Made by a program: the position numbers and the translations under genes
Source: a virus
Lineage: Duplodnaviria > Caudoviricetes
Virus record (IMG/VR): IMGVR_UViG_3300042379_000183
Location: 1,376 to 65,375 of that record
Reading direction: 5' to 3' (one strand)
Length of the DNA: 64,000 bases
Part shown: positions 1 to 64,000 of the stretch, piece after piece
Layout: every line of letters begins with the position of its first letter
Numbering within the stretch: position 1 is the stretch's first letter
The notes under the pieces: generated by a model
The model's input: the letters and a program-made list of their open reading frames with translations, nothing else
The model's database searches: none
Told to the model about the DNA's origin: nothing

Positions 1-175
1 GTTGTTTATCATCTATTTTTACAATAGATACAATTAGTTTTACAGATCGTATGATTACATTTTCATCTTGTGAATAAAAAACGTGTCCTAGCTTTACCTT
101 GTATATAGTTGCAAAGCGACCGTCTGATAGAACTACTTCAGCTTTCTTATCGGATTGGACAAGCACCGGTTGCAC
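1..175 (-). CDS. Possible hypothetical protein, truncated at the window edge
   Basis: Open frame from a GTG at 175 overlapping the RNR end (…KKAEVVLSDGRFATIYKVKLGHVF…) and running off the window; start uncertain. Confidence 0.3.
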   Translation of the reverse strand, partial: MQPVLVQSDKKAEVVLSDGRFATIYKVKLGHVFYSQDENVIIRSVKLIVSIVKIDDKQ

Positions 176-2051
176 ACTCGTCGTTGCTTTCGAACTCAGC
201 TGATTTGATTGAAGAGATAATCCGAGTTTTTGCAACCAATTCATTATACTCTTTCTCTGTTATTTCTTGGTAAGGCGCTTGAATAAAGCCATGTTCAGAA
301 TGCAAAAGAAAAGAAAGGCTCTTGTGATTTTCAGAATAGTTTGCCGCAAGATACTCTCTAATAATTGGAAGTTCTTCTTTACGATAATAGATAGTGCAAG
401 ATACACTATTATCAGACCAATCTGTTTGAAGACGTTTGATCTCTTTCAGTTGATCCAATGCAGTCATGTTATTTGCCAATTTAGTTCCTTCGGGATAGCT
501 AAATGGAAATGTAACAACAACTGTATTATAATCTTCGCTACTATCAAAATTCTTTACGTATTCAATTGGATAGCCTGCACCTCTACAAACTTCAACAAGT
601 GGATGACCTGCTGCAATTCGAATTCTACGATACATATATTGTGCATATGCAGGGTGAATGCCAGGTGTAACTCCAGGTAACAAACTCAATGTACCGGATG
701 GCTTAACCGTAGTTAATTTAATTGAAGGATTGAAGTCCTTAATCTCACTATAACGATTATCAAAATCTCTCAAATACTCATATCCTTCACGCATCCATGA
801 ATTTTGTTCTAATGTTGCTTGAAGAATACCGGTCAGACCAATGCCCATTCGCATATTCTTGTGTACGATTGTTTCGGTTTCAATATTATGCGATGGCAGC
901 GTTAGTGAGTGTTTATTAATTCGATACAGCAATTCAAGAATATCAAGGAACTCTTCTTTACTCTCTACATTAGGGAGAAAAACTTCAGCAAGACAACATG
1001 TCTCGTATGGAGCAAGAGATTGCTCAGCGCAGGGATTGTATCCCATAACTTCTGGATCAGGATACTCTGTTTCTCCTAGTCGTCCGACCTTTCTAGACAA
1101 GCTAAGATTGATCAAACCATAAGGTTCGCCTTTACCTTCATAACCGTCCCAGAAGTACTCATGTAAATCTTCAATCTTTTCACATGCAACACTGTTATTA
1201 GACATTGCACGCCATGAAGGAATGCTACCCATATCCCAGCGTTTAGCTAGCAAGAATTCAACATCATCAGGATCACCAATTGCAATTTGTGCACTTCTTC
1301 GAACATTACCAGCCACAATGATATGACCAATAATATTCATAATATCAAGTGCATCAATTGGTCTAATCTTCTTACCATGTCTTTTCATGAGAATTTCAGA
1401 GATCTTCCCAATACCCCAACAAAGATCTTCAGGTCCTGATGCAACACCGCCAAAGCCTTTAATTGGGGTTCCTTTCCCTCGGATAGCCTGTGTTGAATAA
1501 GTAAAGCTACCTTTCTCTTTTGTTTCAGAAAGGAATGCAGCCTTCAATGTCTTACCTAGAAACTTAACCCAACCCTCTCTAGAGTCTGGGATAATATAAT
1601 CAGCACCACCATGATCTACACGTACTGGTGCTTTAAACCATTCTCGAACAACTGGAAGTTTATTAATATACTTCGTCTGTAGATTATAACCAACACCTGA
1701 GCCTAGTGCCAGCATATCCATTGCCCAACAGAAAGGCCTAATTGGACTATCAATAACTGTAAATGCACAATTCTGCAAAGAAGCAAGGCCTAACCGATCG
1801 ACTGTTTTTGTACCTAGTTGCCAAAGAAACCTACCAGCAACTGAGCACTTCAACTTAAGAAAATAATCACGTACTCGATCTTCTTCATCAGCTGTAAATC
1901 CAACATTCAGCTGATCATGACAGGCAGCAAGAATTCGTTCAATTGTTTCTGGAAACTCTTCACTATCTTCTCTGCCTTCAATCGGACGTGCGTAAGTTCT
2001 TTTATAAGTTAAGTAGCCAACAGTTGACCAAGGGGTTTCTATTGCATTCAT
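147..2051 (-). CDS. nrdJ: Class II (adenosylcobalamin-dependent) ribonucleoside-triphosphate reductase
   Basis: YKRTYAR N-terminus, AGRFLW, NCAF, VAGNVRRSAQI, catalytic NPCAE, TTVKPSGT, C-terminal CATGACPIR cysteine pair; 634 aa, monomeric RTPR size. Confidence 0.93.
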   Translation of the reverse strand: MNAIETPWSTVGYLTYKRTYARPIEGREDSEEFPETIERILAACHDQLNVGFTADEEDRVRDYFLKLKCSVAGRFLWQLGTKTVDRLGLASLQNCAFTVIDSPIRPFCWAMDMLALGSGVGYNLQTKYINKLPVVREWFKAPVRVDHGGADYIIPDSREGWVKFLGKTLKAAFLSETKEKGSFTYSTQAIRGKGTPIKGFGGVASGPEDLCWGIGKISEILMKRHGKKIRPIDALDIMNIIGHIIVAGNVRRSAQIAIGDPDDVEFLLAKRWDMGSIPSWRAMSNNSVACEKIEDLHEYFWDGYEGKGEPYGLINLSLSRKVGRLGETEYPDPEVMGYNPCAEQSLAPYETCCLAEVFLPNVESKEEFLDILELLYRINKHSLTLPSHNIETETIVHKNMRMGIGLTGILQATLEQNSWMREGYEYLRDFDNRYSEIKDFNPSIKLTTVKPSGTLSLLPGVTPGIHPAYAQYMYRRIRIAAGHPLVEVCRGAGYPIEYVKNFDSSEDYNTVVVTFPFSYPEGTKLANNMTALDQLKEIKRLQTDWSDNSVSCTIYYRKEELPIIREYLAANYSENHKSLSFLLHSEHGFIQAPYQEITEKEYNELVAKTRIISSIKSAEFESNDECATGACPIR

Positions 2052-2069
2052 TAATTTCCTCTATTTCTA

Positions 2070-3716
2070 TTAAATTGATACAAAATCTTCTTGTATTTCC
2101 GTAGTAGAGCTTATTAAGCGTCCAGTATCATAAATGTATTGAGAGCCCAATACATTGCCAGTAAGACCAGTGTAACGAGACTTTAGAATTCGCATTCTTA
2201 TTGCGTTTCTTTCTGTCTCTTTAATTGCTGTAAGGTTTCTCGCAAAGGAAATAATATCAAAAGAAATTTGTTTAATAGAACCAGAGCCTCTAATGTCATC
2301 AATAGATGGTAGTTTACCTTCTTCAAATGACTTGCCGCTACTAGGTGCTTTACGTAAGTGTGATACTAAACCAATCCAAACTGGATGTCGCTTTACAAGA
2401 CGAAGTAAATCATTCATCACTTTATCTTGAGCTTCATTACCAGTTAAGTTTTCAATGCCCTCTGAAACAAGAATAGTAATGTGGTCAATAAACAAGTACT
2501 TACAACCCGTAAGACACATATACTCGAGCTGATCAATAATACTATTGTCATTTATAGAACCTTGGTGATCTAGTAGAATTACTCGATCTGAAGCAAATAC
2601 CCTATCAAAACCATCTTTTAGTTCTTCAGGCGTTAACTCTTCTTTTGCTGGATTTTTATTTAAAACCATTCCAGCTAATTTTCTTGCAGTTTCAGCAGGT
2701 GATTCTTCAAGACTTACAACACCAATCTTTTCTTCTGTTGTCTCTAGCAAGTGTAGCATAATTTCTCTAAGCACTGTACTCTTTCCAGAGCCAGTTCCAG
2801 AGATAAATAATGCAATTTCTCCAGCTCTCATTCCTTTAAGCTTTGTATTCACACCACCTAAGCAAGGCGGATACGGTACTGAAGTAGATTTATTATAGTT
2901 CTGTAACGCAGCCCATAACTCTTCTTTTCCAATAATACCTGCGGGAACATATGCTGTAGCTTCAAATACACATTGTAAAAGACGATTGCCATCGAACTTC
3001 AATAGGACTTCATTTGGATCTTTACAAGGAAGTTTTGCAATTCTTGCCTTATCGATTCCAATAATCTTAATTGCTTCTTCTGTAGCTTTCTTCCCAGCTT
3101 CATCATTATCTAGGCATAAGATAACTTCATTAAAAGATCTAATCCAGTCTCTATTCTCCAACAATGATTTAGTCATTGATGCAGACGACATTGCTACAAC
3201 TGGATATATTTTCTTATAACGATCAAAAGAAGCTTGAGCAATACTTAAAGCATCTATTTCGCCTTCAGTAATGATTAGTCTTTTTCCACCACCATTAAAT
3301 TTAGTCTGTCCAAATAAGTTTGTAGACTTATTTAACCAAGTAAAATCCTTTGGTAGCTTTCTGATCTTATATGCTTTATTATCATCATACGGATAGTAAT
3401 GAGAATCAATTTCACCATTCTCTCCATAAGTTACTCTTACATCAAAGAATTCTGTAACATCTTTTTTAATGTTTCTTTCTTTGAAACCTCTAATTGGTAA
3501 CTCTTTTATTTCTTCTAAAGATAAATGTTTCTTAAATGAAATTTGCGGTGATGTCACTGTTTTCTCTACTTCAAAACTTTCTTCATTATCCTGCTTTCCA
3601 AAGAAACCTTGACACGAAAAGCAAAAGGAAGTGCCAGTATCATAAAGCTGACGTGCATCACTCGAATTACAATCTGTATTTAGACAGCGGAGATTCTTCC
3701 TTATTATTTTGCTCAC
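2070..3716 (-). CDS. T7 gp4-like DNA primase-helicase
   Basis: N-terminal Zn finger (C..DCNSSD…CFSC), TOPRIM (ITEGEIDALS, LDNDEAG), DnaB-type Walker A (GTGSGKST), FIDHI, VSHLRK, RGSGSIKQ. Confidence 0.93.
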   Translation of the reverse strand: MSKIIRKNLRCLNTDCNSSDARQLYDTGTSFCFSCQGFFGKQDNEESFEVEKTVTSPQISFKKHLSLEEIKELPIRGFKERNIKKDVTEFFDVRVTYGENGEIDSHYYPYDDNKAYKIRKLPKDFTWLNKSTNLFGQTKFNGGGKRLIITEGEIDALSIAQASFDRYKKIYPVVAMSSASMTKSLLENRDWIRSFNEVILCLDNDEAGKKATEEAIKIIGIDKARIAKLPCKDPNEVLLKFDGNRLLQCVFEATAYVPAGIIGKEELWAALQNYNKSTSVPYPPCLGGVNTKLKGMRAGEIALFISGTGSGKSTVLREIMLHLLETTEEKIGVVSLEESPAETARKLAGMVLNKNPAKEELTPEELKDGFDRVFASDRVILLDHQGSINDNSIIDQLEYMCLTGCKYLFIDHITILVSEGIENLTGNEAQDKVMNDLLRLVKRHPVWIGLVSHLRKAPSSGKSFEEGKLPSIDDIRGSGSIKQISFDIISFARNLTAIKETERNAIRMRILKSRYTGLTGNVLGSQYIYDTGRLISSTTEIQEDFVSI

Positions 3717-3891
3717 TTGTAGTCCCTACTATATTCTTTAAAATAGATGCAATAAATGCAGTTACAAATGAAATAATAGCACAATTGATTGCTGTAATTC
3801 CATCAGCAAAAGCTAGGTAACCTGCTGTTAAAGCATAGCCAAGCGCAATTATTGCAAGCACTCCACTAAAAAATCCTAGAACTCTTTGCAT
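3667..3891 (-). CDS. Small membrane protein with two hydrophobic segments
   Basis: 74 aa, two TM-like stretches, AGGA RBS. Confidence 0.6.
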   Translation of the reverse strand: MQRVLGFFSGVLAIIALGYALTAGYLAFADGITAINCAIISFVTAFIASILKNIVGTTSEQNNKEESPLSKYRL

Positions 3892-3899
3892 TGCATTCC

Positions 3900-4397
3900 T
3901 TAAAAATTATGCCATTTACGAGCTAAATCTAATCTAGCCTTATGTCGTTCTGTAATGGTCTCTTTAACATTCCAAGAAACTTTTTCGATCAAAGTATTAT
4001 ACCACTCTTTAGATGTGGGTGCTTCAACTAAGCATAAAGACCATGTCTCCGAATATGATAAAGTACCTTTTGTTTTGTATTGCTCTATACAAATAAATTC
4101 AAATTCTTCTCTAGGACGAACTCTAAGTAATTCATTAAGGACCTTAGAAGAAGATGAATACTTCTTCCAGTTTGATTCTTTACCTTTATTTAAAGTTCCC
4201 ATTCCATAATAAAGCTTCTTTCCAAGATAGAAGCGTTGTAATACTTTATCACGTATAACATAAATAAAGCCTACAACACCTATTCCCATTTGTTCTCCAA
4301 AGCTCCAATGTCCATTTTGAAATGAATCTTTGGACTTTGTATTAACTTCGACTGACTTCGTTACCAAGGTTATTGGTAAAATTCCTTCGAATTTCAT
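3900..4397 (-). CDS. GIY-YIG-like nuclease-domain protein
   Basis: GFIYVI…FYLGKK…WKKYSSSS…E…YN pattern, as in phage GIY-YIG-related proteins. Confidence 0.55.
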   Translation of the reverse strand: MKFEGILPITLVTKSVEVNTKSKDSFQNGHWSFGEQMGIGVVGFIYVIRDKVLQRFYLGKKLYYGMGTLNKGKESNWKKYSSSSKVLNELLRVRPREEFEFICIEQYKTKGTLSYSETWSLCLVEAPTSKEWYNTLIEKVSWNVKETITERHKARLDLARKWHNF

Positions 4398-4590
4398 ATC
4401 TAGTATTCCATTTTTTAATTATTTGTTTTAACATGTTTTCTTTAGTGTTATCCGAGTAAGATTGTATCATTTTCAAACTACATACATTACAAGTAATTGT
4501 CCAATTTTTATGGTATAGAATATCTCCTAATAGAGCATCATGACCACAGAAAGGGCAGTGGATTAGCTTAACTCTTGTATTATCGGCCAT
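4342..4590 (-). CDS. Zn-ribbon protein, Lar (restriction alleviation)-like
   Basis: CPFCG…CNVC…KWNTR pattern. Confidence 0.55.
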   Translation of the reverse strand: MADNTRVKLIHCPFCGHDALLGDILYHKNWTITCNVCSLKMIQSYSDNTKENMLKQIIKKWNTRYEIRRNFTNNLGNEVSRS

Positions 4591-5432
4591 TGTTTAAAAT
4601 TAAAGTAATCGTCTTTATCTCTTTGAAGATGTATCATTTTAGCATTGGAAAGGAGATAATCTTTCCATTCAAACTCACCATATGCTAATAGATACTGCTC
4701 TACGACTTGCTCTTGGAAATCTTTCTCAGTAGTAAATGGAGCTAGAATCTTTGCAGCTTTTACTTCACCTACACGTGGCACTCCAGGAATATTATCAGTT
4801 GGATCACCTTTCAATAACTGCTGGTAGTAATGCCGCATAGCTTCTTCTTCACTTATTTCAAGAATTTCTTTCTTATGCATTAGCCAGTGTCGTCCTGGAA
4901 TACATTTTAGATCTTTATCAATAGAACATATAATGTAATCTTCTCCAATTGCTCTTGCTTCTTCTGCCCAAATTCTCATTAGATCATCAGCTTCTCTGCC
5001 ATCAGATTCAATTGCAAAGTCTTCCATAACAGCCAATTTTCTCAGAACCGGAACAAATGCGTTCTGCTTAGTAGGATCAGCATGTCTGTTTAACTTATAC
5101 TCTGGATACATTAGATTTCTAAAGTTACCAGGGCCTTTCACGGCCATAAGATATTCAGTACAATAAACTGTATCTAAAAGGTTTTGAAGATCTCTTTTAA
5201 GATTTTCCCACGATTCTTGTAAATAGATTCTATCTTCTTCTTTTGTATATTCAAATGCAACTCTCTTACCGTCATCATCTAAACTAACAAAAGCAGTTCC
5301 TTCTTCTATTCTTGCTTTCTTTTCCCATCTAGCTTTACAGGCTTGATAGCAGAGAACATCGCCATCAATTATTGCGATCGTCATCTTTTGGAACCTCACA
5401 AATGATAAATTTGTATTTAATTTCAGCATCAA
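4563..5432 (-). CDS. 5'-3' exonuclease / flap nuclease (T7 gp6-like); likely start at MTIAIIDGD
   Basis: IDGD, NFR…YKLNR, EADD, SIDKDL, GDPTDNIPGVPRVGEVKA helix-hairpin-helix. Confidence 0.9.
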   Translation of the reverse strand: MMLKLNTNLSFVRFQKMTIAIIDGDVLCYQACKARWEKKARIEEGTAFVSLDDDGKRVAFEYTKEEDRIYLQESWENLKRDLQNLLDTVYCTEYLMAVKGPGNFRNLMYPEYKLNRHADPTKQNAFVPVLRKLAVMEDFAIESDGREADDLMRIWAEEARAIGEDYIICSIDKDLKCIPGRHWLMHKKEILEISEEEAMRHYYQQLLKGDPTDNIPGVPRVGEVKAAKILAPFTTEKDFQEQVVEQYLLAYGEFEWKDYLLSNAKMIHLQRDKDDYFNFKQWPIIQELS

Positions 5433-5610
5433 ATACAGCGTCCTTTACTACTCCTTTTACTTTTCCAACAGAAAAGAAATTTCCAGTAGGTACGACAACA
5501 GCCGAGTTAAGTGGATACTCAACATCAGATTTATATGTATATGGCTTAGACCAATAGCCACGTTCATTAAATGATACGAAAATTGCGTAATTAGCATTAG
5601 TGGACATCAT
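5365..5610 (-). CDS. Hypothetical protein
   Basis: 81-aa ORF filling the gap between polymerase and exonuclease with short overlaps. Confidence 0.6.
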   Translation of the reverse strand: MMSTNANYAIFVSFNERGYWSKPYTYKSDVEYPLNSAVVVPTGNFFSVGKVKGVVKDAVFDAEIKYKFIICEVPKDDDRNN

Positions 5611-7465
5611 ACCAGTTATTTCCTATTTTAGAACCACCATCCATGATGGTAACATTAAACAATTTTGGGCCATCTATAAAAGCCTGTTTTCCAATTTGAC
5701 CTGCTTGTTCTGCAAATTCTTCTGGTACCATGAAATCAATTTCATCATGATAAAAGATACAAGGCCTATATGGAATTTTAGCTTCAGTTAACTTCTGTGC
5801 AGTTAACATTAATGCAGCTGTGCATGTAATCTTTTCTGCAGACTGTAACAAATAAACTAAAAGCTTATGTGTAGAGTCTACATAAATCTTATTACCTGCT
5901 AATGATGGAATATAACCATCACCTAACTCTGAAGTTGCTGTATATACAGTGTCTAGCTTATTCAATAGTGTCTCAAAGCCAGGAACAGCTTTAAGGAAAC
6001 CATCTTTTAATTGTTTTCCTTTTTTAAGATTAAGTGTACCAAAAATATAACTCCACAACTTAGCACCAGAAGCCCCAAACAGAAAAGCATATAGAATCCT
6101 CTTTGCTTGTGCTCTTTTTACAACATAGTCTTCACCAATACTTTCAAGAACCTTTGTCAAGACGTCGGCATTATATTGATGAATATCTCCATTGAGAAGA
6201 GTGTCAATATACTTAGGATCGCCAAGATAATGTGCCAAACCTCTTGCTTGATTACCTGCGGAATCACAACCAACCAATTTCCAACCTGGGAGACATCCGA
6301 ATAAAGAACGCATTTCTTTACCCCAAGCACTATCCGCAGAAGGCACATTGACAATAATAGAATGGCGAGACCGCATACTAGGAGTACCAATGCCCATACA
6401 GTCGCCATGAAGCATTCCTGACTCATCTGTGTTTTCAATCCATGTCTTTAAAATTCCGAATCGAGACTTAGCTGTAAGAAATTGAAGATATAGGATACCA
6501 TCACCACCTAAGAACTCAAGACTATCCTCTGTTATTTTAGGAGACGCCTTAACTTTCTTTCCAGTCTCTTCATTTAATTTAAAGTTCCATTCTGTTGGTT
6601 TCCATTTATTTCTAAACAAAAACACTTTAACATCTGCAACAGAATCTAGACTCAAAGGTTGAAACTCAATTCTACAGTACTCACCTTCAACTAATCGTTC
6701 TTCTCCTTCATATCCAGACCAAGGATCAATATCAAACCAATTAGCAGTATGAACGTCATAGCAACCCTTTAATGTCCACTTTGGTTTCTTAGTATCAACA
6801 ATTCCCTTTTTAAGATCTACTGCAACTGTCTTTGTTCCAAGCTTTGAGCTTAGCATTGTATATGCTTTACCCATTTCTACTTCAAGTTTTTTATAAAGAC
6901 CTTCTGCAGCCTTCATATCAAAAGGCCAGCCTTTCAAACTAGCTTCTGTAGACCACTTAGCAGCTGCATGCTCTGAACGAATATAATGCTTTAATTGTGG
7001 TGCCTTAACTGCTAATTTTTTATATTCAGCAATTAATGTTTGATACACCTTTACCGTGAGTCTAGTATCTTGAATACAATAGTCAATCATTTCTTGACTA
7101 CATTTTGTCCAGTCACTGAATTCACTTTTAGGGAAATCTAAGGCTTGACCCCATCTTTTTAAACTATGACCTTCTGACTCAAAACGTCTATAGTTTAAAA
7201 CTTGAGAAAAGATTAAAGTATCTTGAAGTTCACATGTATCTGGAAACTCATAATTAAAAAGCTTCTTTAATACAAATACGTCATACCCTAAAATGTTATG
7301 TCCAATCGCCTTAGTTGCCTTATTAAAAAGCTCTTTCCAGCCAAAGTCATTTTCTTCAAAGACATGTACTTCATTCGTTTCAATATCGCATGCAGTTAAT
7401 ACCCACATGCGTGTACATTTGTTAAGTAAGTTATCTGATTCTATATCAAATACATAACTAGACAT
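5597..7465 (-). CDS. Family A DNA polymerase with 3'-5' exonuclease (T7 gp5-like)
   Basis: ExoI FDIESD, ExoII HNILGYD, ExoIII YCIQD; motif A GCDSAGNQAR, motif B RAQAKRILYAFLFGA, motif C YHDE. Confidence 0.93.
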   Translation of the reverse strand: MSSYVFDIESDNLLNKCTRMWVLTACDIETNEVHVFEENDFGWKELFNKATKAIGHNILGYDVFVLKKLFNYEFPDTCELQDTLIFSQVLNYRRFESEGHSLKRWGQALDFPKSEFSDWTKCSQEMIDYCIQDTRLTVKVYQTLIAEYKKLAVKAPQLKHYIRSEHAAAKWSTEASLKGWPFDMKAAEGLYKKLEVEMGKAYTMLSSKLGTKTVAVDLKKGIVDTKKPKWTLKGCYDVHTANWFDIDPWSGYEGEERLVEGEYCRIEFQPLSLDSVADVKVFLFRNKWKPTEWNFKLNEETGKKVKASPKITEDSLEFLGGDGILYLQFLTAKSRFGILKTWIENTDESGMLHGDCMGIGTPSMRSRHSIIVNVPSADSAWGKEMRSLFGCLPGWKLVGCDSAGNQARGLAHYLGDPKYIDTLLNGDIHQYNADVLTKVLESIGEDYVVKRAQAKRILYAFLFGASGAKLWSYIFGTLNLKKGKQLKDGFLKAVPGFETLLNKLDTVYTATSELGDGYIPSLAGNKIYVDSTHKLLVYLLQSAEKITCTAALMLTAQKLTEAKIPYRPCIFYHDEIDFMVPEEFAEQAGQIGKQAFIDGPKLFNVTIMDGGSKIGNNWYDVH

Positions 7466-7468
7466 TCT

Positions 7469-7978
7469 TTACTCTCCTAGTGAAGCATGTACATCTTTCG
7501 CAAAAATAGGTTTATCACCATTTTCAATATACATAATCAGATATTGCAAATAGAATCTTGCTTTCTTTGTCTCTTGTAGTTCTGAATCTTTTTGACCATT
7601 TCTATCTAGATACTTTCTAATTTGAAGCTCGAGAGCGCCCTTAAAGATATCAGGATTTTCGAAACGCTTTATTCTAGACATTGCATCTAGCCATTCAAAG
7701 CCTGCCAAATACTCTTTATAATGCTTTGGATTAATTGCAGTCATTTCATCTTTCTTCCATACGGCAGATCTTTCTAGCGTAATTCGCCAGTTTTCAAGAT
7801 CTTCAGGTGAATTAAGTACAGTTAAGATTTCGTAAGAATTTTGTTTCTTGATCTCAATTGTAAAGTCTAAGTCTTGGTTGTTTTCAACTATTCGTTCCAA
7901 CGCTAAAAAATCATATGTCTGGTATGCATAATGACTTGTCTTACGCCACTTTAGTCTATAAAAATATACAGGAATCAT
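7469..7978 (-). CDS. DUF3310 / T7 gp1.7-like domain protein
   Basis: INPKHY…KYLDRNGQKD…QETKKARFYL pattern in the C-terminal half. Confidence 0.6.
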   Translation of the reverse strand: MIPVYFYRLKWRKTSHYAYQTYDFLALERIVENNQDLDFTIEIKKQNSYEILTVLNSPEDLENWRITLERSAVWKKDEMTAINPKHYKEYLAGFEWLDAMSRIKRFENPDIFKGALELQIRKYLDRNGQKDSELQETKKARFYLQYLIMYIENGDKPIFAKDVHASLGE

Positions 7979-7993
7979 TTATTAATCCGATTT

Positions 7994-8027
7994 AAAGGGA
8001 GCTACCCTTTTACGAGTAACTCCCTTT
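7994..8027 (-). terminator. Stem-loop, likely intrinsic terminator after the SSB gene
   Basis: Minus strand GGGAGUUACUC-GUAAAA-GGGUAGCUCCC-UUU; pairs fully only on the minus strand (two G-U pairs). Confidence 0.65.
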
Positions 8028-8033
8028 TATTAT

Positions 8034-8528
8034 TTAGAAATCACTATTTTCAGTATCGTGCTCATCTACTGTTTGTGTTTCTGTCTCTCCAAATTCATCA
8101 TTACGTGCTTTAGCCTTATAGACAATATGCTTTGTAATTTGAATTCCCATAATTACAGAGGCAAGACCTTTGCCACCATCCTTACGTGGATATTCATATT
8201 GGAAGATACGAATGTTTCCAACCGAACCATTACCAATTGAATTAGGATCAATCTCTTCGAGTTTTCCATTAATAACTTTAATAGGAGAAGCCGATTCCTT
8301 ATCTTCCTTGATACTCTTCTTTCGAAGATTTACACGGAAATAAGGAGAACCTTCATCAGGCACAATTGCTTTAACAGGTAGCTGAAGCTCTTCCCAGATC
8401 TTCTTGATTGCTTTATCAGTTGTACGAATCTGACATTCCCAAGTGGGATTTTCTTTATTGAACTTGTTGTTAGGACGCTTTGGGTCAAGCTTGCAGAACC
8501 ACAATTCACAGTCTTTAATAATCGGCAT
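8034..8528 (-). CDS. Single-stranded DNA-binding protein (T7 gp2.5-like)
   Basis: OB-fold-like length, IGNGSVGNI motif, acidic C-terminal tail ending in Phe, at the head of the replication module. Confidence 0.7.
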   Translation of the reverse strand: MPIIKDCELWFCKLDPKRPNNKFNKENPTWECQIRTTDKAIKKIWEELQLPVKAIVPDEGSPYFRVNLRKKSIKEDKESASPIKVINGKLEEIDPNSIGNGSVGNIRIFQYEYPRKDGGKGLASVIMGIQITKHIVYKAKARNDEFGETETQTVDEHDTENSDF

Positions 8529-8561
8529 GTAATTTCCTTATGAAGTTAATTTCCTCGAAGA

Positions 8562-8580
8562 GGGTTAAGTTAACGGGTTG
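8562..8580 (-). promoter_or_regulatory. Class II repeated motif, copy 1 (putative phage-RNAP promoter)
   Basis: + strand GGGTTAAGTTAACGGGTTG; intergenic, upstream of the SSB/replication genes. Confidence 0.75.
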
Positions 8581-8594
8581 GGTAATCGTAACCC

Positions 8595-8888
8595 TTAAAT
8601 CTTTTCGTTAGAACCTGTACTATCAACTTTTTTATAGATAGAAAAGTCAATCTTATTCTTAGCTACAATACTAATATGTTTTGCAACAGCTTCATCGAAC
8701 TTATAAGTAAAGCGATTGTCCCAAGTTGTATCAATTTCAAGAGGTATACTATCCACAAGTGCATTCAAAATAGCTTCTGTAAAAGGAATTGCTATACCAG
8801 TCCTTGTGCCACCGACTGAAAGAATAATCATAAGATTAGAAGTGTTATCATTCATTTTCATTTTCCTCAAAAAGTGTATCCCATTCAT
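8595..8888 (-). CDS. Hypothetical protein
   Basis: ORF in a tightly packed operon; true start probably one of the internal Met codons. Confidence 0.55.
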   Translation of the reverse strand: MNGIHFLRKMKMNDNTSNLMIILSVGGTRTGIAIPFTEAILNALVDSIPLEIDTTWDNRFTYKFDEAVAKHISIVAKNKIDFSIYKKVDSTGSNEKI

Positions 8889-9054
8889 CGGGACTAATTC
8901 CAGTTATAATAAATTCACGCTCATCGGAAGGTGTATCAGGCATTGCATCCTGAATCAGCATCCCAGATTTCCAGTTGTTATACTGCTCTTCTGTTACTGA
9001 TATATCTAAAGTTCTCTCAAGACCATCTAAAATTGATTTACGAGTTATCAACAT
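8848..9054 (-). CDS. Hypothetical protein
   Basis: 68 aa, LIQDAMP…EREFIITGI..EW; GAGGAG RBS. Confidence 0.65.
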   Translation of the reverse strand: MLITRKSILDGLERTLDISVTEEQYNNWKSGMLIQDAMPDTPSDEREFIITGISPDEWDTLFEENENE

Positions 9055-9526
9055 TTAAATACTCCTCTACTTCGACATATTCACAATTATTATATGCAAT
9101 AGTTGCATCAATAGTAGGGAAGATATCTGCAATAATACGAGGTATCAAGTATGTATTTCCACCTCCATTATTTGTACATAGTAAGACATATACGAAAGTA
9201 TTATTTTCAATGTACTCACAGATATCAAAAGCAGTAATTGCTTCTGTTATATTATAGTATCTATCTAAGGTTTCATGAAGTCGTAATGTTTCTACTTTAG
9301 TTAAATCTTCTGGTGTTTCTATTAAATAAATACCACCACCAAGATCTACTTGAAAATTTGATCCATACTCTTCATCATAATAAACTTCAAAGTCTTCATT
9401 ATGTTTTGCAAAAGATGTTTCAACAATCTTTAGAAAATCAGGTGAAGGGCATCTCTGTCTTAACTCAACAAGATTATTACCAAGATCTATCATTTTATTC
9501 CTATGAGAAACAATACTCACTATCAA
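9038..9526 (-). CDS. Hypothetical acidic protein
   Basis: 162-aa ORF directly downstream of the RNAP gene. Confidence 0.6.
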   Translation of the reverse strand: MIVSIVSHRNKMIDLGNNLVELRQRCPSPDFLKIVETSFAKHNEDFEVYYDEEYGSNFQVDLGGGIYLIETPEDLTKVETLRLHETLDRYYNITEAITAFDICEYIENNTFVYVLLCTNNGGGNTYLIPRIIADIFPTIDATIAYNNCEYVEVEEYLNVDNS

Positions 9527-11771
9527 GAATTAAGCTAAGGTCTAGTGTACCGAATTTTACTGCATCTATGTTTCCATGTATATCCTTTATAATACTCGTT
9601 AATGGGTCAGCTTCATACAATTCTACAAACGTCTTTCTAAGCTTTATAAACAACTGTGGCATATCAGCTAGAAGACAACCAAAAGAATCATGAATAGTTG
9701 TCACTGGAAAGTCTAACTGATTTACTGTTATTGCTAAATGTGCAGCGTCTAAGCTATGGATAATATTTGGACTTGCACCTTGAGACTGCTTTCCCTTAGA
9801 TGGTTTTACATCTTCAATAAAGCATATTGCAAGTTGCAATGTATTTGAATAATACCCACTACTTTTTCTTTCATCTTGAGGAGGTCCATACTGTACCCAT
9901 ATCTTCTTTACATTGCCCTCTGTATAGTTTTGAACTACAGGAAAGTTAGTAATTGGTACAGTCCAAGATAAGAAACGCTCTTCTTTCTCAGCTTTCTTTC
10001 CAGCATCTTCAAAGACTTTTAGAAGCTGCATTGGACGTTCTAATGAGACTCGACAATCATTAAATACTTCTCTACCCAAATATGCACCCCACCTGTGTTC
10101 CATATAAAGCAAGAGATCAATATTATGCTTTCTAGCATCATCGATAACTTGTTGACCTAGACCATATGCAGTACCACCATATGGAATTGTCATTGTATTT
10201 CTCTTGACAATTTTTCTTTTGTATTTAGCATCTTTGATTCGATACCAAAAGACAGGAGCTGCAATGCTTAGGAGATATTCATTATCTCTTTTGAACTCTT
10301 TTATCTGTTCAATTAGAGCCTTACGTAAATCACTTTTAGGCTCAGCTGCATTTATTTGTTTCTTAAGCTCAATTAGATTATCAATAAAGATCTCACAATC
10401 TTGTATCTCTTCATCTCGCATAAGAACTAACTCTTGCTTTAAATGCTCCCATACGTGATCTCCTACATACTTATAGAGGTCTCCAGGTAGATCTAAAGGT
10501 ACTAAGTTTACATGTGGTGCAATTACTTCATCTTTTGTTAATGCTGAAAGATGTTGACTTCCATTATTAGAACCATCAAGATAGGCTTCAAGATGTGATT
10601 CATACTCATAAGAAGTATAATCATCTACTTTCGTTTGCCAAATTCTAAGTTTCATCAACTCAAAACAAGCAGCTAAGAATTGCCAAGGACTATCAGCTTG
10701 CATCCAACCTTGATTTACCTTTGGTGACTCTGCATAAGACAATAGAATTTCTTCATTATCTATAGCCCAAAGATATCTATCTTTCAATGGAATCTTGTCA
10801 GTCTTAGCATTATCTTGTCTTCCTGCATCTCCAGCCCAAGCGGAAGCAATACTCACAAGTAGCCAAAAGAAGCCATCTTTACCGATTGACTTCTTATCAG
10901 CTCTTAGAAGTAAACCTCGAGCTAGATCGCTACCTTGTTCATGAAGATATGCGGTAGCAACATATTTTCTACCTCTGAAGTCATAGTAATAAAGGTGATA
11001 AAATATCTTATTAAGAAACCTTTTAGCAATATCACCAATTGCTTTCGCTTCTCTTAACTTTGTTGCACGTGCTTCTACATTATTTAATTCCCAAATATCT
11101 GAGAATGCTTCTGTTTTATTACGTAATGCCCAAGAATGAATATTGAAGATTTCTGTGTTTATCTTCCAACCAGTTTCTTGTGCACGATTTACACAATCAA
11201 AGATAATAGGGTGTGTACTTATGGATAAGCTATCGAGTACTTCTTTATTACCAGTCTTCACCAACCAAACACCTGTATCGTGTTTTGCTGTTACCCAAGG
11301 ACTATATGGCTTCTCTGATGGTAATTTTTCTATTTTGCTAGGATCAAGATTATTCCATAGATTACAGATACCATCATCATTTAAAACTTGAATAATATAC
11401 GTAGCATGCCCTTTTGCACCTTGACCGAGTACTACCTGAATATAACCGAGTTCTTCAAAAGTATAAAGCATAAATGCACCAGTCTTAGCTGCTAGCGCTG
11501 ACTCTCGTTTAAGCTTATACTTGCTTCTGATGTTATGCCCAATTGCAGCAATAACTTCTGTCAGATAGATCGAATTTTTATTTGGTCCTCGTTTAGGTCG
11601 AGTATACAAATAAATAATTGAGACTAAGTTTTCAAGATAGTCTTTACACTTATATTGGAATAAATATTTTAATGGATTATGAGCAGACACCTCTATCTGT
11701 AATCTAGATTGAATTGAGTCTAGGATAAGTTGAGCTTTAGAATTTGAAATAACTTTTTTCATCTCATTCAT
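9501..11771 (-). CDS. T7-like single-subunit DNA-directed RNA polymerase (stand-alone)
   Basis: YDFRGRKY, motif A LDGSNNGSQHLSAL, motif B RKIVKRNTMTIPYGG, SPNIIHSLDA, motif C TIHDSFG; AAGGAG RBS. Confidence 0.95.
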   Translation of the reverse strand: MNEMKKVISNSKAQLILDSIQSRLQIEVSAHNPLKYLFQYKCKDYLENLVSIIYLYTRPKRGPNKNSIYLTEVIAAIGHNIRSKYKLKRESALAAKTGAFMLYTFEELGYIQVVLGQGAKGHATYIIQVLNDDGICNLWNNLDPSKIEKLPSEKPYSPWVTAKHDTGVWLVKTGNKEVLDSLSISTHPIIFDCVNRAQETGWKINTEIFNIHSWALRNKTEAFSDIWELNNVEARATKLREAKAIGDIAKRFLNKIFYHLYYYDFRGRKYVATAYLHEQGSDLARGLLLRADKKSIGKDGFFWLLVSIASAWAGDAGRQDNAKTDKIPLKDRYLWAIDNEEILLSYAESPKVNQGWMQADSPWQFLAACFELMKLRIWQTKVDDYTSYEYESHLEAYLDGSNNGSQHLSALTKDEVIAPHVNLVPLDLPGDLYKYVGDHVWEHLKQELVLMRDEEIQDCEIFIDNLIELKKQINAAEPKSDLRKALIEQIKEFKRDNEYLLSIAAPVFWYRIKDAKYKRKIVKRNTMTIPYGGTAYGLGQQVIDDARKHNIDLLLYMEHRWGAYLGREVFNDCRVSLERPMQLLKVFEDAGKKAEKEERFLSWTVPITNFPVVQNYTEGNVKKIWVQYGPPQDERKSSGYYSNTLQLAICFIEDVKPSKGKQSQGASPNIIHSLDAAHLAITVNQLDFPVTTIHDSFGCLLADMPQLFIKLRKTFVELYEADPLTSIIKDIHGNIDAVKFGTLDLSLILDSEYCFS

Positions 11772-11779
11772 GGCGCTCC

Positions 11780-11905
11780 TTAAAATAAATTTTTTACTAT
11801 GTACAATAATGTTATAACAAAGAGATACAATGCAAAGACGTTAAACACAACAATTAGAAAGACCTTTAAAAGATTCAAAAGAATTTCTACTATGTTGTAT
11901 TTCAT
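11780..11905 (-). CDS. Small hydrophobic peptide, 41 aa (not in ORF track)
   Basis: MKYNIVEILLNLLKVFLIVVFNVFALYLFVITLLYIVKNLF*; AGGA RBS; stop abuts the RNAP RBS. Confidence 0.45.
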   Translation of the reverse strand: MKYNIVEILLNLLKVFLIVVFNVFALYLFVITLLYIVKNLF

Positions 11906-11972
11906 TCAATTCCTACTTATTTTGATTGATTATAATAATAATAATGTCTAAGTAGATCGAAGGTATTCTATC

Positions 11973-12030
11973 GAAAAAGAAAAAAAAAAATAAGAGAAAG
12001 AAAAGAAACTATCCCACGAATGGGATAGTT
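11973..12030 (-). terminator. Strong intrinsic terminator upstream of the RNAP gene
   Basis: Perfect 10-bp stem AACUAUCCCA-UUCG-UGGGAUAGUU followed by a ~35-nt U-rich tract. Confidence 0.85.
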
Positions 12031-12331
12031 AGGGTTGACATATATCTAAAATCTTATTGATTTTAAATAATGCCAATTGATGCTCTAGTGAGCGAGGTGA
12101 TGATGTTTCTAACACTTGTTGCAACTTCTTTATTTCAGCCCGTGTTACCTCTATCTCTTTCTGCCTACGCAACACTTCTTTTAGATGTAAGTCAACTGCT
12201 GATCTTAGACGAGCACCAGTTGAAATACACTTTATTGTGTTTGAGATTGAGGAATCCTTTACACTTCCTGCAAAGAATTCCATCAATCTAAAACCTGCTG
12301 CTTTCTTACTCGAGCCTTTAGTTGAAGACAC
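12029..12331 (-). CDS. Hypothetical early protein
   Basis: 100-aa basic ORF overlapping the upstream gene, ending at the terminator. Confidence 0.55.
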   Translation of the reverse strand: MSSTKGSSKKAAGFRLMEFFAGSVKDSSISNTIKCISTGARLRSAVDLHLKEVLRRQKEIEVTRAEIKKLQQVLETSSPRSLEHQLALFKINKILDICQP

Positions 12332-12764
12332 GATTCCAGCTCACTACTGCGATCTCCTTTGTATCCTTCCAGAGATTGGTTGTCACTGTTGCTACGGGAG
12401 CTACAATGTTTTCCTTAACAGCTGCTGTGACTGTAGCCTGAGGAATAATCGCAGCCTTCAAACTTGCGGTTGTAACTTGCAAATTTGCTTTTGTTACTGC
12501 TAATTCTACCTTGGCAGCGACTATCTCATCCCTCATTTGCGAAATTTGCTGTTCCGCAATAATAGCTTCAAGCTTCATTTTATCCATCAATTCTCTCTGA
12601 AGCGTAATCTTTTCTTCTACTTTCGTTATAGCAGCATCAATCTTTGTTTGTTCAACAACAATCTGCTCTTGTCTCATAGTACACATAACAGCTAACGCAA
12701 TTACTCCAAAAGCAAGGAAGGTACTAACCACTGCACTAAAGGTTTTAGACATTTGAAACTCCAT
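12318..12764 (-). CDS. Membrane-anchored coiled-coil protein; likely start 12752
   Basis: N-terminal TM segment then heptad-rich helix; GGAG RBS before MSKTF. Confidence 0.65.
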   Translation of the reverse strand: MEFQMSKTFSAVVSTFLAFGVIALAVMCTMRQEQIVVEQTKIDAAITKVEEKITLQRELMDKMKLEAIIAEQQISQMRDEIVAAKVELAVTKANLQVTTASLKAAIIPQATVTAAVKENIVAPVATVTTNLWKDTKEIAVVSWNRVFN

Positions 12765-12818
12765 TTGGATTAGATGAACACATTAGACAGTTTGAAAACT
12801 TATCCAGGTTTAGCTTAC

Positions 12819-13121
12819 TTACAACTTCCACACATCCGATTCAGAACAAACTGCAAAAGCCTTCTCTGCAGCTTCTTTTTTACTCTTAGCCTTACTCCCA
12901 ACTTTAATTGCTAGAATGCTGAACTTACTTTCAACCGAGCCATCATCTTGCATTATTTCAATTATCATTTCAGTTTGAAACTTCTTCGAGTCTTTTTTCT
13001 TTAACTCATAGGCAACAGTGCTAGTTGTTGCTGCATCAAGACATATATTGAATTTTGAAACTTCTGCTGTACTTGCAAAAGAAACAAAAATCAATGTAGT
13101 CGCAATAAAGATCTTTTTCAT
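12819..13121 (-). CDS. Small exported protein with signal peptide
   Basis: MKKIFIATTLIFVSFASTA signal peptide, two Cys; GGAG RBS. Confidence 0.7.
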   Translation of the reverse strand: MKKIFIATTLIFVSFASTAEVSKFNICLDAATTSTVAYELKKKDSKKFQTEMIIEIMQDDGSVESKFSILAIKVGSKAKSKKEAAEKAFAVCSESDVWKL

Positions 13122-13161
13122 TTCAATTCTCCATTTGGTTTAGGTTGACAGACTTTTTGTC

Positions 13162-13191
13162 TATCATATAAGATACTCTTTTTTCCGCGTT
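13162..13191 (-). promoter_or_regulatory. Class I repeated motif, copy 1 (putative early promoter)
   Basis: Minus strand AACGCGGAAAAAAGAGTATCTTATATGATA; 27/30 identical to 14157-14186. Confidence 0.7.
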
Positions 13192-13276
13192 ATAAATACG
13201 ATAAGCCTATTAAAAACCAAGTAACCAACATTGCTATCAATAGTAAATTGTTAAGAATAAAGTTAAGTGCCTTCAT
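13190..13276 (-). CDS. Small hydrophobic peptide, 28 aa (not in ORF track)
   Basis: MKALNFILNNLLLIAMLVTWFLIGLSYL*; AAGGAGA RBS. Confidence 0.55.
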   Translation of the reverse strand: MKALNFILNNLLLIAMLVTWFLIGLSYL

Positions 13277-13299
13277 ATCTCCTTTAAGGTTGATTTAAA

Positions 13300-13578
13300 T
13301 TAGTACTGATTATAAAATGTATACTCTGTTTCCAGAAGATACATCTTTTCGTTTGCTCTGATTGGATCAATTGTAAGTGCCTTAGCTGCACCCCATTGCT
13401 CTATCAGAAAGGCGCCTACATTGTACGTTTCATTTTCTTCCAACCACTTAAATTCTTCATTTAATGCTTCTGCCTCTTCGTGAGTTACTTTAATTATTCT
13501 CCAAACAGGTATTTTAATGCGATTTCCAAATTTATCTTGTTCATTTCTCCAAGTTCTCAAAACATATGAATAGTCCAT
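13300..13578 (-). CDS. Hypothetical early protein
   Basis: 92 aa, AAAGGA RBS, directly downstream of the hammerhead cleavage site. Confidence 0.65.
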   Translation of the reverse strand: MDYSYVLRTWRNEQDKFGNRIKIPVWRIIKVTHEEAEALNEEFKWLEENETYNVGAFLIEQWGAAKALTIDPIRANEKMYLLETEYTFYNQY

Positions 13579-13596
13579 TACAAGTCCTTTAAGTTT

Positions 13597-13648
13597 ATAC
13601 AGGACGCCCTTTCAGGCGTTTCGGCTAATAAAGCCTCATCAGCTGTAC
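13597..13648 (-). ncRNA. Type I hammerhead ribozyme
   Basis: GUACAG CUGAUGA GGCU-UUAUU-AGCC GAA ACGCCU-GAAA-GGGCGU C^ CUGUAU: full conserved core, three paired stems, GUC cleavage triplet. Confidence 0.9.
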
Positions 13649-13818
13649 TGTTTAGTTATCAAATCTGCGTAACCGACAATTTCATTTTTGTCATTACGCG
13701 AATATGTAACTCTAGTATTACCATTGTATTCAAAGTCCGCTAACTGTTCTTCAGTTATCTTCTTTTGATAGAATGGTTCCCAAGTATCTTTGTCTATCTT
13801 TCTAAACCAGCAATCCAT
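13639..13818 (-). CDS. Hypothetical 59-aa protein (not in ORF track); stop codon lies inside the ribozyme core
   Basis: MDCWFRKIDKDTWEPFYQKK…DLITKQYS*; AAGGAGA RBS. Confidence 0.65.
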   Translation of the reverse strand: MDCWFRKIDKDTWEPFYQKKITEEQLADFEYNGNTRVTYSRNDKNEIVGYADLITKQYS

Positions 13819-13829
13819 TTTAGTCTCCT

Positions 13830-13928
13830 TTAGAGTGGGATGATATTAGTGTAGACAAGTAATCCAAAGACTATTGCAAATACTATCAATGCACAATCCC
13901 AGAATTGGTTTTCTTTTTCGTTAGACAT
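13830..13928 (-). CDS. Small membrane peptide, 32 aa
   Basis: MSNEKENQFWDCALIVFAIVFGLLVYTNIIPL*; AAGGA RBS; the longer track ORF (13830..14048) overlaps the upstream gene. Confidence 0.5.
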   Translation of the reverse strand: MSNEKENQFWDCALIVFAIVFGLLVYTNIIPL

Positions 13929-14121
13929 ACGTTTCCTTTTCAAGGTAATCAGACAGACGAGAGATTCTTTCGGCATAACAATTCGACATATATCGTGCTT
14001 GTTCCTCATGTGACTTATACTGTAGATAAAGCTTCTTAGCGTCTGCAAGTTCTAGTCTTGCGTATTCAGTTGAATCGATTTGTTTAAAAAGTTTCTTTAC
14101 AATAATCAATAGATGGTTCAT
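13921..14121 (-). CDS. Hypothetical early protein
   Basis: 66 aa helical protein, first ORF after class I motif copy 2. Confidence 0.6.
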   Translation of the reverse strand: MNHLLIIVKKLFKQIDSTEYARLELADAKKLYLQYKSHEEQARYMSNCYAERISRLSDYLEKETYV

Positions 14122-14156
14122 ATTTAAATAGAGTTAAGGGCGATATGCTATTTGCT

Positions 14157-14186
14157 TATCATATAAGATACCATTATTTCCGCGTT
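14157..14186 (-). promoter_or_regulatory. Class I repeated motif, copy 2 (putative early promoter)
   Basis: Minus strand AACGCGGAAATAATGGTATCTTATATGATA, just downstream of the lysis-cassette terminator. Confidence 0.7.
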
Positions 14187-14197
14187 TTATTTTGATT

Positions 14198-14220
14198 AAA
14201 AACCCCACTCATTGGTGGGG
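14198..14220 (-). terminator. Intrinsic terminator closing the lysis cassette
   Basis: CCCCAC-CAAUGA-GUGGGG-UUUUU. Confidence 0.7.
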
Positions 14221-14234
14221 CAAATAAAAACATT

Positions 14235-14381
14235 TTAGACTTTGTTATATAGCTCGAAAAGAGTTTTTACTTTTTCTTCCATCATTTTAAGTCTTACATC
14301 CATCTTAGCAAAAAGCACAATGACCATAACAACCGCAACGCCGATAGGCCAAAGTTTGCTTACTGTATCTAATACATCCAT
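14235..14381 (-). CDS. Small TM plus coiled-coil protein, 48 aa, possibly lysis-associated (not in ORF track)
   Basis: MDVLDTVSKLWPIGVAVVMVIVLFAKMDVRLKMMEEKVKTLFELYNKV*; GGAG RBS. Confidence 0.6.
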   Translation of the reverse strand: MDVLDTVSKLWPIGVAVVMVIVLFAKMDVRLKMMEEKVKTLFELYNKV

Positions 14382-14406
14382 AGCATCTCCGACAAATCAC
14401 TAACAA

Positions 14407-14910
14407 CTATTTAGCTGAAAAACATTTACTTTCAGCTACTCTTCGTTTTGTTAGACCTTTTAGCACGATACCTCCTGCTTTATTCCAGCAAAGAAATTCA
14501 TTTGCGGCTTCACTATATTCTAATCGATTTACAAGCCTACGTAACGTACTTGCTTGTAGATTTCCAACGCCAACATTAAAAGCAAAGTCAGTTAATGCGG
14601 CTTCTTGGTTAACTGTTAATGGTGCACTGATATATTTTAGTACACCCTTATTTGCTGTTTTCAGGTCTTCCTCTAACCAGAGATCAGCAGTTTCTTGATT
14701 TATTAAAGGGAAAGTAGTTTGGAGCCATTGATCTGCTTCTAATTTACTTTTACCTTCTTCCAAATGTTTTTTTAAACTATATCTAGAAACTAATCTTCCC
14801 CATCCTTGAGTAGGTAATCCATGTGGATGAGGATCCCAATACGATTTCAGAAAACAGCGCTCAAATGGTTTTGCAAGAGATGCAGCTAATTCTGCAACAT
14901 CCTTATTCAT
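14407..14910 (-). CDS. Endolysin, GH24 phage lysozyme
   Basis: FE…Y.D…T.GWG catalytic region; NQEAALTDFAFNVGVGN; WNKAGG.VLKGLTKRRVAE. Confidence 0.9.
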   Translation of the reverse strand: MNKDVAELAASLAKPFERCFLKSYWDPHPHGLPTQGWGRLVSRYSLKKHLEEGKSKLEADQWLQTTFPLINQETADLWLEEDLKTANKGVLKYISAPLTVNQEAALTDFAFNVGVGNLQASTLRRLVNRLEYSEAANEFLCWNKAGGIVLKGLTKRRVAESKCFSAK

Positions 14911-14925
14911 AATATTCTTTCGTTG

Positions 14926-15030
14926 TTAGCATGTGTGATAAAAGAGAATCATAACACATACAAAAAGAATTACTGCCGTTACAAGAATTAGAAACCATGA
15001 TGCTATTTGTGTAACATCATCTTCTTGCAT
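14926..15030 (-). CDS. Small single-TM peptide, 34 aa (not in ORF track)
   Basis: MQEDDVTQIASWFLILVTAVILFVCVMILFYHTC*; start overlaps the upstream stop (TAATG). Confidence 0.4.
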   Translation of the reverse strand: MQEDDVTQIASWFLILVTAVILFVCVMILFYHTC

Positions 15031-15581
15031 TACGCACCCTTATACGCTGTATTTGCAGATCCGCCGAAGGCAGCTTTAGCAGCTCTTTGGCCAAACCAAT
15101 AGGATAATACCAAAATAACAATAGACATGTCTGATGATGTCCATACGGCAAGTACTGCTTGTTGCCATTGATCTGGAGCAGCCTTTAATGCAGTTTGTAG
15201 TTGAGCCCATTTTACAATAGAATAGAATGAGAACGCTGCATACGTAATAGCCGGTCTAACAAGACTCGAAACAAAATCGAGTAATATAAATAAATAAAAG
15301 GCAGGTGTAAGAACCCACCCACTCATATTATATCCTTTGGCCGCATCAAGTAGCTGCACACCAAATGAATGGACTGGTTGATGTAATCCTTTAGACTCTT
15401 CGATATCAGCAGTTGCTGAAATCTCTTCCATCTTGTAAATATGTTCTTGTGATTTAGCTTTGATTTGTAAATCCATCATTGCTAATTCATGAAGATTGTC
15501 TTGTTTCCTTTGAAAGAACTTAAAGATCTCTGTTGCAAATGGTGCAAAGAAACCAAATCCTGCAGATAGTAATTCTATCAT
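15030..15581 (-). CDS. Putative holin (3-TM, GTA-holin-like)
   Basis: VRPAITY…LSYWFGQR, TM segments, next to the endolysin. Confidence 0.6.
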   Translation of the reverse strand: MIELLSAGFGFFAPFATEIFKFFQRKQDNLHELAMMDLQIKAKSQEHIYKMEEISATADIEESKGLHQPVHSFGVQLLDAAKGYNMSGWVLTPAFYLFILLDFVSSLVRPAITYAAFSFYSIVKWAQLQTALKAAPDQWQQAVLAVWTSSDMSIVILVLSYWFGQRAAKAAFGGSANTAYKGA

Positions 15582-15582
15582 T

Positions 15583-15828
15583 TTATAACCTTAACGTACA
15601 GATTAACCCAAGGGAACCACCTAATGCAGTAGCAACGAAATCCATTGGATCAGGTGTTCCTTTTCCTGAGACTTTATCATAGATCTCTTTAGCTGCACCA
15701 ATAGCTATAGCAAGACCTAGGCCTGCTTGCCAACCAAAAATATAATGACCTGCCGCAAACAAAATAACCCCACCTAACGCATGTAATGCTTTATCATATG
15801 GGATACTGGATAACAAAGGAATTTGCAT
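15583..15828 (-). CDS. Small membrane protein (VanZ/YfiM-like motif)
   Basis: DKALH…AAKEIYD…D..DFVATALGG. Confidence 0.6.
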   Translation of the reverse strand: MQIPLLSSIPYDKALHALGGVILFAAGHYIFGWQAGLGLAIAIGAAKEIYDKVSGKGTPDPMDFVATALGGSLGLICTLRL

Positions 15829-15932
15829 ATGATTCTCCTAACAAATTGATACTTACTTTAGTTAATTTTATTATTCTCAACTGGACTAGGACTAACATAA
15901 TTAGAAAAGGGATATAATAGGGGGACGTCGTA

Positions 15933-15951
15933 GGGTTAAGTTAACGGGTTG
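15933..15951 (-). promoter_or_regulatory. Class II repeated motif, copy 2
   Basis: + strand GGGTTAAGTTAACGGGTTG; upstream of the lysis cassette. Confidence 0.75.
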
Positions 15952-16030
15952 GTCTAAGTAGGAATGTCATATTCAATAGTAAATCTAGTTCTGAAAATAA
16001 ACAAATTAAAGCGGTCCAAGAGGGCAAGTG

Positions 16031-16106
16031 AGCCCGCAAGGGATACCACAGGGATGCCACCAAAAAATTTCTTGATGGTGGCCCAATCTGGTACCTTCTT
16101 GGGGCT
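16031..16106 (-). other. Long imperfect hairpin at the end of the tail operon
   Basis: Nested pairings AGCCC/GGGCU, CAAG/CUUG, GGUACCA/UGGUAUC, GCCACCA/UGGUGGC. Confidence 0.55.
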
Positions 16107-16115
16107 TCTCCATGC

Positions 16116-16604
16116 CTAGCCTACCATCAGTTTCGGACTAATGATTGGCATATTGTAATGAGACGTTTTCTTAAGACTAATATGACCTCTTCTTTCCCAA
16201 CCTAGCTTCTCTAAAATACGTGTAAAGATGTAATGCTCATCTAAATGACTACCTACTGAGAATACAAATTGATATTTATTTTTCTCAGCATATTCTAACA
16301 TGGCATCATGTAAAATCCTAATTGCACGATATGCTGCATGTCCTTTTAATACAGAACAATAATATTGTTGTTGGAGTACGCTATGTCTAAAGTGTAAACT
16401 ACCTCCAGCATCTGCATAGATCCAAGCAACAATTTTATTGTCTATTTCTAAAGCTCTTACAAATTTCTTTCTTCTTATTGCAAGTGATAAATTAGCTATT
16501 GCAAATTCAAAATCAATTGGTAAGAATTCATAATCATTTTGATCCGCATACAATTCAATACAATAACGTACTTGTTGAAATGTTTGGATATTAATGAGAT
16601 TCAT
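16116..16604 (-). CDS. Hypothetical protein, possible GNAT fold
   Basis: 162 aa; KIVAWI…LEKLGW pattern resembles GNAT-like phage proteins. Confidence 0.45.
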   Translation of the reverse strand: MNLINIQTFQQVRYCIELYADQNDYEFLPIDFEFAIANLSLAIRRKKFVRALEIDNKIVAWIYADAGGSLHFRHSVLQQQYYCSVLKGHAAYRAIRILHDAMLEYAEKNKYQFVFSVGSHLDEHYIFTRILEKLGWERRGHISLKKTSHYNMPIISPKLMVG

Positions 16605-16621
16605 TTGAAGTTAGAATCGCA

Positions 16622-17038
16622 TTAGGTTGGTGCCACTGGCCAAGTAATATTAAATGGATCTGTTTGAGTAGTTATATCCCTTAATGCTTGACGGTAGTCT
16701 TTCCACGACTGTGAGATGGGAATACCAGTGTCTGTGGCTTTTACTACTCGCCAGTCTGATTGTTCAAGTAATCTATTTCTTTGGCCTTTAATCTCCGTCC
16801 ATTGTATATTTAATCTTACTTCTGGACTACGTAAATCTTCCCATTTTTTATCTGTCCAATTCCAAGTACATTGAATGTAAGGCTGTGGTGGAAAGGGAAT
16901 TATATTACCATTTTCAACGTAACCTTCTATCATATTATCAGGCATCGGTACACAGGCCTCACCTTCGTTTGATTCTTCATGAGAAGTATAGCGTGTAATT
17001 TGTCCTGTATTTATTTTATATATATAATAGTTATTCAT
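16622..17038 (-). CDS. Tail fibre assembly chaperone
   Basis: RNRLLEQSDW…W.DYRQALRDIT.Q..P..ITWP..P. Confidence 0.85.
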   Translation of the reverse strand: MNNYYIYKINTGQITRYTSHEESNEGEACVPMPDNMIEGYVENGNIIPFPPQPYIQCTWNWTDKKWEDLRSPEVRLNIQWTEIKGQRNRLLEQSDWRVVKATDTGIPISQSWKDYRQALRDITTQTDPFNITWPVAPT

Positions 17039-20000
17039 CGTTTTACTTCGAGTAAGGTTATTGAACCGCTTGAATAGGCAAACTGGTAAGGCAGTGCAGC
17101 CCCTCCGTTATTATCCTGTAAGTACAGTCCGATTGTAACTGTACCATTACCAAAAGTGAAAGCTTTAGTCGGCATTGTTAAAACATTAAATCCGACATTT
17201 GGAAAAATTGAAAATGCAAGATTATCTACTAGAGTATATACCCCTCCAGAATAGTACATTAATGCAAAACGTATTGATCCGCCACCTAAGGTATATAGAC
17301 AACTAGCATTTATAATAATCGGGAAACCGGTAGAAGCTATTGAAGCGCTTACAATATGATGTGGATATGAAGGAGTGCTACCTGCTGCTAAATTTATAAA
17401 TCCTGCAGCTTGGCTTGCTGTTCTTAGTACTGTTATGTTTTCAGAAAGAATTTTAGATGTAATTATTGCATTAGTTGCTACATTACCAGTTTGGACTACA
17501 GGACCATTTAAATAAATTGCAGCACCTGTACTTACAATACTAGAAGTTTGGCCGCCCATTGCAAACTGACCTTGGTTATTCAATAAAATACCTTGACCAG
17601 TCATTGCACCTGTATTAACATTAAACCCAGGACTATTACTTCCAAGAGTTAGAGAGCCTGCACTAATATCGCCTAAATTAGATTGAATTGCAGCTAAAGA
17701 AGTTGTATATATTGAACCGGCTACTACTGAGCCACTTACTAATAAATTACCATTTATCTTTTGTGAAAAAATAACCCAGCCTTGAGAGTTGGGTTGTAAC
17801 ATTCTTGTCTCAGCAAAACCAGTTCCATAGATTGTAACTACATCACCAGGCTGAGCAGCTCCTCCATTATTCGGCGCTGCGGCTATAACTGCGGATGCTG
17901 CATTATCAGACCAAACCGTTCCAGAAGTAGTTGCATTTATAGATGCTCTTATTTGTTGAATCCAAGCAGATCCATTATATACCCATGTAGCTTTGGTTGC
18001 TCCATTTAACTGCTCATACCAAATATCACCATTATATAGTGTTCCTGTAGGTGCATTAATTTGATTGAATATTCTATTGGTTGTAGCATTAGTCACATTA
18101 CTAGGTACGCCGCTTACGCCACTCCAAGTTGCTAAAGTGGCTGCTTGAGCTGCGATTGCATTCAATAAAGCCTGTCTTGCATTATAATAATTTACAAATG
18201 AATTTTTAAAAGAAGTAGCATTAATAGGAGTATCATAACCAATACTATAATACACCGGACTTAATGTTGCTAAATAGTTTACTAGTGCAGTATATGCTGT
18301 TTGATAAGCGGTTGGGCTTGCACCTAACGCATATGCTTTTGTATTAATGTCTGTATATTCGCCAGTTATAGCTTCCATTTCGCGAACTATTGCAGGTTTT
18401 TCATCTCTAGATAAGTAAGAATCAGAAACAATAATTGCGATATCACTATTTGCAGTATTTGCAGAAGCCTGAGCAGCAATTGCTGAACCATTAGCATTAA
18501 TAGCAGTATTATATGCAGTTGTAGCATTATTGTTTGCAGTAGACGCATTGGTTAGTGCAGTTGATGCATTACTTACTACAGTGTTTGCAGCTGTACTGCC
18601 AATATATAATGTACCACCATCCCAAGTTAAACTACTACTTGCATCACCTACTTTAAACTTATAACCAGCTGTACCTGTAGAATCATAACCTAAAAAGAAA
18701 CCAGCTGTAGCTGAAGAGTAATTTGCTTTACCACCAACAATAGAGCCTGTATTGTCCATTGTCAAAGCGCCTACATTAGCAGTAATAGCTTGTAGACTAC
18801 CTACTTTAAATGAGCTAAGGTATGGTAAGCTCCAAGTAGTTGCTGTATCGTCTTGTGGGGTAATACCATCACTTTGGAATTGAGCTTGTATACCTGTTAG
18901 GCTAACTGGAACAGGTGACCATCCTACTGGAGTTGCACCATTAATTGTAGTACCAACAATCACACTAGGAATTGTTACCGCTGAAGCAGATAAAATATAA
19001 GCTCTATGAGTCTGTGCGCCTGACTTACCTAATTGAGTAAGAACTACCGGTGTTGACCACTCTGTAGATAGAATCTCATCTGTAAGATCTGGACTATACG
19101 CCGTAGCACTAGTAATCCAAAGAGGATCACTACCTGACGGAAGAACTTTAAGCCAACTATTAGCTAATGTTCCAGGGGATGTAATAGCCTTACTTGCAAA
19201 TGTGTAAGTGACTGTACCAGGATTGTCCGTTACAGAAGCTAAGGCACTTCTCTTATATACAGTAACTAGAGCAGAGTCAGAACTTACTGCATTATACTTA
19301 TCTAATGTAATTGTAGCAACATTAGAGAAACCGCTTTCTAGATCTCGAGAAGATACTAAAATTACTTTATAGAGAAGGTCACCGTATTCTGAAGATGGAT
19401 CAACATACGTATTATTAAATGAAGTTCCAATTTGATTATATACAGCTACTGCTGGAGCAACTACCGCCTTAGCTCTGTATACTTTAGTTAATGAGTGATC
19501 AAAGTAAGATAAGCCACCAGTCCTTGTTGCTGGAATTGTCCAAGTCAAATATACAACTTGATTAAAGTCACCAGCCAGTATTGCTACTAAGTTTGTAGCA
19601 TTAGGCGGTACCATTGGAGTATCGAGATTAACAGCTAATGTTGCGTCAGTAGTTGTTAGAGCAGATGTAGTAGTATTAGTAAAAGCTTTTACACCAAAAA
19701 TACCGCTACTTACACCTAAGTCTGGTACATAAAATGGATAGGTAGTAGCTCTACCAATCTCATTAAAAGCAGGTTGTCCATTAGAGTTCAAGTCTCCAGA
19801 TTTATGAAAATATAAAATATAACCACTAATTGATGGACCTGAAGAAAGCTCCCATGTTAATGTCCCTGGAGAATTTGTAAGTACATTGCTGCCTGGTGTA
19901 AACGTAAGAGATGCAGGAGCAGCTAAAGCAAAATTGTATAAGTTAGGTGATACTACTAATTGAGCTGGTTTGACCGACCATGCTAATTGTGTATAATCAA

Positions 20001-22191
20001 ATCTACTTCCTGTTACCTCACAAATAGCACCGTCTTGTAACTTAATATCATTTACTTTAACATAAAAGTTAGCTGAAGCTCCAATATTAAGAGTTGTACT
20101 ATCTAACTTAATAATATCACCAGGTTCCAAATACTTATCTTTTACAATATATTCAAATTTTACACCAATCGCTGATCGGCTGGTTCTCACCATTTCTTCA
20201 GCTTTTGCTAAAGCATGATAATAGTCTGTAACACCCTCTGCATACACTTCAGTTTCAAGCTTAACTTGATTGTCTTCAGCAAGCATTGCTAAATAAATTG
20301 TATCCGTTACTGCAGTATTTACAAATGAAGAAAAGGCTTCATTCCTACTACTCCAAAACATAGTGTTATCTGGAGCAGTTAGTGTAGCACCTGCTGCTCT
20401 AGCACCGCCAGAATCATTTGCAGTAATAGTAATAACGTATTCTATATTTGCAGTTAAAGAACGAGTAGTTGATGCAACAGTTTGCCAATTATCATGACTA
20501 GTAGTATGACTAGTAGAACCTCCAGCAATGGTAACAGTAAGTGAATTATCTGCAGTAAATTTTAATGTATATGTTCCAGTTATCTTTGGAATAACTTTCC
20601 AAGTCATTGATGTCTCATAAGTACCACCAGACCATACACCATAGTTGTTTAAGAAAATTCCACCTGGAAGGGGTGAGCCTTGCGAGTTTACAACATCATA
20701 ACCAGACATTGGACTATAGCGTTTAGAACCGATACCTCGAATTAATTGTTGTGTTATTTTTGGTGGCCAAGAAACAGAATCATCTTTAAAGTTATTGGCT
20801 TCATTACTAAATTTAACTGTACAACTATTTAATCGTTCGCTTGATGACGGCCAATTAAGTGAGACTTGTTTGTCATGTGCAAGATTATCATCAGTTAACG
20901 TAGTGGCTAAATTAATAGCTGCATTAGTTAGTGGATATTGAAGATTTAATTTATAAGTACCCTGTGACCAAACAAGTCTTGCATCACCCATTGTAAATAA
21001 AATAGATTCAACATTTTGTCTAATTGGTTTTGTAACATCAATGATTATGTTACATTCGTATAAGGGTAAATCTTTAGTTGTAATGTTTCTACCAACTTGA
21101 GCTTGCCCTCCAACTGCTGGTGTATAATCTGTTGTCTGATAAATTTTACCACCAACATTAACGCCAGATTGGACTGTTGTTGCACAAATTAGACTTGCAT
21201 CATAGAATGATTTCAAATCAATTTGAGATAATGACAACCCCTTGCCTGATATATTATCTAATAAATAATCTAACAGACATAGAGAAGGATTATTAGAGTA
21301 ACTTGCATTTGCTGCTAGCCCATAAGTACCAGTACCGGCATCATAGGTAATTGCTTTTACTAATTTACCTTCAATTAAAGTTTGAATATCTGGAACTTTG
21401 TCAAATTGTGGATTATCTCTATCGAGTCTGACAACTGCTGAAAGATAAGCTAATCCAGTAAAATTAGATTCTGCTCTTTCATTAAAATTTTTAGTTAATA
21501 AAGCGTCTACACCACCATTGTAAAAGTAAGAAAGACGTAATGCAGCGACTGGATTTTGATCAGCAGCCCATGCATTGTTTCTAAACACCCAATCATAAGA
21601 ACTAACATATGATTCACCAATCCCTGGGTCATCTAGGTATTGACTACTATTAATGACTACATCATGTACAGCATGAATTGGACCTTGGCATAAAGCTTGC
21701 TGAAAGAATAAAAATTCATTCTTGGTTCCATTAAGGTCTTCATCTAATTTCTTAGTACCAACAGCATCATAATACGTGGTTACAGTTGTATCATAGGCAG
21801 GGTACCCGTCTTGTCCTCCTACTGCCTCATGATGTGTTACGGTATCATATGAACCCGCTGGAGTCGAATTAGCACCAGTACTAAATGTCTTATTTGCCGC
21901 ATTCGCAGCATAAATAAAATTGCTTGCAGTATTATGATAAACTCTGGCACCACCTACCATAGCACGGCCATATACAATTGGTAGTGAGGTTACACCACCA
22001 TCAACAATCATTTCAAAACCCTTACGGGCTTCTGCTGCCTCTCTTGCAGCTGCTCTCATTTTTGAAGCTTGAATACTCTGATACGCTATAGAGGCAATCG
22101 TGGCATAAATTGAAATAATCTGCATTGTAGTCACAGTGAGCTGCATTGCAGCAGCAATTGCGGCAATTATGGCCATTATCCTTTGCCCCAC
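17035..22191 (-). CDS. Central tail tip / host-specificity protein (lambda J-like)
   Basis: LPIVYGRAMVGG, YSNNPSLCLLDYL, LEPGDII, FN3-like and PA14-like segments; downstream of the tape measure. Confidence 0.8.
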   Translation of the reverse strand: MGQRIMAIIAAIAAAMQLTVTTMQIISIYATIASIAYQSIQASKMRAAAREAAEARKGFEMIVDGGVTSLPIVYGRAMVGGARVYHNTASNFIYAANAANKTFSTGANSTPAGSYDTVTHHEAVGGQDGYPAYDTTVTTYYDAVGTKKLDEDLNGTKNEFLFFQQALCQGPIHAVHDVVINSSQYLDDPGIGESYVSSYDWVFRNNAWAADQNPVAALRLSYFYNGGVDALLTKNFNERAESNFTGLAYLSAVVRLDRDNPQFDKVPDIQTLIEGKLVKAITYDAGTGTYGLAANASYSNNPSLCLLDYLLDNISGKGLSLSQIDLKSFYDASLICATTVQSGVNVGGKIYQTTDYTPAVGGQAQVGRNITTKDLPLYECNIIIDVTKPIRQNVESILFTMGDARLVWSQGTYKLNLQYPLTNAAINLATTLTDDNLAHDKQVSLNWPSSSERLNSCTVKFSNEANNFKDDSVSWPPKITQQLIRGIGSKRYSPMSGYDVVNSQGSPLPGGIFLNNYGVWSGGTYETSMTWKVIPKITGTYTLKFTADNSLTVTIAGGSTSHTTSHDNWQTVASTTRSLTANIEYVITITANDSGGARAAGATLTAPDNTMFWSSRNEAFSSFVNTAVTDTIYLAMLAEDNQVKLETEVYAEGVTDYYHALAKAEEMVRTSRSAIGVKFEYIVKDKYLEPGDIIKLDSTTLNIGASANFYVKVNDIKLQDGAICEVTGSRFDYTQLAWSVKPAQLVVSPNLYNFALAAPASLTFTPGSNVLTNSPGTLTWELSSGPSISGYILYFHKSGDLNSNGQPAFNEIGRATTYPFYVPDLGVSSGIFGVKAFTNTTTSALTTTDATLAVNLDTPMVPPNATNLVAILAGDFNQVVYLTWTIPATRTGGLSYFDHSLTKVYRAKAVVAPAVAVYNQIGTSFNNTYVDPSSEYGDLLYKVILVSSRDLESGFSNVATITLDKYNAVSSDSALVTVYKRSALASVTDNPGTVTYTFASKAITSPGTLANSWLKVLPSGSDPLWITSATAYSPDLTDEILSTEWSTPVVLTQLGKSGAQTHRAYILSASAVTIPSVIVGTTINGATPVGWSPVPVSLTGIQAQFQSDGITPQDDTATTWSLPYLSSFKVGSLQAITANVGALTMDNTGSIVGGKANYSSATAGFFLGYDSTGTAGYKFKVGDASSSLTWDGGTLYIGSTAANTVVSNASTALTNASTANNNATTAYNTAINANGSAIAAQASANTANSDIAIIVSDSYLSRDEKPAIVREMEAITGEYTDINTKAYALGASPTAYQTAYTALVNYLATLSPVYYSIGYDTPINATSFKNSFVNYYNARQALLNAIAAQAATLATWSGVSGVPSNVTNATTNRIFNQINAPTGTLYNGDIWYEQLNGATKATWVYNGSAWIQQIRASINATTSGTVWSDNAASAVIAAAPNNGGAAQPGDVVTIYGTGFAETRMLQPNSQGWVIFSQKINGNLLVSGSVVAGSIYTTSLAAIQSNLGDISAGSLTLGSNSPGFNVNTGAMTGQGILLNNQGQFAMGGQTSSIVSTGAAIYLNGPVVQTGNVATNAIITSKILSENITVLRTASQAAGFINLAAGSTPSYPHHIVSASIASTGFPIIINASCLYTLGGGSIRFALMYYSGGVYTLVDNLAFSIFPNVGFNVLTMPTKAFTFGNGTVTIGLYLQDNNGGAALPYQFAYSSGSITLLEVKR

Positions 22192-22742
22192 TTTAAATTA
22201 ACAGGGCCTGATCCTTCATATACTTGATCAAAACAACTGTCAGTTGGATATTTGTTTCTCATAAAATCTTTACTAGCCGTAAAGGGTTTTGCTAAATCTA
22301 AATTACTCATAGGACTTGTTCCTGTTATTGCAAGTGCAACACTGCCATTATTACCAGTGTCAATTGAATAAGCAATGTTATCTACAGCACCCTTGTATAC
22401 TAAGATAGTATCTTCTACACTCGTCAATGGAAGATTTGTAGTTGGATTAATAAATAAAAGTCTTACTTCAAAGTCTTGACCAACTAATCCAGTTTGCATC
22501 AAATTGCCAAGTGCATAATCTGAATCTGTTAACAATACCTTATAAAGCTCTCTATCTACCGTTGTAGATAATCTAGGAGGATCTACGGTAACAAGTTTAC
22601 CATCAGCTAGATAAGTAACATTGTTTATAGCAGTATTGTTAAAGTAGCTAGTAGTTGCGTAACTTCCAATCTTAACTATATAAAATGTTTCAATACTTGG
22701 ATTCTCAAGAATTGCAATAATTGCTGGGCTAAATGTAATCAT
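22176..22742 (-). CDS. Minor tail / tail tip protein
   Basis: Position between distal tail and tail tip; ends YPTDSCFDQV…LKWG. Confidence 0.7.
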   Translation of the reverse strand: MITFSPAIIAILENPSIETFYIVKIGSYATTSYFNNTAINNVTYLADGKLVTVDPPRLSTTVDRELYKVLLTDSDYALGNLMQTGLVGQDFEVRLLFINPTTNLPLTSVEDTILVYKGAVDNIAYSIDTGNNGSVALAITGTSPMSNLDLAKPFTASKDFMRNKYPTDSCFDQVYEGSGPVNLKWGKG

Positions 22743-23350
22743 AGTCGTTCAATCAGCTTAATTGTACCCATATCCATTAAGACACCATCTGTATATGACA
22801 TTCCTGATATGGCATCAGTATCATACATACAATTCATTATTACATCATCTCTAAATGATACAACAATCGAAGTTATCGAAACTCTTAATGTTGGAAATAT
22901 GTTTAATGGATATGCAGTTCCTGTACTAGTTGGAATACAATCGCTAGTAACCATATACACTTTATTGTGATTTGCAAACTTAATAAAAGTGCCTTTACTA
23001 ATTTTACCAACCATTCCAGTTAAAGAAAGTTGAGAAGCACTAACTGAACCTGTAACTAAACCACTTCCAGCTGTTAAAATTGTAGTTCTCTTAGAGCCAT
23101 TATTCTGAGGCACTATAATTGTAACTGTTTCTGAATACCCTTTTGTCACTAAATTAACAAATAGATCTTGTGCATCATAAGCGAGAGGTTCCAAATTTGT
23201 TGTAATCTCCCATCTCTGTGCTGCACGTTTAGATACTTGTCTTTTTAATGAAAGGGTATCTGAAACGAAAATTGGCTGATTGCTTTTGATTGTAAGCGGA
23301 GTTACAAACTGAGCAATCACCTTTCCATTTTCATAGATACCATATGCCAT
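22739..23350 (-). CDS. Distal tail protein-like
   Basis: Directly after the tape measure; AQRWEI, GTFIKFANHNKVYMV, ends IERL. Confidence 0.65.
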   Translation of the reverse strand: MAYGIYENGKVIAQFVTPLTIKSNQPIFVSDTLSLKRQVSKRAAQRWEITTNLEPLAYDAQDLFVNLVTKGYSETVTIIVPQNNGSKRTTILTAGSGLVTGSVSASQLSLTGMVGKISKGTFIKFANHNKVYMVTSDCIPTSTGTAYPLNIFPTLRVSITSIVVSFRDDVIMNCMYDTDAISGMSYTDGVLMDMGTIKLIERL

Positions 23351-26300
23351 TATCTTCTATAGCCTTTCTCACGATTATGTGAATTGACACCTTCAGCAAT
23401 TGAAGGCAACATTTGATAAATCTCAGATCTTGTTTGACGACTAATATCGCCAGTAATATTTACATTAATTACTTGATTAGATGTGCTATTCATATTATCT
23501 GCAGCACTGATATTTGCCATTGCTGGCGTACTTAAGACTGCTGTTGCTAAACCACCTGCTGCAAACTTCTTAATGTTACTAGAGTTGATTGCAGATAATA
23601 AGCCTAAGTTAGCTTTTGCTGCTTTTGCATTAATAACAAATTCGCCATTGGAAAGCATTGCAGGAATAGAATCAGATGTACTTGTTCCCATTCCTCTGAC
23701 ATAACCTCCAGTTGCCATTGGTATCATACCCGCTCCAGCGAGAGCAGCAGGACTCATTGCTGCAGCTCCTCCGCCAAACAGAAAACCAAGTCCTGGGATA
23801 TTACTACCCATTGAACTAAGACCACTAAAAATAGTTTTAAAGACACTACCTATTGCATCTGTAAATGTACTAAATAATCCTTTAAAGTCAATAGTCTTAA
23901 ATGCTCCAGTAAACTTACCCCAAAGTCCAGCAACAGTAGTATCTACCGTAGCTGGCGAAATTGAATCAACGTCTCCTGACGGCAAAGGTGCACCTTCTGG
24001 ATTAGTTGGACTTCCAAGGATTTTACTTCCAGTATCATAGATACTAGTACCTAATCCACCTATGTATTTTGTAATTGCTCCATTCTTTCCAGTTAATGGA
24101 TCCATTAAGCCTTTTACAAAGGTATCAATAATACTTGAGGTAAACGTATCTAGAACACCCTTTAAAACACCTTCAAGAGATACCGCTTTACCTTTTAACA
24201 AATTAGAAAGACCATTTGAAATACCAGAACTTAATGAAGTGGCAAGCTCATCACCTGCAATCATTCCTTTTGTTTTATAATCTAATGCTTTAGTTTTAAA
24301 GATATCACTAATTGCAACACCAAACTGATCAACTTCATGTTGAAGTCTGATTCTTGTAGCTTCTGCAGTCTGTGGTGTAATCTTTCGAGACTTGATTTCG
24401 TTAACGTAAGATTCAATAACAAGTCTTTCAGCATCTGTCAATAAATTGTAAATATTCTTTTCAACAGAAACTCCAACATTAGAAAGATCTATTTTAAACG
24501 ATTCGAAACCACCAACAGCTTTTCCAAAAGATTCGGTCAGTAGTTTATTAATTTTGTCAATAGTTTTCTTTAATTGTAGCTGTGCTAATGTTCGAAATTC
24601 TTCAGGCATGTCTGGCGTTTCAGTTACCTTCTTTGCATCTTGAGCAGCATCTAAATAAGATTTTAAGATAGCTCTACTTGCTTCATCTAGAAAATTATAA
24701 ACATCTTCTGAAATATTAATTTGAAGTTTTTCAAACTCTGTTTTTATATTTGCAAATGGCACTCGAATGTTTGCAATACTACTTCTTGCAAGTCCTTGCG
24801 CAGCAACTCGATCAGCTTCAACCTTTTGTCTTCCTTCTAAGGCTGCCACTCTTTGAGTTGGAGGACCTTCTAAAGTACCAAGAACTTTCGTCTCAGCTTC
24901 TTCAGTCCTTTTTTCAATCGCTTTTGCGTTAGCAAAGATATTTTCTCTTACTTCATCTGAAATTTTAAGGAGTTCTTTTGCAGTTAAACCTAAGTCTGGA
25001 AATACTTTATTGATAAGAGAAAGTTGATCTTTTAATTTAAGAACAGTAGGTTTTTCTTCTGGAGGAGGCGTGATAAATGTATCTGGGACCTTTGCAATCT
25101 TTGATTGAGCTAAAATAGAAGCAAGTTCTTTATAAACATCTTGAGCCGTATCACGATTTATTGTGCGCACTAAATCACCTAATACAGAACTCTGTCCTCG
25201 TTTAGGATCCATTGCAGCATTTGCTTTATCAATCAATTCACCAATTTTTAGAATTTGAGCCGGACTCTGTTTTGAAAGTTCATTAAGAGCTTTATTATCA
25301 ATGTCTTTAAAGCCGACTTTTTCTAATTCAGTTCCAACACGTCTAAGACTATCTCCTAAGTTTTTACTATTTACTAGCAATGATCTAATACCAGGGACTT
25401 CAGTTTCAGTGGTTTTTGGAGTAGGTGCAGTTAAAGATTTAAAGGGCGACATTGCTTTAAAAGTCTTAAACAATTCATCAAATTTATCTTTTAAATTCTT
25501 AAAAAACTCGTTTGTTTGAGTATTAATTCCACTAGAAACATTGGCTTCAGGAGGTACAATATCAAATGCTTTTACACTGGTTTGCGTACCAGTAGCAAAT
25601 TGTTTAACACCCATACCACTATTAATAGCAGTTAATAGTCCCCAATTCTTTTGAGCGTCTTTAGCATTAACAACAAATTCGCCATTAGATAACATTGCGG
25701 GAATGGAATCGGATGTACCAGAGCCTGAACCTGCTACTCCTCCAGTTGCCATCTTAGTAGATGAAAACAAGGACTTTACAAATGTTCGAAGCTGATCACC
25801 CAATCCACCTAAAAATTCAAAAACTTGCTCTTGAAGATTAGTAAGAGGGGGTGCATAGTCTACAGATTCATTTTTATTAGGATTAGGAACAGTATAAGAA
25901 TTAGGTTTATCCGTTTTAAATTTTTCAAAACCTGAAACATTTGCTTTTGCTAGTTCTTTATAAAAGGCATTTTTGATTTTATCATTTTCTGAAGTCTGAA
26001 CATCTTTAAATTTTAACGCATGATTATCGGCATTTGCTAGCGTCTTATTACCTACACGAACTACACCCTTACCATTCCATCGACCACTTGAAAATATATC
26101 TTTAAGTGTCGGCAAATTTGCTTCTGCTTGTTTTAAAAAAGCTCTAAAAACATAGTTAGCTCCAAAACCGCCTGCAGTCACATTAATGTTGTTTAAATTT
26201 GGATTATCAGATTCACTGAATTGAGTAGCCCGATTGATTCCACTAGACATTTGGTCTTCATTGTCTTTTAAAAAATTAGAAAGCTCAGTTGAAGTTTTAA

Positions 26301-29300
26301 ATGATGTTTTTAAATATGTATTGATAATACTAAGTGCGCTCTTATTCATGTCATTATAGCGCTGATTCTTATTATCTTTGCCAACGCGATAAAGAAGGGT
26401 ATTTGTACCAAAATCAGACCTATTCTCAACTAAAGAATTAAAGAATAAAGCATCAATATCTTCCTTTGATAATTTAAAGCCTAAGTCTTGCGCATTCTTT
26501 ATACCATTTGCTAGATCAGGAAGATTTGTATTATATAATAACTCTGGAGCATACTTACCAGTTGCTGTTTTCTTACTTCTGAAAAATTGATTATCGTATT
26601 TAAGAAGATCTGTACCCTTAGCAAAACCTTGTATTCCTCTACCGCTATTGATAGCAGTTAAAATATCCCAATTATTCTTTGCATCTTTAGCATTTACTAC
26701 AAACTCACCATTAGACAGCATAGCAGGAATAGAGTCTGATGTACCAGAACCTGCTCCAAAGATACCACCACCTGTTGCTTTTCCAGCTGGTGCATTTCCA
26801 TCACTAGTTGGAATTTGTGCTTGTATATTTTTAATTGCATCAGCAACTACTTTTTTATCAGTTCCAAAAATAGCATCACCAATCCATTTTAAAATATTAT
26901 AAACAAGAGCACCCACACCGGCGCCGAAGGCGATAGCCCCAGGCCCCTTACTCATACCATATGCCATTGCAATTTTTAATTGCTCTATAACTATCTGCCC
27001 TACTCCCGAAAGAGGTCCAGTAGAGCTTAAGCTTGTTTTAATATTATTCGCACCAGCAGCTAATGAATCTTTTAATAAACTAAAACTCATAGACAAACCA
27101 GAAAGATTAGACGCGTATACCTTTCTAATGTTTGTAGCTATAGTATTAAAAAGACCATACTTTTCACCCACCGCTACGAATGCAGCGGCAGCAGCAGCGG
27201 CTGACAAAGTGCCTTGTACGACTTCTCTCGTAGACATTGTACCACCACCGTCAGGTGACTTAGGTTTATCAAGATTTAATTTAGATTTAATCTCTGCCCA
27301 AATTGAACTTAATTTATCTGTTAGTCCTTGAAGAATTGGTGTAATATATTCAGACCAAAATGATTTAAAACTAGCAAAAACTGAAACTAATACATCCCAA
27401 TTTAAGGCTACAGCAAGTATTGCACCAAGTAAGGCAATTGCTGCTAAAACAGGACTTGCAATAATTGCTCCAATACCTGCTATTGCTAAACTGAATGCAG
27501 CTGCAATACCAGTACCAATCAAACCTACAGCACCTATTAATGCTGAGGCAAGGATACTACCAATACCTGCACCAACTGCTTGCCCAACAAAAGAGATAGC
27601 CATTGCCACACCGACTCTTGCCCAGTCAGTTAGTCCAGTCATTCCTTTTGCTATTTCAGTACCTAGTTGGAAGCCTGCAACAGCGCCTAGCAAACCACCT
27701 GCACCTGCACCAGCAAATTTAACACCTTCCTTAAGGGCTGCCCTTTGCTCTGAAAGGGCTTCAGTAATTCTAGTAGAGGCCGCTTGTGATGCAAGCAAAG
27801 ACGCTTGTAATGGCGCCAATGTAGTGTTAAGTCTAGCAAGATCAGCTCTACTACCTTGTAATGCTGTTTGATTCCTGATAGCTTCAACAAGTTGTCTTTG
27901 AACTGCACCTGTGCCTAAAGCGGAAGTATCACCAACTCGAATTGCGTCTCTTGCTGCTCTATTTGTAATAATATTACCAGCAGCATCTCTTTGACCTACA
28001 ATACTATTTAGACTATCATTAAATGCTCTTCTATTACTTTCTAGAACCGTATTTAATTGTCTAGGTGCTTCTGCTAACTTTGCGGTAGACTTAGCAATAT
28101 CGCGATTTAATAAGTTTCTTTCTAATATAGATGTTACGGTTGTTGCAGCTCTTGTAGGTGCTGTTGCAATTCCAAGTGCAGCTCTTCCAATTAATTCTCG
28201 ACCTGCCGCAAACAGTAATGATGTCTTAGCAATGATAGCTAAAAATCCAAATGGATCTTTTAAAACATTACCACCAAATAAAGCTGTAATCCCCTTTTTT
28301 ACAATAGATACAAAACCAAATGCAGCTTTTGCAAAGAACTCAGACCGTTCGCTTGCAGCAACAGTGCTAGTTGCAAAAATTCCAGCAAGTGTAGTTGCAA
28401 CACTTAATAGAGCAGTTCTAGCAATTCCTGACTGTGTTCCCGCAACTATAGCAAGACCAACGGCAGTTGTTAATGCTACAATAATAGGCATTTGCCAACC
28501 AGGTGGAAATGCATTAAGAATATCGTGACCAGGAGTTCGATTTGGATCAGATCTAAATGGGCCACGTCCTACCTGCGCAGTTGCTCTAGTATCAATAGTT
28601 TGACCAAACATTTGTCCTGGGTTGCTATCATTAATACCAAAGATTTGTTTTAATGTTCTACCAATACCTGACGTAGCAAATGATTCAGATGTTGATTTAA
28701 ATGTACTGTTTATCGCCTTTCCAACTTTAGATTTATCAAAAGATTCTTTTGTATCTTTTCCAAGTTTCTTTAACCAATCAATAGAACTCGAAAGCAATTG
28801 ATTCGTTCTTGCTGCAATAGTAATATTAGGAGAGCCACCTGTTTGATCGTCTGTTCCTATCTTGAGTTTACCATTCTTGAATAAAGCAAACCCAGTAAGA
28901 ATAGCCGCAATAGTAGTGAGTACACCTAATAAACCCAATAAAGAAGATTTGTATTTATTAATTGCAGCAATACCAGCAAGAAAAGGACCAACAAACTTAA
29001 TTTTTGAAAAAGCACTATTTGAGGACGTTGCAAACTTAGAAATTGATTCGGTTGGACCTTTTGCAAGCTTTGCTGTCCAGCTGATAACTCCTGTGATAAG
29101 ATCAGGAATCCAAGAACGTCCAATAACTTTATCATAGAGCCAGAAAAACCATTGTTCCGCTTTCATTGCCCATGATTTTAAAACATCAAGTGAAGCTTTA
29201 AGGCCTAAGAAGACTGTATTGACATCAATTGTTGGTAATTGATTTCTTAATTTATTAAAACTAGTTACAATAAACTGAACAAACGTATCTAATATTGGTT

Positions 29301-30390
29301 TCCAACTCTTCAGTGTCTCTCCAAAATGAGAGAAAATCTTTGAAAAATCTAACTCAGACAGTTTCTTAATTAATAAAATAAAACCAGCACTTACAACTGC
29401 TAAAAAGTTTTCTATTACTGGTTGTAATGAATCTTTTAACTTAAGAGCAATAGCACCTATTTTGGTATTAGTAAGATCTAGCGTTTTCCAAAACTCACTA
29501 AAGCCTATAATAACATCTGTTATAAATAATAAAACAGATAACTTAGCACTAAGTAATGAGACTTTAAAGTTTGTTGCAAAGTTAAATATACCATCAGCTA
29601 ACTTATTAATTACAGTAGCTAAAGAACCAGTAGCTCCAAAGAATCCTTTTTTAACTTCATCAAATAAAATAACTATGGAGGTACCTAGATTTCTAAAGGC
29701 TTGACCATATGTTATTTGAACTTTTGTAAAGTTTGTATCAATCTCACTTTGTTGCTTTAAGATTGCTTTAAAAACTTTATCAGAAGTTAATGTACCTTGC
29801 TCGCCTAATGCTCTTAATTTTCCAATAGAAACACCAAGGCCTTTAGCGATTTGCTCAGCTAAAACGGGTGCATTTTCTAAAACAGATCTTAATTCGTCAC
29901 CAGCAAGTTTGCCAGATGAAAGTGCTTGACCTAACTGCTGAATTGCAGCATTTGCCTCTTGTGCACCAGAGCCAGACATTGCAATTGATTTGCTAACAAG
30001 GCTTGTTACACGTGCAACTGAAGCTTGTGAAGCACCAAAGGCGGTACTGGATCTTGCTAACCTACTATACAGTGAAGCAACAGATTCTAAGTCACCTCTA
30101 GTTGCATTAGCAGTAGATCTTACTGCATTTAATGCAAATCTGAATTCATCTTGACCTCGTGTAACTAATCTTATCTTTGTTTCAATATCAGTAAGCGTAT
30201 CAGCTAACTTTGTATATGATGCAATTGCAGCAGTACCTGCAAGACCTATTGAAATCAATCTAGTAAAATTAGCAAATTTCGTAGAAACGTTCTCTACACT
30301 ATCTTGAATACTATTAACTGATGTTCTTAATTTGGCAAGGTCTGCTCTCGCCTCTTCAGAATCAGATATAGTTTTTAGAACTATAGCCAT
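23350..30390 (-). CDS. Tape measure protein
   Basis: 2346 aa; N-terminal AIQQLGQALSSGKLAGDELRSVLENAP motif, Ala/Gly-rich helical and TM regions, three SDSIPAMLSNGEFV repeats. Confidence 0.93.
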   Translation of the reverse strand: MAIVLKTISDSEEARADLAKLRTSVNSIQDSVENVSTKFANFTRLISIGLAGTAAIASYTKLADTLTDIETKIRLVTRGQDEFRFALNAVRSTANATRGDLESVASLYSRLARSSTAFGASQASVARVTSLVSKSIAMSGSGAQEANAAIQQLGQALSSGKLAGDELRSVLENAPVLAEQIAKGLGVSIGKLRALGEQGTLTSDKVFKAILKQQSEIDTNFTKVQITYGQAFRNLGTSIVILFDEVKKGFFGATGSLATVINKLADGIFNFATNFKVSLLSAKLSVLLFITDVIIGFSEFWKTLDLTNTKIGAIALKLKDSLQPVIENFLAVVSAGFILLIKKLSELDFSKIFSHFGETLKSWKPILDTFVQFIVTSFNKLRNQLPTIDVNTVFLGLKASLDVLKSWAMKAEQWFFWLYDKVIGRSWIPDLITGVISWTAKLAKGPTESISKFATSSNSAFSKIKFVGPFLAGIAAINKYKSSLLGLLGVLTTIAAILTGFALFKNGKLKIGTDDQTGGSPNITIAARTNQLLSSSIDWLKKLGKDTKESFDKSKVGKAINSTFKSTSESFATSGIGRTLKQIFGINDSNPGQMFGQTIDTRATAQVGRGPFRSDPNRTPGHDILNAFPPGWQMPIIVALTTAVGLAIVAGTQSGIARTALLSVATTLAGIFATSTVAASERSEFFAKAAFGFVSIVKKGITALFGGNVLKDPFGFLAIIAKTSLLFAAGRELIGRAALGIATAPTRAATTVTSILERNLLNRDIAKSTAKLAEAPRQLNTVLESNRRAFNDSLNSIVGQRDAAGNIITNRAARDAIRVGDTSALGTGAVQRQLVEAIRNQTALQGSRADLARLNTTLAPLQASLLASQAASTRITEALSEQRAALKEGVKFAGAGAGGLLGAVAGFQLGTEIAKGMTGLTDWARVGVAMAISFVGQAVGAGIGSILASALIGAVGLIGTGIAAAFSLAIAGIGAIIASPVLAAIALLGAILAVALNWDVLVSVFASFKSFWSEYITPILQGLTDKLSSIWAEIKSKLNLDKPKSPDGGGTMSTREVVQGTLSAAAAAAAFVAVGEKYGLFNTIATNIRKVYASNLSGLSMSFSLLKDSLAAGANNIKTSLSSTGPLSGVGQIVIEQLKIAMAYGMSKGPGAIAFGAGVGALVYNILKWIGDAIFGTDKKVVADAIKNIQAQIPTSDGNAPAGKATGGGIFGAGSGTSDSIPAMLSNGEFVVNAKDAKNNWDILTAINSGRGIQGFAKGTDLLKYDNQFFRSKKTATGKYAPELLYNTNLPDLANGIKNAQDLGFKLSKEDIDALFFNSLVENRSDFGTNTLLYRVGKDNKNQRYNDMNKSALSIINTYLKTSFKTSTELSNFLKDNEDQMSSGINRATQFSESDNPNLNNINVTAGGFGANYVFRAFLKQAEANLPTLKDIFSSGRWNGKGVVRVGNKTLANADNHALKFKDVQTSENDKIKNAFYKELAKANVSGFEKFKTDKPNSYTVPNPNKNESVDYAPPLTNLQEQVFEFLGGLGDQLRTFVKSLFSSTKMATGGVAGSGSGTSDSIPAMLSNGEFVVNAKDAQKNWGLLTAINSGMGVKQFATGTQTSVKAFDIVPPEANVSSGINTQTNEFFKNLKDKFDELFKTFKAMSPFKSLTAPTPKTTETEVPGIRSLLVNSKNLGDSLRRVGTELEKVGFKDIDNKALNELSKQSPAQILKIGELIDKANAAMDPKRGQSSVLGDLVRTINRDTAQDVYKELASILAQSKIAKVPDTFITPPPEEKPTVLKLKDQLSLINKVFPDLGLTAKELLKISDEVRENIFANAKAIEKRTEEAETKVLGTLEGPPTQRVAALEGRQKVEADRVAAQGLARSSIANIRVPFANIKTEFEKLQINISEDVYNFLDEASRAILKSYLDAAQDAKKVTETPDMPEEFRTLAQLQLKKTIDKINKLLTESFGKAVGGFESFKIDLSNVGVSVEKNIYNLLTDAERLVIESYVNEIKSRKITPQTAEATRIRLQHEVDQFGVAISDIFKTKALDYKTKGMIAGDELATSLSSGISNGLSNLLKGKAVSLEGVLKGVLDTFTSSIIDTFVKGLMDPLTGKNGAITKYIGGLGTSIYDTGSKILGSPTNPEGAPLPSGDVDSISPATVDTTVAGLWGKFTGAFKTIDFKGLFSTFTDAIGSVFKTIFSGLSSMGSNIPGLGFLFGGGAAAMSPAALAGAGMIPMATGGYVRGMGTSTSDSIPAMLSNGEFVINAKAAKANLGLLSAINSSNIKKFAAGGLATAVLSTPAMANISAADNMNSTSNQVINVNITGDISRQTRSEIYQMLPSIAEGVNSHNREKGYRR

Positions 30391-30404
30391 AACATTACTT
30401 TCAA

Positions 30405-30435
30405 TAAAAAACCCAGGATTGTATTTATCCTGGGT
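30405..30435 (-). terminator. Intrinsic terminator/attenuator before the tape measure gene
   Basis: ACCCAGGAU-AAAUACA-AUCCUGGGU-UUUUU. Confidence 0.75.
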
Positions 30436-30440
30436 ATGTG

Positions 30441-30770
30441 TTACTGTTGTTCGATTTCCACAATCGTTCCTAATGGTTTACCATAATTTAATGCAATAGC
30501 TTCTATGAAATAACTCGGTGCTTGTTTAGAAGAACCTTGATTTAAATGCTGAATATAATCAGTTGTATTTTTCACAACAAATACTTTATTTAGCTCACTA
30601 ACTTCCCAGGAACTTCTTGCTAGTCCTGTGTCAATAGGTGTAGCTGCTTTTAAGTCATTTACCATTGCACTTACTGCTATCCTTGCTTGTGCTTTAGTTG
30701 TTTGGTCTCTTATCTGAAGTAACTTTTTAAATTCATTTTCAACATTGTCAAGCTTCATTTTAAATTTCAT
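30441..30770 (-). CDS. HK97 gp10-like tail/neck component
   Basis: TPIDTGLARSSW…YIQHLNQGSSKQAP. Confidence 0.8.
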   Translation of the reverse strand: MKFKMKLDNVENEFKKLLQIRDQTTKAQARIAVSAMVNDLKAATPIDTGLARSSWEVSELNKVFVVKNTTDYIQHLNQGSSKQAPSYFIEAIALNYGKPLGTIVEIEQQ

Positions 30771-30777
30771 ACAATCC

Positions 30778-31116
30778 TTACATTTCTAATTTATCTCCAC
30801 CAGTAGAAAGTAACATTTTCTGTAACAGCGAAGAACCAACAAGTTTTTGAGCTAATGGTGTAACTGCCTTAGGTACACTAAATAATACACTAAGACTAGG
30901 AAAGATTTCTTGTGGTGAACGTTTTTCACCAAGTGCTTTAATTATATAAGCAGCACGAAGATCATCTCTCCACTCAAGTGGCTTTCTTTCAAAATATGAA
31001 ATCCAACCAAGTAACTCATCGTATGGCATCTCCTCCATTAGCTTATACAATGGAAGTCTCAGTGAAAAAGCTATTTCATGTAAAATAACTTCTTCATCTG
31101 AGAGAATTACTTTCCC
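30778..31116 (-). CDS. Tail assembly chaperone GT extension (-1 frame)
   Basis: Frame open from the GGGAAAG slip site (GKVILSDEEVILHEIAFSLRLPLYKLMEEMPYDELLGW…) into track ORF 30778..31050. Confidence 0.8.
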   Translation of the reverse strand, partial: GKVILSDEEVILHEIAFSLRLPLYKLMEEMPYDELLGWISYFERKPLEWRDDLRAAYIIKALGEKRSPQEIFPSLSVLFSVPKAVTPLAQKLVGSSLLQKMLLSTGGDKLEM

Positions 31117-31412
31117 TGATCACCAGCAATTCCGGAGAATCGCATAATTTCATTAGAAAGCTTAGATAATTCATCCATTGGAAAACTATCAAAATCTTCA
31201 TCAGTTAGATCGTCTGAACCTTCTACAGACATTCGAATAACTGTCTTCAAAAGATCAAAACCGGAATCATGATCTTCTCCAGAGATTTTTGCTCTGTTTT
31301 GAATTTCCATTACATCTGAAACACTCAATTTAACGATCTTAACATCTTCGTTAATAAATTTAACAGTCTTAGTCATCTTCTTACCAACTAGACTTTTAAT
31401 GCCTGTAGCCAT
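31107..31412 (-). CDS. Tail assembly chaperone G
   Basis: Start MATGIK with AGGAGAG RBS; ends CAG GGA AAG TAA; between major tail and tape measure. Confidence 0.8.
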   Translation of the reverse strand: MATGIKSLVGKKMTKTVKFINEDVKIVKLSVSDVMEIQNRAKISGEDHDSGFDLLKTVIRMSVEGSDDLTDEDFDSFPMDELSKLSNEIMRFSGIAGDQGK

Positions 31413-31413
31413 C

Positions 31414-31650
31414 TTACTCTCCTTTAAAATCCCTGGAATTACTAGCTTGGAAGTCATCCAATTGCTTCCTCATGGTATGTAATATTGATAATGTCTGAAA
31501 TACCTCTTGAGATTTTGGTTGATCACCAGCAAACTCAGAAATACGTTCAAATGTTTTACGAATACTAATATCAATACTTTTTCGCATATGTTTTGCTGTA
31601 GTACGTAAAACATATCCTGTACTGAATGGTCGATCTGTATTTTCGTCCAT
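31414..31650 (-). CDS. Hypothetical protein in the tail operon
   Basis: 78-aa helical ORF filling the gap between major tail and chaperone. Confidence 0.6.
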   Translation of the reverse strand: MDENTDRPFSTGYVLRTTAKHMRKSIDISIRKTFERISEFAGDQPKSQEVFQTLSILHTMRKQLDDFQASNSRDFKGE

Positions 31651-31725
31651 ATTTTCTTTATAATAAAAACGGGCTAGTTTAAATACTTTATTTAAGTACT
31701 TTGTAAGTACACCCCAAACTATTAA

Positions 31726-32322
31726 TTAGGCAGCGTTGCTAGTAAACGCACCATAAAAGTCAGATTGAACCGTAATTGTTACTGTAGCAGTATTTGCGTC
31801 AGTGAGTTGCGGCGTAACAAGCAAAGCCTCAATCTTTCCAAACCAGAAGTACTGGCTATTTTCAGTACTGCCAAGGCCTGCAGCTGCTGAAGAATAAACA
31901 CCTGTAGTTGGCTCAGCATTAAGCAAAGTGAAACGAAACAAACGACGGACACCATCTCCAACCATAATACCTAAAAAGTTAGGAGTTTTCTGCCAATCAG
32001 TACCAACATAGTTAAGTGTAATCTCAATCGAAGGCGAATCGGATTGACCCTGAATCTGCTGTGAAGACTTTTGCCCATAAACTGCAATATTCACAACGTT
32101 AGGCGGAGTACCCATTGCAGGGAATTCACGAACGTTTCTAATACGAATAAATTCACCAGAGGCCGTACCCGACGGTGCTACGCCGTTAGCTACTGCATTA
32201 GCAAAAGCTAATTTAAAGTTAGCTTCGGTAGGTGTAGCAAAAGCATCTGAAACTTGTGTTGCATCAACACAAACTGATAAATCAGAGAAAAGACCTGCGC
32301 CAATCGACGTAATATGTGCCAT
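31726..32322 (-). CDS. Major tail tube protein
   Basis: NVREFPAMGTPPNVVNIAVYG…QGQSDSPSIEITLNY; position. Confidence 0.8.
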   Translation of the reverse strand: MAHITSIGAGLFSDLSVCVDATQVSDAFATPTEANFKLAFANAVANGVAPSGTASGEFIRIRNVREFPAMGTPPNVVNIAVYGQKSSQQIQGQSDSPSIEITLNYVGTDWQKTPNFLGIMVGDGVRRLFRFTLLNAEPTTGVYSSAAAGLGSTENSQYFWFGKIEALLVTPQLTDANTATVTITVQSDFYGAFTSNAA

Positions 32323-32325
32323 TTA

Positions 32326-32730
32326 TTAAACTCCAAAGTAATTGAATGAAATCGTGTAACTAGACCTATATAGTGCTGGATTATCTTTATCTATTCCAAT
32401 GTTTGTTAAGGAGCTAGTAGAGAATTGCGTGACTACCTGTGCTTGAGTAGTAATGCTTTTTCCAACAAGATACTGATCTAATTTGTCTGCAATAAGAGAG
32501 GTGGATCCAGGTCCATTTCCTGCAGATGTAAATATATCTATTAAAAGTATGCCAGCAACTGACCGTAGATTTAACCCGTAGGTTCCTGAAACGATTGTGA
32601 CTCTAATAAATTCATTTCCTTGACCACTTATCGTAAAGTTAGTTGGAAATGTTTTTATATTTTCAGCTTTCCAAGCATTGCTATCAAAGATAGAGAAAAC
32701 ATTAGCTTGTAAATCAGTAAATTTACCCAT
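32326..32730 (-). CDS. Tail terminator-like protein
   Basis: GILLIDIFTSAGNG…IADKL pattern; position before the major tail gene. Confidence 0.7.
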   Translation of the reverse strand: MGKFTDLQANVFSIFDSNAWKAENIKTFPTNFTISGQGNEFIRVTIVSGTYGLNLRSVAGILLIDIFTSAGNGPGSTSLIADKLDQYLVGKSITTQAQVVTQFSTSSLTNIGIDKDNPALYRSSYTISFNYFGV

Positions 32731-33083
32731 TATGTTTCCTTGTAGATATTCACTACTATAATAAAACCATTGCCCTTTAAGACTTCACCGACATTCCAAA
32801 CTTGAGAATCAATTGTAATAGTAGAATATGCATTGATATCACCAACTTCCTTAGACTTTAACATTAGCTGTTTTTCAAGCGTGTTTCTGCCTTTGGTTTT
32901 ATTCTCTAATTCACTTACAACGGCTTTTGTTGTAATAGTTTGCGTAGAACTTATTTCAGTAACAGAAGCTCCAAAATTAAAAGTTGGATTTATTTTCTTA
33001 GTTAAAGTAACAGTTACAGCAAGATCTTTAATTGAATTAAAGGCTTTATTTAAGTTAGTGTCAATTAATGTTTGATAAGACAT
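32730..33083 (-). CDS. Head-tail joining (stopper) protein
   Basis: 117 aa, beta-rich; position. Confidence 0.6.
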   Translation of the reverse strand: MSYQTLIDTNLNKAFNSIKDLAVTVTLTKKINPTFNFGASVTEISSTQTITTKAVVSELENKTKGRNTLEKQLMLKSKEVGDINAYSTITIDSQVWNVGEVLKGNGFIIVVNIYKET

Positions 33084-33562
33084 TAATTAGCTCTCCACCA
33101 CAAATTAGCTCCATTGTTTACACGAAGTGGTTTAATAATTCGTTTAACATTATTTGGAACCTTTGAAGCAGGAAGTATTGTAGATAATTTAATACTACCA
33201 ATTGATAAATCTTTTACAATGCCGGTATCATCTAGAAGGCCATCATTATTAAGTAAGTGATATGCTAGTTCGTATGTTGCTATAATGATCCGACTAGGTA
33301 CAGATGTAGGCGATAAAGATACATCAATACCTAATCTTGGATCAAAATAAACACCATTTCTTGGAAATGCCAAAGACTGAACTTCACTTATAGCAACTCC
33401 AACCCATTCCAAAGTTTCTAGAATATTTGTAGCAGTGACCAGAGCCTGCGCTTTTTGTGGCGCAGAAGCAGCTGTCCATGCTGCAACATCAATTCGATCT
33501 TCGAAATATGTTTCAGCTTCTGCAACAGTCGCATAAGAGTTTGTTCCTTTAGCGAGTGCCAT
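33083..33562 (-). CDS. Head-tail adaptor
   Basis: NSYATVAEAETYF…QSLAFPR…VP..I..A..ELA; directly after the capsid gene. Confidence 0.75.
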   Translation of the reverse strand: MALAKGTNSYATVAEAETYFEDRIDVAAWTAASAPQKAQALVTATNILETLEWVGVAISEVQSLAFPRNGVYFDPRLGIDVSLSPTSVPSRIIIATYELAYHLLNNDGLLDDTGIVKDLSIGSIKLSTILPASKVPNNVKRIIKPLRVNNGANLWWRAN

Positions 33563-33580
33563 AAGTGTCTTTCTTATTTA

Positions 33581-34768
33581 TTAAGAGTGGAAAACCGGGA
33601 GAATACCAAGAGTCAATGCCGATTGTGTTTTGCGAATCCATGTTCCAGTTGTGGAAGCTAGGGTACCGGACACAACATCAGTCAGCGCAAGTGGAGTAGA
33701 GCCTTCAATCGCATAGCCATAAGAAGCATTAGACGGGAACGCGCTATCCAAACCGGCCCAATTGTAGCCAGCCGGGTGAAGCACATAGCCCCAACGATTC
33801 CACACAGCAGTAGTACCACCACCTTTATAGGCAGCAGCCGAGCGCTGAATTTCAACATTTTCAGGGATTGTCAGCGATTCCATTGCAAGAGCACCAGGCA
33901 ACACAAGGAACGAGGTCTTTGTACCAACAACATCAACACCAGCACCAGTATTGATTTTAGTCAATTCAGCGGTGCTAAAACCCTGAGAGGCACGAGTTTG
34001 AATCAAACGGAATTTACCATTAAAGATGGTGCTGAAATTAACGTTACCATCAGCAATTGTAGTCGAATCAACTAAATTAGCAGAACGGAAAGAGGCTAAT
34101 GTTTCAGGACTGCAAACCAGATAAGCATAATCAGGCTCATAATCTTTAAATGCCATACCGAATGCACGAAGGAAACCTTCAGCACGAGCAGCACCTTGGA
34201 CAGCAGCAGTAGCATCAATAACAGGCTTTGCGGCACCCAAGTCAACATAAAAGCCATAACGCTTGTTGGTAGGATCATTATCAAATGTCTGACCACCAAG
34301 GCCAACAGCACCAGAGGCAGCTGCAGCGCCATTCAGCGTCTCAGAAAGAGCAACACCACGAAGCACGGCAAGAATAGCGTTATGCTCGTCTTGCGCACGG
34401 GTTTCACCAAAGTCACGACCAATTTTAGCAAGACCATCAACTTGAGTAACCACTTGCTGCAGATTAACTTTAGTAGCGCCATGAGTGCGAACACTCTTAA
34501 CGTACGTCATGTAATCCGAAGCGTATGTAGTACCAGTACCATCAGTCGAATCAGTAAGCGAAGCAATGTTGATGGTAGGGGTCAAAGGCTTGTACCAGCG
34601 CATTTGACCGATAAATGTTTCGGTATTAACATCAATCAGGGGATTAGCACCAACAATACCAGTACCCGATAACTTTCTTGCATTTGTATATGCTTCGTCA
34701 GAGTAAGCGCTAATGCTCTCTTGTAAGACAAAGTTATCTGCGCCAGCAAGATTTGTTTTCACAGTCAT
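33581..34768 (-). CDS. Major capsid protein
   Basis: 395 aa, follows scaffold, biased high-expression codon use, RWGYVLHPAGYNW near the C-terminus. Confidence 0.85.
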   Translation of the reverse strand: MTVKTNLAGADNFVLQESISAYSDEAYTNARKLSGTGIVGANPLIDVNTETFIGQMRWYKPLTPTINIASLTDSTDGTGTTYASDYMTYVKSVRTHGATKVNLQQVVTQVDGLAKIGRDFGETRAQDEHNAILAVLRGVALSETLNGAAAASGAVGLGGQTFDNDPTNKRYGFYVDLGAAKPVIDATAAVQGAARAEGFLRAFGMAFKDYEPDYAYLVCSPETLASFRSANLVDSTTIADGNVNFSTIFNGKFRLIQTRASQGFSTAELTKINTGAGVDVVGTKTSFLVLPGALAMESLTIPENVEIQRSAAAYKGGGTTAVWNRWGYVLHPAGYNWAGLDSAFPSNASYGYAIEGSTPLALTDVVSGTLASTTGTWIRKTQSALTLGILPVFHS

Positions 34769-34779
34769 TTTAATTCCTT

Positions 34780-35445
34780 TTATCGTCTATTAGTAGGAAG
34801 TTTACCTTCCCGAGCCATTTTCATAACATCTTCTTGTGACATTGAAAAGAGTGATTTCTTTTCTGTACTCGAAGTATTTGTAGTTCCTACAGATGTGCTA
34901 CCACTGCCATTAGAAGCCTTAGGCTTTAACAGAAATGAATTAGATTCATTATCTGTAAATTGCTTCACAAAATCCCTTAATGGAATTCCAGATTTATGGA
35001 GCCAGACACCTTGTTCATTTCTGACAAGTTGCGTTACAATTTCACGATAGGCCATATCAGAAGCACTATCATTCCTAAATGTGTACGCCTGGAGAGCATT
35101 ACGCAGTTCTAGATCTCGTGTGAGTTCAATAGTACGCGTTTCTAATGCTTCTCTTTTTGCTCTTTCTTCTGCAAGTTGCAATTCTAAAGCTTCTTTGTGC
35201 TTTCCTTCGTCTTGAAGCCTTTTTAATTCAGCTTCCTTACGAACTTGATCCATCTCAGCAACCTTACGAAGAGCATCATCACGTCCCTTATAGGCTTTAT
35301 CAAGGTTTTCCTTCATATTGCCAATAGCTTCTGCAACCTTTTCTCTTACAAGCTTCTGAACGGGATCTTCAGTTTGTTGTGAATCTTGACCCTTATTTTC
35401 AGTGTCTTCGATAACAACATTGGTACTAGTAACATCATCTGACAT
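34780..35445 (-). CDS. Capsid scaffolding protein
   Basis: Acidic N-terminus, long coiled coil, FLLKPKASNGSGS; directly upstream of the capsid gene. Confidence 0.8.
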   Translation of the reverse strand: MSDDVTSTNVVIEDTENKGQDSQQTEDPVQKLVREKVAEAIGNMKENLDKAYKGRDDALRKVAEMDQVRKEAELKRLQDEGKHKEALELQLAEERAKREALETRTIELTRDLELRNALQAYTFRNDSASDMAYREIVTQLVRNEQGVWLHKSGIPLRDFVKQFTDNESNSFLLKPKASNGSGSTSVGTTNTSSTEKKSLFSMSQEDVMKMAREGKLPTNRR

Positions 35446-35529
35446 TTTATTTCCTTTGAGTACAACTCATATTAATAAAGATACAATCTTTACTTAAATC
35501 GATTAGGTGAATTTATGTAAATCACACCT

Positions 35530-35548
35530 GGGTTAATTTAACGGGTTG
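35530..35548 (-). promoter_or_regulatory. Class II repeated motif, copy 3
   Basis: + strand GGGTTAATTTAACGGGTTG; right after the MuF-RNAP stop, upstream of scaffold/capsid. Confidence 0.75.
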
Positions 35549-35550
35549 GC

Positions 35551-38500
35551 TTAACCAACACCATACCAACTAAAATCAGTCACAAACCCTGGAGGAACCT
35601 TTTTTAAAATATCTTCCTTCTTTAAGATATCAGATTCTTTAAGAAGTTTTCCACCAACACGAGACCTACCAGGAACTGGAATAAGTCCAATATCAATAGC
35701 TTCATTTAGATATTTATCATATAATGCAGGAGGGAGTCCTCTTGCTTTCATCTCATTTAAGGTCATTAAGATAACATTGTTATTTAACATTTCAGCATAG
35801 ATTTCTCTTAGTGCTTGTCTTGCTGGTAACATGTCCGTTGCATTTGCAAAGAAAGCATCATGGATTGTAGAAGTAGGTACCTTATTCTTTTTACCCCATA
35901 AATGAAATTGTTTAACAATAACAGCATCATTAGAATGATTACCATTAACAGCAAAAGCAGTTCTTGCCTTACCTGAGTCTGCAATATCATTTATCTTACC
36001 AGACTTATTAATAACTTGTTGCCACCAAGTAGCCTCTGTCTTTTGTGGGATTTGAAGAATGTTAGTAGTCCAATTTCCATCTTTATCTCTATACGTTAAT
36101 CGCTCTTCAAATGTTTGGGTAAAATTCTGTTCAATTGTCTTTCCATCAAAATTTACCCAAGGAATATTTGTCCAGCTTTTTGGTAGTTTATTAGCATAAA
36201 AGATTTCTAATTCATTTAGATTTTTAACTTCTAATAAATCAACTTTTAAGTACTTTCCACCAGTACGTCTTGTCTCTGCTGCTTTAACTCCATATATAAT
36301 ATCACTGAGCGTTCCATTTGGTTCCCAAAAGCCAAAACGCTTTAATATCTTTTCACTAACAGCTTCATTAGCTTTTAAACCTAAAAGACGACTAACTGAA
36401 TCAGGTAAAACATAACCTTTTTTCTTTTGACCTAACAAAGAGATCTTAGCAATTGTCTTCCAATCAAAATCACTATCAGAAGGTTTTGCGTTAATGATAA
36501 AATCTTCTGCAAGCCTGCCAAAATACTTAGTGAAATCTTTCAAGATAGGAACTTGCTCACTTAAGTACTCACTCATTATCTTTGCAATATTTTTAAAGTC
36601 CTCTGGTGTAACAATTTTATCATATGACCTAGTCATCTTCTCAACTAAGTCTCTAGTTGCTGGATCTAAGAAATATAATTGTTCCATTATGTCATCACCA
36701 GGATCAAGACCCTTATTAAAAATATCTTTTACATTTTCTCTGAGAACTCTTAATTCATTTGCAGTATCCATATCAAACTTCTCAAATCGTGCTATTCTAG
36801 CAGAGATTTCGTTTAATACAATCTCTCTATCAGATGCTTTTACAACTAAGACATTTTCATCTTTACCTAAGATTTTAGAAAGCTTTCCTTCTACATTCAA
36901 TGCACCTGTTCTTTCACCGGCACCATAGAAGGTTACCATATTCTGTGCTTTAGCAGCCTTCCTTAAATCTTTTTCAGATAAGCCTAACTTTTCATTTAAC
37001 TTTCTAAATCTAATATCATTAAATGTTGAGCTAGCAATTTCGTCATATAGTCTTTTCTTTTGGGAAGTAGGGACTACATTACTTAGTTCTGCAAGTTGTT
37101 TATTCTTAGTCGTTAATGCAATAATTTGTGCACCAGAAGAAGAAGCATCTTGCTCTAACGCTAATGCGATTTCATAGTCTTTTAACTTTAACAAGTTCTT
37201 AGCAGTATAACTACCTTCTAAATAATTATCTATCTTTGCTATCTCTAAAGCAAATCGTAGAAATTTATTTAACTCTTCACCATCTACTTTAGAAAAAATC
37301 TCTGAATCTAAAATAGCACGTAAGTCTGCTGGTTTCTTACGAAGCATATTATTGCCAAGTTTAACCAGCTCTGGTCGCCATTTTACTGCAATTTTTTGTC
37401 TACCTGTAACAGTTAGTGAATTAAACTTACCTTCAAAATGATCGCTTAATCCACCTAAGAATGCACCAACTTGATCTTGTAAGTTACCGAAGTCATCAAC
37501 ACTAAACTTTTTAATTTCAGCTGTATTTAAAAATGGTCTGAATGTCTCGCCTGATTGAGGACTAATAAGACCTCTATCATAAATTCTCGCTCTATGATCG
37601 ATAAAAGGATGGTTACTAAAGGCAGTATCATCTTTACGTAACCACTCCATTGCTTTGAATCGTTCATAGGCATCACCGCGATTTGCAATATATTTTCTAT
37701 ATTCATTCAAATCATTATACTTCTTTGCTTGACCTCTATCATCTTCAAAGTACAGCAATTTTTGTGTGAAATCAAAATAGTCTTTATCTATTCGATACTT
37801 AGTTTTTGAAGCCCAATTTAATGCATCTATTAAATTCTTATCAACAAACTCTTCTGGAAAATCGCTAAAGCTAGAAGTAGAGGTAATTGGAATACGAGTA
37901 TCCTCATAACCAAAGATACCTTGATCAATAAAATATGTTTTATAACCTTCTCTAAAGACTAATTTATTTTTATCTTCTGTTACACTAACTCTTAATCCAA
38001 CTTCAACTTTACGAGTGAGTTTAGAGTATTCCTGAATTCTAGGATCGGTAACACGGATATTATAAGATAATGTATCGTAGTATGGACCAAAGTAACTATT
38101 ACTCAAACGACTCTTCATTCTTCTTTTCTGCACACCAAAAGTCTCTACTTCAAAGAACTTACTCACATTCTTTGCTTCTAATAGCTTAGAGCCTAATTCA
38201 TACCAGGTACGACGATATCCATTTACATTTGCTAAGTTATACAAGTCACGACCGAGAGCTACTGCAAATTGATCTCTATCTGGTGTATCTGCTAAACTAA
38301 GACGATGTGCAAATCTTAAATAGAACTGTTGTAAATCTCTATCTGAAATTCTACTACTTATCAGTAATGGAATTTTTCTATCAAAGACATTTCTAAGTTC
38401 TAACGCTATCTTTGGTGCAACAGTATCTTCCCATTTATTCTTAGCAAGAATATTAGGAATGAAGTTATCATGTAAGTCTTGTAACTGAGTGGGACCAAGA

Positions 38501-40179
38501 ACTGGATCTAAGTAACTATCTTGTAATAGCTTCTTTAAAAAATCAGAATTCTTTCTAATTTGTGTTTCAATTGAATCAGAAACGTTCATGATATCGAACT
38601 TGATTTGACTCTGAACAACAGCTTTAAAATTAGTCCAAATCTCTTTATTATCTCGGTATCTACCAAAAATAATTCTTAAATTATCAGCAACAACAGCTTG
38701 CTCATTAACACTCATTTTATCTGCTAACGTATTAATAACAGAGTTAATAAATGTTTTGTCATCTTCTAATAACTTATCACTAGTTTCAATAAGTCTTAAA
38801 TTATTAGTTAACACACTAGGATTAGGTTGATAAAGTCTTACATCTTCATATCTAGAAGTAATTGGATTAAACTTAAGCTGATCCTCTCTAGGTGGATTTG
38901 CTAATACTCTATTCTTTACACCTCTCTTTACATTTAGTAAGGTGCCTCTATAATTTGTTAAAGAAAGTGTACCATCTAACTCACCAGATTGCAGAAGATA
39001 ATAATCAATTAATGTTTGTTTTAATTTAGAATTAGAAATAAAATCATCAGGAGTAGATGCACCTAGTTGCATAGCATCTAACTTCTCTTTTGCTTTTGCA
39101 AATTTACGTGTATCGTTTGGTAATGTATAACTACTATCAGACAATGTACGTAATTCTTTAATACCAATTGAATTACCTTCTGGATTTGTAAATCTATCTA
39201 AAGTTAGTTGACCTGAGTTAAATAATTCAACTTTCTGATAATCACCAAGATGTCTAATTTTTACATCTTGTGGTTGTCGTAATAGCCAAGTGTTATACGA
39301 CTCTCTCATTGGCGTTAGGCCATCATAAAACTGAATTTCAGCGTCAGATAATCCTTTTAAGTTTCTACGTCTAACTTGTGATACACCTTCTAATTTACCA
39401 ATATCTTCCCATGATTTAAAAACAGGAACTGTAGTAGATCTACAATGAAAGTGTGCAGGAGGTAAATGTACTGTGTCAGTTGTTGGATAAATCGTTCCAT
39501 CTCTATGTGCGCATAAGGAAGTTGTTCTTGAATCTAGGACTGCAACATATTGCCAACCGGTTAAGGCTTTCTCATTTGCTTTATAGATTGCTTGATCTGT
39601 TTGAGCCGTTACCGATGTAATTGCAGTAATGACAAGTGCTTTAGACTGAGTTCTACTGATATTATAAATATTAGTTTTTCTTACCTCTAAAGCAATTTCA
39701 TCAACTGTCATTCCAGTAGCAATACCACGTCTGATTGTGGCATCAATACGTTTCTTTTCATTAATACTTACGCTAGCCCAACCAGCAGCTAATGTTTTGT
39801 TTTCAAATAAAGGCTGATTAAGAACTACATCTTCAGCAATACGTACTGGAGGTCTTTCTGCCTTCCAGATCTTTCCCATTGATGTTTCAATAGTTTGATA
39901 GGTAAAAGAAAGTTGATCAGAAACTAAATCTAATAAAGATCTCTTTGATGTGTTAAAGGTTTCTTTAAATGTAGCTTGTAGCTCTTGATCAACTGCTTCT
40001 CTAAGTGTCTCAAAGCCCTTTTGAGATGCCGTAGCATTTTTAATAAGTTTATCTAATCGGACTTCATGGCCATCCAATACTAACGATATCTTACTATTTA
40101 CACGACGCTCATAAAGCCGAATCATTGCGGCACGATCAAGAGTCCTATCGTAAATTTTGGTATTAGCATTGGATAGCAT
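35551..40179 (-). CDS. MuF (SPP1 gp7-like) head morphogenesis domain fused to a T7-like single-subunit RNA polymerase
   Basis: N-terminal WQYVAVLDSRTTSLC…PPAHFHCRS; C-terminal IDHRARIY, motif A EQDASSSGAQ, motif B RKAAKAQNMVTFYGAG, NHSNDA, motif C TIHDAF; start placed at ATG 40179. Confidence 0.9.
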   Translation of the reverse strand: MLSNANTKIYDRTLDRAAMIRLYERRVNSKISLVLDGHEVRLDKLIKNATASQKGFETLREAVDQELQATFKETFNTSKRSLLDLVSDQLSFTYQTIETSMGKIWKAERPPVRIAEDVVLNQPLFENKTLAAGWASVSINEKKRIDATIRRGIATGMTVDEIALEVRKTNIYNISRTQSKALVITAITSVTAQTDQAIYKANEKALTGWQYVAVLDSRTTSLCAHRDGTIYPTTDTVHLPPAHFHCRSTTVPVFKSWEDIGKLEGVSQVRRRNLKGLSDAEIQFYDGLTPMRESYNTWLLRQPQDVKIRHLGDYQKVELFNSGQLTLDRFTNPEGNSIGIKELRTLSDSSYTLPNDTRKFAKAKEKLDAMQLGASTPDDFISNSKLKQTLIDYYLLQSGELDGTLSLTNYRGTLLNVKRGVKNRVLANPPREDQLKFNPITSRYEDVRLYQPNPSVLTNNLRLIETSDKLLEDDKTFINSVINTLADKMSVNEQAVVADNLRIIFGRYRDNKEIWTNFKAVVQSQIKFDIMNVSDSIETQIRKNSDFLKKLLQDSYLDPVLGPTQLQDLHDNFIPNILAKNKWEDTVAPKIALELRNVFDRKIPLLISSRISDRDLQQFYLRFAHRLSLADTPDRDQFAVALGRDLYNLANVNGYRRTWYELGSKLLEAKNVSKFFEVETFGVQKRRMKSRLSNSYFGPYYDTLSYNIRVTDPRIQEYSKLTRKVEVGLRVSVTEDKNKLVFREGYKTYFIDQGIFGYEDTRIPITSTSSFSDFPEEFVDKNLIDALNWASKTKYRIDKDYFDFTQKLLYFEDDRGQAKKYNDLNEYRKYIANRGDAYERFKAMEWLRKDDTAFSNHPFIDHRARIYDRGLISPQSGETFRPFLNTAEIKKFSVDDFGNLQDQVGAFLGGLSDHFEGKFNSLTVTGRQKIAVKWRPELVKLGNNMLRKKPADLRAILDSEIFSKVDGEELNKFLRFALEIAKIDNYLEGSYTAKNLLKLKDYEIALALEQDASSSGAQIIALTTKNKQLAELSNVVPTSQKKRLYDEIASSTFNDIRFRKLNEKLGLSEKDLRKAAKAQNMVTFYGAGERTGALNVEGKLSKILGKDENVLVVKASDREIVLNEISARIARFEKFDMDTANELRVLRENVKDIFNKGLDPGDDIMEQLYFLDPATRDLVEKMTRSYDKIVTPEDFKNIAKIMSEYLSEQVPILKDFTKYFGRLAEDFIINAKPSDSDFDWKTIAKISLLGQKKKGYVLPDSVSRLLGLKANEAVSEKILKRFGFWEPNGTLSDIIYGVKAAETRRTGGKYLKVDLLEVKNLNELEIFYANKLPKSWTNIPWVNFDGKTIEQNFTQTFEERLTYRDKDGNWTTNILQIPQKTEATWWQQVINKSGKINDIADSGKARTAFAVNGNHSNDAVIVKQFHLWGKKNKVPTSTIHDAFFANATDMLPARQALREIYAEMLNNNVILMTLNEMKARGLPPALYDKYLNEAIDIGLIPVPGRSRVGGKLLKESDILKKEDILKKVPPGFVTDFSWYGVG

Positions 40180-40180
40180 G

Positions 40181-40330
40181 TTACGCCTTTGATTGTTTAA
40201 CTTTCTTCTTTGCTTCTTTAGCAACACTTAATGCAATAGCCACAGCTTGCTTTTGTGGTTTTCCCGATTTCATTTCTTTGCCAATATTAGAAGAAACTGT
40301 TTTTGGCGAGTATCCCTTTTTTAATGGCAT
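40181..40330 (-). CDS. Small basic protein, 49 aa (not in ORF track)
   Basis: MPLKKGYSPKTVSSNIGKEMKSGKPQKQAVAIALSVAKEAKKKVKQSKA*; AGGA RBS; resembles a common small phage head-region protein. Confidence 0.75.
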   Translation of the reverse strand: MPLKKGYSPKTVSSNIGKEMKSGKPQKQAVAIALSVAKEAKKKVKQSKA

Positions 40331-40342
40331 TTAATTTCCTTA

Positions 40343-41917
40343 TTAAACTTGCTGATCTTGTAGTTGTTTAGCATATTGATCTGAACCGTTTGCTGTCATT
40401 GCAGCTGCAGCATCTTCGGTTATTTCAACTTTACCACTCTCATCATCATAGTCAGGAGGTAAGATATCATTTTGCTTAAGAATCATTAACCAAACAGATC
40501 TAGGGATTAATCCTTGTTGATACCATTCAGTTGTAAGTCTTAACCAATCCGCACCTAATGGCGTAGGATTGAAGTCAGCAGAAAGACTAAATTTAACATC
40601 ATAGACTTTTAATTCTGTATTATATCTCCAGTTAATCATAAATGCAATAACTTGAGCTAAGATAGCACTAACTTTAGTATTAAGAGTACCTAACTGAGCT
40701 GTTTGTGCAGCATTCCTAATTTCTAAAGCAACACCAGACTGAGCAGTTTCAGGTGTTAGCATCCTGATACCTAACTTAGCCATCTCTTCAATAGTTGCTG
40801 CAATGGCTCTATCCATATCCTGAAGAGCTGCTGTAGGTGTTTCTAATACTTTAGCATCATCACCTTGACGTAACCTAATCCAAGTACCTAAACCAGAATC
40901 AACAATATTCTGAAAGTCATCATCTGACATATCAGAGATAATAACAGGTGTATAGGTAGATGCACCATATAATAAATGGTTCCTTCTACTTAGCTTATTG
41001 TAAAGGCTTAATTCCTTATCAATAATCGGTGATAGCATTGGTTCTACTGCATCAATACTACCATTCAAAGGCCAAGCAGGAATCATGGTAAGACGTTCAC
41101 CATTTGCAAGAATATTAGTTAAAGTTTCAACTAATTCAAAATGTGCTTTATTTTGACTAGGTTGTTTAATCTGTTGTCCTGCAATAATAGGAACATTTGT
41201 TACGCTATCAAGTCTTTGAAAGATTCTAATTTGATATTGATTTGATTCATCTAGTTCATGAACCCAAACAGTATCTTTAAATGTAGGATGAAACTCATTC
41301 TGATTATATTCTTCTTTATAACCACGAACAATAACTCTATCTAAGATTGTTTTACCATACTCATTATCTCTTACTCTCCAATTTACAATAGTTTCTGCCT
41401 TATGTAAAATAGGGTAAGGCTTAAAAAGTAACTTTTCCGAAGTAGTCAGTGTCTCTGGATTAGCTACAGAAGGATAATCCACAAACACCCAAGCACGACT
41501 TGTTTGTACTTCTTCCCAAAGAGCAGCATCTAAAAAAGATGACATGGAACTATCATCTCTTCCAAATTCATTCATGATCCAATCATAAGCTTCTTGGGGA
41601 GCTGAATCTGGTAATTCAAGGATAGGCTTTTTACGTAATAGACCACCAACAATCATTTTAGAAAACTGTGCAGTAATACCCGGTAACTCTGCTTCTGCTT
41701 TATAAAAATTATATTGCTGTTGAGACATACTGGGCGAGAAAGGAATCAATAGATTGCTAAAACTAATTGTATCAACAATACCATCAAAGTCCTTTACAAA
41801 ACGCTCCCCACTACACACAGCCCTACTTTTGTTCCAAAGGGGTTTCAATGATTCATACGACGCATTTGGGTCTGCAACTGTCTTAACTGCAGCTTGGGCA
41901 GCGTTTACTACGGCCAT
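40343..41917 (-). CDS. Portal protein (DUF4055-like)
   Basis: 524 aa; VGGLLRKKP, GRAWVFVDYP-like motif, IVNWR; upstream of MuF/scaffold/capsid. Confidence 0.85.
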   Translation of the reverse strand: MAVVNAAQAAVKTVADPNASYESLKPLWNKSRAVCSGERFVKDFDGIVDTISFSNLLIPFSPSMSQQQYNFYKAEAELPGITAQFSKMIVGGLLRKKPILELPDSAPQEAYDWIMNEFGRDDSSMSSFLDAALWEEVQTSRAWVFVDYPSVANPETLTTSEKLLFKPYPILHKAETIVNWRVRDNEYGKTILDRVIVRGYKEEYNQNEFHPTFKDTVWVHELDESNQYQIRIFQRLDSVTNVPIIAGQQIKQPSQNKAHFELVETLTNILANGERLTMIPAWPLNGSIDAVEPMLSPIIDKELSLYNKLSRRNHLLYGASTYTPVIISDMSDDDFQNIVDSGLGTWIRLRQGDDAKVLETPTAALQDMDRAIAATIEEMAKLGIRMLTPETAQSGVALEIRNAAQTAQLGTLNTKVSAILAQVIAFMINWRYNTELKVYDVKFSLSADFNPTPLGADWLRLTTEWYQQGLIPRSVWLMILKQNDILPPDYDDESGKVEITEDAAAAMTANGSDQYAKQLQDQQV

Positions 41918-41919
41918 AA

Positions 41920-42198
41920 TTAACCTCTCAATTTAATATTAAATTCTTCAATAGTTCCAACAAAAACTTCAGATGAATCATTATTCTTTGCAGTAATAAT
42001 ATCATTCTCTTCTGAAATGAACCAACTTGATGGATTTCTATTCACAAAAGCAGTACTTACAGTTACGGTTTGGATTGGAGCTACTGAAACCATTGAAACA
42101 GGTGTCAATACAACTTCTGGTACTATCATATCAGGTGCCATCATTTTATCGGGTACCATTACCTTATCAGTTACTGTTAATTTCATTTTTGGTTCCAT
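41920..42198 (-). CDS. Hypothetical protein
   Basis: 92-aa ORF coupled to its neighbours. Confidence 0.55.
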   Translation of the reverse strand: MEPKMKLTVTDKVMVPDKMMAPDMIVPEVVLTPVSMVSVAPIQTVTVSTAFVNRNPSSWFISEENDIITAKNNDSSEVFVGTIEEFNIKLRG

Positions 42199-42455
42199 TA
42201 TCTATCAGCTTTGTTACTGAGTTTATCGTCGATGCGATCTAATTTCTTAAATATTGCATCTGCTATTTTATCAAACTCTTCTCGTTTGACGTAGTTACCT
42301 GCAACTAAAACTTCAATAGATGATAGTTTTTCAGCAAGCTGTCGATCAGCAGTTTGGAGATCCTTTAAAGTTTCCCACATTACTTTCATCCACCAGCCTC
42401 CAAGAACACCTAAAATTGATAAAACAAAATCAAAAAGCCGTGGTACCGAATCCAT
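42198..42455 (-). CDS. TM plus coiled-coil protein (holin/XhlA-like architecture)
   Basis: N-terminal TM, YVKREEF…IFKKLDRIDDKL. Confidence 0.55.
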   Translation of the reverse strand: MDSVPRLFDFVLSILGVLGGWWMKVMWETLKDLQTADRQLAEKLSSIEVLVAGNYVKREEFDKIADAIFKKLDRIDDKLSNKADR

Positions 42456-42498
42456 TGGATCCTCCGTTTTTTCTAATTTTAATATTCATAATGATTAT

Positions 42499-42816
42499 TT
42501 AATAATATTCAATTAATTGCCAGTTAGCTGAAGAACTCATCCAATAGCTGGAATTCCTATAAAATGGCCCATATAAAGTAAGAACAGTAGCCGCTATTGA
42601 ACTAAGTTGGGCTTGAATAATCATTGGATTAAGCATGCTATTGGGAGTAATATCAAAGTACCCACCGCTAACTATAACCATACATTTAAGCGGATTAACC
42701 GTACTAATTGATATAGCTGTACTAGAACCACCGTTTGACGTTGAATATGAACCGGATTGTATTGACTTTACCCCACCTGTTGTAAATTGAGTTAAATTAC
42801 TCATAATGTGATCCAC
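42499..42816 (-). CDS. Virion fibre-associated protein, paralog of 51851..52150
   Basis: VKSIQSG…ISISTVNP.K…WQLIEY. Confidence 0.65.
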   Translation of the reverse strand: MDHIMSNLTQFTTGGVKSIQSGSYSTSNGGSSTAISISTVNPLKCMVIVSGGYFDITPNSMLNPMIIQAQLSSIAATVLTLYGPFYRNSSYWMSSSANWQLIEYY

Positions 42817-43367
42817 CCTAGAGTTGTATTAATATATCTAAGCTGTAATGTAATATAAGCTGTGGTATTTATTGTAAGATTTTCTAATAATCCCATTATT
42901 TTATTTCCATTATACGCAATTACATTAGTAGATAGTGCATTACCTGAGGTAATATAAATCAAATTTCCAGCAATAGGACTGGCTGGTAATGTTATTGTAG
43001 ATGCGGAAGCATTAGTTAATACATAATGATTTCCCGCAGTAGCTGTTTGAGTGGTGGCAGTAACAATAATTAGAGTTGGTGCACCTGTTGCAGCAGTTAC
43101 TTGAATTGTAGCGTCTGGAAATTTAAAGCCACTAGTAGTAGATTCTATTTGTCCCACAACAGTAAGTTTACTAGTCGGAGAAGCAGTTCCAATACCCATA
43201 CCACCTGTGGTAGTAATACTTGTAGCGGAAACTGTCCCAGTAGTAATTGCTGTGGCATTTAAATTAAGATAACTGCCTGATTGATCTAGTGCATTAGGTA
43301 CCGCTGTTAATAATTTAGCTTTGGTGGTCATGTTGGTGTAACAGGAATGAGATTCATAATTACCCAA
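42801..43367 (-). CDS. Fibre protein, paralog of the C-terminus of 53478..55814
   Basis: GIGTASP, GQIESTTSGFKFPD, TITLPASP.AG domain. Confidence 0.65.
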   Translation of the reverse strand: MGNYESHSCYTNMTTKAKLLTAVPNALDQSGSYLNLNATAITTGTVSATSITTTGGMGIGTASPTSKLTVVGQIESTTSGFKFPDATIQVTAATGAPTLIIVTATTQTATAGNHYVLTNASASTITLPASPIAGNLIYITSGNALSTNVIAYNGNKIMGLLENLTINTTAYITLQLRYINTTLGWITL

Positions 43368-43687
43368 GTCCCTGTGGTTTCATTCCAAGTATAAATGTTA
43401 CTGTCAGTTGGTCGAGGTAGCGGAGCTTCCCACAGACATGTATCTTCATTAAGTAACCAGCTTGGATATGGTTTCGGAGGAATAAAAGCATCCCTGACTA
43501 AATCGTACGTATAGCCTACACCCGCGTAATTCTTACGTAAAGGTGTACCTTCTGGATGTGCGCCGCCATATGTATTATAACTAGTTTGAACCCAGCTTGT
43601 GCCAAATAGACCCGAGTCGATGACGTCTTGATCCGCTACAATTACGTTAGTAACGATGCCGTCAACTACTTGTGCAAAATGAGACAT
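43328..43687 (-). CDS. Conserved phage protein of glycine-rich fibre loci
   Basis: MSHFAQ…WVQTSYN…RKNYAGVGYTYD…DAFIPPKPYPSW. Confidence 0.7.
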   Translation of the reverse strand: MSHFAQVVDGIVTNVIVADQDVIDSGLFGTSWVQTSYNTYGGAHPEGTPLRKNYAGVGYTYDLVRDAFIPPKPYPSWLLNEDTCLWEAPLPRPTDSNIYTWNETTGTWVIMNLIPVTPT

Positions 43688-43698
43688 ATTTTCTCTCC

Positions 43699-44571
43699 TT
43701 AAAATGTAATTGAACCTGAAGCAGTGAACTTATACGTTCTATAACCGCTAGCAGTAGTTATTGTGGGAGATCCAGTAGTAGTAGCAGGAGCGTATTTATC
43801 TATATATCTAATAATTATTACTCCTGATCCACCTGTAGTAGTTCCTGTAGGCCCACCACCTCCACCGCTACCTGTATTTATTGTACCTGCGACTGCATCA
43901 CCAGCACTTTGATAACCCCCAGCACTCTGTCCTCCGGCACCTCCTCCACCAGTTCCTCCTGCAGCACCGTATGCAAAAATAAAATCATTACTGCAACCTC
44001 CACCACCTCCGCCAGCATAATAGGTACCTGAACCAACGGGCCATTCTTTTCCTGCACCACCAGCGCCACAATAATTATACGAGTTTGCGGCAGGATTGTA
44101 ACCACGCGCAGTACCTGCCCCAACACCTCCAGCACCTCCACCTCCTCCCGTTACACTTGAGTATTGTTCTCCATTTAGTCCTCCTGCATAACCTTGGCCT
44201 GGAATTGCTGTACCTCCCCGATACCAACCACCGCCACCACTACCGCCAGAAAAAGCGTATCCATTACTACCGTTGCCTCCACCATATGCTGTTAAAGTAG
44301 AGAATACGCTATTTACACCTTGACTGCCACCAGTAGTACCGCCAGCCCCAATGGTAATAGCATAATTAGTCCCGGTAGATATTATTAAAGTTCCGTTTAA
44401 TAAACCTCCGGCACCGCCTCCGCCACCAAAACCAGAGTAACCTGCACCACCTCCTGCTATTACTAGGTATTCAACACTCATAGGTATTTGTAATAAATCA
44501 GAAATACTTACCAAACCTATTTTACTACTGGGGGCACTGCTATTTACTAATTTAGCATTAAACTTAGACAT
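43699..44571 (-). CDS. Glycine-rich domain virion protein
   Basis: VEYLVIAGGG…GGSGVIIIRY…YKFTASGSITF. Confidence 0.75.
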   Translation of the reverse strand: MSKFNAKLVNSSAPSSKIGLVSISDLLQIPMSVEYLVIAGGGAGYSGFGGGGGAGGLLNGTLIISTGTNYAITIGAGGTTGGSQGVNSVFSTLTAYGGGNGSNGYAFSGGSGGGGWYRGGTAIPGQGYAGGLNGEQYSSVTGGGGGAGGVGAGTARGYNPAANSYNYCGAGGAGKEWPVGSGTYYAGGGGGGCSNDFIFAYGAAGGTGGGGAGGQSAGGYQSAGDAVAGTINTGSGGGGGPTGTTTGGSGVIIIRYIDKYAPATTTGSPTITTASGYRTYKFTASGSITF

Positions 44572-44573
44572 GG

Positions 44574-44957
44574 TTAGCTAATCGTTTCGTAACTTGTAAT
44601 GTATTCAATAGCAGCACTAGTTCCACTAGTCACAACTAAGCTTTTATCTTCGGTAAGATATACAAAATTACCTTTATCAATTAATTGTAGTGAACTTGCA
44701 GCAGGAATAGAAATAAGATACGCTAATCTATAGGCAGTACCAGCACCTGCAGCACTGCTAGTAACTGATACGGTTACTGTTGCAGCACTTGCAGATACAT
44801 TAGTACAAGTAAGAGAGTTAATTTTAATTACTGAGGCAGATGATGCTGCATTTGATACCACTACGTTAGCAGTTGTATTTGCAGGCGCTACATATGATAG
44901 TCCTGCTGTAATATTTGTGACATTTACAATATTAGGTGCTGCCATGTTAGCCTCCAA
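44574..44957 (-). CDS. Hypothetical virion protein
   Basis: MAAPNIVNV…YETIS, beta-rich. Confidence 0.65.
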   Translation of the reverse strand: MEANMAAPNIVNVTNITAGLSYVAPANTTANVVVSNAASSASVIKINSLTCTNVSASAATVTVSVTSSAAGAGTAYRLAYLISIPAASSLQLIDKGNFVYLTEDKSLVVTSGTSAAIEYITSYETIS

Positions 44958-45219
44958 ATATCATTGCCATTGCAATGACTTTACCTGTTGAAATCCCTGG
45001 TGCAGGAGTCGCAGGAGTCGTGCTAATCCAGGTTGTACCATTGCTAGTAAGAAGATTACCAGAAGTACCGGCGGAAGTTAATCCAGTACCACCGTACAGC
45101 ACTGAAAGTGTGCTAGTGGTACTAGGTAACTTCCATGCTGTACCATTCCATGTCCAAATTTTACTGCCTAAAGTATAAGTTTGCCCAACTGTAGGGCTTG
45201 AAGGTAATGATATTGCCAT
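44947..45219 (-). CDS. Short fibre-like protein
   Basis: LPSSPTVGQTY…W.WNGTAW, GGTG, ends IAMAMIFGG. Confidence 0.65.
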   Translation of the reverse strand: MAISLPSSPTVGQTYTLGSKIWTWNGTAWKLPSTTSTLSVLYGGTGLTSAGTSGNLLTSNGTTWISTTPATPAPGISTGKVIAMAMIFGG

Positions 45220-45226
45220 ACTATCC

Positions 45227-48200
45227 TTAGAAAGTTATTGAACCTGAAGCAGTAAATTTATAAACACGATAGCCATTAACTACTGTATAAGTTGGAGAAC
45301 CTGTAGTGGCTGAAGCTGGTAGATAGGTGTCAAGGTAACGTATGATTACTACTCCTGAACCTCCAGCACCAATGCCATAGTAACCACCGCCACCACCACC
45401 ACCAGTATTAGCGGTACCTGATACTGCAGATATGTTGCTATAGTAACAACCACCTGCACCGCCACCACCGCCACCACCCGCTGCTATGCCGTATCCAGCT
45501 GTTGGTGTATGCCCACCACCACCACCACCATAGTACGTTGGTATACCACTAATACTATAAGCAGTACCAATACCACCACCACCACCAGTATACCCAGAAT
45601 GATTTGTACCTACAGCACTAGCACCTCCTCCACCCCCTGAGCCATAATAATTAGAATTATCATAACCACCAGAAGTTCCACCGGCGTTGCCTTGCCCAAT
45701 GATTCCATAGCCGCCAACTTGAGTTGACACAATACTATGACCACCGCCTCCGCCGCCGGAACCCCCAAATCTACCAGCAAATCCTTGATAATGTCCAGCC
45801 CCGCCTCCGCCAACCGAAGTCATGGTGCCAAACCTAGAGTAACTACCGTCGCCTCCACTTGAGTATGATGTAGTGCCTGCAATGCCTCCGGCACCGACTG
45901 TGATTACGTATGAAGATCCAGATGTTACAGTATATAATGGATTATGGATTAAACCGCCCGCTCCACCACCACCACCCCAACCGCCGCCGCCTGCTCCACC
46001 TGCAACTACTAATGTTTCTATTGCGAGTGGCATAGCGCTAGCTGCTACTGGAGCAACTAGCTGTGGTACAAAAGGAAGCGCTGTTACAGGAGGCGTGAAC
46101 GCCGCTGTGTATCGTGCTACACCCTTTGTAATGCGTAGGTCATCGATGTAGCCATTCCAATGGCCACCCGCTGCCACTGCACCTCCAACAGTTATAGCAG
46201 ATGTGGGACTGTTCAATGTTTGGGTAATTGATACAGTTGTTCCTAAAACGCCGTTTTTGAATGGATACAAAGTGTTACCACTTCTGCAAATAGCGTAATG
46301 AATCCATGACCCTGTTGTGATTGTCCCAAGTGTTGCAGGGCCGTATAGTGTTACCCCAGAAACCCAGTAAAAGTTCATACTTGAACCAACTGACTCCAAG
46401 ACATAGGAATTACTCGCACTACCATCGCTAGCAGGCCATTGTGCAAATACTCCGTTATACGAATTAAGTGCATTAGCGTAAACCCAGCCTTCAATCGTAA
46501 AATCTCCACTTCCAAAAGCAAGTGCAGGCGTAGCAGGTGTAGACAAATAATCACCAGTACCATCAAACTTCAAACTACCTGTACCATACTGTCTAACTGC
46601 AGTACTGATCTGAGAATCACCGACTGTTTCTAATATATTGTTACCAGTAGTATCAACAATTGCGGCATTAGCACCATTAAGTAATAAACCTGTAGGACTA
46701 GTGCCCCATTTTATTGTGCCGCTCGATGTAAAAGTGTACGTGGTATAACCACCTGAGGTCACAATTGTAGGGGATCCCGTTGTAGTAGCTATAGGGAAAA
46801 GGTCTAAATGCCTAAGAATAACAATACCTGAACCGCCATCTGGAGCATTGGGCGCAGTATTGTTCCCAGATCCGCCACCGCCGCCACCACCAGTATTTGC
46901 AACACCTACAGTAGCATTAGTAGAAGCACCGTCTCTCCCTCGCCCGCCACCACCTTTTGCACCAGTGTTAGAACCTGGAATATTAGTTGGCGTAATTGGA
47001 CCGTTTGTATAATATCCTCCGCCGCCACCACCTGCAAACCAACCAGCAGGAAATCCAGCATTGGTGAATTGCTGATAATAACGTCCAATGCCGCCATTGC
47101 TTGCTGTTGATGATCCGCCTCCAGTAGCAGTTCCACCAGCGCCACCGCCACCGGAACCCTCATGAGGAACCGCATGACTAGAATCTTCAGCTGTAGTTGG
47201 CCCTCCGGGACCTCTACTACCTCCGGGAAAGCCATATCCAGTTCCACCACCGCTATTTGTTTGAGTTGCTAAACCACCCCTAGATGCTCCAGGGTTTGCA
47301 ACTCCAAAATAGTAATCGCCAGCGCCGCCTCCACTACCACCATTCTTATATACGCTGTCAGTGTAGAATGCTTCGTTGCCTCCACCACCACCTTGCGCTA
47401 TTATATCTCCAAATACGCTATTGCCTCCTGCAAATCCGTGCGAGTTATTAGTTGTGCCATAACTTCCAGTTGTTGAAGCAGCATAATATCTCCCGCCCTG
47501 GCCACCAGCACCGATAATAATTGGTATGCCAGCACCAAAAGCAACGGTTTTATTGGGATGGTATACTAATCCGCCTGCACCACCGCCACCGCCTGCACCG
47601 TGTGATCCACCACCACCGCCACCGCCTGCTACGACTAGTGATTCTAGGCTAAAAGGTATAGCTGTAGGAGTAGGGCTAATTGAAAATTGAATAGTACCAC
47701 TAGTGTTAAATTTATAAATGCGGTATCCGTTAGAAGTAGTTACTACTGGGGATCCTGTGGTAATTGCAACCGGTTCTGTACTAAGATGACGTATGATTAC
47801 GACTCCATCCCCTCCTGTGCCTCCTGAACCGGTGCCGGCATAAACATAACAACCACCACCACCGCCACCGCCAGTATTAGCAATACCATTTGGTGCCACA
47901 GTATTAGTTACAGATTCACCACTGGCCCCACCGCCTAAACCTCCTACACCAGCTACCTGTCCGGCAATAGCCCCATACCCTGCACCACCCCCTCCGCCAG
48001 CATAATACGTGGATGTTCCAGTAATACTTGATGTTAGACCAACACCGCCAAAGCCCCCGCCTGCAGCAACACCGGGCGAACCTGCACCCCCTGCTCCACC
48101 GCCGCCGCCTGAGTTATAAGTATTGCGTCCTAGTGTAGAACCTCCTGCGTATCCCTGTCCATCTGTTCCTGCACCGCCATTATGTGTTTGTGCAACTTCT

Positions 48201-50584
48201 GAACTACCTGCACCACCGCCAGAACCACCTACGTTACCATCATTTCCAGTAAGAGTATATCCATTATATGCACCACCACCACCACCACCTACTGTAGTAA
48301 TAGTAGCAAATGTAGAACTACCTCCATTAGACCCATGACTACCCTGCCCTGTACCTTTTAATCCACCAGCACCTACAGTAACGGTAATAGGTGTACCCGT
48401 ACCAACTACTAAATTAGAGCCTGCTAGTAGTCCTCCACCACCACCACCACCTGCTAGTGAGCCCCCACCTCCACCTCCACCAGCAACTACTAGGTAATCT
48501 ACAATAGAAGCTATAACATTAGTTGGTACTGTTTCAGTAATAGCACCAATATTCGATATAGCATTAGCAACTTGTGTTTTTGCAAGCGGCGCAGTTGGGG
48601 GCGTGAATGCACCGGTATATACTGCTACTCCCTTGACTATGCGTAAATTAGAGATATATCCATTCCATGTGTATCCACTATATCCTGGAATTCCACTAAT
48701 CCATAACGCATTAGCATTATTATAATTATATCCAGTTGTAGTTCCACCGGCTAGTGTTTGAAGTACGCCATTATAATAAACAGAAACGGCTCCGGCATTT
48801 AAAACAAACGCAACATGAACCCAAGTATTTAAAGATATTGCACTAGTACAATACACAACTGCATTACCAGTAGTATCTACAAACGAAACTCTATTGCTAC
48901 TATCTAAAAATAAATCAATAGCGGAACCAGAGTTAGTTATACTAACGAATCGTTGGTTAACCTGACCGCCTAAAGTACAATAGAGCCAAGCTTCTATAGT
49001 ACCAGTAGTGCCTAATGCCCAAGTTGAACTCGCTGGCAATGTAAGATAATCTGAAGTGCCTCCAGAAAAATACATCGAACCACTTCCAAGATTTACGTCG
49101 TATGGATACGTTTTAGTAAAGGGACTGACGGAGCCTTGAGTAACTTTTCCATTGCGCGTTATTGCAACAGCATTGACACTACCGTCTAAAAATACATTGT
49201 TGTTACGTGTATTCGCAGGACCATCTGCTTGAAGTAATAAGCTAACGTTATTCCAGTAAGGATCGGTCTCGACCCAACCACCTGTGATGGCTTTTAACTG
49301 TGCCTCGTTCATGGCAGTATTATAATACTCAACCTTCTGAATTCGTCCTCTCCATGCAAATAGGTTGTCGACCGGACGACTACCTATAGTAAGAGTAGTA
49401 GCCGGATTAGGGATACTTACTGAGGTATTAGAACCAGATGTTGTTCCATTGCAGCAGGATAGCTGTTTATTTCTAGTATTAGACATAGCTATCTTACCGA
49501 GCGTGAACGCTGGCCAGATCGGTTCTATGTCTAGTAGCGTGTTGGTACCCTGAGCGGTAACAACTCCAATGCCTGCACCGAAATAATAGCGAGCAAGGTT
49601 CATTCGGTTCTGGAAGGCACCATTGCTAAGCGGCCCTGTATAAGACTTATCGTGCAGCGCAACACAGTTTTGTAATGGGCTTAGTAGTGTAGCCGTAGGT
49701 ATACCCTGGAAAAACAACGTGCTGGCTTCAGAGTTGTAGAAGGACGAGATCGAGTTGACTTCTGCGATGTCAATACCACGTGTAACAGCTACCGTAGTAG
49801 TAGGAATATATGAGCTTGAGGTGTCACCAAGTTCCGCTTGCATGCCCCATATATATACAGTTGAACTGGCACCTGGAATTAAACAGGTAGAATAATATGT
49901 AGTAGACGCAGCACAAGATGTCACAACAGTACATTTATACCAACCATTTCCGGCATTCTCAATATAAGCATTCTGGTTACCGGCTCCACCATATGTTAAG
50001 ATGGTTCCAACAGCACCGTTTGTCAAGTCAAACGTACAATTAATGCCGGCTCCATAACCAGATGTTGCTAGACTAACACTTATCGTAGTAGAGGTGCCGG
50101 CTTTTGCATACACCGAAGTTGAATATATGCTAGCAGAAGTAGTGAAACCCTGATATACATAACCACCCGCAGTAGTATCAGTCAGTAGTGTAGCTGTGGT
50201 ACCGTCTGGTGCTGTACCAGAAGCACTAACCGTTGCCGCATTTAGTACCCATGGGGCAGTACCAAACGACTGACTATATAATAAGACATTAGTACGTGCA
50301 TCTTCAACTAGAAGTCCGCGCATCGCTAGTGTAGCAGGATCATAATCAAAGCGGGGAATATTAATTGCAGCAGTTTGAATTAGCCCATTACTACCTACAT
50401 AAGTACCCGTAGTATCACGCGCAAACGTAATTTTAGGATCTAAAATGCCTGTAGTAAAGTCTAAAGATAATGCTGCATTGCCAATCGATTTAAGAATGGC
50501 AAAGAACGTTCTAAATGAGCTTAACATATCAATATGTAAATCCCTGTGCCGTTGATCCATACCAATTAGTACCATCAGAAACAA
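45227..50584 (-). CDS. Large fibre/decoration protein with ConA/LamG-like domains and three glycine-rich domains; likely start near 50527
   Basis: PRFDYDP…GLLVEDARTN N-terminal module; two LamG-like units (TIE.W…WVHVA…GYI..LRI.KG.A.Y); three LVVAGG…G.V..R Gly-rich units. Confidence 0.75.
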   Translation of the reverse strand: MFLMVLIGMDQRHRDLHIDMLSSFRTFFAILKSIGNAALSLDFTTGILDPKITFARDTTGTYVGSNGLIQTAAINIPRFDYDPATLAMRGLLVEDARTNVLLYSQSFGTAPWVLNAATVSASGTAPDGTTATLLTDTTAGGYVYQGFTTSASIYSTSVYAKAGTSTTISVSLATSGYGAGINCTFDLTNGAVGTILTYGGAGNQNAYIENAGNGWYKCTVVTSCAASTTYYSTCLIPGASSTVYIWGMQAELGDTSSSYIPTTTVAVTRGIDIAEVNSISSFYNSEASTLFFQGIPTATLLSPLQNCVALHDKSYTGPLSNGAFQNRMNLARYYFGAGIGVVTAQGTNTLLDIEPIWPAFTLGKIAMSNTRNKQLSCCNGTTSGSNTSVSIPNPATTLTIGSRPVDNLFAWRGRIQKVEYYNTAMNEAQLKAITGGWVETDPYWNNVSLLLQADGPANTRNNNVFLDGSVNAVAITRNGKVTQGSVSPFTKTYPYDVNLGSGSMYFSGGTSDYLTLPASSTWALGTTGTIEAWLYCTLGGQVNQRFVSITNSGSAIDLFLDSSNRVSFVDTTGNAVVYCTSAISLNTWVHVAFVLNAGAVSVYYNGVLQTLAGGTTTGYNYNNANALWISGIPGYSGYTWNGYISNLRIVKGVAVYTGAFTPPTAPLAKTQVANAISNIGAITETVPTNVIASIVDYLVVAGGGGGGGSLAGGGGGGGLLAGSNLVVGTGTPITVTVGAGGLKGTGQGSHGSNGGSSTFATITTVGGGGGGAYNGYTLTGNDGNVGGSGGGAGSSEVAQTHNGGAGTDGQGYAGGSTLGRNTYNSGGGGGAGGAGSPGVAAGGGFGGVGLTSSITGTSTYYAGGGGGAGYGAIAGQVAGVGGLGGGASGESVTNTVAPNGIANTGGGGGGGCYVYAGTGSGGTGGDGVVIIRHLSTEPVAITTGSPVVTTSNGYRIYKFNTSGTIQFSISPTPTAIPFSLESLVVAGGGGGGGSHGAGGGGGAGGLVYHPNKTVAFGAGIPIIIGAGGQGGRYYAASTTGSYGTTNNSHGFAGGNSVFGDIIAQGGGGGNEAFYTDSVYKNGGSGGGAGDYYFGVANPGASRGGLATQTNSGGGTGYGFPGGSRGPGGPTTAEDSSHAVPHEGSGGGGAGGTATGGGSSTASNGGIGRYYQQFTNAGFPAGWFAGGGGGGYYTNGPITPTNIPGSNTGAKGGGGRGRDGASTNATVGVANTGGGGGGGSGNNTAPNAPDGGSGIVILRHLDLFPIATTTGSPTIVTSGGYTTYTFTSSGTIKWGTSPTGLLLNGANAAIVDTTGNNILETVGDSQISTAVRQYGTGSLKFDGTGDYLSTPATPALAFGSGDFTIEGWVYANALNSYNGVFAQWPASDGSASNSYVLESVGSSMNFYWVSGVTLYGPATLGTITTGSWIHYAICRSGNTLYPFKNGVLGTTVSITQTLNSPTSAITVGGAVAAGGHWNGYIDDLRITKGVARYTAAFTPPVTALPFVPQLVAPVAASAMPLAIETLVVAGGAGGGGWGGGGGAGGLIHNPLYTVTSGSSYVITVGAGGIAGTTSYSSGGDGSYSRFGTMTSVGGGGAGHYQGFAGRFGGSGGGGGGHSIVSTQVGGYGIIGQGNAGGTSGGYDNSNYYGSGGGGGASAVGTNHSGYTGGGGGIGTAYSISGIPTYYGGGGGGHTPTAGYGIAAGGGGGGGAGGCYYSNISAVSGTANTGGGGGGGYYGIGAGGSGVVIIRYLDTYLPASATTGSPTYTVVNGYRVYKFTASGSITF

Positions 50585-51419
50585 ATGAAAATATATCCAT
50601 TTTATTTACTGCAGCAGTTACAATCGGTGCGCCTGAAGAACCCCATTTAACATTAGTAAAAGTTGCTGTAGTTGGTGTACCTGTAGTAGGTTGTTTTAAG
50701 ATTAAAGTAAATGAAGCTCCGGCTGCAACTGTAGGCATAGTAAATGTACATGCAGTCGCTGTGGTAAGAGTAGCAGTTAAAACTGTACCCGCTGAAATAG
50801 CTAATGTAGCTGTAGCTCCTACTGTGCCATTGACTACTACACTTTCAATAAATCCAGAAATTACTGGTCTAGTGAGTGTAGGAGTAGTACTAAATACTAA
50901 GGAGCCGCTACCTGTTTCATCTGTCACTGCTGCAAGTAAGTTAGCACTATTGGGGGTAGCTAGGAAAGTAGATACATTAGCACCTAATCCGGTTATACTA
51001 GCAAGAGTGCCTCCTGGCCCTACCGGGCCTACAGCTCCACCACCTGCCTGAGAAGCTTCAATCCAAGCACCTGTCATCCTAACATATAAAGAGCCATCTG
51101 TAGTATCATACCAGACGGTACCATCTATAGGTAAAGAAGGTGCTGTTGCACCTGCATATGTAGCTACAATAGATGCATCATTTAAATATCCAAGTACTTC
51201 GATCTCATCATTAAGTGCAGCACCTACCACTAATGTAATCGAAGTTCCCGTAGTTGCAGTATAGTCTGTAGCATTTAAATGTACACCATTCTGGTATACT
51301 TCTACAAATGAAGGGGAATAAGTTACCGCAAAGATTGTCTGCCCTGCGGTAGCTATGTAACTTCTCTTATCTATGGCAGTTTTACCACTACCTTGTACTA
51401 ATGCACTTAACTGAGTCAT
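50529..51419 (-). CDS. Fibre-related virion protein
   Basis: ATAGQTIF…VEVYQNGVHL…DYTAT.GTSITL; C-terminal DIFSFVSDGTNWYG. Confidence 0.65.
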   Translation of the reverse strand: MTQLSALVQGSGKTAIDKRSYIATAGQTIFAVTYSPSFVEVYQNGVHLNATDYTATTGTSITLVVGAALNDEIEVLGYLNDASIVATYAGATAPSLPIDGTVWYDTTDGSLYVRMTGAWIEASQAGGGAVGPVGPGGTLASITGLGANVSTFLATPNSANLLAAVTDETGSGSLVFSTTPTLTRPVISGFIESVVVNGTVGATATLAISAGTVLTATLTTATACTFTMPTVAAGASFTLILKQPTTGTPTTATFTNVKWGSSGAPIVTAAVNKMDIFSFVSDGTNWYGSTAQGFTY

Positions 51420-51422
51420 AAG

Positions 51423-51842
51423 TTATCTTTCGTTAGGCTGAATAGGATCAGTTAGAATCTTAGCAGCACGTTCCTGGGTGAGTAAACCTTTGGTTACTAA
51501 CATCGGGAATCCTGCAACTACTCTGCTACCATCAGCCAAGTCAATTGTAGTAGCAGCATCGAATCTAGTTTTCCAGAGCTCTACTTCCGCATTAGTTTTG
51601 GCAGCATTAATGATGCCGATAAATTCCGCATCGGTCATGCGATTTAGGAGTGCTAACTTAGTAATAATACTAGGTAATACTACAGCGGGTCCATCAACGA
51701 ATACGTTGTTCTCATATTTTTTACCTAGCATGACAATGTCATATTCTGCAATTTCTATCATGTTTGGTAAATCTATAATACCGGCAGCTTGAGTTACTCC
51801 AACTACAATATTGTTATCATTTAATTGTGCATAATTTGTCAT
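51423..51842 (-). CDS. Possible fibre assembly/chaperone protein
   Basis: YAQL…GLLTQERAAKIL; downstream of fibre genes. Confidence 0.55.
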   Translation of the reverse strand: MTNYAQLNDNNIVVGVTQAAGIIDLPNMIEIAEYDIVMLGKKYENNVFVDGPAVVLPSIITKLALLNRMTDAEFIGIINAAKTNAEVELWKTRFDAATTIDLADGSRVVAGFPMLVTKGLLTQERAAKILTDPIQPNER

Positions 51843-51850
51843 ATTATTCC

Positions 51851-52150
51851 TTAAACATATTCAATTATTTGCCAATACCCACCAAACCCCGTCCACATAC
51901 TACCATAATAAAAGGGCCCATAAACTGTAAGTACAGTACTAGTTAGTGATTGTGGCGTAGGATCAATACTGGCACTTGCACCCCCAGCAGCATATCCGCC
52001 GTATAAAAATACTAGTGATTTAGCGGGGTTAATAGCACTAATAGATATAGAATAACTACTTCCGCCATTTGGTGGTGTATAAGATCCACGTTGAACGCTC
52101 TTTACAGCCCCTACACCAGGACCGGTAGAAGGTATTGTATATAATGCCAT
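51851..52150 (-). CDS. Virion fibre-associated protein, paralog of 42499..42816
   Basis: VKSVQRG…ISISAINPAK…WQIIEY. Confidence 0.65.
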   Translation of the reverse strand: MALYTIPSTGPGVGAVKSVQRGSYTPPNGGSSYSISISAINPAKSLVFLYGGYAAGGASASIDPTPQSLTSTVLTVYGPFYYGSMWTGFGGYWQIIEYV

Positions 52151-53478
52151 TATTTTACCCTTATATATTGGTTAAGTGTAGAATCCGTACGTCCCACATG
52201 AGTTGCAGCTAATCCTGGAAGCGTTGTAAAATTATTATTGGGATTTGCGCTATTTAAAGTATTAAATAACATAAAAGGGCTGCTACTGCTGCTAATAGTA
52301 CCTAAAAATGTTATATTAGTTGAACCCGCTGCCATTCCAGAGACTAAAATAGGGGCAAGAGGTGTCCAAGTTATCCCGTCAGTAGATGAATAAATAGCAG
52401 GACTTACCATATTACTTGAACCATTATCTCGGTATATATAAAATACATTATTAATAACTGTTATTCTAGTTGAAGTAGACACAGCACTCTGAGTTAAATC
52501 AACTTGCGCTCCTGGGTAAAGTCCTAGACTTGCAAAACTAGTAGCTGTAAAAGTTACTCCATTTGCTGTGCGTATAATATACCAGTCAAAGGGACTTACG
52601 CTATTGCGCGCAAGCATAACAGTCGCATTTGTAGAATTTGCGCATAATGCGCTTTGACCCCATATACCACCATTACCTACATCTATATTGCCAGGTAATC
52701 CAGCTATTGTCGTACCTAATTTAACCCAAGCGATACCGTCAGTGCTAGTTCCATATTCCCCGTTACCTCCAATAACAATAAATTTTGAGGCGGCTATTGA
52801 CCAGGTCAATAAAAGTGGAATATATATTGATCCTGTTATAGTAGTAGTGACAAGAGTTGGACCTCCGGCTGGCGTCCACTTAAACATTGTAGTAGACGCA
52901 TTGTCAATAGTAGTCTTACTACCTATTACTAAAGACCCATCGGGTTTACTAGCTAATGCAGTCCAGTTGGTAGCACCAGTTGAACCCAATACAATGAGAG
53001 TAGTAGGACTAGCACCTGATATAGCCATAATACAATTATACCCTGCAGGACCATTATATCCCGACATGAATATATAGGGGGTAGCAGCAGGAACAGCTAT
53101 CGCATCCCATATGGCATAACTACTAGACATTCCAGCGTCTGAGCTGATAGGTCCAGTTAAATTTGAGGTTCTATAAGATATATTATTTGCTGCAGAAATA
53201 TTAGGAGTTACAATAAATGTTGTAGTTCCTGCACCTAATACAAAAGGTCTAAGTACTGTAGCCGTCGATGTTGTAGCGCTATAAACACCAGTATTTGATA
53301 CAATTGCTCCTAAACCTGGATTAGAAGCTAATGAGGTTTCATAACCTGCTACAGTATCAAGAACTCCTGCGCGTAAGAAGATTTGTCCATTAATAGTAAC
53401 TTGACTTGAACTATGGTTAAGTGTAATACTTTCGCCAATAGCTATTTGGCGTCCTGCAAATTGTGCTGCATATGTCAT
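52150..53478 (-). CDS. Beta-propeller-like (Asp-box) fibre / receptor-binding protein
   Basis: Repeated STDGIAW, TANGVTF, SSTDGITW; ends YIRVK. Confidence 0.6.
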   Translation of the reverse strand: MTYAAQFAGRQIAIGESITLNHSSSQVTINGQIFLRAGVLDTVAGYETSLASNPGLGAIVSNTGVYSATTSTATVLRPFVLGAGTTTFIVTPNISAANNISYRTSNLTGPISSDAGMSSSYAIWDAIAVPAATPYIFMSGYNGPAGYNCIMAISGASPTTLIVLGSTGATNWTALASKPDGSLVIGSKTTIDNASTTMFKWTPAGGPTLVTTTITGSIYIPLLLTWSIAASKFIVIGGNGEYGTSTDGIAWVKLGTTIAGLPGNIDVGNGGIWGQSALCANSTNATVMLARNSVSPFDWYIIRTANGVTFTATSFASLGLYPGAQVDLTQSAVSTSTRITVINNVFYIYRDNGSSNMVSPAIYSSTDGITWTPLAPILVSGMAAGSTNITFLGTISSSSSPFMLFNTLNSANPNNNFTTLPGLAATHVGRTDSTLNQYIRVK

Positions 53479-55814
53479 TACATTATTCTCCAGCCTAGGG
53501 TGGCATTAATATATCGCATTTGATAATTTGCGTTTGCGTTATCTAGTATCATATCTTCTGCCGTTCCCATTATATTATTACCGTTTCTAGCCAAGATATT
53601 TGTAAGAAGACCATTACCTGGAGTTGCCCAAACAATATCTCCGGCTGCAGGGCTTGCTGGTAATGTCAGTGTAGATACTGCCACATTAGTTAGAACATAT
53701 TGATTATAAGCTACAGCAGTCTGAGTAGTTGTAGTAACTATATTCAGATCGGGAGTACCTGCTAGACCCTGGGGCCCAATCGGACCTATTGGACCCTGTG
53801 GGCCAATATTTGACATAACCTGCCAAGTAGTTCCATCATAAATCAATTGAACCATTAAGCCTTTAACATCAAATACTAAATCGGTAGTAGAAGCTTCAAT
53901 TGTACTACCATTACGTGCTACAGTTAAGTTATTAGTTGCCCAATTTCCTGCATCCATAAAGTAAACGTAATCGCCTGCTGCTGGACTAGCTGGTAGAGTG
54001 ACTGTGAATGCTGCTGCAGTAGTATCTGTTACATACTGTTTTTTAGTAGTTGCAGTAGTATTCGCAGTGATTTTTTCCCAAGCTCCTCCACCTGTAGCAG
54101 CAGTTGCTTGAACGGTACCATCTGGGAACTTGAAACCAGTTAGTGTGGATTCTATCTGTCCGGCTACTGTTAATTTACTACCTGAGCTAACAGTACCAAT
54201 ACTTAAACGCCCGGAAGAATCTAAACGCATTCTTTCAGGGATGCTAATAGCACTAGTATTATCTAAACCAGTTCCCCAAACTATTCCACCATCAGCACCA
54301 GCACCACCATTAAACTGCTGCCAAGCCATCCAAGTAGCATCAATCTTTTGTTGAAATCTAAATCCTGCAGTTAACCAATTGTTTCCAGTAGCAGTTCTAG
54401 TATTAGTAATTTCCAAATAGTCTGCATTTCCTGAACCTGAGAATAGTTGTATAAGTTTATCTTGGCTACCTGCAATTGAGCCTAAAGCAGCACCACCAAT
54501 ATCTAGTTTATAAGTTGGAGCAGTTCGACCGATTCCTAGATTACCAGCTAAGTAATTATCAGCAGTACCTGCCATGTACAGGTTGTAGCGGTTGGTGCCT
54601 GCTGCTATTGCGCCGTAGAAACCGTAGTTGTAGGTTGCGCCAGTAAGGCCGGAAGAAACGAGATAACCGTATTGGCTTGTAATTGATGAACCGGCTCCAA
54701 TATCCCCGGATGCGTTAAAATGTACAAGAGAACTTAAATTAAACGCTGCGGCCTGCGTAACAATATAAGAGTTAAAGCCGTAAACAGCCGAAGTTACATC
54801 TGATGATACACTTGCAGATAGCGCAAAACCATAACTGTTAACTGCACCCGTTATATTTTTTAAGCTGGCGACAGAAAACCCCGCAGGAGCAGTACCCCCA
54901 ATACCAACGTTACCAGAACTACCAATGCGCATACGTTCATTAGTACCAGCAGCAATGATTACAGTATCCGACAGGCCAGCAGTCCCGGCAACTGATCCTA
55001 TGATTGTGTTGTTGCTGCCTGTGGTTAGGGAGGAGCCCGCACCAGAACCTATACCAATATTGGTTGAGCCTGTACTGGCGACCAAAGAATTGTTACCAAT
55101 TGAGGTATTGGAACCACCAGATATATTTGCGTATAACGCCAAATACCCAACCGCCGCATTTGACACCCCTGTGGTATTTTGAGCAAGCGCCCCAAATCCA
55201 AATGCGTTATTATAATTTCCTGAAGTATTAGCATTGAGTGCGTATGCACCCGCTCCTGTGTTATTACCCCCACTGAGAGTAGCTGCGCCCAGCGCCCCGA
55301 CACCAACCGCAGTATTGTTGGCAACAGCATTAGCCCCCAGCCCCACGGTCAGACCTTGGATCACTGCGCCGCCAGTTAGGGTTGAGACGCCTGTGACACC
55401 AAGGGTTGTGCTGGCTGTGATCGCTGCGGCCCCAAGTGTGCCAGTAAAAGTAGGACTAGCAGTAGGCGCTTTATTATTAAAAGTAAGCCAATTTGTATTA
55501 CTTAAATAGCCTGCCGCTGTTCCACTTGCTACTGGAATACTAATAGCTGGAGTAGTTCCACCACTTGATATAATAGGTGCAGTAGCAGTTACTGATGTGA
55601 CTCCACCTGGAGATCCATTAGCTGCTGCTGTAATTCTACCTCGAGAATCTACGGTTAAATTAGTATTAGTATAAGCACCAGCCGTAACTGCAGTATTAGC
55701 AAGTGCAGCTACAACGTCTGTATTAAGATTGATAAAGTTATTATCAAGTTGTGTGTTGGATAGAGGCCCATTTATAGCAGTTGCCCCGGTATCACGTGTA
55801 ACTATAGTAGCCAT
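53478..55814 (-). CDS. Long fibre protein
   Basis: LDNNFINLN N-terminus, VDSRGRITAA, NTAVG..AL adhesin-like repeats, ERMRI..SGNVGIG, short collagen tract, two TLPASPAAGD domains. Confidence 0.75.
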   Translation of the reverse strand: MATIVTRDTGATAINGPLSNTQLDNNFINLNTDVVAALANTAVTAGAYTNTNLTVDSRGRITAAANGSPGGVTSVTATAPIISSGGTTPAISIPVASGTAAGYLSNTNWLTFNNKAPTASPTFTGTLGAAAITASTTLGVTGVSTLTGGAVIQGLTVGLGANAVANNTAVGVGALGAATLSGGNNTGAGAYALNANTSGNYNNAFGFGALAQNTTGVSNAAVGYLALYANISGGSNTSIGNNSLVASTGSTNIGIGSGAGSSLTTGSNNTIIGSVAGTAGLSDTVIIAAGTNERMRIGSSGNVGIGGTAPAGFSVASLKNITGAVNSYGFALSASVSSDVTSAVYGFNSYIVTQAAAFNLSSLVHFNASGDIGAGSSITSQYGYLVSSGLTGATYNYGFYGAIAAGTNRYNLYMAGTADNYLAGNLGIGRTAPTYKLDIGGAALGSIAGSQDKLIQLFSGSGNADYLEITNTRTATGNNWLTAGFRFQQKIDATWMAWQQFNGGAGADGGIVWGTGLDNTSAISIPERMRLDSSGRLSIGTVSSGSKLTVAGQIESTLTGFKFPDGTVQATAATGGGAWEKITANTTATTKKQYVTDTTAAAFTVTLPASPAAGDYVYFMDAGNWATNNLTVARNGSTIEASTTDLVFDVKGLMVQLIYDGTTWQVMSNIGPQGPIGPIGPQGLAGTPDLNIVTTTTQTAVAYNQYVLTNVAVSTLTLPASPAAGDIVWATPGNGLLTNILARNGNNIMGTAEDMILDNANANYQMRYINATLGWRIM

Positions 55815-55847
55815 AATAGCCTCCTCCTATTTAATAAATAAAGCGAG

Positions 55848-56318
55848 TTAAGCGATCGTAATTTTCCAAGTGATCGTCAAGGTATCATTTGTACCTTTAT
55901 TGATCACGGCAAATGTTGTTCTTGCAAGCATTGTAGCTGTATTCGCGGTAACAACATTGAAAATACCAGCTTCTGTTAACGCGGCAGTGCCTGTCCCGGC
56001 AGCAAACGTAGTAACATACTGAACGGTATCACTTGCAACAGTTGTTGTAGTAATCGTGACAGCAGAAGAACTACGAGCAACTTCAGCACCTAACAGTGTT
56101 TGTGTATCAGCAGTTGGTGATGTAGCATTGGCCGAACCTGTACCAACAGCAATCCAACCCATTGCAGCAGGACTTGTCACACCTGCCATACGAGCTGCAA
56201 TATATGTTAATCCACTATCAACAACAATATTTGTACTTCTAGTATCTTTTACATTGCCATTTTCGTCTTTTAGAACGAATTGAACAACACCAGTTGCACT
56301 AATCTTTTCTTGTAACAT
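55848..56318 (-). CDS. Fibre-base-like structural protein
   Basis: IAVGTG…EAGIFN…INKG..DTLTITWKIT. Confidence 0.65.
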   Translation of the reverse strand: MLQEKISATGVVQFVLKDENGNVKDTRSTNIVVDSGLTYIAARMAGVTSPAAMGWIAVGTGSANATSPTADTQTLLGAEVARSSSAVTITTTTVASDTVQYVTTFAAGTGTAALTEAGIFNVVTANTATMLARTTFAVINKGTNDTLTITWKITIA

Positions 56319-56341
56319 TTAAATTCCTTAATTTGATAGTC

Positions 56342-57751
56342 TTAGAAGACTCGAATTTGTCCAACATACCCCGGAGTAACATATGCATTTGCAAAGTAAC
56401 CTTGATTATATATAAGTCCACTTTCTACTGTTGCTGAAAGTTCTAAAAATGTTTTAGCAGTTAAAAGATAAGTAGTATCTGTTGCATTTAATAATTCAAT
56501 ATCAAGTGTTTTTCCAACAAATGCATATTGTTCATCGTCAATACTTGCTGCACCTAATACATCATCACTAGCATATACAGTATCATTTTCAATTCTACCA
56601 AATAAGGGAATTAAAGACGAACTGTCAGAAATACTAACAAAATCTGTTAATTGTTTATTAAACGCACTTATTGAAAATAATTCATTACTTGTTGCTGTTT
56701 CTAAAGGAATTCGATTAAAGTCGCTGATTGTATTAATGACATCCGTTGATAAAGGAGTATCAAACAAATCTCTATTAAAAGCAGTTACATTAGAAAAGAT
56801 GTCTGAAGATGTTGTTGTGTCTATTAAAATTCTTCCATAACCAATAGAAAATAAAACGTCTTCTATTGAAGTTGTGGAATCAGCAATCTCTCTATTAAAT
56901 AACATTAAAGTACTAAGAACATCTGTACTTGTTGTATTATCTAATAAAGTTGGATTAAAACTAACTACTACAATAACAACATCAGAGCCTGTTGCGGTAT
57001 TTGTTAAGTTTCTATCAAAATTAATAGTGGTTGCAAACAATTCTGATGTTGTACTTGTCTCTTGAAGATTTTTAGAAAATGCATTAATGATTGTTTCTGA
57101 AATAATGCTATTGTCAACTAATACTCTATTAAAAAGATTAGTTGTTATAAATACTTCTGAAGTAATCAGATCATCGAACACACTTTTTCCAACAAATGCA
57201 TATTGATCATCATCAATATTAGCTTCGCCAAGAACGTCATCTGTTGGAAAAACACTATCTAATACAGTTCTATTAAATACGGCACTAGAACTAAATACTT
57301 CAAAAACAGTGCTTGAATCAATTTGTGCTTTAGCAAATAAACTTAAATATTGTTCAGATGCTACTCCAGTTTCAGTAATTTCTTTACTTGCATTAAAATA
57401 GATGAAATCACTAGTTATTCCAGATTCATTAAATCCTTTTCCAATTAACTTTAAATTACTTTCTGAGCTTTGGAGCGTTTCATAGGTAATTTTATTTGGG
57501 TTAAGGATAACTACTTCATTTACTGAACTAAAATCTTCATTAAATTTAAATAGTATTGGTTCTAAGATTGAATCTTCACCATAATTTGATAAAACTATCT
57601 CAAATGCTGGATCAGATAGTTGTCCTTGTATCAATGGCTCACTAATACTACCTTGAATAACTGGTTCGATAACAACTGTTTCTTTTATCGTGTTATCAAT
57701 AGGAATTGTGTATTCTTTTGCAGTGGCAGTTATAATCTTAATATCTGCCAT
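56342..57751 (-). CDS. Acidic Ser/Thr-rich repeat protein
   Basis: About 21-aa periodic FNR..D….SD units; duplicated DDVLG.A.IDD.QYAFVGK. Confidence 0.65.
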   Translation of the reverse strand: MADIKIITATAKEYTIPIDNTIKETVVIEPVIQGSISEPLIQGQLSDPAFEIVLSNYGEDSILEPILFKFNEDFSSVNEVVILNPNKITYETLQSSESNLKLIGKGFNESGITSDFIYFNASKEITETGVASEQYLSLFAKAQIDSSTVFEVFSSSAVFNRTVLDSVFPTDDVLGEANIDDDQYAFVGKSVFDDLITSEVFITTNLFNRVLVDNSIISETIINAFSKNLQETSTTSELFATTINFDRNLTNTATGSDVVIVVVSFNPTLLDNTTSTDVLSTLMLFNREIADSTTSIEDVLFSIGYGRILIDTTTSSDIFSNVTAFNRDLFDTPLSTDVINTISDFNRIPLETATSNELFSISAFNKQLTDFVSISDSSSLIPLFGRIENDTVYASDDVLGAASIDDEQYAFVGKTLDIELLNATDTTYLLTAKTFLELSATVESGLIYNQGYFANAYVTPGYVGQIRVF

Positions 57752-57756
57752 CGTAA

Positions 57757-58347
57757 TTAGCCTACTACTAATTCAGTTGGACTAAATAGAATCTCAACCA
57801 TACCTCTAATTGGTTTCCAGGTTCTTCTGAAGATACTATTGTTTGGTTCAGTTACTCTTAATTCAAAGAAGCCATACACTGAAGCGTTCACGGCAGGAGC
57901 AACAGACCAAGTAGAACTTAGTGTACTTGGAAATTGAATATAAATCTTATTCAATGTAGTTTCAATCCAAAATGGATCACTATTTGGTGTAACTGCACTA
58001 ATCCTTGCAACACCAGTAGAAAGCTTATAATACTTTCCACCATAGTATACAACTTCTTCCATATTATAGGCAGAAGCTGAATCCCAATTACCACGCTTTA
58101 CTGGAGTTCTAACAGTTAATCCTGTTTGAATACCATTAGGTTGAATTGCAATTGGTTTCTCATCAGAGTTAACTACATTTAAGGCTTCAATGACAACTGC
58201 CTCATATGTATATCCAAGTGTTACATCTGCAACAAAGTTCATTGTTACAGGAAATTCAAGTTGTTCACCTTTAATGAAAGACCACAAGACTGATCCGGAG
58301 TCAGTGATGAGGTCGTCAGCCAATTCAGTCAGTTGTGATCTTGCCAT
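57757..58347 (-). CDS. Hypothetical structural protein
   Basis: 196 aa with a short carbohydrate-binding-like WDSASAY…VYYGGKYY insert; ends RGMVEILFSP. Confidence 0.6.
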   Translation of the reverse strand: MARSQLTELADDLITDSGSVLWSFIKGEQLEFPVTMNFVADVTLGYTYEAVVIEALNVVNSDEKPIAIQPNGIQTGLTVRTPVKRGNWDSASAYNMEEVVYYGGKYYKLSTGVARISAVTPNSDPFWIETTLNKIYIQFPSTLSSTWSVAPAVNASVYGFFELRVTEPNNSIFRRTWKPIRGMVEILFSPTELVVG

Positions 58348-58373
58348 ACTATTCCTAAGTTTTACGTTTTAAA

Positions 58374-58395
58374 GAGGAGCTTTCTAAGGCTCCTC
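58374..58395 (-). terminator. Stem-loop, possible terminator
   Basis: GAGGAGC stem with 8-nt loop, short U tract. Confidence 0.5.
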
Positions 58396-58420
58396 GTGTA
58401 CAAATAAAATAAATGCTAAA

Positions 58421-58981
58421 TCAAACAGTATTCCAATTAGTGCCACGGAATACCAATGTAACGCTACCATTTGTCCCTGCAACAATCGTCAAAGAGGCAA
58501 GGCCTTCAATAGTCTCCACACCATTTGGTGTAATGCTAACGTTACTTGTACTTCCAGCTTCTGATTTAACAATATAAGTATCGCCATCAATACCAGCAGG
58601 CAATCCAATAAGAATTGGAGCAAGTACACCACTCACGCCAATGTAATAATCAGAAGCTAATACAGTATAAGGACTAGCTGCGTTATTAACAAGAGTAGTA
58701 GCATATAAAGGTGTGCTTGAGGCATTAATCGTTAAACTAGGTGCTGTACCTGTAATCGTGATATTGGTACCAGCAGTTAACGTTGTAATGACTCTATTAG
58801 TATTATCAAAGACATCACCACCGTTAATAGATGTTGTGCCATTGATCACATCAAAAGTTACAGTAGCTGTTGTTGCGACACTCTGAGGAATATCGATAAC
58901 ACCTGTGACTACATCAATGTTTGTACCGACTTCAACTACGCCAAAGTTAGTCGTTGAAGCGATTGGGGAATTGTATGACAT
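58421..58981 (-). CDS. Fibre-like protein of the paralog cassette
   Basis: MSYNSPIASTTNFGVVEVG N-terminus; C-terminal DYYIGV…LPA…YIVK…LVFRGTNWN domain. Confidence 0.65.
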   Translation of the reverse strand: MSYNSPIASTTNFGVVEVGTNIDVVTGVIDIPQSVATTATVTFDVINGTTSINGGDVFDNTNRVITTLTAGTNITITGTAPSLTINASSTPLYATTLVNNAASPYTVLASDYYIGVSGVLAPILIGLPAGIDGDTYIVKSEAGSTSNVSITPNGVETIEGLASLTIVAGTNGSVTLVFRGTNWNTV

Positions 58982-59039
58982 TTTATTGCTTTCTTTTTAT
59001 TATTTGTGCAATTTAATGAATTGTTTTAAACCGAAACAT

Positions 59040-59342
59040 TTACGCTATAACCATCCAATTATTACCATCGTATGCCACTTGTAAATGACTATACGCACCA
59101 TTAAGCATAGCAAAAGAGACACCATTGATTTTCTTACCTCCAGCAGCTGTGATTGTTATAGGATTAACAACAGAGGTTCCAGAGTAATCTTTGATATAGA
59201 AGGTTTTTCCATCATCGTCATCGTGCAATGAAGGCAGTATGACTGAAGAAGGCGCATTCCTATTTATAAATAAGATAGTGCTATTTTTATTTATAGTATA
59301 CGGTGAAGTTGTAACTATTGTTGTGTTTAGGTCTAATGACAT
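59040..59342 (-). CDS. Single-domain protein of the paralog cassette
   Basis: VILPS…FYIKD.SG….NPITI…YDGNNW. Confidence 0.65.
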   Translation of the reverse strand: MSLDLNTTIVTTSPYTINKNSTILFINRNAPSSVILPSLHDDDDGKTFYIKDYSGTSVVNPITITAAGGKKINGVSFAMLNGAYSHLQVAYDGNNWMVIA

Positions 59343-59893
59343 TATGAGATCCTTGTCAATGTTACTTTAGCACTAGCACCTGTTGGTCTAGTTGGAGTAA
59401 CTGCTGCTGGTAAGGCTGTTAAGGCTGTTGTAATATCAGCACTACTCCAAAACAATTGAACATTACTACCTGCGGTCATGTCTAAGGTGAAGTTACCTGA
59501 AGCAAACACTTGAGCTAATGTATTAGTAAGTTGTAAATCTTGTCGTGATAATGGAATATCCACACCATTGTAACGTAACCAGAAACTAATAGTATCGGTA
59601 CCACCAGATGTCTTACCTACTAGAACAGTAAACATTAGTGTATAGGTACCTGCATTAGCTACAGTTATTTCAGAAGTATTTACTATACTTACACCGTTAG
59701 CAGGATTGACATTACTAAGGGTTACAGGATTTGCAGTACTTGCTACTGGATTAGTTTGTGTACCGTTAGTAAGAAAGCCGTAATTCAATAGGCCTAGTGT
59801 GGCAGCGACAACTCCATTAGTAGCAGTTAAGCCAGTACCAACTTTCATTACGCCAAAGTCTGTTACCGAAGCCAAGGGTGTATTATAGCTCAT
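59342..59893 (-). CDS. C1q/BclA-C-terminal-like domain protein
   Basis: MSYNTPLASVTDFGVMKVG N-terminus; ITVANAGTYTLMF…FWLRYNGVDI…AGSNVQLFW beta-sandwich pattern. Confidence 0.55.
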   Translation of the reverse strand: MSYNTPLASVTDFGVMKVGTGLTATNGVVAATLGLLNYGFLTNGTQTNPVASTANPVTLSNVNPANGVSIVNTSEITVANAGTYTLMFTVLVGKTSGGTDTISFWLRYNGVDIPLSRQDLQLTNTLAQVFASGNFTLDMTAGSNVQLFWSSADITTALTALPAAVTPTRPTGASAKVTLTRIS

Positions 59894-60330
59894 ACGACAT
59901 TCCATTCTGTTCCATTAAATACTAAGGTGATGCTTCCAAAGTTAGTATTTAAGATAAAGCTTGGAGCTGTATCAATAGTCGTTGTGGCTGTAACAGTAAT
60001 AGGGGTAGCTTGTGCAGTTCCATTTATATCTTTAATGATAAATACCTTACCTGTAACAGATGCAGGTAAGACAACAGAACTAGGGCCTACGACATTAACA
60101 CCAATAAAATAGTCTGTAGATATAGGGGCAAATGGTGTGGTTATTGCAATCGTAACAGGTATTACTGATGTACCAGAAGGCCCAGGAGGTCCGGGTGGTC
60201 CAGGGGGTCCAGGAGGACCAACAGTATTACTTATAAACAAATCATTATCGCTACCACAAGGAAAACCAAGATTTGGAAAGGGTGGTGTCGGCCATAAATA
60301 TGGCGGCATCCCTTGAAATTGATTTTGCAT
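59890..60330 (-). CDS. Collagen-repeat protein with the cassette C-terminal domain
   Basis: Pro-rich N-terminus, (GPP)4-GPS, DYFIGV…LPA…IIKD…LVFNGTEWN. Confidence 0.7.
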   Translation of the reverse strand: MQNQFQGMPPYLWPTPPFPNLGFPCGSDNDLFISNTVGPPGPPGPPGPPGPSGTSVIPVTIAITTPFAPISTDYFIGVNVVGPSSVVLPASVTGKVFIIKDINGTAQATPITVTATTTIDTAPSFILNTNFGSITLVFNGTEWNVV

Positions 60331-60344
60331 ACAAATCCTTTAAA

Positions 60345-60373
60345 TCCCCCATAACTTATTAGCTATGGGGGGA
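60345..60373 (-). terminator. Stem-loop after the Gly/Gln-rich gene
   Basis: CCCCCAUAGC-UAAUAA-GUUAUGGGGG followed by AUUU. Confidence 0.55.
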
Positions 60374-60387
60374 AGATTTACTTAATA

Positions 60388-61353
60388 TTAACGAATATTA
60401 GTATTAGTATTTGCAGGATTTGCAGTCAAAGTGCCGCTACCAACGTTAATTGCTTCGTTAGTAGAGCGGATCGACTGGCCTAGGCCCCAGATCATGTTAG
60501 CCAATTGGCCATACTGCTGCTGTTGCTGTTGCTGCGATTGCATCTGATTGATGTTGTTCGTGGTAGTAACTTCGATACCACGGCTACGTTCAGCACCGTC
60601 AAAGCGCGCTTGCAATGCGATAACTGCCGAATTAGCATCGGACAATTGTCTATTGAGGGTAGCTTCATACTGCGAAACAATCAACGAACGAGTGAGCGCA
60701 CCATCCATGGTAATGTCTTTCGACAATTCATAGCGGTTCTGCATAACTTGCTGCTGAACACCATTCAATTGCTGAGCAAGAACCATTGTTCCCGCATTAA
60801 CAACGTCTTTGACAGCGTCAATTCGACCTTGCAGTGGAGCCGTCACGCCATTAATTGCGCCAATAATACCTAGCGACTGAGTCGCTTGGGAGGCTTCCAT
60901 TGTTGCTGTAGAAAGAGCAACTGACTTATCAACACCACCAATAGCAGCCATCAAGTCCATGTTGGCTTGGTTTTGCTCAGGCGGGTTACGCAGAGTTGCA
61001 CCCAAGGCACCAGCTCCAGCGCCATCTCCACCACCAAGCAGATTGCCGTTGTTACGCAGTAAACTACCCAGGATTAGGCCACCGATCATGCCACCACCAC
61101 CAAACATACCACCATCTCCACCACTATTACCAGACTTTTGAGCCATTGCCATCAGTGCTGCGGTACCGCTATCCATATCAGCCATGTTAGTTCCTTTTTC
61201 TTTTAGTTTTTGTTGTAATTCGGAAACACTTCGCCAAATCCTATTAACATGCTCATCTACATCTTCGAACTTTGCTTCATTCGAGCCAGCGTGTTCAATT
61301 AGAGCATCCCTAACTCCTCCCAGAGTTTCGGGTACCATCATACTAGTAGCCAT
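60388..61353 (-). CDS. Gly-rich hydrophobic hairpin plus Gln/Asn-rich coiled-coil protein; possible internal start at 61186
   Basis: GGMFGGGGMIGGLILGSLL, long amphipathic helix, poly-Q; second RBS (AAAGGA) before MADMDSG. Confidence 0.7.
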   Translation of the reverse strand: MATSMMVPETLGGVRDALIEHAGSNEAKFEDVDEHVNRIWRSVSELQQKLKEKGTNMADMDSGTAALMAMAQKSGNSGGDGGMFGGGGMIGGLILGSLLRNNGNLLGGGDGAGAGALGATLRNPPEQNQANMDLMAAIGGVDKSVALSTATMEASQATQSLGIIGAINGVTAPLQGRIDAVKDVVNAGTMVLAQQLNGVQQQVMQNRYELSKDITMDGALTRSLIVSQYEATLNRQLSDANSAVIALQARFDGAERSRGIEVTTTNNINQMQSQQQQQQQYGQLANMIWGLGQSIRSTNEAINVGSGTLTANPANTNTNIR

Positions 61354-61413
61354 ACTACTATTCCTTTTATTATAATATTACGAATCTTTGTTCGCTTATT
61401 TAAATAAGACAAA

Positions 61414-62760
61414 TTAAAAGTTAAACCCTCTAATAGTACGCTTGGTCCCTTGTTGTACCGGAAATAAATATTCAACACCATATCTAATTCCATCAGAAAA
61501 GTGTTCAACACCTTCCGATTTATCAAGGACTGCCATATCAGGATTATTATCAACCCACTTTGTACGTTCTAATGAATTAATAACACCTACGCATCGAGGA
61601 TGTACACAAAGACCAATGTCACCTGCCGCAGTTAAGAGTTTCTTATTTACTGCAGCAACAGAATCAATAATAGGTGGAGCTTTAGAATGTGCTAAACACT
61701 GTATTTTATATGATTCTAAAATGCTAAAGTCAGTTCTACCTACAGGAGCAGATGTCTTTCTTGCTCTCCCAGATGGGTCAGGATAAGCATAAATCTTATG
61801 ACCTTTATACTTTTCTACTATAGACATAGCTAGAGTCTCAGTGTCCGGATGTCCCTTAAATTCATCGATAATATGAATCTGTTTCCCACGAACTGCGAAA
61901 ACAGAGGAACATTGCAGACCTACGTTAAAGTCGATATTGATATGTACATCTTCACCTAATGCACCATCAATGCCTTCTTCAAAATAGGGTAAATCATCTC
62001 TGATATGTTTCTTACGTTCAAAACAATAGAATACACGGTTACCAGACTCTTGGAATGATGCGAGATACTCAGCAGCAAACTCTAAAGGATCTAGGTTATG
62101 TTTAATTCTTTCAATTTCATTAACATCAAGAAACGGAGAGGTCTTATAATCAAAATGATATGACTTCCAATTTTTATCTAATGTCTCATATCCATGTAGC
62201 TCATGAAAATAGTTATAGCCCTTAGGAGTACTAATTATCAACGCTCTACCGGGAGACTTAGCACCGTATTCAAGGGCTCTTTTATTGGACCAACGAGTAA
62301 TGATGGTAGGCTGGATAACACCTTGCCAAGCTTCTTTTGGGGTAATACCTTTTCTGCATGAAGAGACTTCGTCCCACACAACAAAATAGGCACCTTTACC
62401 GCGCATCCGTTCCACTGCTTCATATGATAATAGCCTTAGTTCTACATTATTAGGAAATATAAATCTTCCAAGATCTCGAGAAGATTTTAACGCATAATGC
62501 TCCATACCAAGATCAAAGTTAATCAACGGATAATAAATATCAGTTACTTGATCATAAGTAGGAGCGATAATGTAGACTATCTTATTAGGAATATTAACTC
62601 GTAATTCCAATAATTCAAAGATAGCAGTGACGGCTGTAACAGCTGCCGCATAGGATTTACCCCAACCACGAGAACAGCATACAACAGAAAACCTACATGA
62701 TTTATTTACAAATAGATCTTCATATACTTCAGATTGTCCCTCGTGGAGGTTGATCGGCAT
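61414..62760 (-). CDS. terL: Terminase large subunit
   Basis: Walker A SRGWGKS, APTYDQ, Walker B VVWDE, ISTPKG, nuclease IDFNV, YPDPSG, EHFSDGIRY. Confidence 0.93.
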   Translation of the reverse strand: MPINLHEGQSEVYEDLFVNKSCRFSVVCCSRGWGKSYAAAVTAVTAIFELLELRVNIPNKIVYIIAPTYDQVTDIYYPLINFDLGMEHYALKSSRDLGRFIFPNNVELRLLSYEAVERMRGKGAYFVVWDEVSSCRKGITPKEAWQGVIQPTIITRWSNKRALEYGAKSPGRALIISTPKGYNYFHELHGYETLDKNWKSYHFDYKTSPFLDVNEIERIKHNLDPLEFAAEYLASFQESGNRVFYCFERKKHIRDDLPYFEEGIDGALGEDVHINIDFNVGLQCSSVFAVRGKQIHIIDEFKGHPDTETLAMSIVEKYKGHKIYAYPDPSGRARKTSAPVGRTDFSILESYKIQCLAHSKAPPIIDSVAAVNKKLLTAAGDIGLCVHPRCVGVINSLERTKWVDNNPDMAVLDKSEGVEHFSDGIRYGVEYLFPVQQGTKRTIRGFNF

Positions 62761-62950
62761 TACTAATTTCCTTTTGGATTACATCTTGAGCATCTTCAAT
62801 GACCTCAATACGGAAACCCTTAATGTTAATTAAATTAGGTTCATCTCTCATAGCATGCTTATTATATAGAAACTTAAAGAGCTCAGCATTATTACCTGGG
62901 GTACAAATATAAGTTTTATACATGATTGAGTGGTACTGTATTATTACCAA
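62729..62950 (-). CDS. Hypothetical protein
   Basis: 73-aa ORF between putative TerS and TerL. Confidence 0.45.
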   Translation of the reverse strand: MVIIQYHSIMYKTYICTPGNNAELFKFLYNKHAMRDEPNLINIKGFRIEVIEDAQDVIQKEISNADQPPRGTI

Positions 62951-63393
62951 CTATTATCATTGTCTTCGTCAGGGGTATCATCAGGTACCTCATTATTAAC
63001 AATATATGTATCGCCCTTCTTTGTGAGGTTTACAATAAGAGGCATTGGAGCTCTTTGTTGTTCCTCTGAGATTTCTGGGACTCTACCATAATTATACCTA
63101 AGAAGCTTCTCAGCTATAGCTATCTGTTTATCATAGATAGACATAGTAGTCTCAGGGTTGTATGATTTAGGTCTACCAGTGGAAGTGAGCTCTACAAGAA
63201 CATTATTACGAATCTTAATTTGTCGTTCTAATTCACCATCTAATTCACGATACTTATTAACAAGTTCAGTAATTGGATCAAAGTCAAGCTTCCTCAGACG
63301 TGCTACACTACGCTGACCACCACCGAAATACTTAGTTTTACCTAGAACTCTGGGAACTGATCCTATTGTAGGTTGTATTGTTTCTACGTCCAT
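62944..63393 (-). CDS. Putative terminase small subunit
   Basis: 149 aa, helical, acidic tail, upstream of TerL; positional inference. Confidence 0.55.
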   Translation of the reverse strand: MDVETIQPTIGSVPRVLGKTKYFGGGQRSVARLRKLDFDPITELVNKYRELDGELERQIKIRNNVLVELTSTGRPKSYNPETTMSIYDKQIAIAEKLLRYNYGRVPEISEEQQRAPMPLIVNLTKKGDTYIVNNEVPDDTPDEDNDNSW

Positions 63394-63485
63394 TTTCTAC
63401 TTTCAGCTATTTTCCTTATGAATCAACGACTTAGCTCAATCTACCTCACCACCGAACCTAGTCGCTGCACCTTCTTTGATATATT

Positions 63486-63648
63486 TTAAAGACGTCCTTA
63501 TTACTATTCTTAAAGACGTCTTTAATAATATCTTAAAGACGTCCTTACTGCTGTTCTTGAGACATTCTTATTTGTTATTTTATAGTTATAAATCATCTAT
63601 TGATATAAATTAAGATTAACAAGAACTTTATCACGTCATTAATGACGT
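63486..63648. repeat. Array of GACGTC-centred palindromic repeats
   Basis: TTAAAGACGTC(C/T)TTA at 63486, 63510 and 63533, degenerate copy at 63557, perfect palindrome ACGTCATTAATGACGT at 63633-63648. Confidence 0.8.
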
Positions 63649-63739
63649 CTTTGTTCATCTGATCTTAACTAAAACAATAATATAAATTACAACTATAAAC
63701 GATACTTTATAGAACGTTAGTTCTAGAGAGAACGTCTTT

Positions 63740-63758
63740 GGGTTAATTTAACGGGTTG
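63740..63758 (-). promoter_or_regulatory. Class II repeated motif, copy 4
   Basis: + strand GGGTTAATTTAACGGGTTG; upstream of the packaging genes. Confidence 0.75.
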
Positions 63759-63780
63759 ACATAACCTACTTTTTGTATAT

Positions 63781-63987
63781 TTATTGATAGTCGTCTTCAT
63801 TATCTATTTCTACATTTAACATAAATTCTAACCTTGATAAGCCACCTAATAGTCTGAAGATATTGTTATTATCGCCATAGGCTAACATACTAAGAGTATC
63901 TAGATTGTTAAGTAGCCCTGTACCAATAAAAGATTTTAATTCTCCACTCTTAGCTTTGATTAATAGCTCTTCTAAGGCTTTAATCAA
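63781..63987 (-). CDS. Hypothetical protein, probably truncated at the window edge
   Basis: LEELLIKAKSGELKSF…LLGGL; frame continues to the window end. Confidence 0.55.
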   Translation of the reverse strand: MIKALEELLIKAKSGELKSFIGTGLLNNLDTLSMLAYGDNNNIFRLLGGLSRLEFMLNVEIDNEDDYQ

Positions 63988-64000
63988 ACCATCATTAACC

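What the first reader, a model, noticed from the sequence alone, without database searches (positions are those of the whole stretch)
9501..40179. Two divergent single-subunit RNAPs and two promoter-like motif classes suggest a phage-only transcription cascade
Seen: a second, stand-alone 756-aa T7-like RNAP lies between the small early genes and the replication module and shares only the catalytic motifs with the MuF-RNAP. Two unrelated intergenic motif families sort cleanly by module: class I only before early genes, class II before replication, lysis, capsid and packaging genes. Inference: the virion MuF-RNAP reads class I and the newly made RNAP reads class II. This is N4-like logic built from different parts, and could offer two orthogonal RNAP/promoter pairs. 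The pairing of motif to polymerase is a hypothesis; class I could be read by host RNAP.
Basis: partly seen in the sequence, partly recalled or inferred. Interest (0 to 1): 0.85.

Follow-up and report, generated by a model that had tools for sequence, protein, structure and literature searches.

The report
Phage with two own RNA polymerases
A long-tailed environmental phage encodes two very different T7-type RNA polymerases, one of them fused to a capsid protein, plus two conserved promoter-like signals laid out as a relay that may let it read its genome without the host enzyme.

Summary
Observation confirmed. The window is all but 1,375 bp of a 65-kb IMG/VR siphophage record, with every gene on the minus strand. 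It holds a 756-aa T7-like RNAP and a 1,558-aa MuF-RNAP fusion. The two match each other only around motifs A and C.

A 19-bp motif occurs exactly four times, before the replication, packaging, head-tail and lysis modules. A ~30-bp bipartite motif occurs twice, before the ORFan genes upstream of the free RNAP gene. Both classes recur with the same wiring in 12 related genomes, including cultured roseophage DSS3_VP1. Class I is far better conserved than class II.

The fusion's polymerase part folds like complete T7 RNAP (Z 30.5) and keeps the catalytic residues.

The relay (packaged fusion reads class I, free enzyme reads class II) is the most economical reading. No datum here assigns a motif to an enzyme. 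Host RNAP reading class I remains a live rival, since class I contains TATAAT in three of five lineages.

The design is N4-like in logic only: no hairpin promoters and no N4-type proteins. I found no paper describing it. This scan flagged the same design before in at least 15 other genomes.

The parts
35551..40227 (-). MuF-RNAP fusion gene. It lies directly after the portal gene and inside a class II-headed late operon.
   Evidence: Pfam PF04233 plus PF00940; PHROG head morphogenesis plus RNAP families; only MuF domain in the record.
39430..39750 (-). MuF (SPP1 gp7 / Mu F) domain of the fusion, residues 160-266.
   Evidence: PF04233, E 2.8e-13, 51 bits against a 29.6-bit cut-off. The signature residues T201, T204, D232, C239, P256-P257, H259, C262-S264 are invariant in 21 relatives.
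35554..38478 (-). Complete T7-type polymerase body of the fusion, residues 584-1558. It spans the equivalent of T7 RNAP residues 38-883.
   Evidence: AF2 model of residues 380-1558: pLDDT 83.7, pTM 0.81. VIA-align to T7 RNAP 8dh5_E: Z 30.5, rmsd 3.6, 527 aligned, model 205-1179 to chain 38-883. D1027, K1090/K1093, Y1101-G1102, D1434 and D1457 are invariant.
9501..11771 (-). Stand-alone T7-like RNAP, 756 aa.
14157..14186 (-). Class I motif copy 1. It lies just after the lysis-operon terminator, 35 nt before the first early ORF (14121).
13162..13191 (-). Class I motif copy 2, 40 nt before the ORF that starts at 13121.
12029..14121 (-). Early ORFan genes of 66, 59, 92, 100, 148 and 100 aa. None of the five that were searched has a PHROG family.
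11979..12030 (-). 10-bp hairpin (12007-12030) plus T-run (11979-11993), between the early ORFans and the free RNAP gene. Probable attenuator.
   Evidence: The same layout is seen in 12 of 12 relatives inspected.
11780..11905 (-). 41-aa hydrophobic ORF between the attenuator and the RNAP gene.
   Evidence: A similar small ORF is visible in relatives.
8562..8580 (-). Class II motif before SSB and the replication module.
   Evidence: Syntenic in G005, G002 and G004.
15933..15951 (-). Class II motif before the lysis module (endolysin 14407-14910).
   Evidence: Syntenic in G005, G007, G002, G004 and G001.
35530..35548 (-). Class II motif, 2 nt after the MuF-RNAP stop codon, before scaffold, capsid and tail genes.
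   Evidence: Syntenic in G005, G006 and G007; absent at this place in G001, G002, G004 and G008.
63740..63758 (-). Class II motif before the 149-aa gene, TerL, the fibre block, portal and MuF-RNAP.
   Evidence: Syntenic in G006, G007, G002, G004 and G001.
14202..14221 (-). Hairpin-T terminator that closes the lysis (last late) operon, just upstream of class I copy 1.
40343..41917 (-). Portal gene, immediately upstream of the fusion.
   Evidence: phrog_145, E 7.6e-55; PF13264 in relatives.

Best explanation
This is a self-contained two-polymerase relay.

1. The MuF-RNAP is made late from a class II operon. It is taken into the capsid through its MuF domain (the phage's only one) and enters the cell with the DNA.
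2. There it starts transcription at the class I elements (consensus TGCGS-N8-GTATCTTATATGA). It reads the small early genes and, through a leaky hairpin/T-run attenuator, the gene for the free 756-aa RNAP.
3. The free RNAP then recognises the 19-bp class II promoter and transcribes the replication, packaging, head-tail and lysis modules. All of these lie on one strand.

Shown: the genes, their intact catalytic residues and fold, the motifs, and their placement and conservation.
Inferred: packaging and ejection of the fusion, promoter function of the motifs, and both pairings.

I put class II with the free RNAP at about 0.8, class I with the fusion at about 0.5, and the whole chain at 0.5.
For: (1) Both enzymes look functional. 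Motif A, B and C residues are invariant across 27 and 21 fusion relatives that go down to 20-23% identity. The fusion's polymerase part matches all of T7 RNAP, including the N-terminal promoter-binding domain, at Z 30.5. A beta-hairpin stands where T7 has its specificity loop.

(2) The fusion is the only MuF protein in the record and follows the portal gene. 6 of 6 distant full-length relatives (24-36% identity) also carry MuF at the N-terminus. So the fusion is old and maintained.

(3) Wiring in the window: class I comes only after the last late terminator and before the ORFans and the free RNAP gene. Class II comes only before middle and late modules.

(4) The same wiring holds in relatives.
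- In 8 genomes of the close group, 24 class I sites (up to 1 mismatch) lie on the coding strand and 3 on the other. 22 of the 24 lie outside long ORFs.
- 36 distinct sites from 14 genomes or contigs give the consensus. The GCG box stands at a fixed offset in 32 of 36.
- In all 7 genomes that hold the free RNAP gene, class I copies lie 0.9-12 kb upstream of it. Further copies lie elsewhere in G001, G002 and G004.

(5) Deep conservation. DSS3_VP1, whose fusion is 28% and free RNAP 34% identical, has GCATCTATAATGA three times and a different class II (ATAGGKKRCGTTAAAGARGGGG, 11 sites at up to 2 mismatches among 14 at up to 4) in the same layout. G010 (complete, circular assembly), G012 and G011 carry TGAG-N9-GYATCTATAAT upstream of the free RNAP gene, and G014 carries a more diverged triplet there. 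Each has its own class II.

(6) Natural control. Pelagibacter phage Kolga has a related free RNAP, but its MuF protein is 633 aa with no polymerase, and it has 0 class I-like sites.

(7) In the close group the register-equivalent hexamer of class I is TTATAT. It lacks the A at position 2 that sigma-70 -10 elements need (established knowledge), and it is unchanged in 34 of the 36 sites.

(8) Several class II variants end in AATGA like class I: G002 and G004 TTAATGAT, G011 CTAATGA, G014 AATAATGA. That fits two related enzymes with a similar start region.

(9) All known virion RNAPs (N4, crAss-like, phiKZ/AR9, P23-45) read early genes. I saw this only in the abstract starts listed.
Against: - No transcript, virion proteome or biochemical datum was available, so nothing here links a motif to an enzyme.
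- Class I is much more conserved than class II across five lineages, although the fusion (28-31% identity between lineages) is not more conserved than the free RNAP (34-36%). The fusion's putative specificity hairpin differs strongly between lineages while the GYATCT half of class I stays. Slow change and a TATAAT core in 3 of 5 lineages (VP1, G010/G012, G011) are what a host sigma-70 -10 element would show.
- The negative control is a single genome.
- A conserved hairpin plus T-run stands between class I and the free RNAP gene, so expression of that gene from class I needs read-through.
- In 4 of 8 close relatives no class II site precedes the scaffold gene, so the module-to-promoter mapping is not rigid.
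Confidence: 0.5

Rival explanations
1. Host RNAP reads class I, as in T7 or Xp10, and so makes the free phage RNAP. The packaged MuF-RNAP uses other start sites with no conserved sequence that I did not detect, or acts only briefly at the entering DNA end.
For: Class I contains a perfect TATAAT in VP1, G010/G012 and G011. It is far more conserved than class II, as a universal host signal would be. Phages with a related free RNAP and no virion RNAP exist: Kolga and the Xp10-like phages at 28% identity. The hairpin plus T-run before the RNAP gene is a classic bacterial intrinsic-terminator shape.
Against: - There is no -35-like hexamer at 16-18 nt. The conserved upstream box TGMG stands 14 nt before the TATAAT register.
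- In the close group the same register reads TTATAT, without the essential A at position 2, in 34 of the 36 sites.
- The contiguous 13-nt block and a fixed 9-nt spacing are conserved between phages of GC 33-48%. One of them infects an alphaproteobacterium (VP1).
- Kolga lacks the motif.
- This reading leaves an intact, conserved virion-type polymerase without any visible promoter.
- The sigma-70 scan finds no match on either class I site on the coding strand, but that scan has no power in AT-rich DNA.
Confidence: 0.27
2. The free RNAP reads both motif classes, as two promoter strengths or timing classes of one enzyme. The MuF-RNAP does something other than promoter-specific transcription, for example pulling DNA into the cell, priming replication or making a non-coding RNA.
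For: T7 RNAP is known to pull the genome in and to prime replication (established knowledge, recalled). Both classes share an A/T-rich 3' end, and in some lineages both end in AATGA.
Against: The two motifs share no alignable specificity region. The free RNAP gene lies behind class I in 7 of 7 genomes that hold it, so the enzyme could not start its own synthesis. The fusion keeps a full T7-like N-terminal domain and a specificity-type hairpin, which a non-specific motor would not need.
Confidence: 0.1
3. The pairing is swapped: the packaged fusion reads class II and the free RNAP reads class I.
For: Nothing specific. No test here excludes it.
Against: All late and lysis genes would be switched on at entry. 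The free RNAP would serve only a few ORFans and its own gene, with nothing to start it. Class II changes fast between lineages, as T7-group RNAP-promoter pairs do.
Confidence: 0.04
4. One or both motifs are not promoters. They could be operators, RNA-processing signals, or replication or packaging sites.
For: Only sequence evidence exists. Class I is partly palindromic (TATC...GATA) in some copies.
Against: - Strand bias is strict: class II 4 to 0 in the window, class I 24 to 3 in 8 genomes.
- The sites are intergenic, at module heads and directly after terminators.
- The distance to the next start codon varies from 7 to 476 nt, which argues against an RNA or RBS element.
- The palindrome is broken in many copies, and there is no shared fold.
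Confidence: 0.05

Closest known systems
Coliphage N4 programme (Schitoviridae): virion RNAP gp50, then RNAPII gp15/gp16, then host RNAP
   Same: A single-subunit RNAP carried in the virion is thought to start infection, and a second phage-coded single-subunit RNAP follows. Both belong to the T7-like superfamily. N4 mini-vRNAP matches the fusion model at Z 19.8 (3c46_A, rmsd 7.1, 616 aligned).
   Different: - N4 vRNAP is a roughly 3,500-aa protein with a central polymerase and no MuF domain. I saw the abstract starts of PMC13434306 and PMC4496689 in the listing only.
- N4 early promoters are hairpins on single-stranded DNA (recalled). Here 5 of 6 class I sites fold no better than shuffles, and no shared hairpin exists.
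- N4 RNAPII is a two-gene enzyme and N4 late genes use host RNAP. Here the second enzyme is one complete 756-aa T7-like protein, and class II covers the late genes.
- The fusion is structurally nearer to T7 and mitochondrial RNAPs (Z 25-30) than to N4 (Z 13-20).
- The virion here is a siphovirus with a 2,346-aa tape measure.
Roseophage DSS3_VP1 / DSS3_PM1 (Naomviridae, Noahvirus)
   Same: Same gene order, on one strand. The record has a 1,463-aa 'head morphogenesis' protein that aligns with 98% of the fusion at 28% identity, and an annotated RNA polymerase at 34%. It has analogues of both motif classes in the same places.
   Different: VP1 has dU-DNA, made with a dCTP deaminase and a YfbR-type dTMP phosphatase (PMC8323127 and PMC12697855, passages read). 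Neither family is found in this record. Identities are at family-or-beyond distance. The main text of neither paper mentions RNA polymerase (0 occurrences).
Thermus phage P23-45: tape-measure-fused virion RNAP plus non-virion RNAP
   Same: A virion structural protein is fused to an RNAP that reads pre-early genes, including the gene for a second, non-virion RNAP (bioRxiv 10.1101/2022.12.01.518664; abstract start seen in the listing).
   Different: The P23-45 enzymes are two-barrel RNAPs related to the cellular enzyme, and the carrier is the tape measure. Here both enzymes are T7-type right-hand polymerases, and the carrier is the MuF head protein.
Phage T7 (Autographiviridae) and siphophage Xp10
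   Same: The free RNAP is a plain T7-like enzyme: PDB T7 RNAP at E 6.9e-45 and Xp10 RNAP at 27.8% identity over 83%. The class II sites resemble T7-type promoters: a 19-bp exact motif at operon heads, with all genes on one strand.
   Different: T7 and Xp10 rely on host RNAP for early genes and carry no polymerase in the virion (recalled). Neither has a second phage RNAP.
MuF-domain effector fusions (polyvalent proteins and MuF polymorphic toxins)
   Same: MuF (Mu F, SPP1 gp7) is a head component that is often fused to enzymatic domains thought to be delivered into the cell with the DNA (PMC5512222, passages read; PMC11806420, passage read).
   Different: The cargo domains listed in the passages I read are RNases, 2H phosphoesterases, RelA/SpoT, PRTases, kinases and ARTs. 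In that paper N4-like RNAPs are linked to MPTase domains, not to MuF. A MuF fusion to a T7-type RNAP is not mentioned in those passages.

Membership tests
T7-like single-subunit RNAP (PF00940): free 756-aa protein | Significant match to the family model and to solved T7 RNAP | tested here: met
   PF00940 at 213.7 bits against a cut-off of 22. T7 RNAP 1aro_P at E 6.9e-45.
T7-like single-subunit RNAP (PF00940): free 756-aa protein | Catalytic Asp of motifs A and C, and Lys/Tyr of motif B | tested here: met
   The alignment to T7 shows LDGSNNG (D537), KRNTMTIPYGG (K631, Y639), HSLD (H784) and IHDSFG (D812).
T7-like single-subunit RNAP: polymerase part of the MuF fusion | Family model match | tested here: met
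   PF00940 at 46.8 bits against a cut-off of 22, in two stretches; 25.5 and 22.4 bits in the six-frame scan. There is no sequence hit to any PDB chain at E up to 0.01, so it is a very divergent member.
T7-like single-subunit RNAP: polymerase part of the MuF fusion | Whole fold, including the N-terminal domain | tested here: met
   Model pLDDT 83.7. Foldseek top hits are T7 and mitochondrial RNAPs at E about 1e-16. VIA-align gives Z 30.5, rmsd 3.6, 527 aligned, covering T7 residues 38-883.
T7-like single-subunit RNAP: polymerase part of the MuF fusion | Catalytic residues conserved in relatives | tested here: met
   D1027, K1090, K1093, Y1101, G1102, D1434 and D1457 are invariant in 21 sequences. 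The same columns are invariant in the 27-row alignment.
MuF / SPP1 gp7 minor head protein | PF04233 domain | tested here: met
   51 bits against a cut-off of 29.6; 56.5 bits in the six-frame scan, and the only hit in the record.
MuF / SPP1 gp7 minor head protein | Gene next to the portal gene in the head module | tested here: met
   Portal is 40343-41917 and the fusion 35551-40227, followed by scaffold and capsid. The order is the same in 12 relatives.
MuF / SPP1 gp7 minor head protein | Present in the capsid, bound to portal, and released on infection | not testable with these tools
   Needs a virion proteome or structure.
N4-type virion RNAP system | Giant (~3,500 aa) virion protein with a central mini-vRNAP | tested here: not met
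   The fusion is 1,558 aa with the polymerase at the C-terminus and MuF at the N-terminus.
N4-type virion RNAP system | Early promoters are conserved DNA hairpins | tested here: not met
   5 of 6 class I sites have z between -1.5 and +0.8 against shuffles, and their predicted pairings differ. One site has z -3.9, from flanking sequence of its own. The TATC/GATA half-palindrome is broken in many copies.
N4-type virion RNAP system | Polymerase closest to N4 mini-vRNAP | tested here: not met
   N4 chains score Z 12.8-19.8, against 25-30.5 for T7 and mitochondrial RNAPs, in the same list.
N4-type virion RNAP system | Second polymerase is the two-subunit RNAPII, and late genes use host RNAP | tested here: not met
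   The second enzyme is one 756-aa full-length T7-like protein. Class II sites head the late modules. Use of host RNAP itself is not testable here.
Naomviridae (DSS3_VP1-like) | Shared genome architecture and core genes | tested here: met
   Same module order. Fusion 28% identical over 98%, free RNAP 34% over 91%.
Naomviridae (DSS3_VP1-like) | dU-DNA synthesis genes (dCMP-deaminase-family Dcd, YfbR-family Dtm) | tested here: not met
   PF00383 and PF12917: 0 matches in the 94%-complete record. The control genomes do match.

The most novel reading that the evidence does not exclude
A large, so far undescribed group of environmental siphophages runs its whole programme without host RNA polymerase. 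The group stretches from freshwater and sludge relatives of this phage to the marine Naomviridae.

A complete T7-type polymerase rides into the cell on the MuF head protein. It reads a deeply conserved bipartite double-stranded promoter, TGMG-N9-GYATCTWWWAT. It hands over to a second, fast-evolving T7-type polymerase-promoter pair.

That would be a third, independent invention of the virion-RNAP relay, built from two full T7-like enzymes. It would also be a natural source of mutually orthogonal RNAP-promoter pairs.
Probability: 0.45. Interest if true: 0.85.

Novelty: new variant of a known kind. Interest (0 to 1): 0.72.

Why it matters
Virion-carried RNA polymerases are known from a few phage types: N4, crAss-like, phiKZ/AR9 and P23-45. 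Each of those uses an unusual enzyme. Here the carried enzyme would be an ordinary, complete T7-type polymerase attached to the standard portal-associated head protein of a siphovirus.

The design is common in metagenomes. At least 514 IMG/VR stretches encode relatives of one sub-lineage alone, though that scan also used the generic MuF pattern. There are 161 representative clusters in 1.84 billion proteins. The design is also present in a cultured, tractable phage-host pair (DSS3_VP1 on Ruegeria pomeroyi), so it can be tested directly.

If the relay holds, it would explain how these phages, including the dU-DNA Naomviridae, can ignore or shut off host transcription. It would add a new delivery route for injected enzymes through MuF. 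It would also give synthetic biology compact pairs of polymerases and promoters that evolved to be orthogonal within one genome.

Tried and rejected
1. Expression data. The look-up of sequencing runs on window 8001-16200, kind rna: no RNA holder listed.

2. Portal with MuF domain (residues 1-390), with alignments A3 and A2, in complex prediction: no verdict.

3. Sigma-70 scan of 8000-16500: 31 sites against 32.4 expected, none on the coding strand over a class I site. The same scan on Kolga's early control region, where host promoters are expected, is equally flat at 23 against 22.9. So this negative has no weight.

4. Bacteroidota-type promoter pattern TTTG-N17-21-TANNTTTG (consensus recalled, not from a call): 3 matches against 2.4 expected, none before an early gene.

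5. Co-variation.
- The free RNAP's specificity-loop region does not split with the AACCC and AATGAT class II variants.
- The fusion's hairpin is conserved within the close group and different in the other lineages.
- Both patterns follow phylogeny, so no assignment is possible.

6. G001 (98% complete) gave no free-RNAP hit. Its contig ends at a class I site and starts inside the replication module, so the gene most likely falls in the break. I rejected it as a natural 'fusion-only' case. G009 (59% complete) and G013 (71%) each show one polymerase only. They are fragments and were not counted.

7. Rfam: no family at gathering score in the window. None at E up to 0.1 in 11700-16200 or in the G005 early region.

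8. Host identity.
- The genome-contig scan with A2 used only the generic MuF pattern and returned ordinary prophage MuF proteins. All matches stayed within residues 3-435 and none reached the polymerase part.
- One portal relative carries a Flavobacterium sp. label. This is a weak lead only.

9. dU-DNA genes: none found.

10. EBPR siphovirus 1 (fusion 59.6% identical, split by an HNH gene): bases 1-50000 of the partial record hold 3 class II-like sites, no class I-like site and no free RNAP hit. The early region is probably outside the record or outside the part I read. It was not counted.

11. A joint phylogeny of the two polymerases was not attempted, because they align only at the motifs.

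12. Literature. Searches found no paper on a MuF fusion to a T7-type RNAP or on a two-polymerase relay in these phages. Supplements are closed. The supplementary annotation tables of PMC8323127, which I could not see, may name these genes. Its main text reports no virion proteome (passages).

Full report
**What the window is.** The window is bases 1376-65375 of a 65,375-bp IMG/VR virus record, classed as linear and 94% complete. All long ORFs lie on the minus strand.

Read in the direction of transcription (high to low coordinates), the order is as follows:
- a 149-aa gene and TerL
- about 19 kb of fibre-like genes with raised GC
- portal
- the MuF-RNAP fusion
- scaffold, major capsid, a 2,346-aa tape measure and a 1,718-aa tail protein
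- a lysis cassette with endolysin
- a strong hairpin-T terminator
- small ORFans
- the free RNAP
- two ORFans
- SSB, a nucleotide kinase, a family A DNA polymerase, an exonuclease, primase-helicase and RNR

It is a siphovirus with a T7-like one-strand layout.

**The two polymerases.** The 756-aa protein is a plain T7-like RNAP. It hits PF00940 at 5.6e-63, phrog_414 at 4.5e-110 and T7 RNAP at 6.9e-45, with all catalytic motifs aligned.

The 1,558-aa protein has a MuF domain at residues 160-266 and weak PF00940 matches in its C-terminal half. It has no sequence match to any solved structure.

The two proteins share only two short local matches, at motifs A and C. The record holds one MuF domain and exactly these two RNAP frames.

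**Is the fusion a real polymerase?** A full-library phmmer search with residues 380-1558 found 161 representative proteins at E up to 0.001, among 1.84 billion. About thirty of them are full length at 1,400-2,073 aa. Six of six distant full-length ones carry MuF at the N-terminus, and four of the six also pass PF00940 at E up to 0.001.

In the 27- and 21-row alignments the DxRGR-type block is invariant. So are the motif A Asp, the motif B Lys/Lys/Tyr-Gly, the HxxD Asp and the motif C Asp.

AlphaFold2 on that alignment gave pLDDT 83.7 and pTM 0.81. Foldseek's best matches are T7 and mitochondrial RNAPs at E about 1e-16. VIA-align puts T7 RNAP at Z 30.5 (rmsd 3.6, 527 aligned, model 205-1179 to T7 38-883). 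Mitochondrial RNAPs score Z 20-28 and N4 mini-vRNAP Z 12.8-19.8.

So residues 584-1558 are a whole T7-type enzyme, with the N-terminal domain. A two-stranded hairpin (fusion residues about 1372-1394) stands where T7 has its specificity loop. Residues 380-583 are a helical linker with no match in that list.

**The motifs in the window.** Class II (CAACCCGTTAAMTTAACCC) occurs four times. All copies are exact, all on the coding strand and all intergenic, against 0.04 expected. The copies stand:
- 34 nt before SSB
- 105 nt before the first lysis-cassette gene
- 2 nt after the fusion's stop codon and 85 nt before scaffold
- 347 nt before the 149-aa gene that precedes TerL

Class I (AACGCGGAAAWAAKRGTATCTTATATGATA) occurs twice. 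One copy lies 16 nt after the lysis terminator and 35 nt before the first ORFan. The other lies 40 nt before the ORF at 13121.

No class II site lies between class I and the free RNAP gene. A 10-bp hairpin, a T-run and a 41-aa hydrophobic ORF do lie there.

**Relatives.** By protein, the nearest records are EBPR siphovirus 1 (fusion 59.6%, interrupted by an HNH gene), roseophages DSS3_VP1 and DSS3_PM1 (fusion 28% over 98%, free RNAP 34%) and pelagiphage Kolga (free RNAP 28%, MuF part only).

IMG/VR gave 30 loci with close fusion relatives and 23 with close free-RNAP relatives. Of the seven records at least 90% complete that I could search, six hold both genes. The seventh, G001, breaks exactly where the free RNAP should be.

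I read eight whole genomes of this close group (GC 33-48%).

**Conservation of the wiring.** In those eight genomes, class I sites at up to 1 mismatch to GTATCTTATATGA number 24 on the coding strand and 3 on the other. 22 of the 24 lie outside long ORFs.

With six more contigs there are 36 distinct sites. The consensus is taaa.TGCGgaaaa...gGTATCTTATATGAwa, and the GCG box stands at a fixed offset in 32 of 36. One of the four sites without the box lies inside a long ORF and is probably chance.

In all seven genomes that hold the free RNAP gene, class I copies (one to five per genome) lie 0.9-12 kb upstream of it. G001, G002 and G004 have further copies before accessory genes between RNR and TerL.

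Class II sites recur at four syntenic places: before SSB, before the lysis genes, before the TerL operon and after the fusion gene. The last of these is missing in G001, G002, G004 and G008. G002, G004 and L053 use a ...TTAATGAT variant.

**Deeper lineages.** DSS3_VP1 has the same order of modules. It has 14 sites for ATAGGKKRCGTTAAAGARGGGG at up to 4 mismatches, 11 of them at up to 2. It has three copies of GCATCTATAATGA. Two follow the tape-measure terminator at the head of the small-gene block that leads to its RNAP, preceded by GTGAG at a 9-nt spacing.

A second IMG/VR lineage came in with alignment A4. Four of five long records hold both polymerases.
- G010 (complete, 107-bp end overlap) has GTGAG-N9-GTATCTATAATGA twice, 2.5 kb before its free RNAP. 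Its class II is ACCAGGGGACGCTAAAGAGAGA.
- G012 has GTGAG-N9-GTATCTATAATAGA.
- G011 has TGAG-N9-GCATCTATAATAGA twice. Its class II is AAAAATACTGCCGCCTAATGA.
- G014 has CCCTCTATAACGAAGAAA three times. Its class II is AAATAGGGCGGAATAATGA.

So class I keeps its 13-nt register and spacing across enzymes that are about 30% identical. Class II is rebuilt in every lineage.

Kolga's MuF protein has no polymerase, and it has no class I-like site.

**How it most likely works.** Three things carry the argument:
- The layout: the fusion gene is late and class II-driven, and the free RNAP gene is early and class I-driven.
- The maintained catalytic and promoter-binding architecture of the fusion.
- The precedent of every known virion RNAP.

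Class II with the free RNAP is the safer half, at about 0.8. It has many copies, it heads the modules, and it changes fast together with a T7-like enzyme, as in the T7 group.

Class I with the fusion is about even odds. For it:
- The motif is long, bipartite and contiguous.
- It has no -35 at a sigma-70 spacing.
- In this phage's group it reads TTATAT in the register where relatives read TATAAT.
- It is missing from the one relative without a fused polymerase.

Against it:
- Its slow evolution and TATAAT core are what a host -10 element would show.
- The fusion's specificity-type hairpin changes between lineages while the motif does not.
- The conserved hairpin/T-run before the free RNAP gene (12 of 12) forces read-through.

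The sigma-70 scan cannot decide, because it is flat on a control as well.

**Comparison with known systems.** The logic is that of N4 and of P23-45. The parts are different, and the N4-defining features that I could test are not met: protein architecture, hairpin promoters and closest fold.

The nearest named relatives are the Naomviridae. This record lacks their dU-DNA genes.

MuF as a carrier of injected enzymes is an established idea (PMC5512222, passages). In the passages I read, an RNAP cargo is not listed.

Eight literature searches found no description of the fusion or the relay. The main texts of the two Naomviridae papers I opened contain no mention of RNA polymerase.

Earlier notes of this scan report the same design in at least 15 other genomes, with similar verdicts. 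I treated them as leads only and re-derived everything above.

**Verdict.** The finding is a new variant of a known kind (the virion-RNAP relay). It is widespread and can be tested in a cultured relative. The decisive data are a virion proteome, rifampicin-resistant early 5' ends and a 2x2 in vitro assay.

Noticed in passing
window 11780-12030 (minus strand): A GC-rich hairpin, then a T-run (7 to 28 T in relatives), then a roughly 40-60-aa hydrophobic ORF precede the free RNAP gene in 12 of 12 relatives inspected. It may be an attenuator that doses the polymerase. The very long T-runs are unexplained.
   Followed up: partly
window 63486-63652: Four copies of the palindromic 14-mer TTAAAGACGTCTTT lie between the class II site and the small gene before TerL. 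Three of them are spaced 23-24 nt apart. They could be an operator or a terminase-binding (pac) array.
   Followed up: partly
window 35458-35468 (minus strand): A short hairpin GAGTTGTACTC lies just upstream of the scaffold gene's ribosome-binding site. It is conserved in relatives with compensatory variants: AAGT..ACTT and GGGT..ACCC. It may be a translational or RNA-processing signal.
   Followed up: no
window 15909-15926 (minus strand): The C-rich element GTCCCCCTATTATATCCC follows the lysis-module class II site. Similar CCCCCCTTTATTA elements follow the equivalent site in G001, G002, G004 and G005.
   Followed up: no
G008, G002, G005 (loci L059-L090); JF412302.1 (L001): In relatives the fusion gene is interrupted: six matching pieces in G008, five in G002, two in G005, and an HNH endonuclease gene in EBPR siphovirus 1. 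In G008 the free RNAP, TerL, RNR and primase-helicase are interrupted too. These look like intron or homing-endonuclease insertions into conserved genes.
   Followed up: no
window 13597-13648: Another first-reader note places a hammerhead ribozyme here. No Rfam family matches at E up to 0.1 in 11700-16200. G005 carries three copies of a roughly 90-nt repeat in its early region, also without an Rfam match.
   Followed up: partly
window 44000-56000: GC rises to 0.44-0.48, against about 0.35 elsewhere, over the fibre and adhesin-like genes between TerL and portal, including a 1,785-aa protein. This looks like an acquired host-recognition block.
   Followed up: no
protein P0188 (portal relative, 72% identity): It carries the NCBI label Flavobacterium sp., on a 6.6-kb contig. 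This is a weak lead to the host group of the close relatives.
   Followed up: no
L050 6700-6760 and 19617-19630: In a lineage with a 47%-identical free RNAP, class I reads CTGCGGAAATATCGGTATCTTATATAGA. A different repeat, CTTTTAAACGCAAA, occurs twice, one copy 45 nt upstream of class I.
   Followed up: no
G002 30678 and 34137; G001 17466; G004 14321; G010 43743; DSS3_VP1 67793: Extra class I copies lie outside the main early block, before accessory genes between the replication and packaging modules. They may mark a second early gene set.
   Followed up: no

Follow-up and report, generated by a model that had tools for sequence, protein, structure and literature searches.

Between two small early genes of an uncultured lake-water phage, on the gene strand, lies an element of 52 nt that reads like a hammerhead ribozyme and whose core includes the stop codon of the gene in front of it. 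This raises the questions of whether the RNA cuts itself, what such a cut would mean for the message, and whether the overlap with the stop codon has a meaning of its own. The window, i.e. the whole stretch of 64,000 nt of DNA that was analysed, represents most of a 65,375-bp IMG/VR virus record, which is estimated to be 94% complete and carries all of its genes on the minus strand. Along the direction of transcription, structural genes encoding the portal, the major head protein and a tape-measure-like protein of 2346 aa lead to the endolysin gene (14910..14407). There follow a terminator-like hairpin (14221-14202), a cluster of small unknown ORFs (14121..11780) and the gene for an RNA polymerase (RNAP) of the T7/N4 type (11771..9501), beyond which DNA polymerase, primase-helicase and ribonucleotide reductase are encoded. 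The hammerhead is located in the small-ORF cluster, between the lysis genes and the RNAP gene, and the two small ORFs on either side of it have good ribosomal binding sites. Nothing in PHROGs provides a family for the 59-aa ORF upstream or the 92-aa ORF downstream of it, searches for homologues with either of these flanking ORFs yielded no related phages, and blastn of positions 13000-14400 against the GenBank phage collection returned no match. In a set of 5.8 billion proteins, the single other match of the 59-aa protein is a likewise 59-aa protein with 98% identity. Near-identical DNA is present in several lake-water metagenome runs, among which no RNA run turned up, and contigs from three of these runs span the ribozyme. 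They have no variant letter within 13597-13648, and strain variants are found at 13579, 13581, 13699-13701 and 13711. As each contig differs at just 1-6 positions, the invariance of the ribozyme among the strain contigs gives no sign of constraint.

The first-pass annotation had described the element as a type I hammerhead on the minus strand, and both reading of the sequence and a structural descriptor uphold this description in every coordinate and every pairing (Table 1). All invariant positions, namely C3-A9, G12-A14, A15.1-U16.1, C17 and G10.1-C11.1, are present, and the three helices are fully paired. The core matches the hammerhead consensus C3 U4 G5 A6 N7 G8 A9 followed by G12 A13 A14; the A15.1-U16.1 pair is formed by A 13619 and U 13604, and the position that is H17 (not G) in hammerheads is occupied by C17. 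The topology is that of type I: stem I is the open helix, loops cap stems II and III, and the elements are arranged in the order I-core-II-GAA-III-H17-I. The cut had been predicted between 13603 and 13602, 24 nt ahead of the next ATG (13578), and we arrive at the same positions for this predicted event. Likewise, the UGA of the core is confirmed as the in-frame stop of the 59-aa ORF, at 13641..13639. The 3' end of this ORF reads ...CAG UAC AGC UGA, in which the stop corresponds to U4-G5-A6 (13641-13639), and U7-G8-A9 of the core provides a second in-frame UGA.

Table 1. Positions of the hammerhead, its parts and the neighbouring features in the window.
Feature	Position	Strand	Evidence and details
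Type I hammerhead ribozyme, complete, 52 nt	13597..13648	minus	Motif, descriptor, fold, model R2; RNA order 13648..13597: GUACAG-CUGAUGA-GGCU-UUAUU-AGCC-GAA-ACGCCU-GAAA-GGGCGU-C-CUGUAU
A directly 5' of the 6-bp stem I, class-conserved	13649	minus	A in 164/181 class members
Stem I, 5' strand GUACAG	13648-13643	minus	6 bp, one terminal G-U pair included
Catalytic core C3-A9, CUGAUGA	13642-13636	minus	Read off the sequence
Stem II GGCU / loop UUAUU / AGCC	13635-13623	minus	4 bp, first pair G10.1-C11.1
Loop II UUAUU, fits U-N-A-N-U	13627..13631	minus	Candidate tertiary partner of the stem I flanks
G12-A13-A14 (GAA)	13622-13620	minus	Read off the sequence
Stem III ACGCCU / loop GAAA / GGGCGU	13619-13604	minus	6 bp, first pair A15.1-U16.1
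C17, cleavage-site nucleotide	13603	minus	Read off the sequence
Predicted scissile bond, C17 (13603) / C1.1 (13602)	13602..13603	minus	Predicted from the hammerhead consensus
Stem I, 3' strand CUGUAU	13602-13597	minus	Read off the sequence
AA directly 3' of stem I, class-conserved	13595..13596	minus	A in 164/181 and 137/181 class members
Upstream ORF, 59 aa	13639..13818	minus	No known family; AAAGGAG 7 nt before ATG
Downstream ORF, 92 aa	13300..13578	minus	No known family; start ATG 13578, 24 nt past the predicted cut
Shine-Dalgarno-like AAAGGA of the 92-aa ORF	13586..13591	minus	11 nt past the predicted cut
Promoter-like motif GCGGAAA-N6-GTATCTTATATGATA	14157..14183	minus	~510 nt upstream of the hammerhead
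Terminator-like hairpin and T run	14202..14221	minus	After the lysis genes; boundary between the late unit and the small-ORF unit

The descriptor combines the core, GAA, A15.1-U16.1, H17 and the three helices, and a loose match requires stems of at least 4/3/3 bp. Scanning of both strands of the 64-kb window with it revealed exactly one match. Among 300 random sequences of 64 kb each, generated by a first-order Markov model, seven contained a loose match, and none contained a match as good as the one observed (6/4/6 bp with A15.1-U16.1). A linear pattern that disregards pairing was not significant: it gave 12 nested matches from 2 places in the sequence, a result that was equalled in 13 of 100 shuffles. 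Folding of the isolated 52-nt RNA returned the hammerhead as the minimum-energy structure, at -17.0 kcal/mol. When the element is placed in longer RNA contexts (131-331 nt), stem I forms with an equilibrium probability of ~0.01, and a fold with the hammerhead enforced lies 1.6-3.0 kcal/mol above the minimum; the models behind both values take no account of ribosomes, tertiary contacts or co-transcriptional folding. By a rough hand estimate, ~4e-6 equally good chance matches are expected per 64-kb window, i.e. ~1 over ~250,000 windows. Since rarity per window alone leaves a chance match possible across that many windows, comparative evidence was sought.

A pattern defined solely by sequence (core, 4-bp R/Y stem II, CGAAAC, GUC) matched at least 120 stretches in a scan of IMG/VR. 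Among 137 unique matches, 122 could form 4 or more base pairs in stem I, and 100 had exactly 6 bp; in the control, in which the 5' strand was displaced by 20 nt, at least 4 bp were obtained in 6/137. Survey with the descriptor, in material that includes 31 loci matched by a variant of the pattern with one extra N following loop II, ahead of the 3' strand of stem II, retrieved 216 unique type I hammerheads from 131 viral loci, so that the class has at least 216 members. Its copies are often grouped, with 2 to 7 per contig and a median spacing of 538 nt. When 150 members were aligned, 99.2% of the cells were paired as compared to 65.5% in column shuffles and 26-35% with the partners slid, a comparison in which pairing is favoured by the fitting of the alignment to the model. 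In the same 150 model-fitted members, double-sided changes occur in 767 cells versus 197 in shuffles, and 16 of the 18 pairs vary on both sides.

Several properties that were never imposed in the searches recur throughout this class. Stem I has exactly 6 bp in 181 of 216 members. Within this subset, the base 5' of stem I is an A in 164/181 and the two bases 3' of it are A in 164/181 and A in 137/181, respectively. Loops II of 5 nt follow the consensus U-N-A-N-U (U1 in 115/116, A3 in 107/116 and U5 in 115/116). The element of the window fits all of these features (A|GUACAG, CUGUAU|AA, UUAUU), and its distance of 24 nt from the predicted cut to the next start falls within the mode of the class, which is 20-29 nt (81/216). 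According to Perreault et al. (PMC3088659), natural hammerheads need a contact between stem I and loop II at cellular Mg2+ concentrations. We infer that the A/AA flanks together with the U-N-A-N-U loop may make this tertiary contact in the phage class. Two covariance models were used to score the locus. Model R1 was built from the window sequence and its relative, and model R2 from 130 members of other viral contigs, with the window and the relative (record G001) excluded. R2 assigned 70.1 bits (E 6.3e-14) to the window site, the best of 4 matches in 248 kb; the score is only partly independent, because the training members had been collected with R1, which was seeded by the window and its relative.

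G001 is the closest relative by RNAP (78% identity), and the nearest cultured relative by the same measure is roseophage DSS3_VP1 with 34% identity. G001 possesses three hammerheads, on the gene strand and in the same post-lysis cluster of small ORFs. In these copies N7 is A, stem I is GUGAAA/UUUCAC, stem II is GACC/GGUC or GGCU/AGCC, and stem III is longer and interrupted. As the copies differ in stem sequence from the window element, the helices have been preserved through different sequences. In 2 of the 3 copies the next start lies 26 nt past the cut.

Taken with the intact core, these observations suggest that the element is probably a functional, self-cleaving type I hammerhead carried in the small-ORF transcript of an uncultured lake-water phage. 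The start of this transcript is likely to be at the promoter-like motif at 14183-14157. The motif occurs in two copies in the window (14183-14157 and 13188-13162) and in none of 100 shuffles, and its exact 15-mer is found upstream of the RNAP gene in five relatives (L002-L005 and L007). The remaining gaps of the small-ORF cluster were also read for structured elements, and only similar contexts of ribosomal binding sites (RBS) were noticed. Stem III itself was considered as a terminator and rejected, as no U run follows it and a terminator scan has no entry there.

How could such a ribozyme act on the message? In the nascent RNA, the three helices would fold around the CUGAUGA/GAA core, allowing the 2'-OH of C17 to attack its own 3' phosphate and to cut the chain at 13603/13602. 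The upstream piece would comprise the 59-aa ORF with its stop as well as a 66-aa ORF (14121..13921) and an overlapping 32-aa ORF (ATG 13928 to 13830), and would end in the hairpins of stems II and III with a 2',3'-cyclic phosphate. The downstream piece would carry a 5'-OH at its beginning, and the RBS and the start codon of the 92-aa ORF would follow 11 nt and 24 nt later, respectively. In this manner, a polycistronic message could be converted to two separately stable and translatable units independently of host RNases, and the differing chemistry and structure of the ends might lead to differing stability and translation of the two pieces. We also considered that the cut relieves a sequestration of the RBS by GUCCU/AGGAC pairing. 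The mean unpaired probability is 0.35-0.36 in the uncleaved RNA versus 0.45 in the 3' product, which leaves such a switch unsupported.

Processing of transcripts is also the role that has been proposed for hammerheads of this kind. Perreault et al. (2011) described all three hammerhead types in bacteria and phages, and those of prophages and phages often occur several in a row and flank single genes of varying identity or short gene blocks (PMC3088659). Three such arrangements cleaved in vitro and one in E. coli, and the authors proposed that these ribozymes cut long phage transcripts down to gene-length mRNAs (PMC3088659). A further source also puts forward transcript processing by phage hammerheads, a role that is proposed rather than proven (PMC6765202), and a 2026 paper names type I as the hammerhead type usual in bacterial and bacteriophage DNA genomes (PMC13725137). 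The window element adds to these known phage hammerheads, the clustered ones of which were published in 2011 (PMC3088659). With the clustered hammerheads it shares the consensus core and a site on the gene strand between small genes, and G001 even has three in tandem. However, the window genome contains one copy and originates from an uncultured lake phage rather than from a prophage. A second point of comparison is HHphage of the haloviruses HF1/HF2, which lies 13 nt upstream of the start of an early gene and for which the 5' end of the transcript is reported to map at most 3 nt from the cleavage site (PMC3088659). Both elements are thus placed just upstream of a start codon, 13 nt there and 24 nt in the window. 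HHphage differs by unusual insertions in its core and by its adaptation to high salt, whereas the core of the window element is standard and its RNA end a predicted one.

Next to this proposed role in message processing, the overlap of the core with a stop codon calls for an explanation. For each of the 216 class members, we determined where the longest ORF of at least 40 aa on the same strand ends near the ribozyme. The stop lies 5' of stem I with a gap in 42 members, abuts stem I in 29, overlaps the flank or the 5' strand of stem I in 49, coincides with the core U4G5A6 in 34, is found deeper inside the ribozyme in 37 and past the cleavage site in 3; in the remaining 22 there is no qualifying upstream ORF. 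Of the 37 deeper stops, 28 are at +11, which corresponds to U-R-A of loop II. The conserved letters of the ribozyme consequently close at least two reading frames, and these are used about equally (34 vs 28). If the nearest stop is counted instead, the core stop is found in 38/216 and represents the commonest single offset. In all three copies of G001, the upstream ORF ends with a TAA that abuts stem I, 9 nt before C3 and outside of the core. ORFs run on to the first in-frame stop, and the spread is as expected from random frames meeting built-in stops. The firm rule is rather that the upstream ORF ends before the predicted cut, beyond which it extends in 3/216; the upstream fragment accordingly keeps its stop codon. 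As the layout of type I hammerheads places the cut at the 3' end, the overlap is harmless and the stop of the ORF is retained.

In the first-pass annotation, the element had been interpreted as a message-processing ribozyme whose folding and cleavage could be gated by ribosomes that terminate on the stop codon in its core. The first part is likely to stand, given the intact core, the class membership and the role proposed in the literature. The second part finds no support, as the stops are scattered across the 216 members and the three of G001 are outside of the core. The most plausible reading of the core stop is that it results incidentally from gene packing, where the invariant UGA closes one frame for free. 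Such packing, together with a stop that remains with the upstream fragment, agrees with the survey, which gives no indication of a special device. As a side observation, the exchange G5A turns this UGA into UAA and thereby provides a core-inactivating mutation that retains the stop.

A ribosome terminating on U4G5A6 might nonetheless cover stem I and the core, so that the RNA folds and cuts only when the upstream ORF is untranslated, which would couple processing or decay of the message to translation. Given the size of its footprint, a terminating ribosome would in many cases extend into the 5' half of the ribozyme. The position of the stop inside the core speaks for this idea, as does the finding that in 154 of 216 members (42 + 29 + 49 + 34) the stop of the longest upstream ORF falls in the interval from 30 nt 5' of C3 to the core. 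In addition, strands that compete with stem I lie within the upstream coding sequence. However, the position of the stop is not conserved, being 9 nt before C3 in the three copies of G001 and distributed in the class over the core (34), loop II at +11 (28), stem I (49), its border (29) and sites further upstream (42). Moreover, no report of a stop codon overlapping a phage hammerhead was found in the literature outside subscription journals and supplements, and the main text of PMC3088659 does not use the term 'stop codon'. On balance we regard gating by terminating ribosomes as unlikely. Equally doubtful is a bolder version, in which the built-in stops, i.e. U4G5A6 of the core and often U-R-A of loop II, are used rather than merely tolerated, in an RNA whose 6-bp stem I with A/AA flanks and U-N-A-N-U loop II would form a tertiary contact new to structural description. 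If this were true, terminating ribosomes would hold the ribozyme unfolded and the cut would occur only after upstream translation has ceased, amounting to a translation-timed switch for mRNA processing.

The distribution of the element among related phages bears on another explanation, according to which the ribozyme is a selfish or modular accessory that travels with cassettes of small ORFs shuffling between phages and may serve RNA ligation or circularisation. Using RNAP, we gathered 23 related viral contigs, and hammerheads are found in just one of them, namely G001, according to the descriptor and both covariance models. R1 produced merely ~16-bit non-hammerhead matches in three of the 22 related records other than G001, R2 found no hammerhead in 16 related loci besides those of G001, and neither model detects a second one in the window. 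In four relatives (L003, L004, L005 and L007), the region between the promoter-like motif and the RNAP gene is covered and lacks a hammerhead. As the ribozyme is carried by 2 of the 6 records that can be judged in this region, the window counted, it represents an optional and dispensable accessory of the phage lineage. This sporadic occurrence would suit a travelling module, and so would the flanking ORFs, which are unrelated between the window and G001, and the strain contigs, which part exactly at the promoter-like motif (14157). Furthermore, two of the hammerheads of G001 each follow one of two paralogous ORFs of 90/91 aa (67% identity), which indicates that ORF and ribozyme were duplicated together as a unit. 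On the other hand, the single copy in the window genome leaves no unit to excise or circularise, and spliced or circular products were reportedly not detected by Perreault et al. (PMC3088659). A mobile accessory of this kind would also be compatible with mRNA processing as the selected function. We consider it distinctly improbable that selfish spread accounts for the element, and processing of the small-ORF message remains the preferred reading.

It is highly improbable that the site resembles a hammerhead by chance or is a relic incapable of cutting. In favour of this reading, no Rfam family reaches its gathering score, the stem I probability is low in long predicted contexts and the estimate given above allows for about one such match over all windows. 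Against it, matches of equal quality are absent from the 300 random sequences, the core is intact at all invariant positions, and the A/AA flanks and the U-N-A-N-U loop agree with class properties that no search had required. In addition, the site lies on the gene strand, its distance to the next start is the modal one, and the nearest relative carries covarying copies.

The silence of Rfam can be traced further. A search with the hammerhead models of Rfam 15, which had been proposed earlier as a check, gave no match at the gathering thresholds in the window, and a permissive E-value mode returned just sub-threshold hammerhead matches and a chance match to Clostridiales-1. Hammerhead_HH9 (RF02275, clan CL00010) scored 18.6 bits against a gathering threshold of 52, and RAGATH-1-hammerhead (RF03152) 21 bits against 56.3 (E 0.44). 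At the same thresholds, Rfam recovered none of 42 class members, as counted with R1, in 12 other loci rich in hammerheads. Since these members are missed as well, the silence reveals a gap in the reach of the library for a short phage class and is no counter-evidence. The element aligns to Hammerhead_HH9 over stem I, core, stem II, GAAAC and GUC, and both are of the type I topology, in which stem I is open; in contrast to this family, the phage class has a short stem I of 6 bp, the A/AA flanks and the U-N-A-N-U loop II. The related model Hammerhead_1 (RF00163) was absent from the Rfam output. With RAGATH-1, the element shares the type I order of elements, and the alignment extends over the entire model (positions 1-77) and takes in a weak upstream hairpin. 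However, stem II of this model consists of a single pair, whereas that of the window element is a regular 4-bp helix, and the upstream 'hairpin' of the window amounts to 4 weak pairs within coding sequence. Membership in RAGATH-1 was rejected on account of the regular stem II and the weak alignment of the upstream hairpin. Annotation pipelines that apply the curated thresholds of Rfam 15 will miss members of this phage class, and its simple defining features could serve to build a model.

Searches with Rfam 15 at gathering thresholds returned nothing in 12 viral loci (L030, L049, L062, L075, L081, L085, L116, L125, L144, L155, L166 and L174). Together these loci contain 42 clear type I hammerheads, members of an abundant phage class that catalogues effectively lack. 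Its loop II, which closes stem II, has the form U-N-A-N-U and presents a UAA or UGA stop codon when N is a purine. The ribozyme thus supplies built-in stops in two frames. Among the matches listed for the surveyed loci (L030-L178), the loop II stop, offset +11 from C3, the first nucleotide of the core, ends the upstream ORF in 28 of 216 hammerheads, and the upstream ORF ends past the cut in only three of the 216.

The closest relative, G001 (locus L030), carries three hammerheads in tandem, at which predicted cleavage would release fragments of ~560 and ~350 nt. Two of the three come after paralogous ORFs of 90 and 91 aa ending in ...MAKHW-TAA; a gene-plus-ribozyme module was therefore duplicated.

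The small-ORF cluster of the window also harbours two copies of a promoter-like motif, GCGGAAA-N6-GTATCTTATATGATA, to which 100 shuffled sequences gave no match. Within it lies an inverted repeat of 5 bp (CTTAT/ATAAG) with a 3-nt loop between the arms, and the motif is presumably similar to the hairpin promoters that the virion RNA polymerase of phage N4 uses. A 15-nt core of the motif is identical upstream of the RNA polymerase gene in five related contigs. Contigs from two lake-water runs agree with the window at 14157 and above and show 255 unlike letters below this position, which is directly downstream of the motif in gene direction; strains appear to exchange the small-ORF cassette at the promoter-like motif.

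Besides the RNA polymerase encoded at 9501-11771, the window genome encodes a second one, a 1558-aa protein combining an N-terminal head-morphogenesis or minor head protein domain (residues 13-365, phrog_241) with an RNA polymerase domain (residues 846-1109, phrog_414). As a candidate for an RNA polymerase packaged in the virion, this protein might read the hairpin-like motifs described above.

Coordinates of the features in the window and in related viral loci
Feature	Sequence	Position	Strand
G001 hammerheads	L030	1501-1578; 2062-2136; 2416-2490	
Promoter-like motif, small-ORF cluster	window	14157-14183	minus
Promoter-like motif, small-ORF cluster	window	13162-13188	minus
15-nt motif core	L002	3314-3328	
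15-nt motif core	L003	278-292	
15-nt motif core	L004	172-186; 1106-1120	
15-nt motif core	L005	3758-3772; 4592-4606	
15-nt motif core	L007	4109-4123; 4980-4994	
15-nt motif core	L030	1147-1161	
1558-aa two-domain protein (phrog_241 + phrog_414)	window	35551-40227	minus

Elsewhere in the window, G+C rises to 0.42-0.47 at 44001-56000 as compared to 0.33-0.39 in the rest, and this segment may represent a recently exchanged host-recognition module. It spans a 1785-aa tail or virion protein and the adjoining tail genes.

Follow-up and report, generated by a model that had tools for sequence, protein, structure and literature searches.

A conserved fusion of a MuF head protein to a predicted T7-type RNA polymerase in long-tailed phages

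In the window analysed here, a 64,000-nucleotide stretch of the virus record IMGVR_UViG_3300042379_000183, one gene on the minus strand (35551..40179; ATG start, stop codon included) encodes a 1542-aa protein that joins an N-terminal MuF/SPP1-gp7-type minor head (head morphogenesis) module to what, judged by alignment and structure prediction, is a whole T7-type RNA polymerase with all catalytic residues present. From its sequence, the fused polymerase is apparently active. We consider it rather probable that this MuF-tagged active enzyme is packaged in few copies, ejected with the DNA and reads the early genes, after which a standalone RNA polymerase encoded in the same genome takes over. We found no published description of a MuF-RNA polymerase fusion design in the literature.

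The initial annotation had described an uninterrupted open reading frame of about 1540 aa between the portal and scaffold genes without giving its strand. We confirmed this reading frame and place it on the minus strand. An alternative GTG start at 40227 would give a protein of 1558 aa, and the N-termini of homologues coincide with the ATG rather than with this GTG. The protein is divided into the MuF module (residues 1-350; 39130..40179), a linker domain (residues 351-563; 38491..39129) and the T7-like single-subunit RNA polymerase (residues 564-1542; 35554..38490), all on the minus strand. MuF motifs are located at residues 209-223 (WQYVAVLDSRTTSLC) and 240-248 (PPAHFHCRS), and the polymerase motifs are DHRARIY (861-867), DASSSG (1011-1016), RKAAK..FYGAG (1073-1088), HSNDA (1415-1419) and IHDAF (1439-1443). 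The domain calls and motif assignments made earlier were borne out by Pfam, with both PF04233 and PF00940 above their cut-offs, and by hhalign.

Phage_Mu_F (PF04233) matched residues 144-250 with 51 bits (cut-off 29.6), phrog_241 (head morphogenesis) matched residues 1-349 at 9.3e-60, and the 65,375-bp record contains no other MuF match. The predicted structure of residues 1-570 (pLDDT 86.5) had 100 matches in BFVD at E<=0.001. Among the best 50 of these, the named ones are minor capsid or head morphogenesis proteins, and the fold matches include the MuF-ADP-ribosyltransferase of phage Xp12. A Foldseek search of the PDB with the same model gave no match at E<=0.001. Because the MuF module matched no solved structure, docking at the portal rests on homology to SPP1 gp7, which the fusion protein resembles in Pfam and PHROG membership, in post-portal gene position and in its minor-capsid fold. 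The SPP1 portal gp6 is described as binding gp7 strongly, with few gp7 copies targeted to the procapsid interior, and SPP1 virions lacking gp7 as only ~25% infectious (PMC6316719). The linker is mostly helical, was confidently modelled with no assigned fold, and is not part of the region alignable to solved RNA polymerases.

PF00940 (RNA_pol) matched the fusion protein with 46.8 bits (cut-off 22), and hhalign of the family profile against T7 RNA polymerase gave a probability of 99.3% (E 4.5e-20). This alignment pairs D861, R863, R865 and Y867 with T7 D421, R423, R425 and Y427; D1011 with D537; R1073, K1077, Y1085 and G1086 with R627, K631, Y639 and G640; H1415 and D1418 with H784 and D787; and H1440 and D1441 with H811 and D812. 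An AlphaFold2 model of residues 343-1542 (pLDDT 82.6, pTM 0.74) aligned to T7 RNA polymerase in VIA with Z 30.0 and an rmsd of 3.4 A over 525 residues. Model residues 226-1200 correspond to T7 residues 38-883, and the alignment to solved polymerases starts at about model residue 222, corresponding to protein residue 564. The modelled polymerase contains an N-terminal domain, thumb, palm and fingers, with a ~185-aa insertion between motif B and the HSND motif. Foldseek against the PDB gave 74 matches at E<=0.001, and the top-ranked ones listed were all single-subunit RNA polymerases. The T7-like fold is complete in the prediction, and the alignment to N4 mini-vRNAP is weaker (3c46_B, Z 20.1; 2po4, Z 16.8). 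D1011, D1418, D1441 and R865 are invariant over 24 relatives that are 17-52% identical, and K1077, Y1085 and G1086 are nearly invariant over the same set. The polymerase had been called catalytically complete, and its predicted active site is indeed intact and conserved in the family.

Judged by the sequences of its relatives, the fusion is ancestral and widespread. In a diverse set of 24 full-length relatives (17-52% identical), 23 keep MuF and 20 keep RNA_pol, so homologues with the same fusion exist and an assembly chimera does not account for it. Both Pfam domains occur in 112 of the 120 close homologues among the matches listed, and the eight of these 120 without MuF are all short (879-1302 aa). 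Only 150 matches at E<=0.001 were found in 1.84 billion representatives. In matches of at least ~1240 aa the polymerase match starts at residue 669-1297, except in P0260. Among close relatives, conservation of the polymerase half equals or exceeds that of the MuF half (82-65% versus 77-58% identity). The gene of EBPR siphovirus 1 is annotated as split, and is interrupted by a group-I-intron-like element with an HNH gene in motif B. It is the sole relative annotated in this way, and its gene is not genuinely split.

Two cultured Naomviridae roseophages, DSS3_VP1 and DSS3_PM1, carry the fusion gene annotated only as 'head morphogenesis'. Their protein (YP_010105321.1) is a true homologue with 28% identity over 99% of the length. 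DSS3_VP1 is described as a marine phage with dU-substituted DNA and with siphovirus morphology by electron microscopy (PMC8323127), and the term 'RNA polymerase' has 0 occurrences in the main text of that paper. DSS3_VP1 also shares the portal-fusion-capsid order, a second, canonical RNA polymerase and a collinear replication module. DSS3_VP1 has an annotated deoxycytidylate deaminase; none was seen among the window ORFs scanned here.

The fusion gene occupies the gp7 slot from portal to scaffold. It is preceded by genes for a 524-aa portal protein (40343..41917; phrog_145, 7.6e-55) and, in the ORF list, a small basic ORF of 49 aa (40181..40330) whose stop abuts the fusion ATG and which tblastn found conserved in 4 of 30 related loci. 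It is followed by genes for a head scaffolding protein (34780..35445; phrog_206, 3e-08) and the major head protein (33581..34768; phrog_247, 1.9e-20), and all of these are on the minus strand. These PHROG matches agree with the proposed portal-MuF-scaffold placement, and the synteny extends to relatives, with a portal gene upstream in 21 of 30 loci and a scaffold gene downstream in 21 of 30; the nine loci without a portal hold <=1246 nt of upstream sequence. A tape measure protein of 2346 aa indicates a long-tailed virion. The window contains T7-like replication genes (gp4-like primase/helicase, family A polymerase, gp6-like exonuclease and gp2.5-like SSB) in a unidirectional T7-like order of small ORFs, RNA polymerase, replication, packaging/head, tail and lysis, which is collinear with DSS3_VP1. 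The source of the phage is lake water.

The standalone T7-like RNA polymerase is 756 aa long (9501..11771, minus strand; PF00940, 211.8 bits; phrog_414, 4.5e-110). It is 31% identical to T7 RNA polymerase compared with 19% for the fused enzyme (alignment A1). A hairpin with a long T-run, resembling a terminator or attenuator, lies ~250 nt ahead of its gene (12007..12030, minus strand) and is visible in most related loci examined. The presence of this second enzyme makes a two-polymerase relay likely, rather than one enzyme for all transcription.

Two classes of promoter-like motifs were found, both directional and conserved. The class II motif (CAACCCGTTAAMTTAACCC) occurs exactly four times in the window, always on the coding strand, versus 0.04 copies expected by chance. 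They are located 2 nt past the fusion stop, ahead of the scaffold and capsid genes (35530..35548), and ahead of the packaging and head module (63740..63758), the lysis cassette (15933..15951; endolysin 14407-14910) and the replication module (8562..8580), each on the minus strand. A copy is present at the fusion-stop position in 13 of 30 related loci and downstream of the standalone polymerase gene in 16 of 23. Five whole related records contain 1-5 copies each, three of them 4 or 5, and these lie on the gene-match strand except for one stray in G003.

The class I element (..GCGGAAA..N..GTATCTTATATGATA) has two copies in the window, both on the minus strand and found only ahead of the small-gene block leading to the standalone polymerase: 14156..14187 (weight-matrix score 45.7), which follows a terminator-like hairpin at 14202-14221, and 13161..13192 (43.6). 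Elsewhere in the window the best-scoring non-site reaches 12.4. A run of 13 contiguous nt and a GCG upstream of it make up the invariant block; in some genomes the core forms an imperfect palindrome, and roughly half of the sites have lost the palindromic 3' arm. Four of the five whole related records contain 1-3 copies, exclusively ahead of the standalone polymerase gene, and the fifth (G005), which has the fusion gene, contains no exact class I core. Class I was found in 11 of 23 related loci, and 11 of the 12 loci without it hold <2 kb of upstream sequence. When the 120,806 positions of DSS3_VP1 were scanned with the class I matrix (21 sites), the only 33-nt exact repeat of that genome, with copies at 35790 and 36237 that are followed by small genes and then its RNA polymerase, ranked first and second, with scores that are low in absolute terms (5.7 and 4.7; next 0.2).

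In the mechanism that we propose, the MuF/gp7 module would take the fusion protein into the procapsid via the portal, to which it would bind, and a few copies would be packaged. The C-terminal two thirds would be an active DNA-dependent RNA polymerase of the T7 type. Because its gene would be expressed late with the head genes, the fused enzyme would be of no use to the producing cell. At the next infection it would exit the capsid with the DNA and transcribe the first-entering genes from the candidate class I promoters (14187-14156 and 13192-13161), which head two clusters of small ORFs running into the standalone polymerase gene through the attenuating hairpin and T-run. Since this hairpin separates the class I operons from that gene, read-through must be assumed. 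The standalone enzyme would follow, transcribing from the four class II motifs of the replication, packaging/head, head-tail and lysis modules. We attribute class I to the fused enzyme by elimination; host RNA polymerase carrying an atypical sigma factor could read the element instead, or it could act as an operator. It also counts against the proposal that a ~177-kDa protein would need to travel through a long tail.

Three other roles for the fused polymerase were weighed. The fusion protein might be packaged and ejected while host RNA polymerase reads the early genes from class I, leaving the fused enzyme to T7-like transcriptional pulling of the genome, to replication priming or to act as a back-up if the host enzyme is blocked. 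In T7 the early genes are transcribed by host RNA polymerase, and the gene order here is T7-like. The class I copies in the window contain a -10-like TATGAT with TTGCGG 16 nt upstream, and those of DSS3_VP1 a perfect TATAAT. However, only 11 of 23 sites keep the T that ends the -10-like hexamer and the other 12 lose it, and by information content the 'spacer' is invariant but conservation of the -35-like TT is weak. A sigma-70 scan of 11700-16300 gave 16 sites versus 16.2 +/- 3.3 expected, none at class I. On its sequence, then, class I bears little resemblance to a host sigma-70 promoter. It is also shared by the lake-water phage and phages whose host is a marine alphaproteobacterium, and a phage-borne reader therefore fits better than two host sigma factors. 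We regard early reading by the host enzyme as unlikely.

A similarly small chance is given to a polymerase that acts only in the producing cell, in late-gene or packaging-coupled transcription, and is cleaved off or has no role in the next infection, with the MuF module doing its usual assembly job. The fusion gene sits in the late head operon, and the class II motif directly after its stop implies that the downstream head genes need a phage polymerase late. The standalone enzyme is already available for middle and late genes, though, and no prohead protease was found between the portal and capsid genes among the PHROG matches examined. Furthermore, relatives at 17-52% identity retain the covalent link, the linker itself (residues 351-563) is conserved, and other MuF fusions are treated as delivered cargo in PMC6316719, PMC5512222 and PMC9503650. 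That the polymerase part has decayed and is kept for structure or DNA binding inside the head is very improbable. The PF00940 score is weak and canonical T7-like polymerases fall short of E 1e-3 by tblastn, but all catalytic residues mapped by hhalign are present and invariant or nearly so in the family, and the modelled fold is complete. The intron-like element of EBPR siphovirus 1 in motif B also argues against decay, as group-I-intron-like elements usually insert at conserved positions of functional genes.

The fused enzyme resembles T7 RNA polymerase in fold and in all catalytic motifs, and its genome resembles T7 in replication genes and one-direction gene order. T7 RNA polymerase, however, is a free early protein and no virion component, and the fused enzyme has ~560 extra N-terminal residues and the insertion noted above, in the fingers. 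The likeness to N4 gp50 is that of a single-subunit polymerase of the T7 superfamily encoded among late virion genes, with two very different such enzymes in one genome. N4 gp50 is ~3500 aa long, much larger than the fusion protein, and chain 9pnt in the structural comparison has 2444 residues. The fused polymerase is nearer in fold to T7 and mitochondrial polymerases (Z 25-30) than to N4 mini-vRNAP (Z 17-20), its candidate early elements are not conserved hairpins as in N4, and its virion is long-tailed whereas N4 is a podovirus. The head-targeting part would be the N-terminal MuF module, in contrast to the C-terminal region with a zincin-like domain described for N4 (PMC5512222).

The principle of a C-terminal enzyme carried into the head on MuF is already in print: toxins at the C-terminus of gp7-like proteins have been proposed to be delivered during infection (PMC6316719), and MuF is treated as a head-packaging module for injected enzymes (PMC5512222, PMC9503650). 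The cargo here is a polymerase of ~1000 aa rather than a toxin, ADP-ribosyltransferase, RNase or alarmone synthetase. The next gene encodes the scaffold and not an immunity protein as with MuF toxins, and the T7-like lytic replication genes differ from the temperate phages in which MuF toxins are described (PMC6316719). The N4 virion polymerase is packaged, injected and reads the early genes before a second phage polymerase takes over, and such enzymes are stated to occur solely in N4-like phages (PMC5512222). In our reading, the phage analysed here would have an N4-like polymerase relay assembled from other components, in which a MuF-tagged, active polymerase would be packaged and ejected with the DNA.

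The MuF-RNA polymerase (RNAP) fusion gene is one uninterrupted open reading frame on the minus strand (35551-40179) that begins with an ATG and encodes a protein of 1542 aa, as found from the ORF listing and translation. An alternative GTG start at 40227 would add 16 residues; the homologues begin at the ATG position. The initial annotation had read this gene as a MuF head protein joined to a T7-like RNAP, and every motif it cited is present in the ORF. The N-terminal part matched Phage_Mu_F (PF04233) at residues 144-250 with 51 bits against a Pfam cut-off of 29.6, and the head morphogenesis family phrog_241 matched residues 1-349 (9.3e-60). A structural model covering residues 1-570 (pLDDT 86.5) had 100 matches to predicted viral proteins in BFVD at E<=0.001, and those that are named are minor capsid or head morphogenesis proteins. 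One example, A0A6G5YJ26, gave a target-normalised TM score of 0.79 and an rmsd of 3.9 over 375 columns. These family matches and the minor-capsid-like predicted fold bear out the MuF assignment, and the fusion is the sole MuF match across the genome. In a Foldseek search of the PDB the same model had 0 solved-structure matches at E<=0.001, and this includes the linker at residues 351-563, which is a conserved, mostly helical domain.

In SPP1 the portal binds gp7 and takes a few copies into the procapsid, gp7 aids the start of infection, and gp7-like proteins bear cargo, as described in PMC6316719. MuF is treated as a head-packaging module for injected enzymes in PMC5512222 and PMC9503650. Portal binding and low copy number inside the capsid are known for SPP1 gp7 only and are putative, by analogy, for the fused protein. 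The predicted complex of the portal with MuF residues 1-375 scored 0.00 against a mark of 0.32, in a run without controls that counts neither way.

The C-terminal part matched RNA_pol (PF00940) with 46.8 bits against a Pfam cut-off of 22, and RNA polymerase families of PHROGs matched residues 830-1093. We modelled residues 343-1542 with AlphaFold2 from a 32-sequence alignment (pLDDT 82.6, pTM 0.74). Foldseek returned 74 PDB matches at E<=0.001, and the top-ranked matches listed were all single-subunit RNAPs. In VIA, a structure-alignment search, T7 RNAP aligned with the model at Z 30.0 (rmsd 3.4 A, 525 aligned; model 226-1200 against T7 38-883), the yeast and human mitochondrial RNAPs at Z 25-28 and the N4 mini-vRNAP at Z 17-20. 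The comparison with the T7 and N4 enzymes that the initial annotation had proposed thus returned a complete T7-like fold, and according to the model residues ~564-1542 are a whole T7-type polymerase, including the N-terminal domain. With the whole protein as query, a sequence search of the PDB gave no significant match; N4 RNAP2 was the best relevant entry (6dt7_B, E 0.56).

Alignment of the family profile with T7 RNAP in hhalign (probability 99.3%, E 4.5e-20) paired all catalytic residues. The metal-binding aspartates D1011 and D1441 correspond to T7 D537 and D812; R1073, K1077, Y1085 and G1086 of motif B to R627, K631, Y639 and G640; H1415 and D1418 of the HSND motif to H784 and D787; and D861, R863, R865 and Y867 of the DxRxRxY motif to D421, R423, R425 and Y427. 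MAFFT alone misplaced motif B. There are ~185 extra residues between motif B and HSND. A disrupted active site, which had been named as a possible failing of the reading, was not found: the catalytic residues are invariant or nearly so in 24 diverse relatives, with D1011, D1418, D1441 and R865 invariant. Sequence and predicted structure place the fused protein in the MuF family as well as among the T7-like RNAPs, and its polymerase is predicted to carry out promoter-specific, DNA-dependent RNA synthesis.

In the gene map, where all genes of at least 100 aa are on the minus strand, the fusion gene is part of a late operon. The portal gene (40343-41917) ends 164 nt ahead of it, and the sole ORF between them, 49 aa long, stops two bases short of the fusion gene's ATG. 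On the other side are the genes for the scaffold (34780-35445), the major head protein (33581-34768) and a tape measure protein of 2346 aa (23350-30390). The predicted structural module is long-tailed and siphovirus-type. The source record, of which the window covers bases 1376-65375, is 65,375 bp long and rated 94% complete. Within the window, ARAGORN found no tRNA genes and no Rfam family reached its gathering score. Window 43699-50584 has a GC content of up to 44-48%, and its ORFs have dense Gly-rich repeats with GGT/GGC runs on the coding strand; it encodes a 1785-aa protein with PHROG tail and virion structural matches and three related N-terminal or leader segments.

The fusion is conserved. 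At E<=0.001, 420 of 8000 scored candidates were homologues, and 112 of the 120 best homologues in a collection of 5.8 billion proteins had both Pfam domains, the eight without MuF being short (879-1302 aa). The polymerase part had 150 matches at E<=0.001 in a representative library of 1.84 billion, and in matches of at least ~1240 aa the aligned region starts at residue 669-1297, with the protein P0260 as the sole exception. Among 24 diverse full-length proteins, 17-52% identical to that of the window, Mu_F was detected in 23 and RNA_pol in 20 (E<=0.001). Within the same proteins, conservation of the polymerase half equals or exceeds that of the MuF half. The portal lies upstream of the fusion gene in 21 of 30 related viral loci, the other nine carrying at most 1246 nt of upstream sequence, and a scaffold gene lies downstream in 21 of 30. 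An assembly chimera or a gene split in all relatives, both considered in the initial annotation, is thus at odds with the retained fusion and the recurring portal-MuF-scaffold order.

Megablast of window 30000-50000 against 50,697 phage records gave no match. At the protein level, the polymerase part matched only EBPR siphovirus 1, DSS3_VP1 (two records) and DSS3_PM1 among 50,697 GenBank phage records. The last two are cultured roseophages of the Naomviridae, where the homologue of the fused protein has the accession YP_010105321.1. In EBPR siphovirus 1 the locus is annotated as a head protein, an HNH endonuclease and a hypothetical protein. Its first piece stops at residue 1082 of the window protein, within motif B, and the last piece restarts at 1112. 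A match to the group I intron family RF00028 (40.5 bits, below the gathering score of 50; E 1.6e-8) falls exactly at the break, so that an intron-like RNA and an HNH endonuclease ORF interrupt the fusion gene (L001, 11176-12036). To judge from the sequence, the locus resembles a gene interrupted by an intron and its homing endonuclease rather than a split gene. In four other related loci (L055, L059, L060 and L062) the fusion-gene match extends over 5.5-7.4 kb as compared with 4.6 kb, which suggests introns or inserted genes there too. Some homologues of 1626-1699 aa (P0008, P0031, P0067 and P0104) have extra, mutually unrelated domains inserted directly ahead of motif A, at a single hotspot at about residue 987 (window numbering); two of the inserts have a DGxHR motif that is putatively ParB-like.

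The window encodes a second, standalone T7-like RNAP of 756 aa (9501-11771, minus strand; PF00940, 211.8 bits; phrog_414, 4.5e-110). It is 31% identical to T7 RNAP and the fused polymerase 19%, so neither is a recent duplicate of the other. A fused and a standalone RNAP are likewise present in DSS3_VP1. The T7-like replication genes encode a gp2.5-like SSB, a nucleotide kinase, a family A DNA polymerase, an exonuclease, a primase/helicase and a ribonucleotide reductase, and their order is collinear with DSS3_VP1. A small ORF at 3900-4397, with the exonuclease and primase/helicase genes on either side, matched a PHROG labelled 'NAD synthetase' (7.9e-16); its counterpart in DSS3_VP1 occupies the same slot (L065, 17092-17616).

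Two classes of promoter-like motif were found. Class I consists of a GCG-A-rich box followed by an invariant GTATCTTATATGA. Both copies in the window are on the minus strand (14187-14156 and 13192-13161), and each heads three small ORFs; those of them that were searched had no family match. Ahead of the first copy, the lysis cassette ends in a terminator-like hairpin. The stretch at 11772-12030, which separates the second class I operon from the standalone RNAP gene, has a strong hairpin, then a T-run and then a small hydrophobic ORF abutting the RNAP gene; the hairpin and T-run (10 to about 27 T) were seen in most of the relatives listed. Eleven of 23 related loci have one to three class I copies, which invariably precede the standalone RNAP gene and lie on the coding strand. 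The element is absent from the other 12; for 11 of these the upstream sequence is shorter than 2 kb, and the twelfth, with an RNAP 47% identical, has a core variant with two mismatches. In whole related records of 63-97 kb, class I was confined to that location in four of five, and G005 lacks the exact core. We built a weight matrix from 21 distinct class I sites and scanned the 60.4 kb of DSS3_VP1 (120,806 positions). The first two ranks went to the copies of a 33-nt exact repeat at 35790 (5.7) and 36237 (4.7) of NC_055826, with the next site at 0.2; these scores are low in absolute terms. The repeat was also found independently of the matrix and lies just past the tape-measure terminator, before the small genes leading to the RNAP. 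Class I is thus shared by a phage of lake water and phages that infect a marine alphaproteobacterium. A variant strain of the window's phage departs right upstream of the first class I core, with a loose end at 14172.

The class II motif, CAACCCGTTAAMTTAACCC, has four exact copies in the window, all on the coding strand (minus), versus 0.04 expected. They are located at 63758, before the terminase and head genes; at 35548, two bases past the stop of the fusion gene and preceding scaffold and capsid; at 15951, ahead of a cassette containing the endolysin; and at 8580, where the replication genes follow. Among related loci, 13 of 30 have a class II copy after the fusion gene and 16 of 23 have one downstream of the standalone RNAP gene. 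Whole related records have one to five dispersed copies on the gene-match strand, save one stray in G003; the single copy in G005 has one mismatch. The 3' half of class II has some resemblance to the 5' part of the T3 promoter. We rejected this likeness as evidence, as the four copies share no conserved sequence downstream of the motif.

The 387 nt (63394-63780) that separate the class II motif from the first ORF of the packaging module have four to five palindromes of the type AAAGACGTCTTT, which may represent a pac or small-terminase site or else an operator. GACGT also occurs after two class II copies. In DSS3_VP1 (L002/L065), ATAGGGTGCGTTAAAGA has six coding-strand copies, at 19202, 19237, 45926, 46393, 46551 and 59196, and its variant GGTGACGTTAAAG occurs three times. 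CGTTAAA is common to ATAGGGTGCGTTAAAGA and the class II motif of the window. From their sequence, the ATAGGGTGCGTTAAAGA repeats are a candidate second promoter class of DSS3_VP1.

Both classes are directional and strongly conserved, and they divide the genome by position: class I is confined to positions preceding the small-ORF block and the standalone polymerase, and class II stands at the start of the lysis, replication, packaging and head-tail modules. As the first transcript of the standalone polymerase gene cannot come from that enzyme itself, class I must be read by host RNAP or by a pre-made phage enzyme. We propose that the fused polymerase is packaged in the head and would exit together with the DNA. 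It would then read class I and switch on the standalone polymerase, which in turn would read class II. This is the most economical model, given the partition of the motifs, the poor sigma-70 fit, the biology of MuF and gp7 and the position of the fusion gene in a late operon. Overall, we regard such a relay as somewhat probable; the assignment of each motif to its polymerase is more tentative, at a little under even odds. Packaging and injection, the virion RNAP of the initial annotation, are putative and are suggested, by analogy, only by the MuF module. The relay would require read-through of the hairpin and T-run before the standalone RNAP gene. It is also qualified by the low absolute matrix scores in DSS3_VP1 and by the one relative lacking the exact class I core.

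Class I could instead be a host promoter or an operator. If the early genes were read by the host, the fused enzyme might serve in entry or as a back-up. This is unlikely in our estimate, as class I fits sigma-70 poorly: its invariant part spans the would-be spacer, the upstream TT is weak and the final T of the -10-like hexamer is kept in only 11 of 23 sites. A sigma-70 consensus scan of 11700-16300 gave 16 sites versus 16.2 +/- 3.3 expected, showed no enrichment in this region and did not pick the class I sites. In favor of an operator for a dimeric regulator, 11 of 23 sites have a class I core that forms an imperfect palindrome, a property absent from the remaining 12. A directional element is the better fit to flanks that are not palindromic and to copies kept strictly on one strand, and we keep the disfavored operator as a caveat. 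A role for the fused polymerase late in infection, in the producer cell only, seems to us equally improbable as host reading of the early genes. That the polymerase part is a decayed domain we consider very improbable, given catalytic residues that all pair with those of T7 and barely vary in the relatives.

Virion-borne RNAPs are found in N4-like podophages (single-subunit) and in jumbo and crAss-like phages (multisubunit). The early promoters of N4 have a hairpin form. The proposed relay is like that of N4 in its succession of two polymerases. N4 gp50, as described in PMC5512222, is a giant polyprotein whose polymerase is central and whose C-terminal region is zincin-like and concerned with encapsidation, and that account confines N4-like virion RNAPs to N4-like phages. 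By contrast, the fused protein has 1542 aa, an N-terminal MuF and a polymerase that extends to the C terminus; Pfam shows Mu_F and RNA_pol only, and in VIA its fold is nearer to T7 than to N4. MuF polymorphic toxins of temperate phages have a C-terminal toxin domain and are followed by an immunity gene, according to PMC6316719 and PMC11806420; here a polymerase takes the C-terminal position and the scaffold gene comes next. MuF as a cargo carrier and a single-subunit RNAP in the virion are already in print. We found no description of a MuF-RNAP fusion in a search of openly available full texts, and the main text of the DSS3_VP1 paper (PMC8323127) never mentions RNA polymerase.

DNA near-identical to window 8000-16500 is present in lake-water metagenome runs from several studies; besides the likely source run, four had at least half of the sampled words. 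No RNA run was among the listed sequencing runs carrying this DNA. Contigs of four DNA runs were compared over 6000-22000 for a physical genome end near the class I elements; the likely source run bridges the whole region in a single contig, and the others are fragmented.

The fusion design appears common, with 420 homologues among 8000 scored candidates and the phage itself in lake-water metagenomes from several studies. DSS3_VP1 and DSS3_PM1 grow on Ruegeria pomeroyi DSS-3, which makes the relay testable in culture. The DNA of DSS3_VP1 is described as dU-substituted (PMC8323127), and since this phage carries a fusion homologue, the use of its own polymerase may be linked to modified genomes. 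These phages are also a possible source of new orthogonal polymerase-promoter pairs. We tentatively suggest, at slightly less than an even chance, that this is a second, independent invention of a capsid-delivered single-subunit RNAP, in which a T7-type enzyme on a MuF/gp7 portal tag would run a host-RNAP-free programme in a large long-tailed clade, from uncultured freshwater phages to the marine cultured Naomviridae. That programme would use two promoter classes, an early one for the injected enzyme, conserved throughout, and a later one for the standalone enzyme. If true, MuF would be able to carry an enzyme of ~130 kDa, and a compact T7-type polymerase, delivered on a MuF tag down a long non-contractile tail, would offer phages one more way to transcribe early genes independently of the host.
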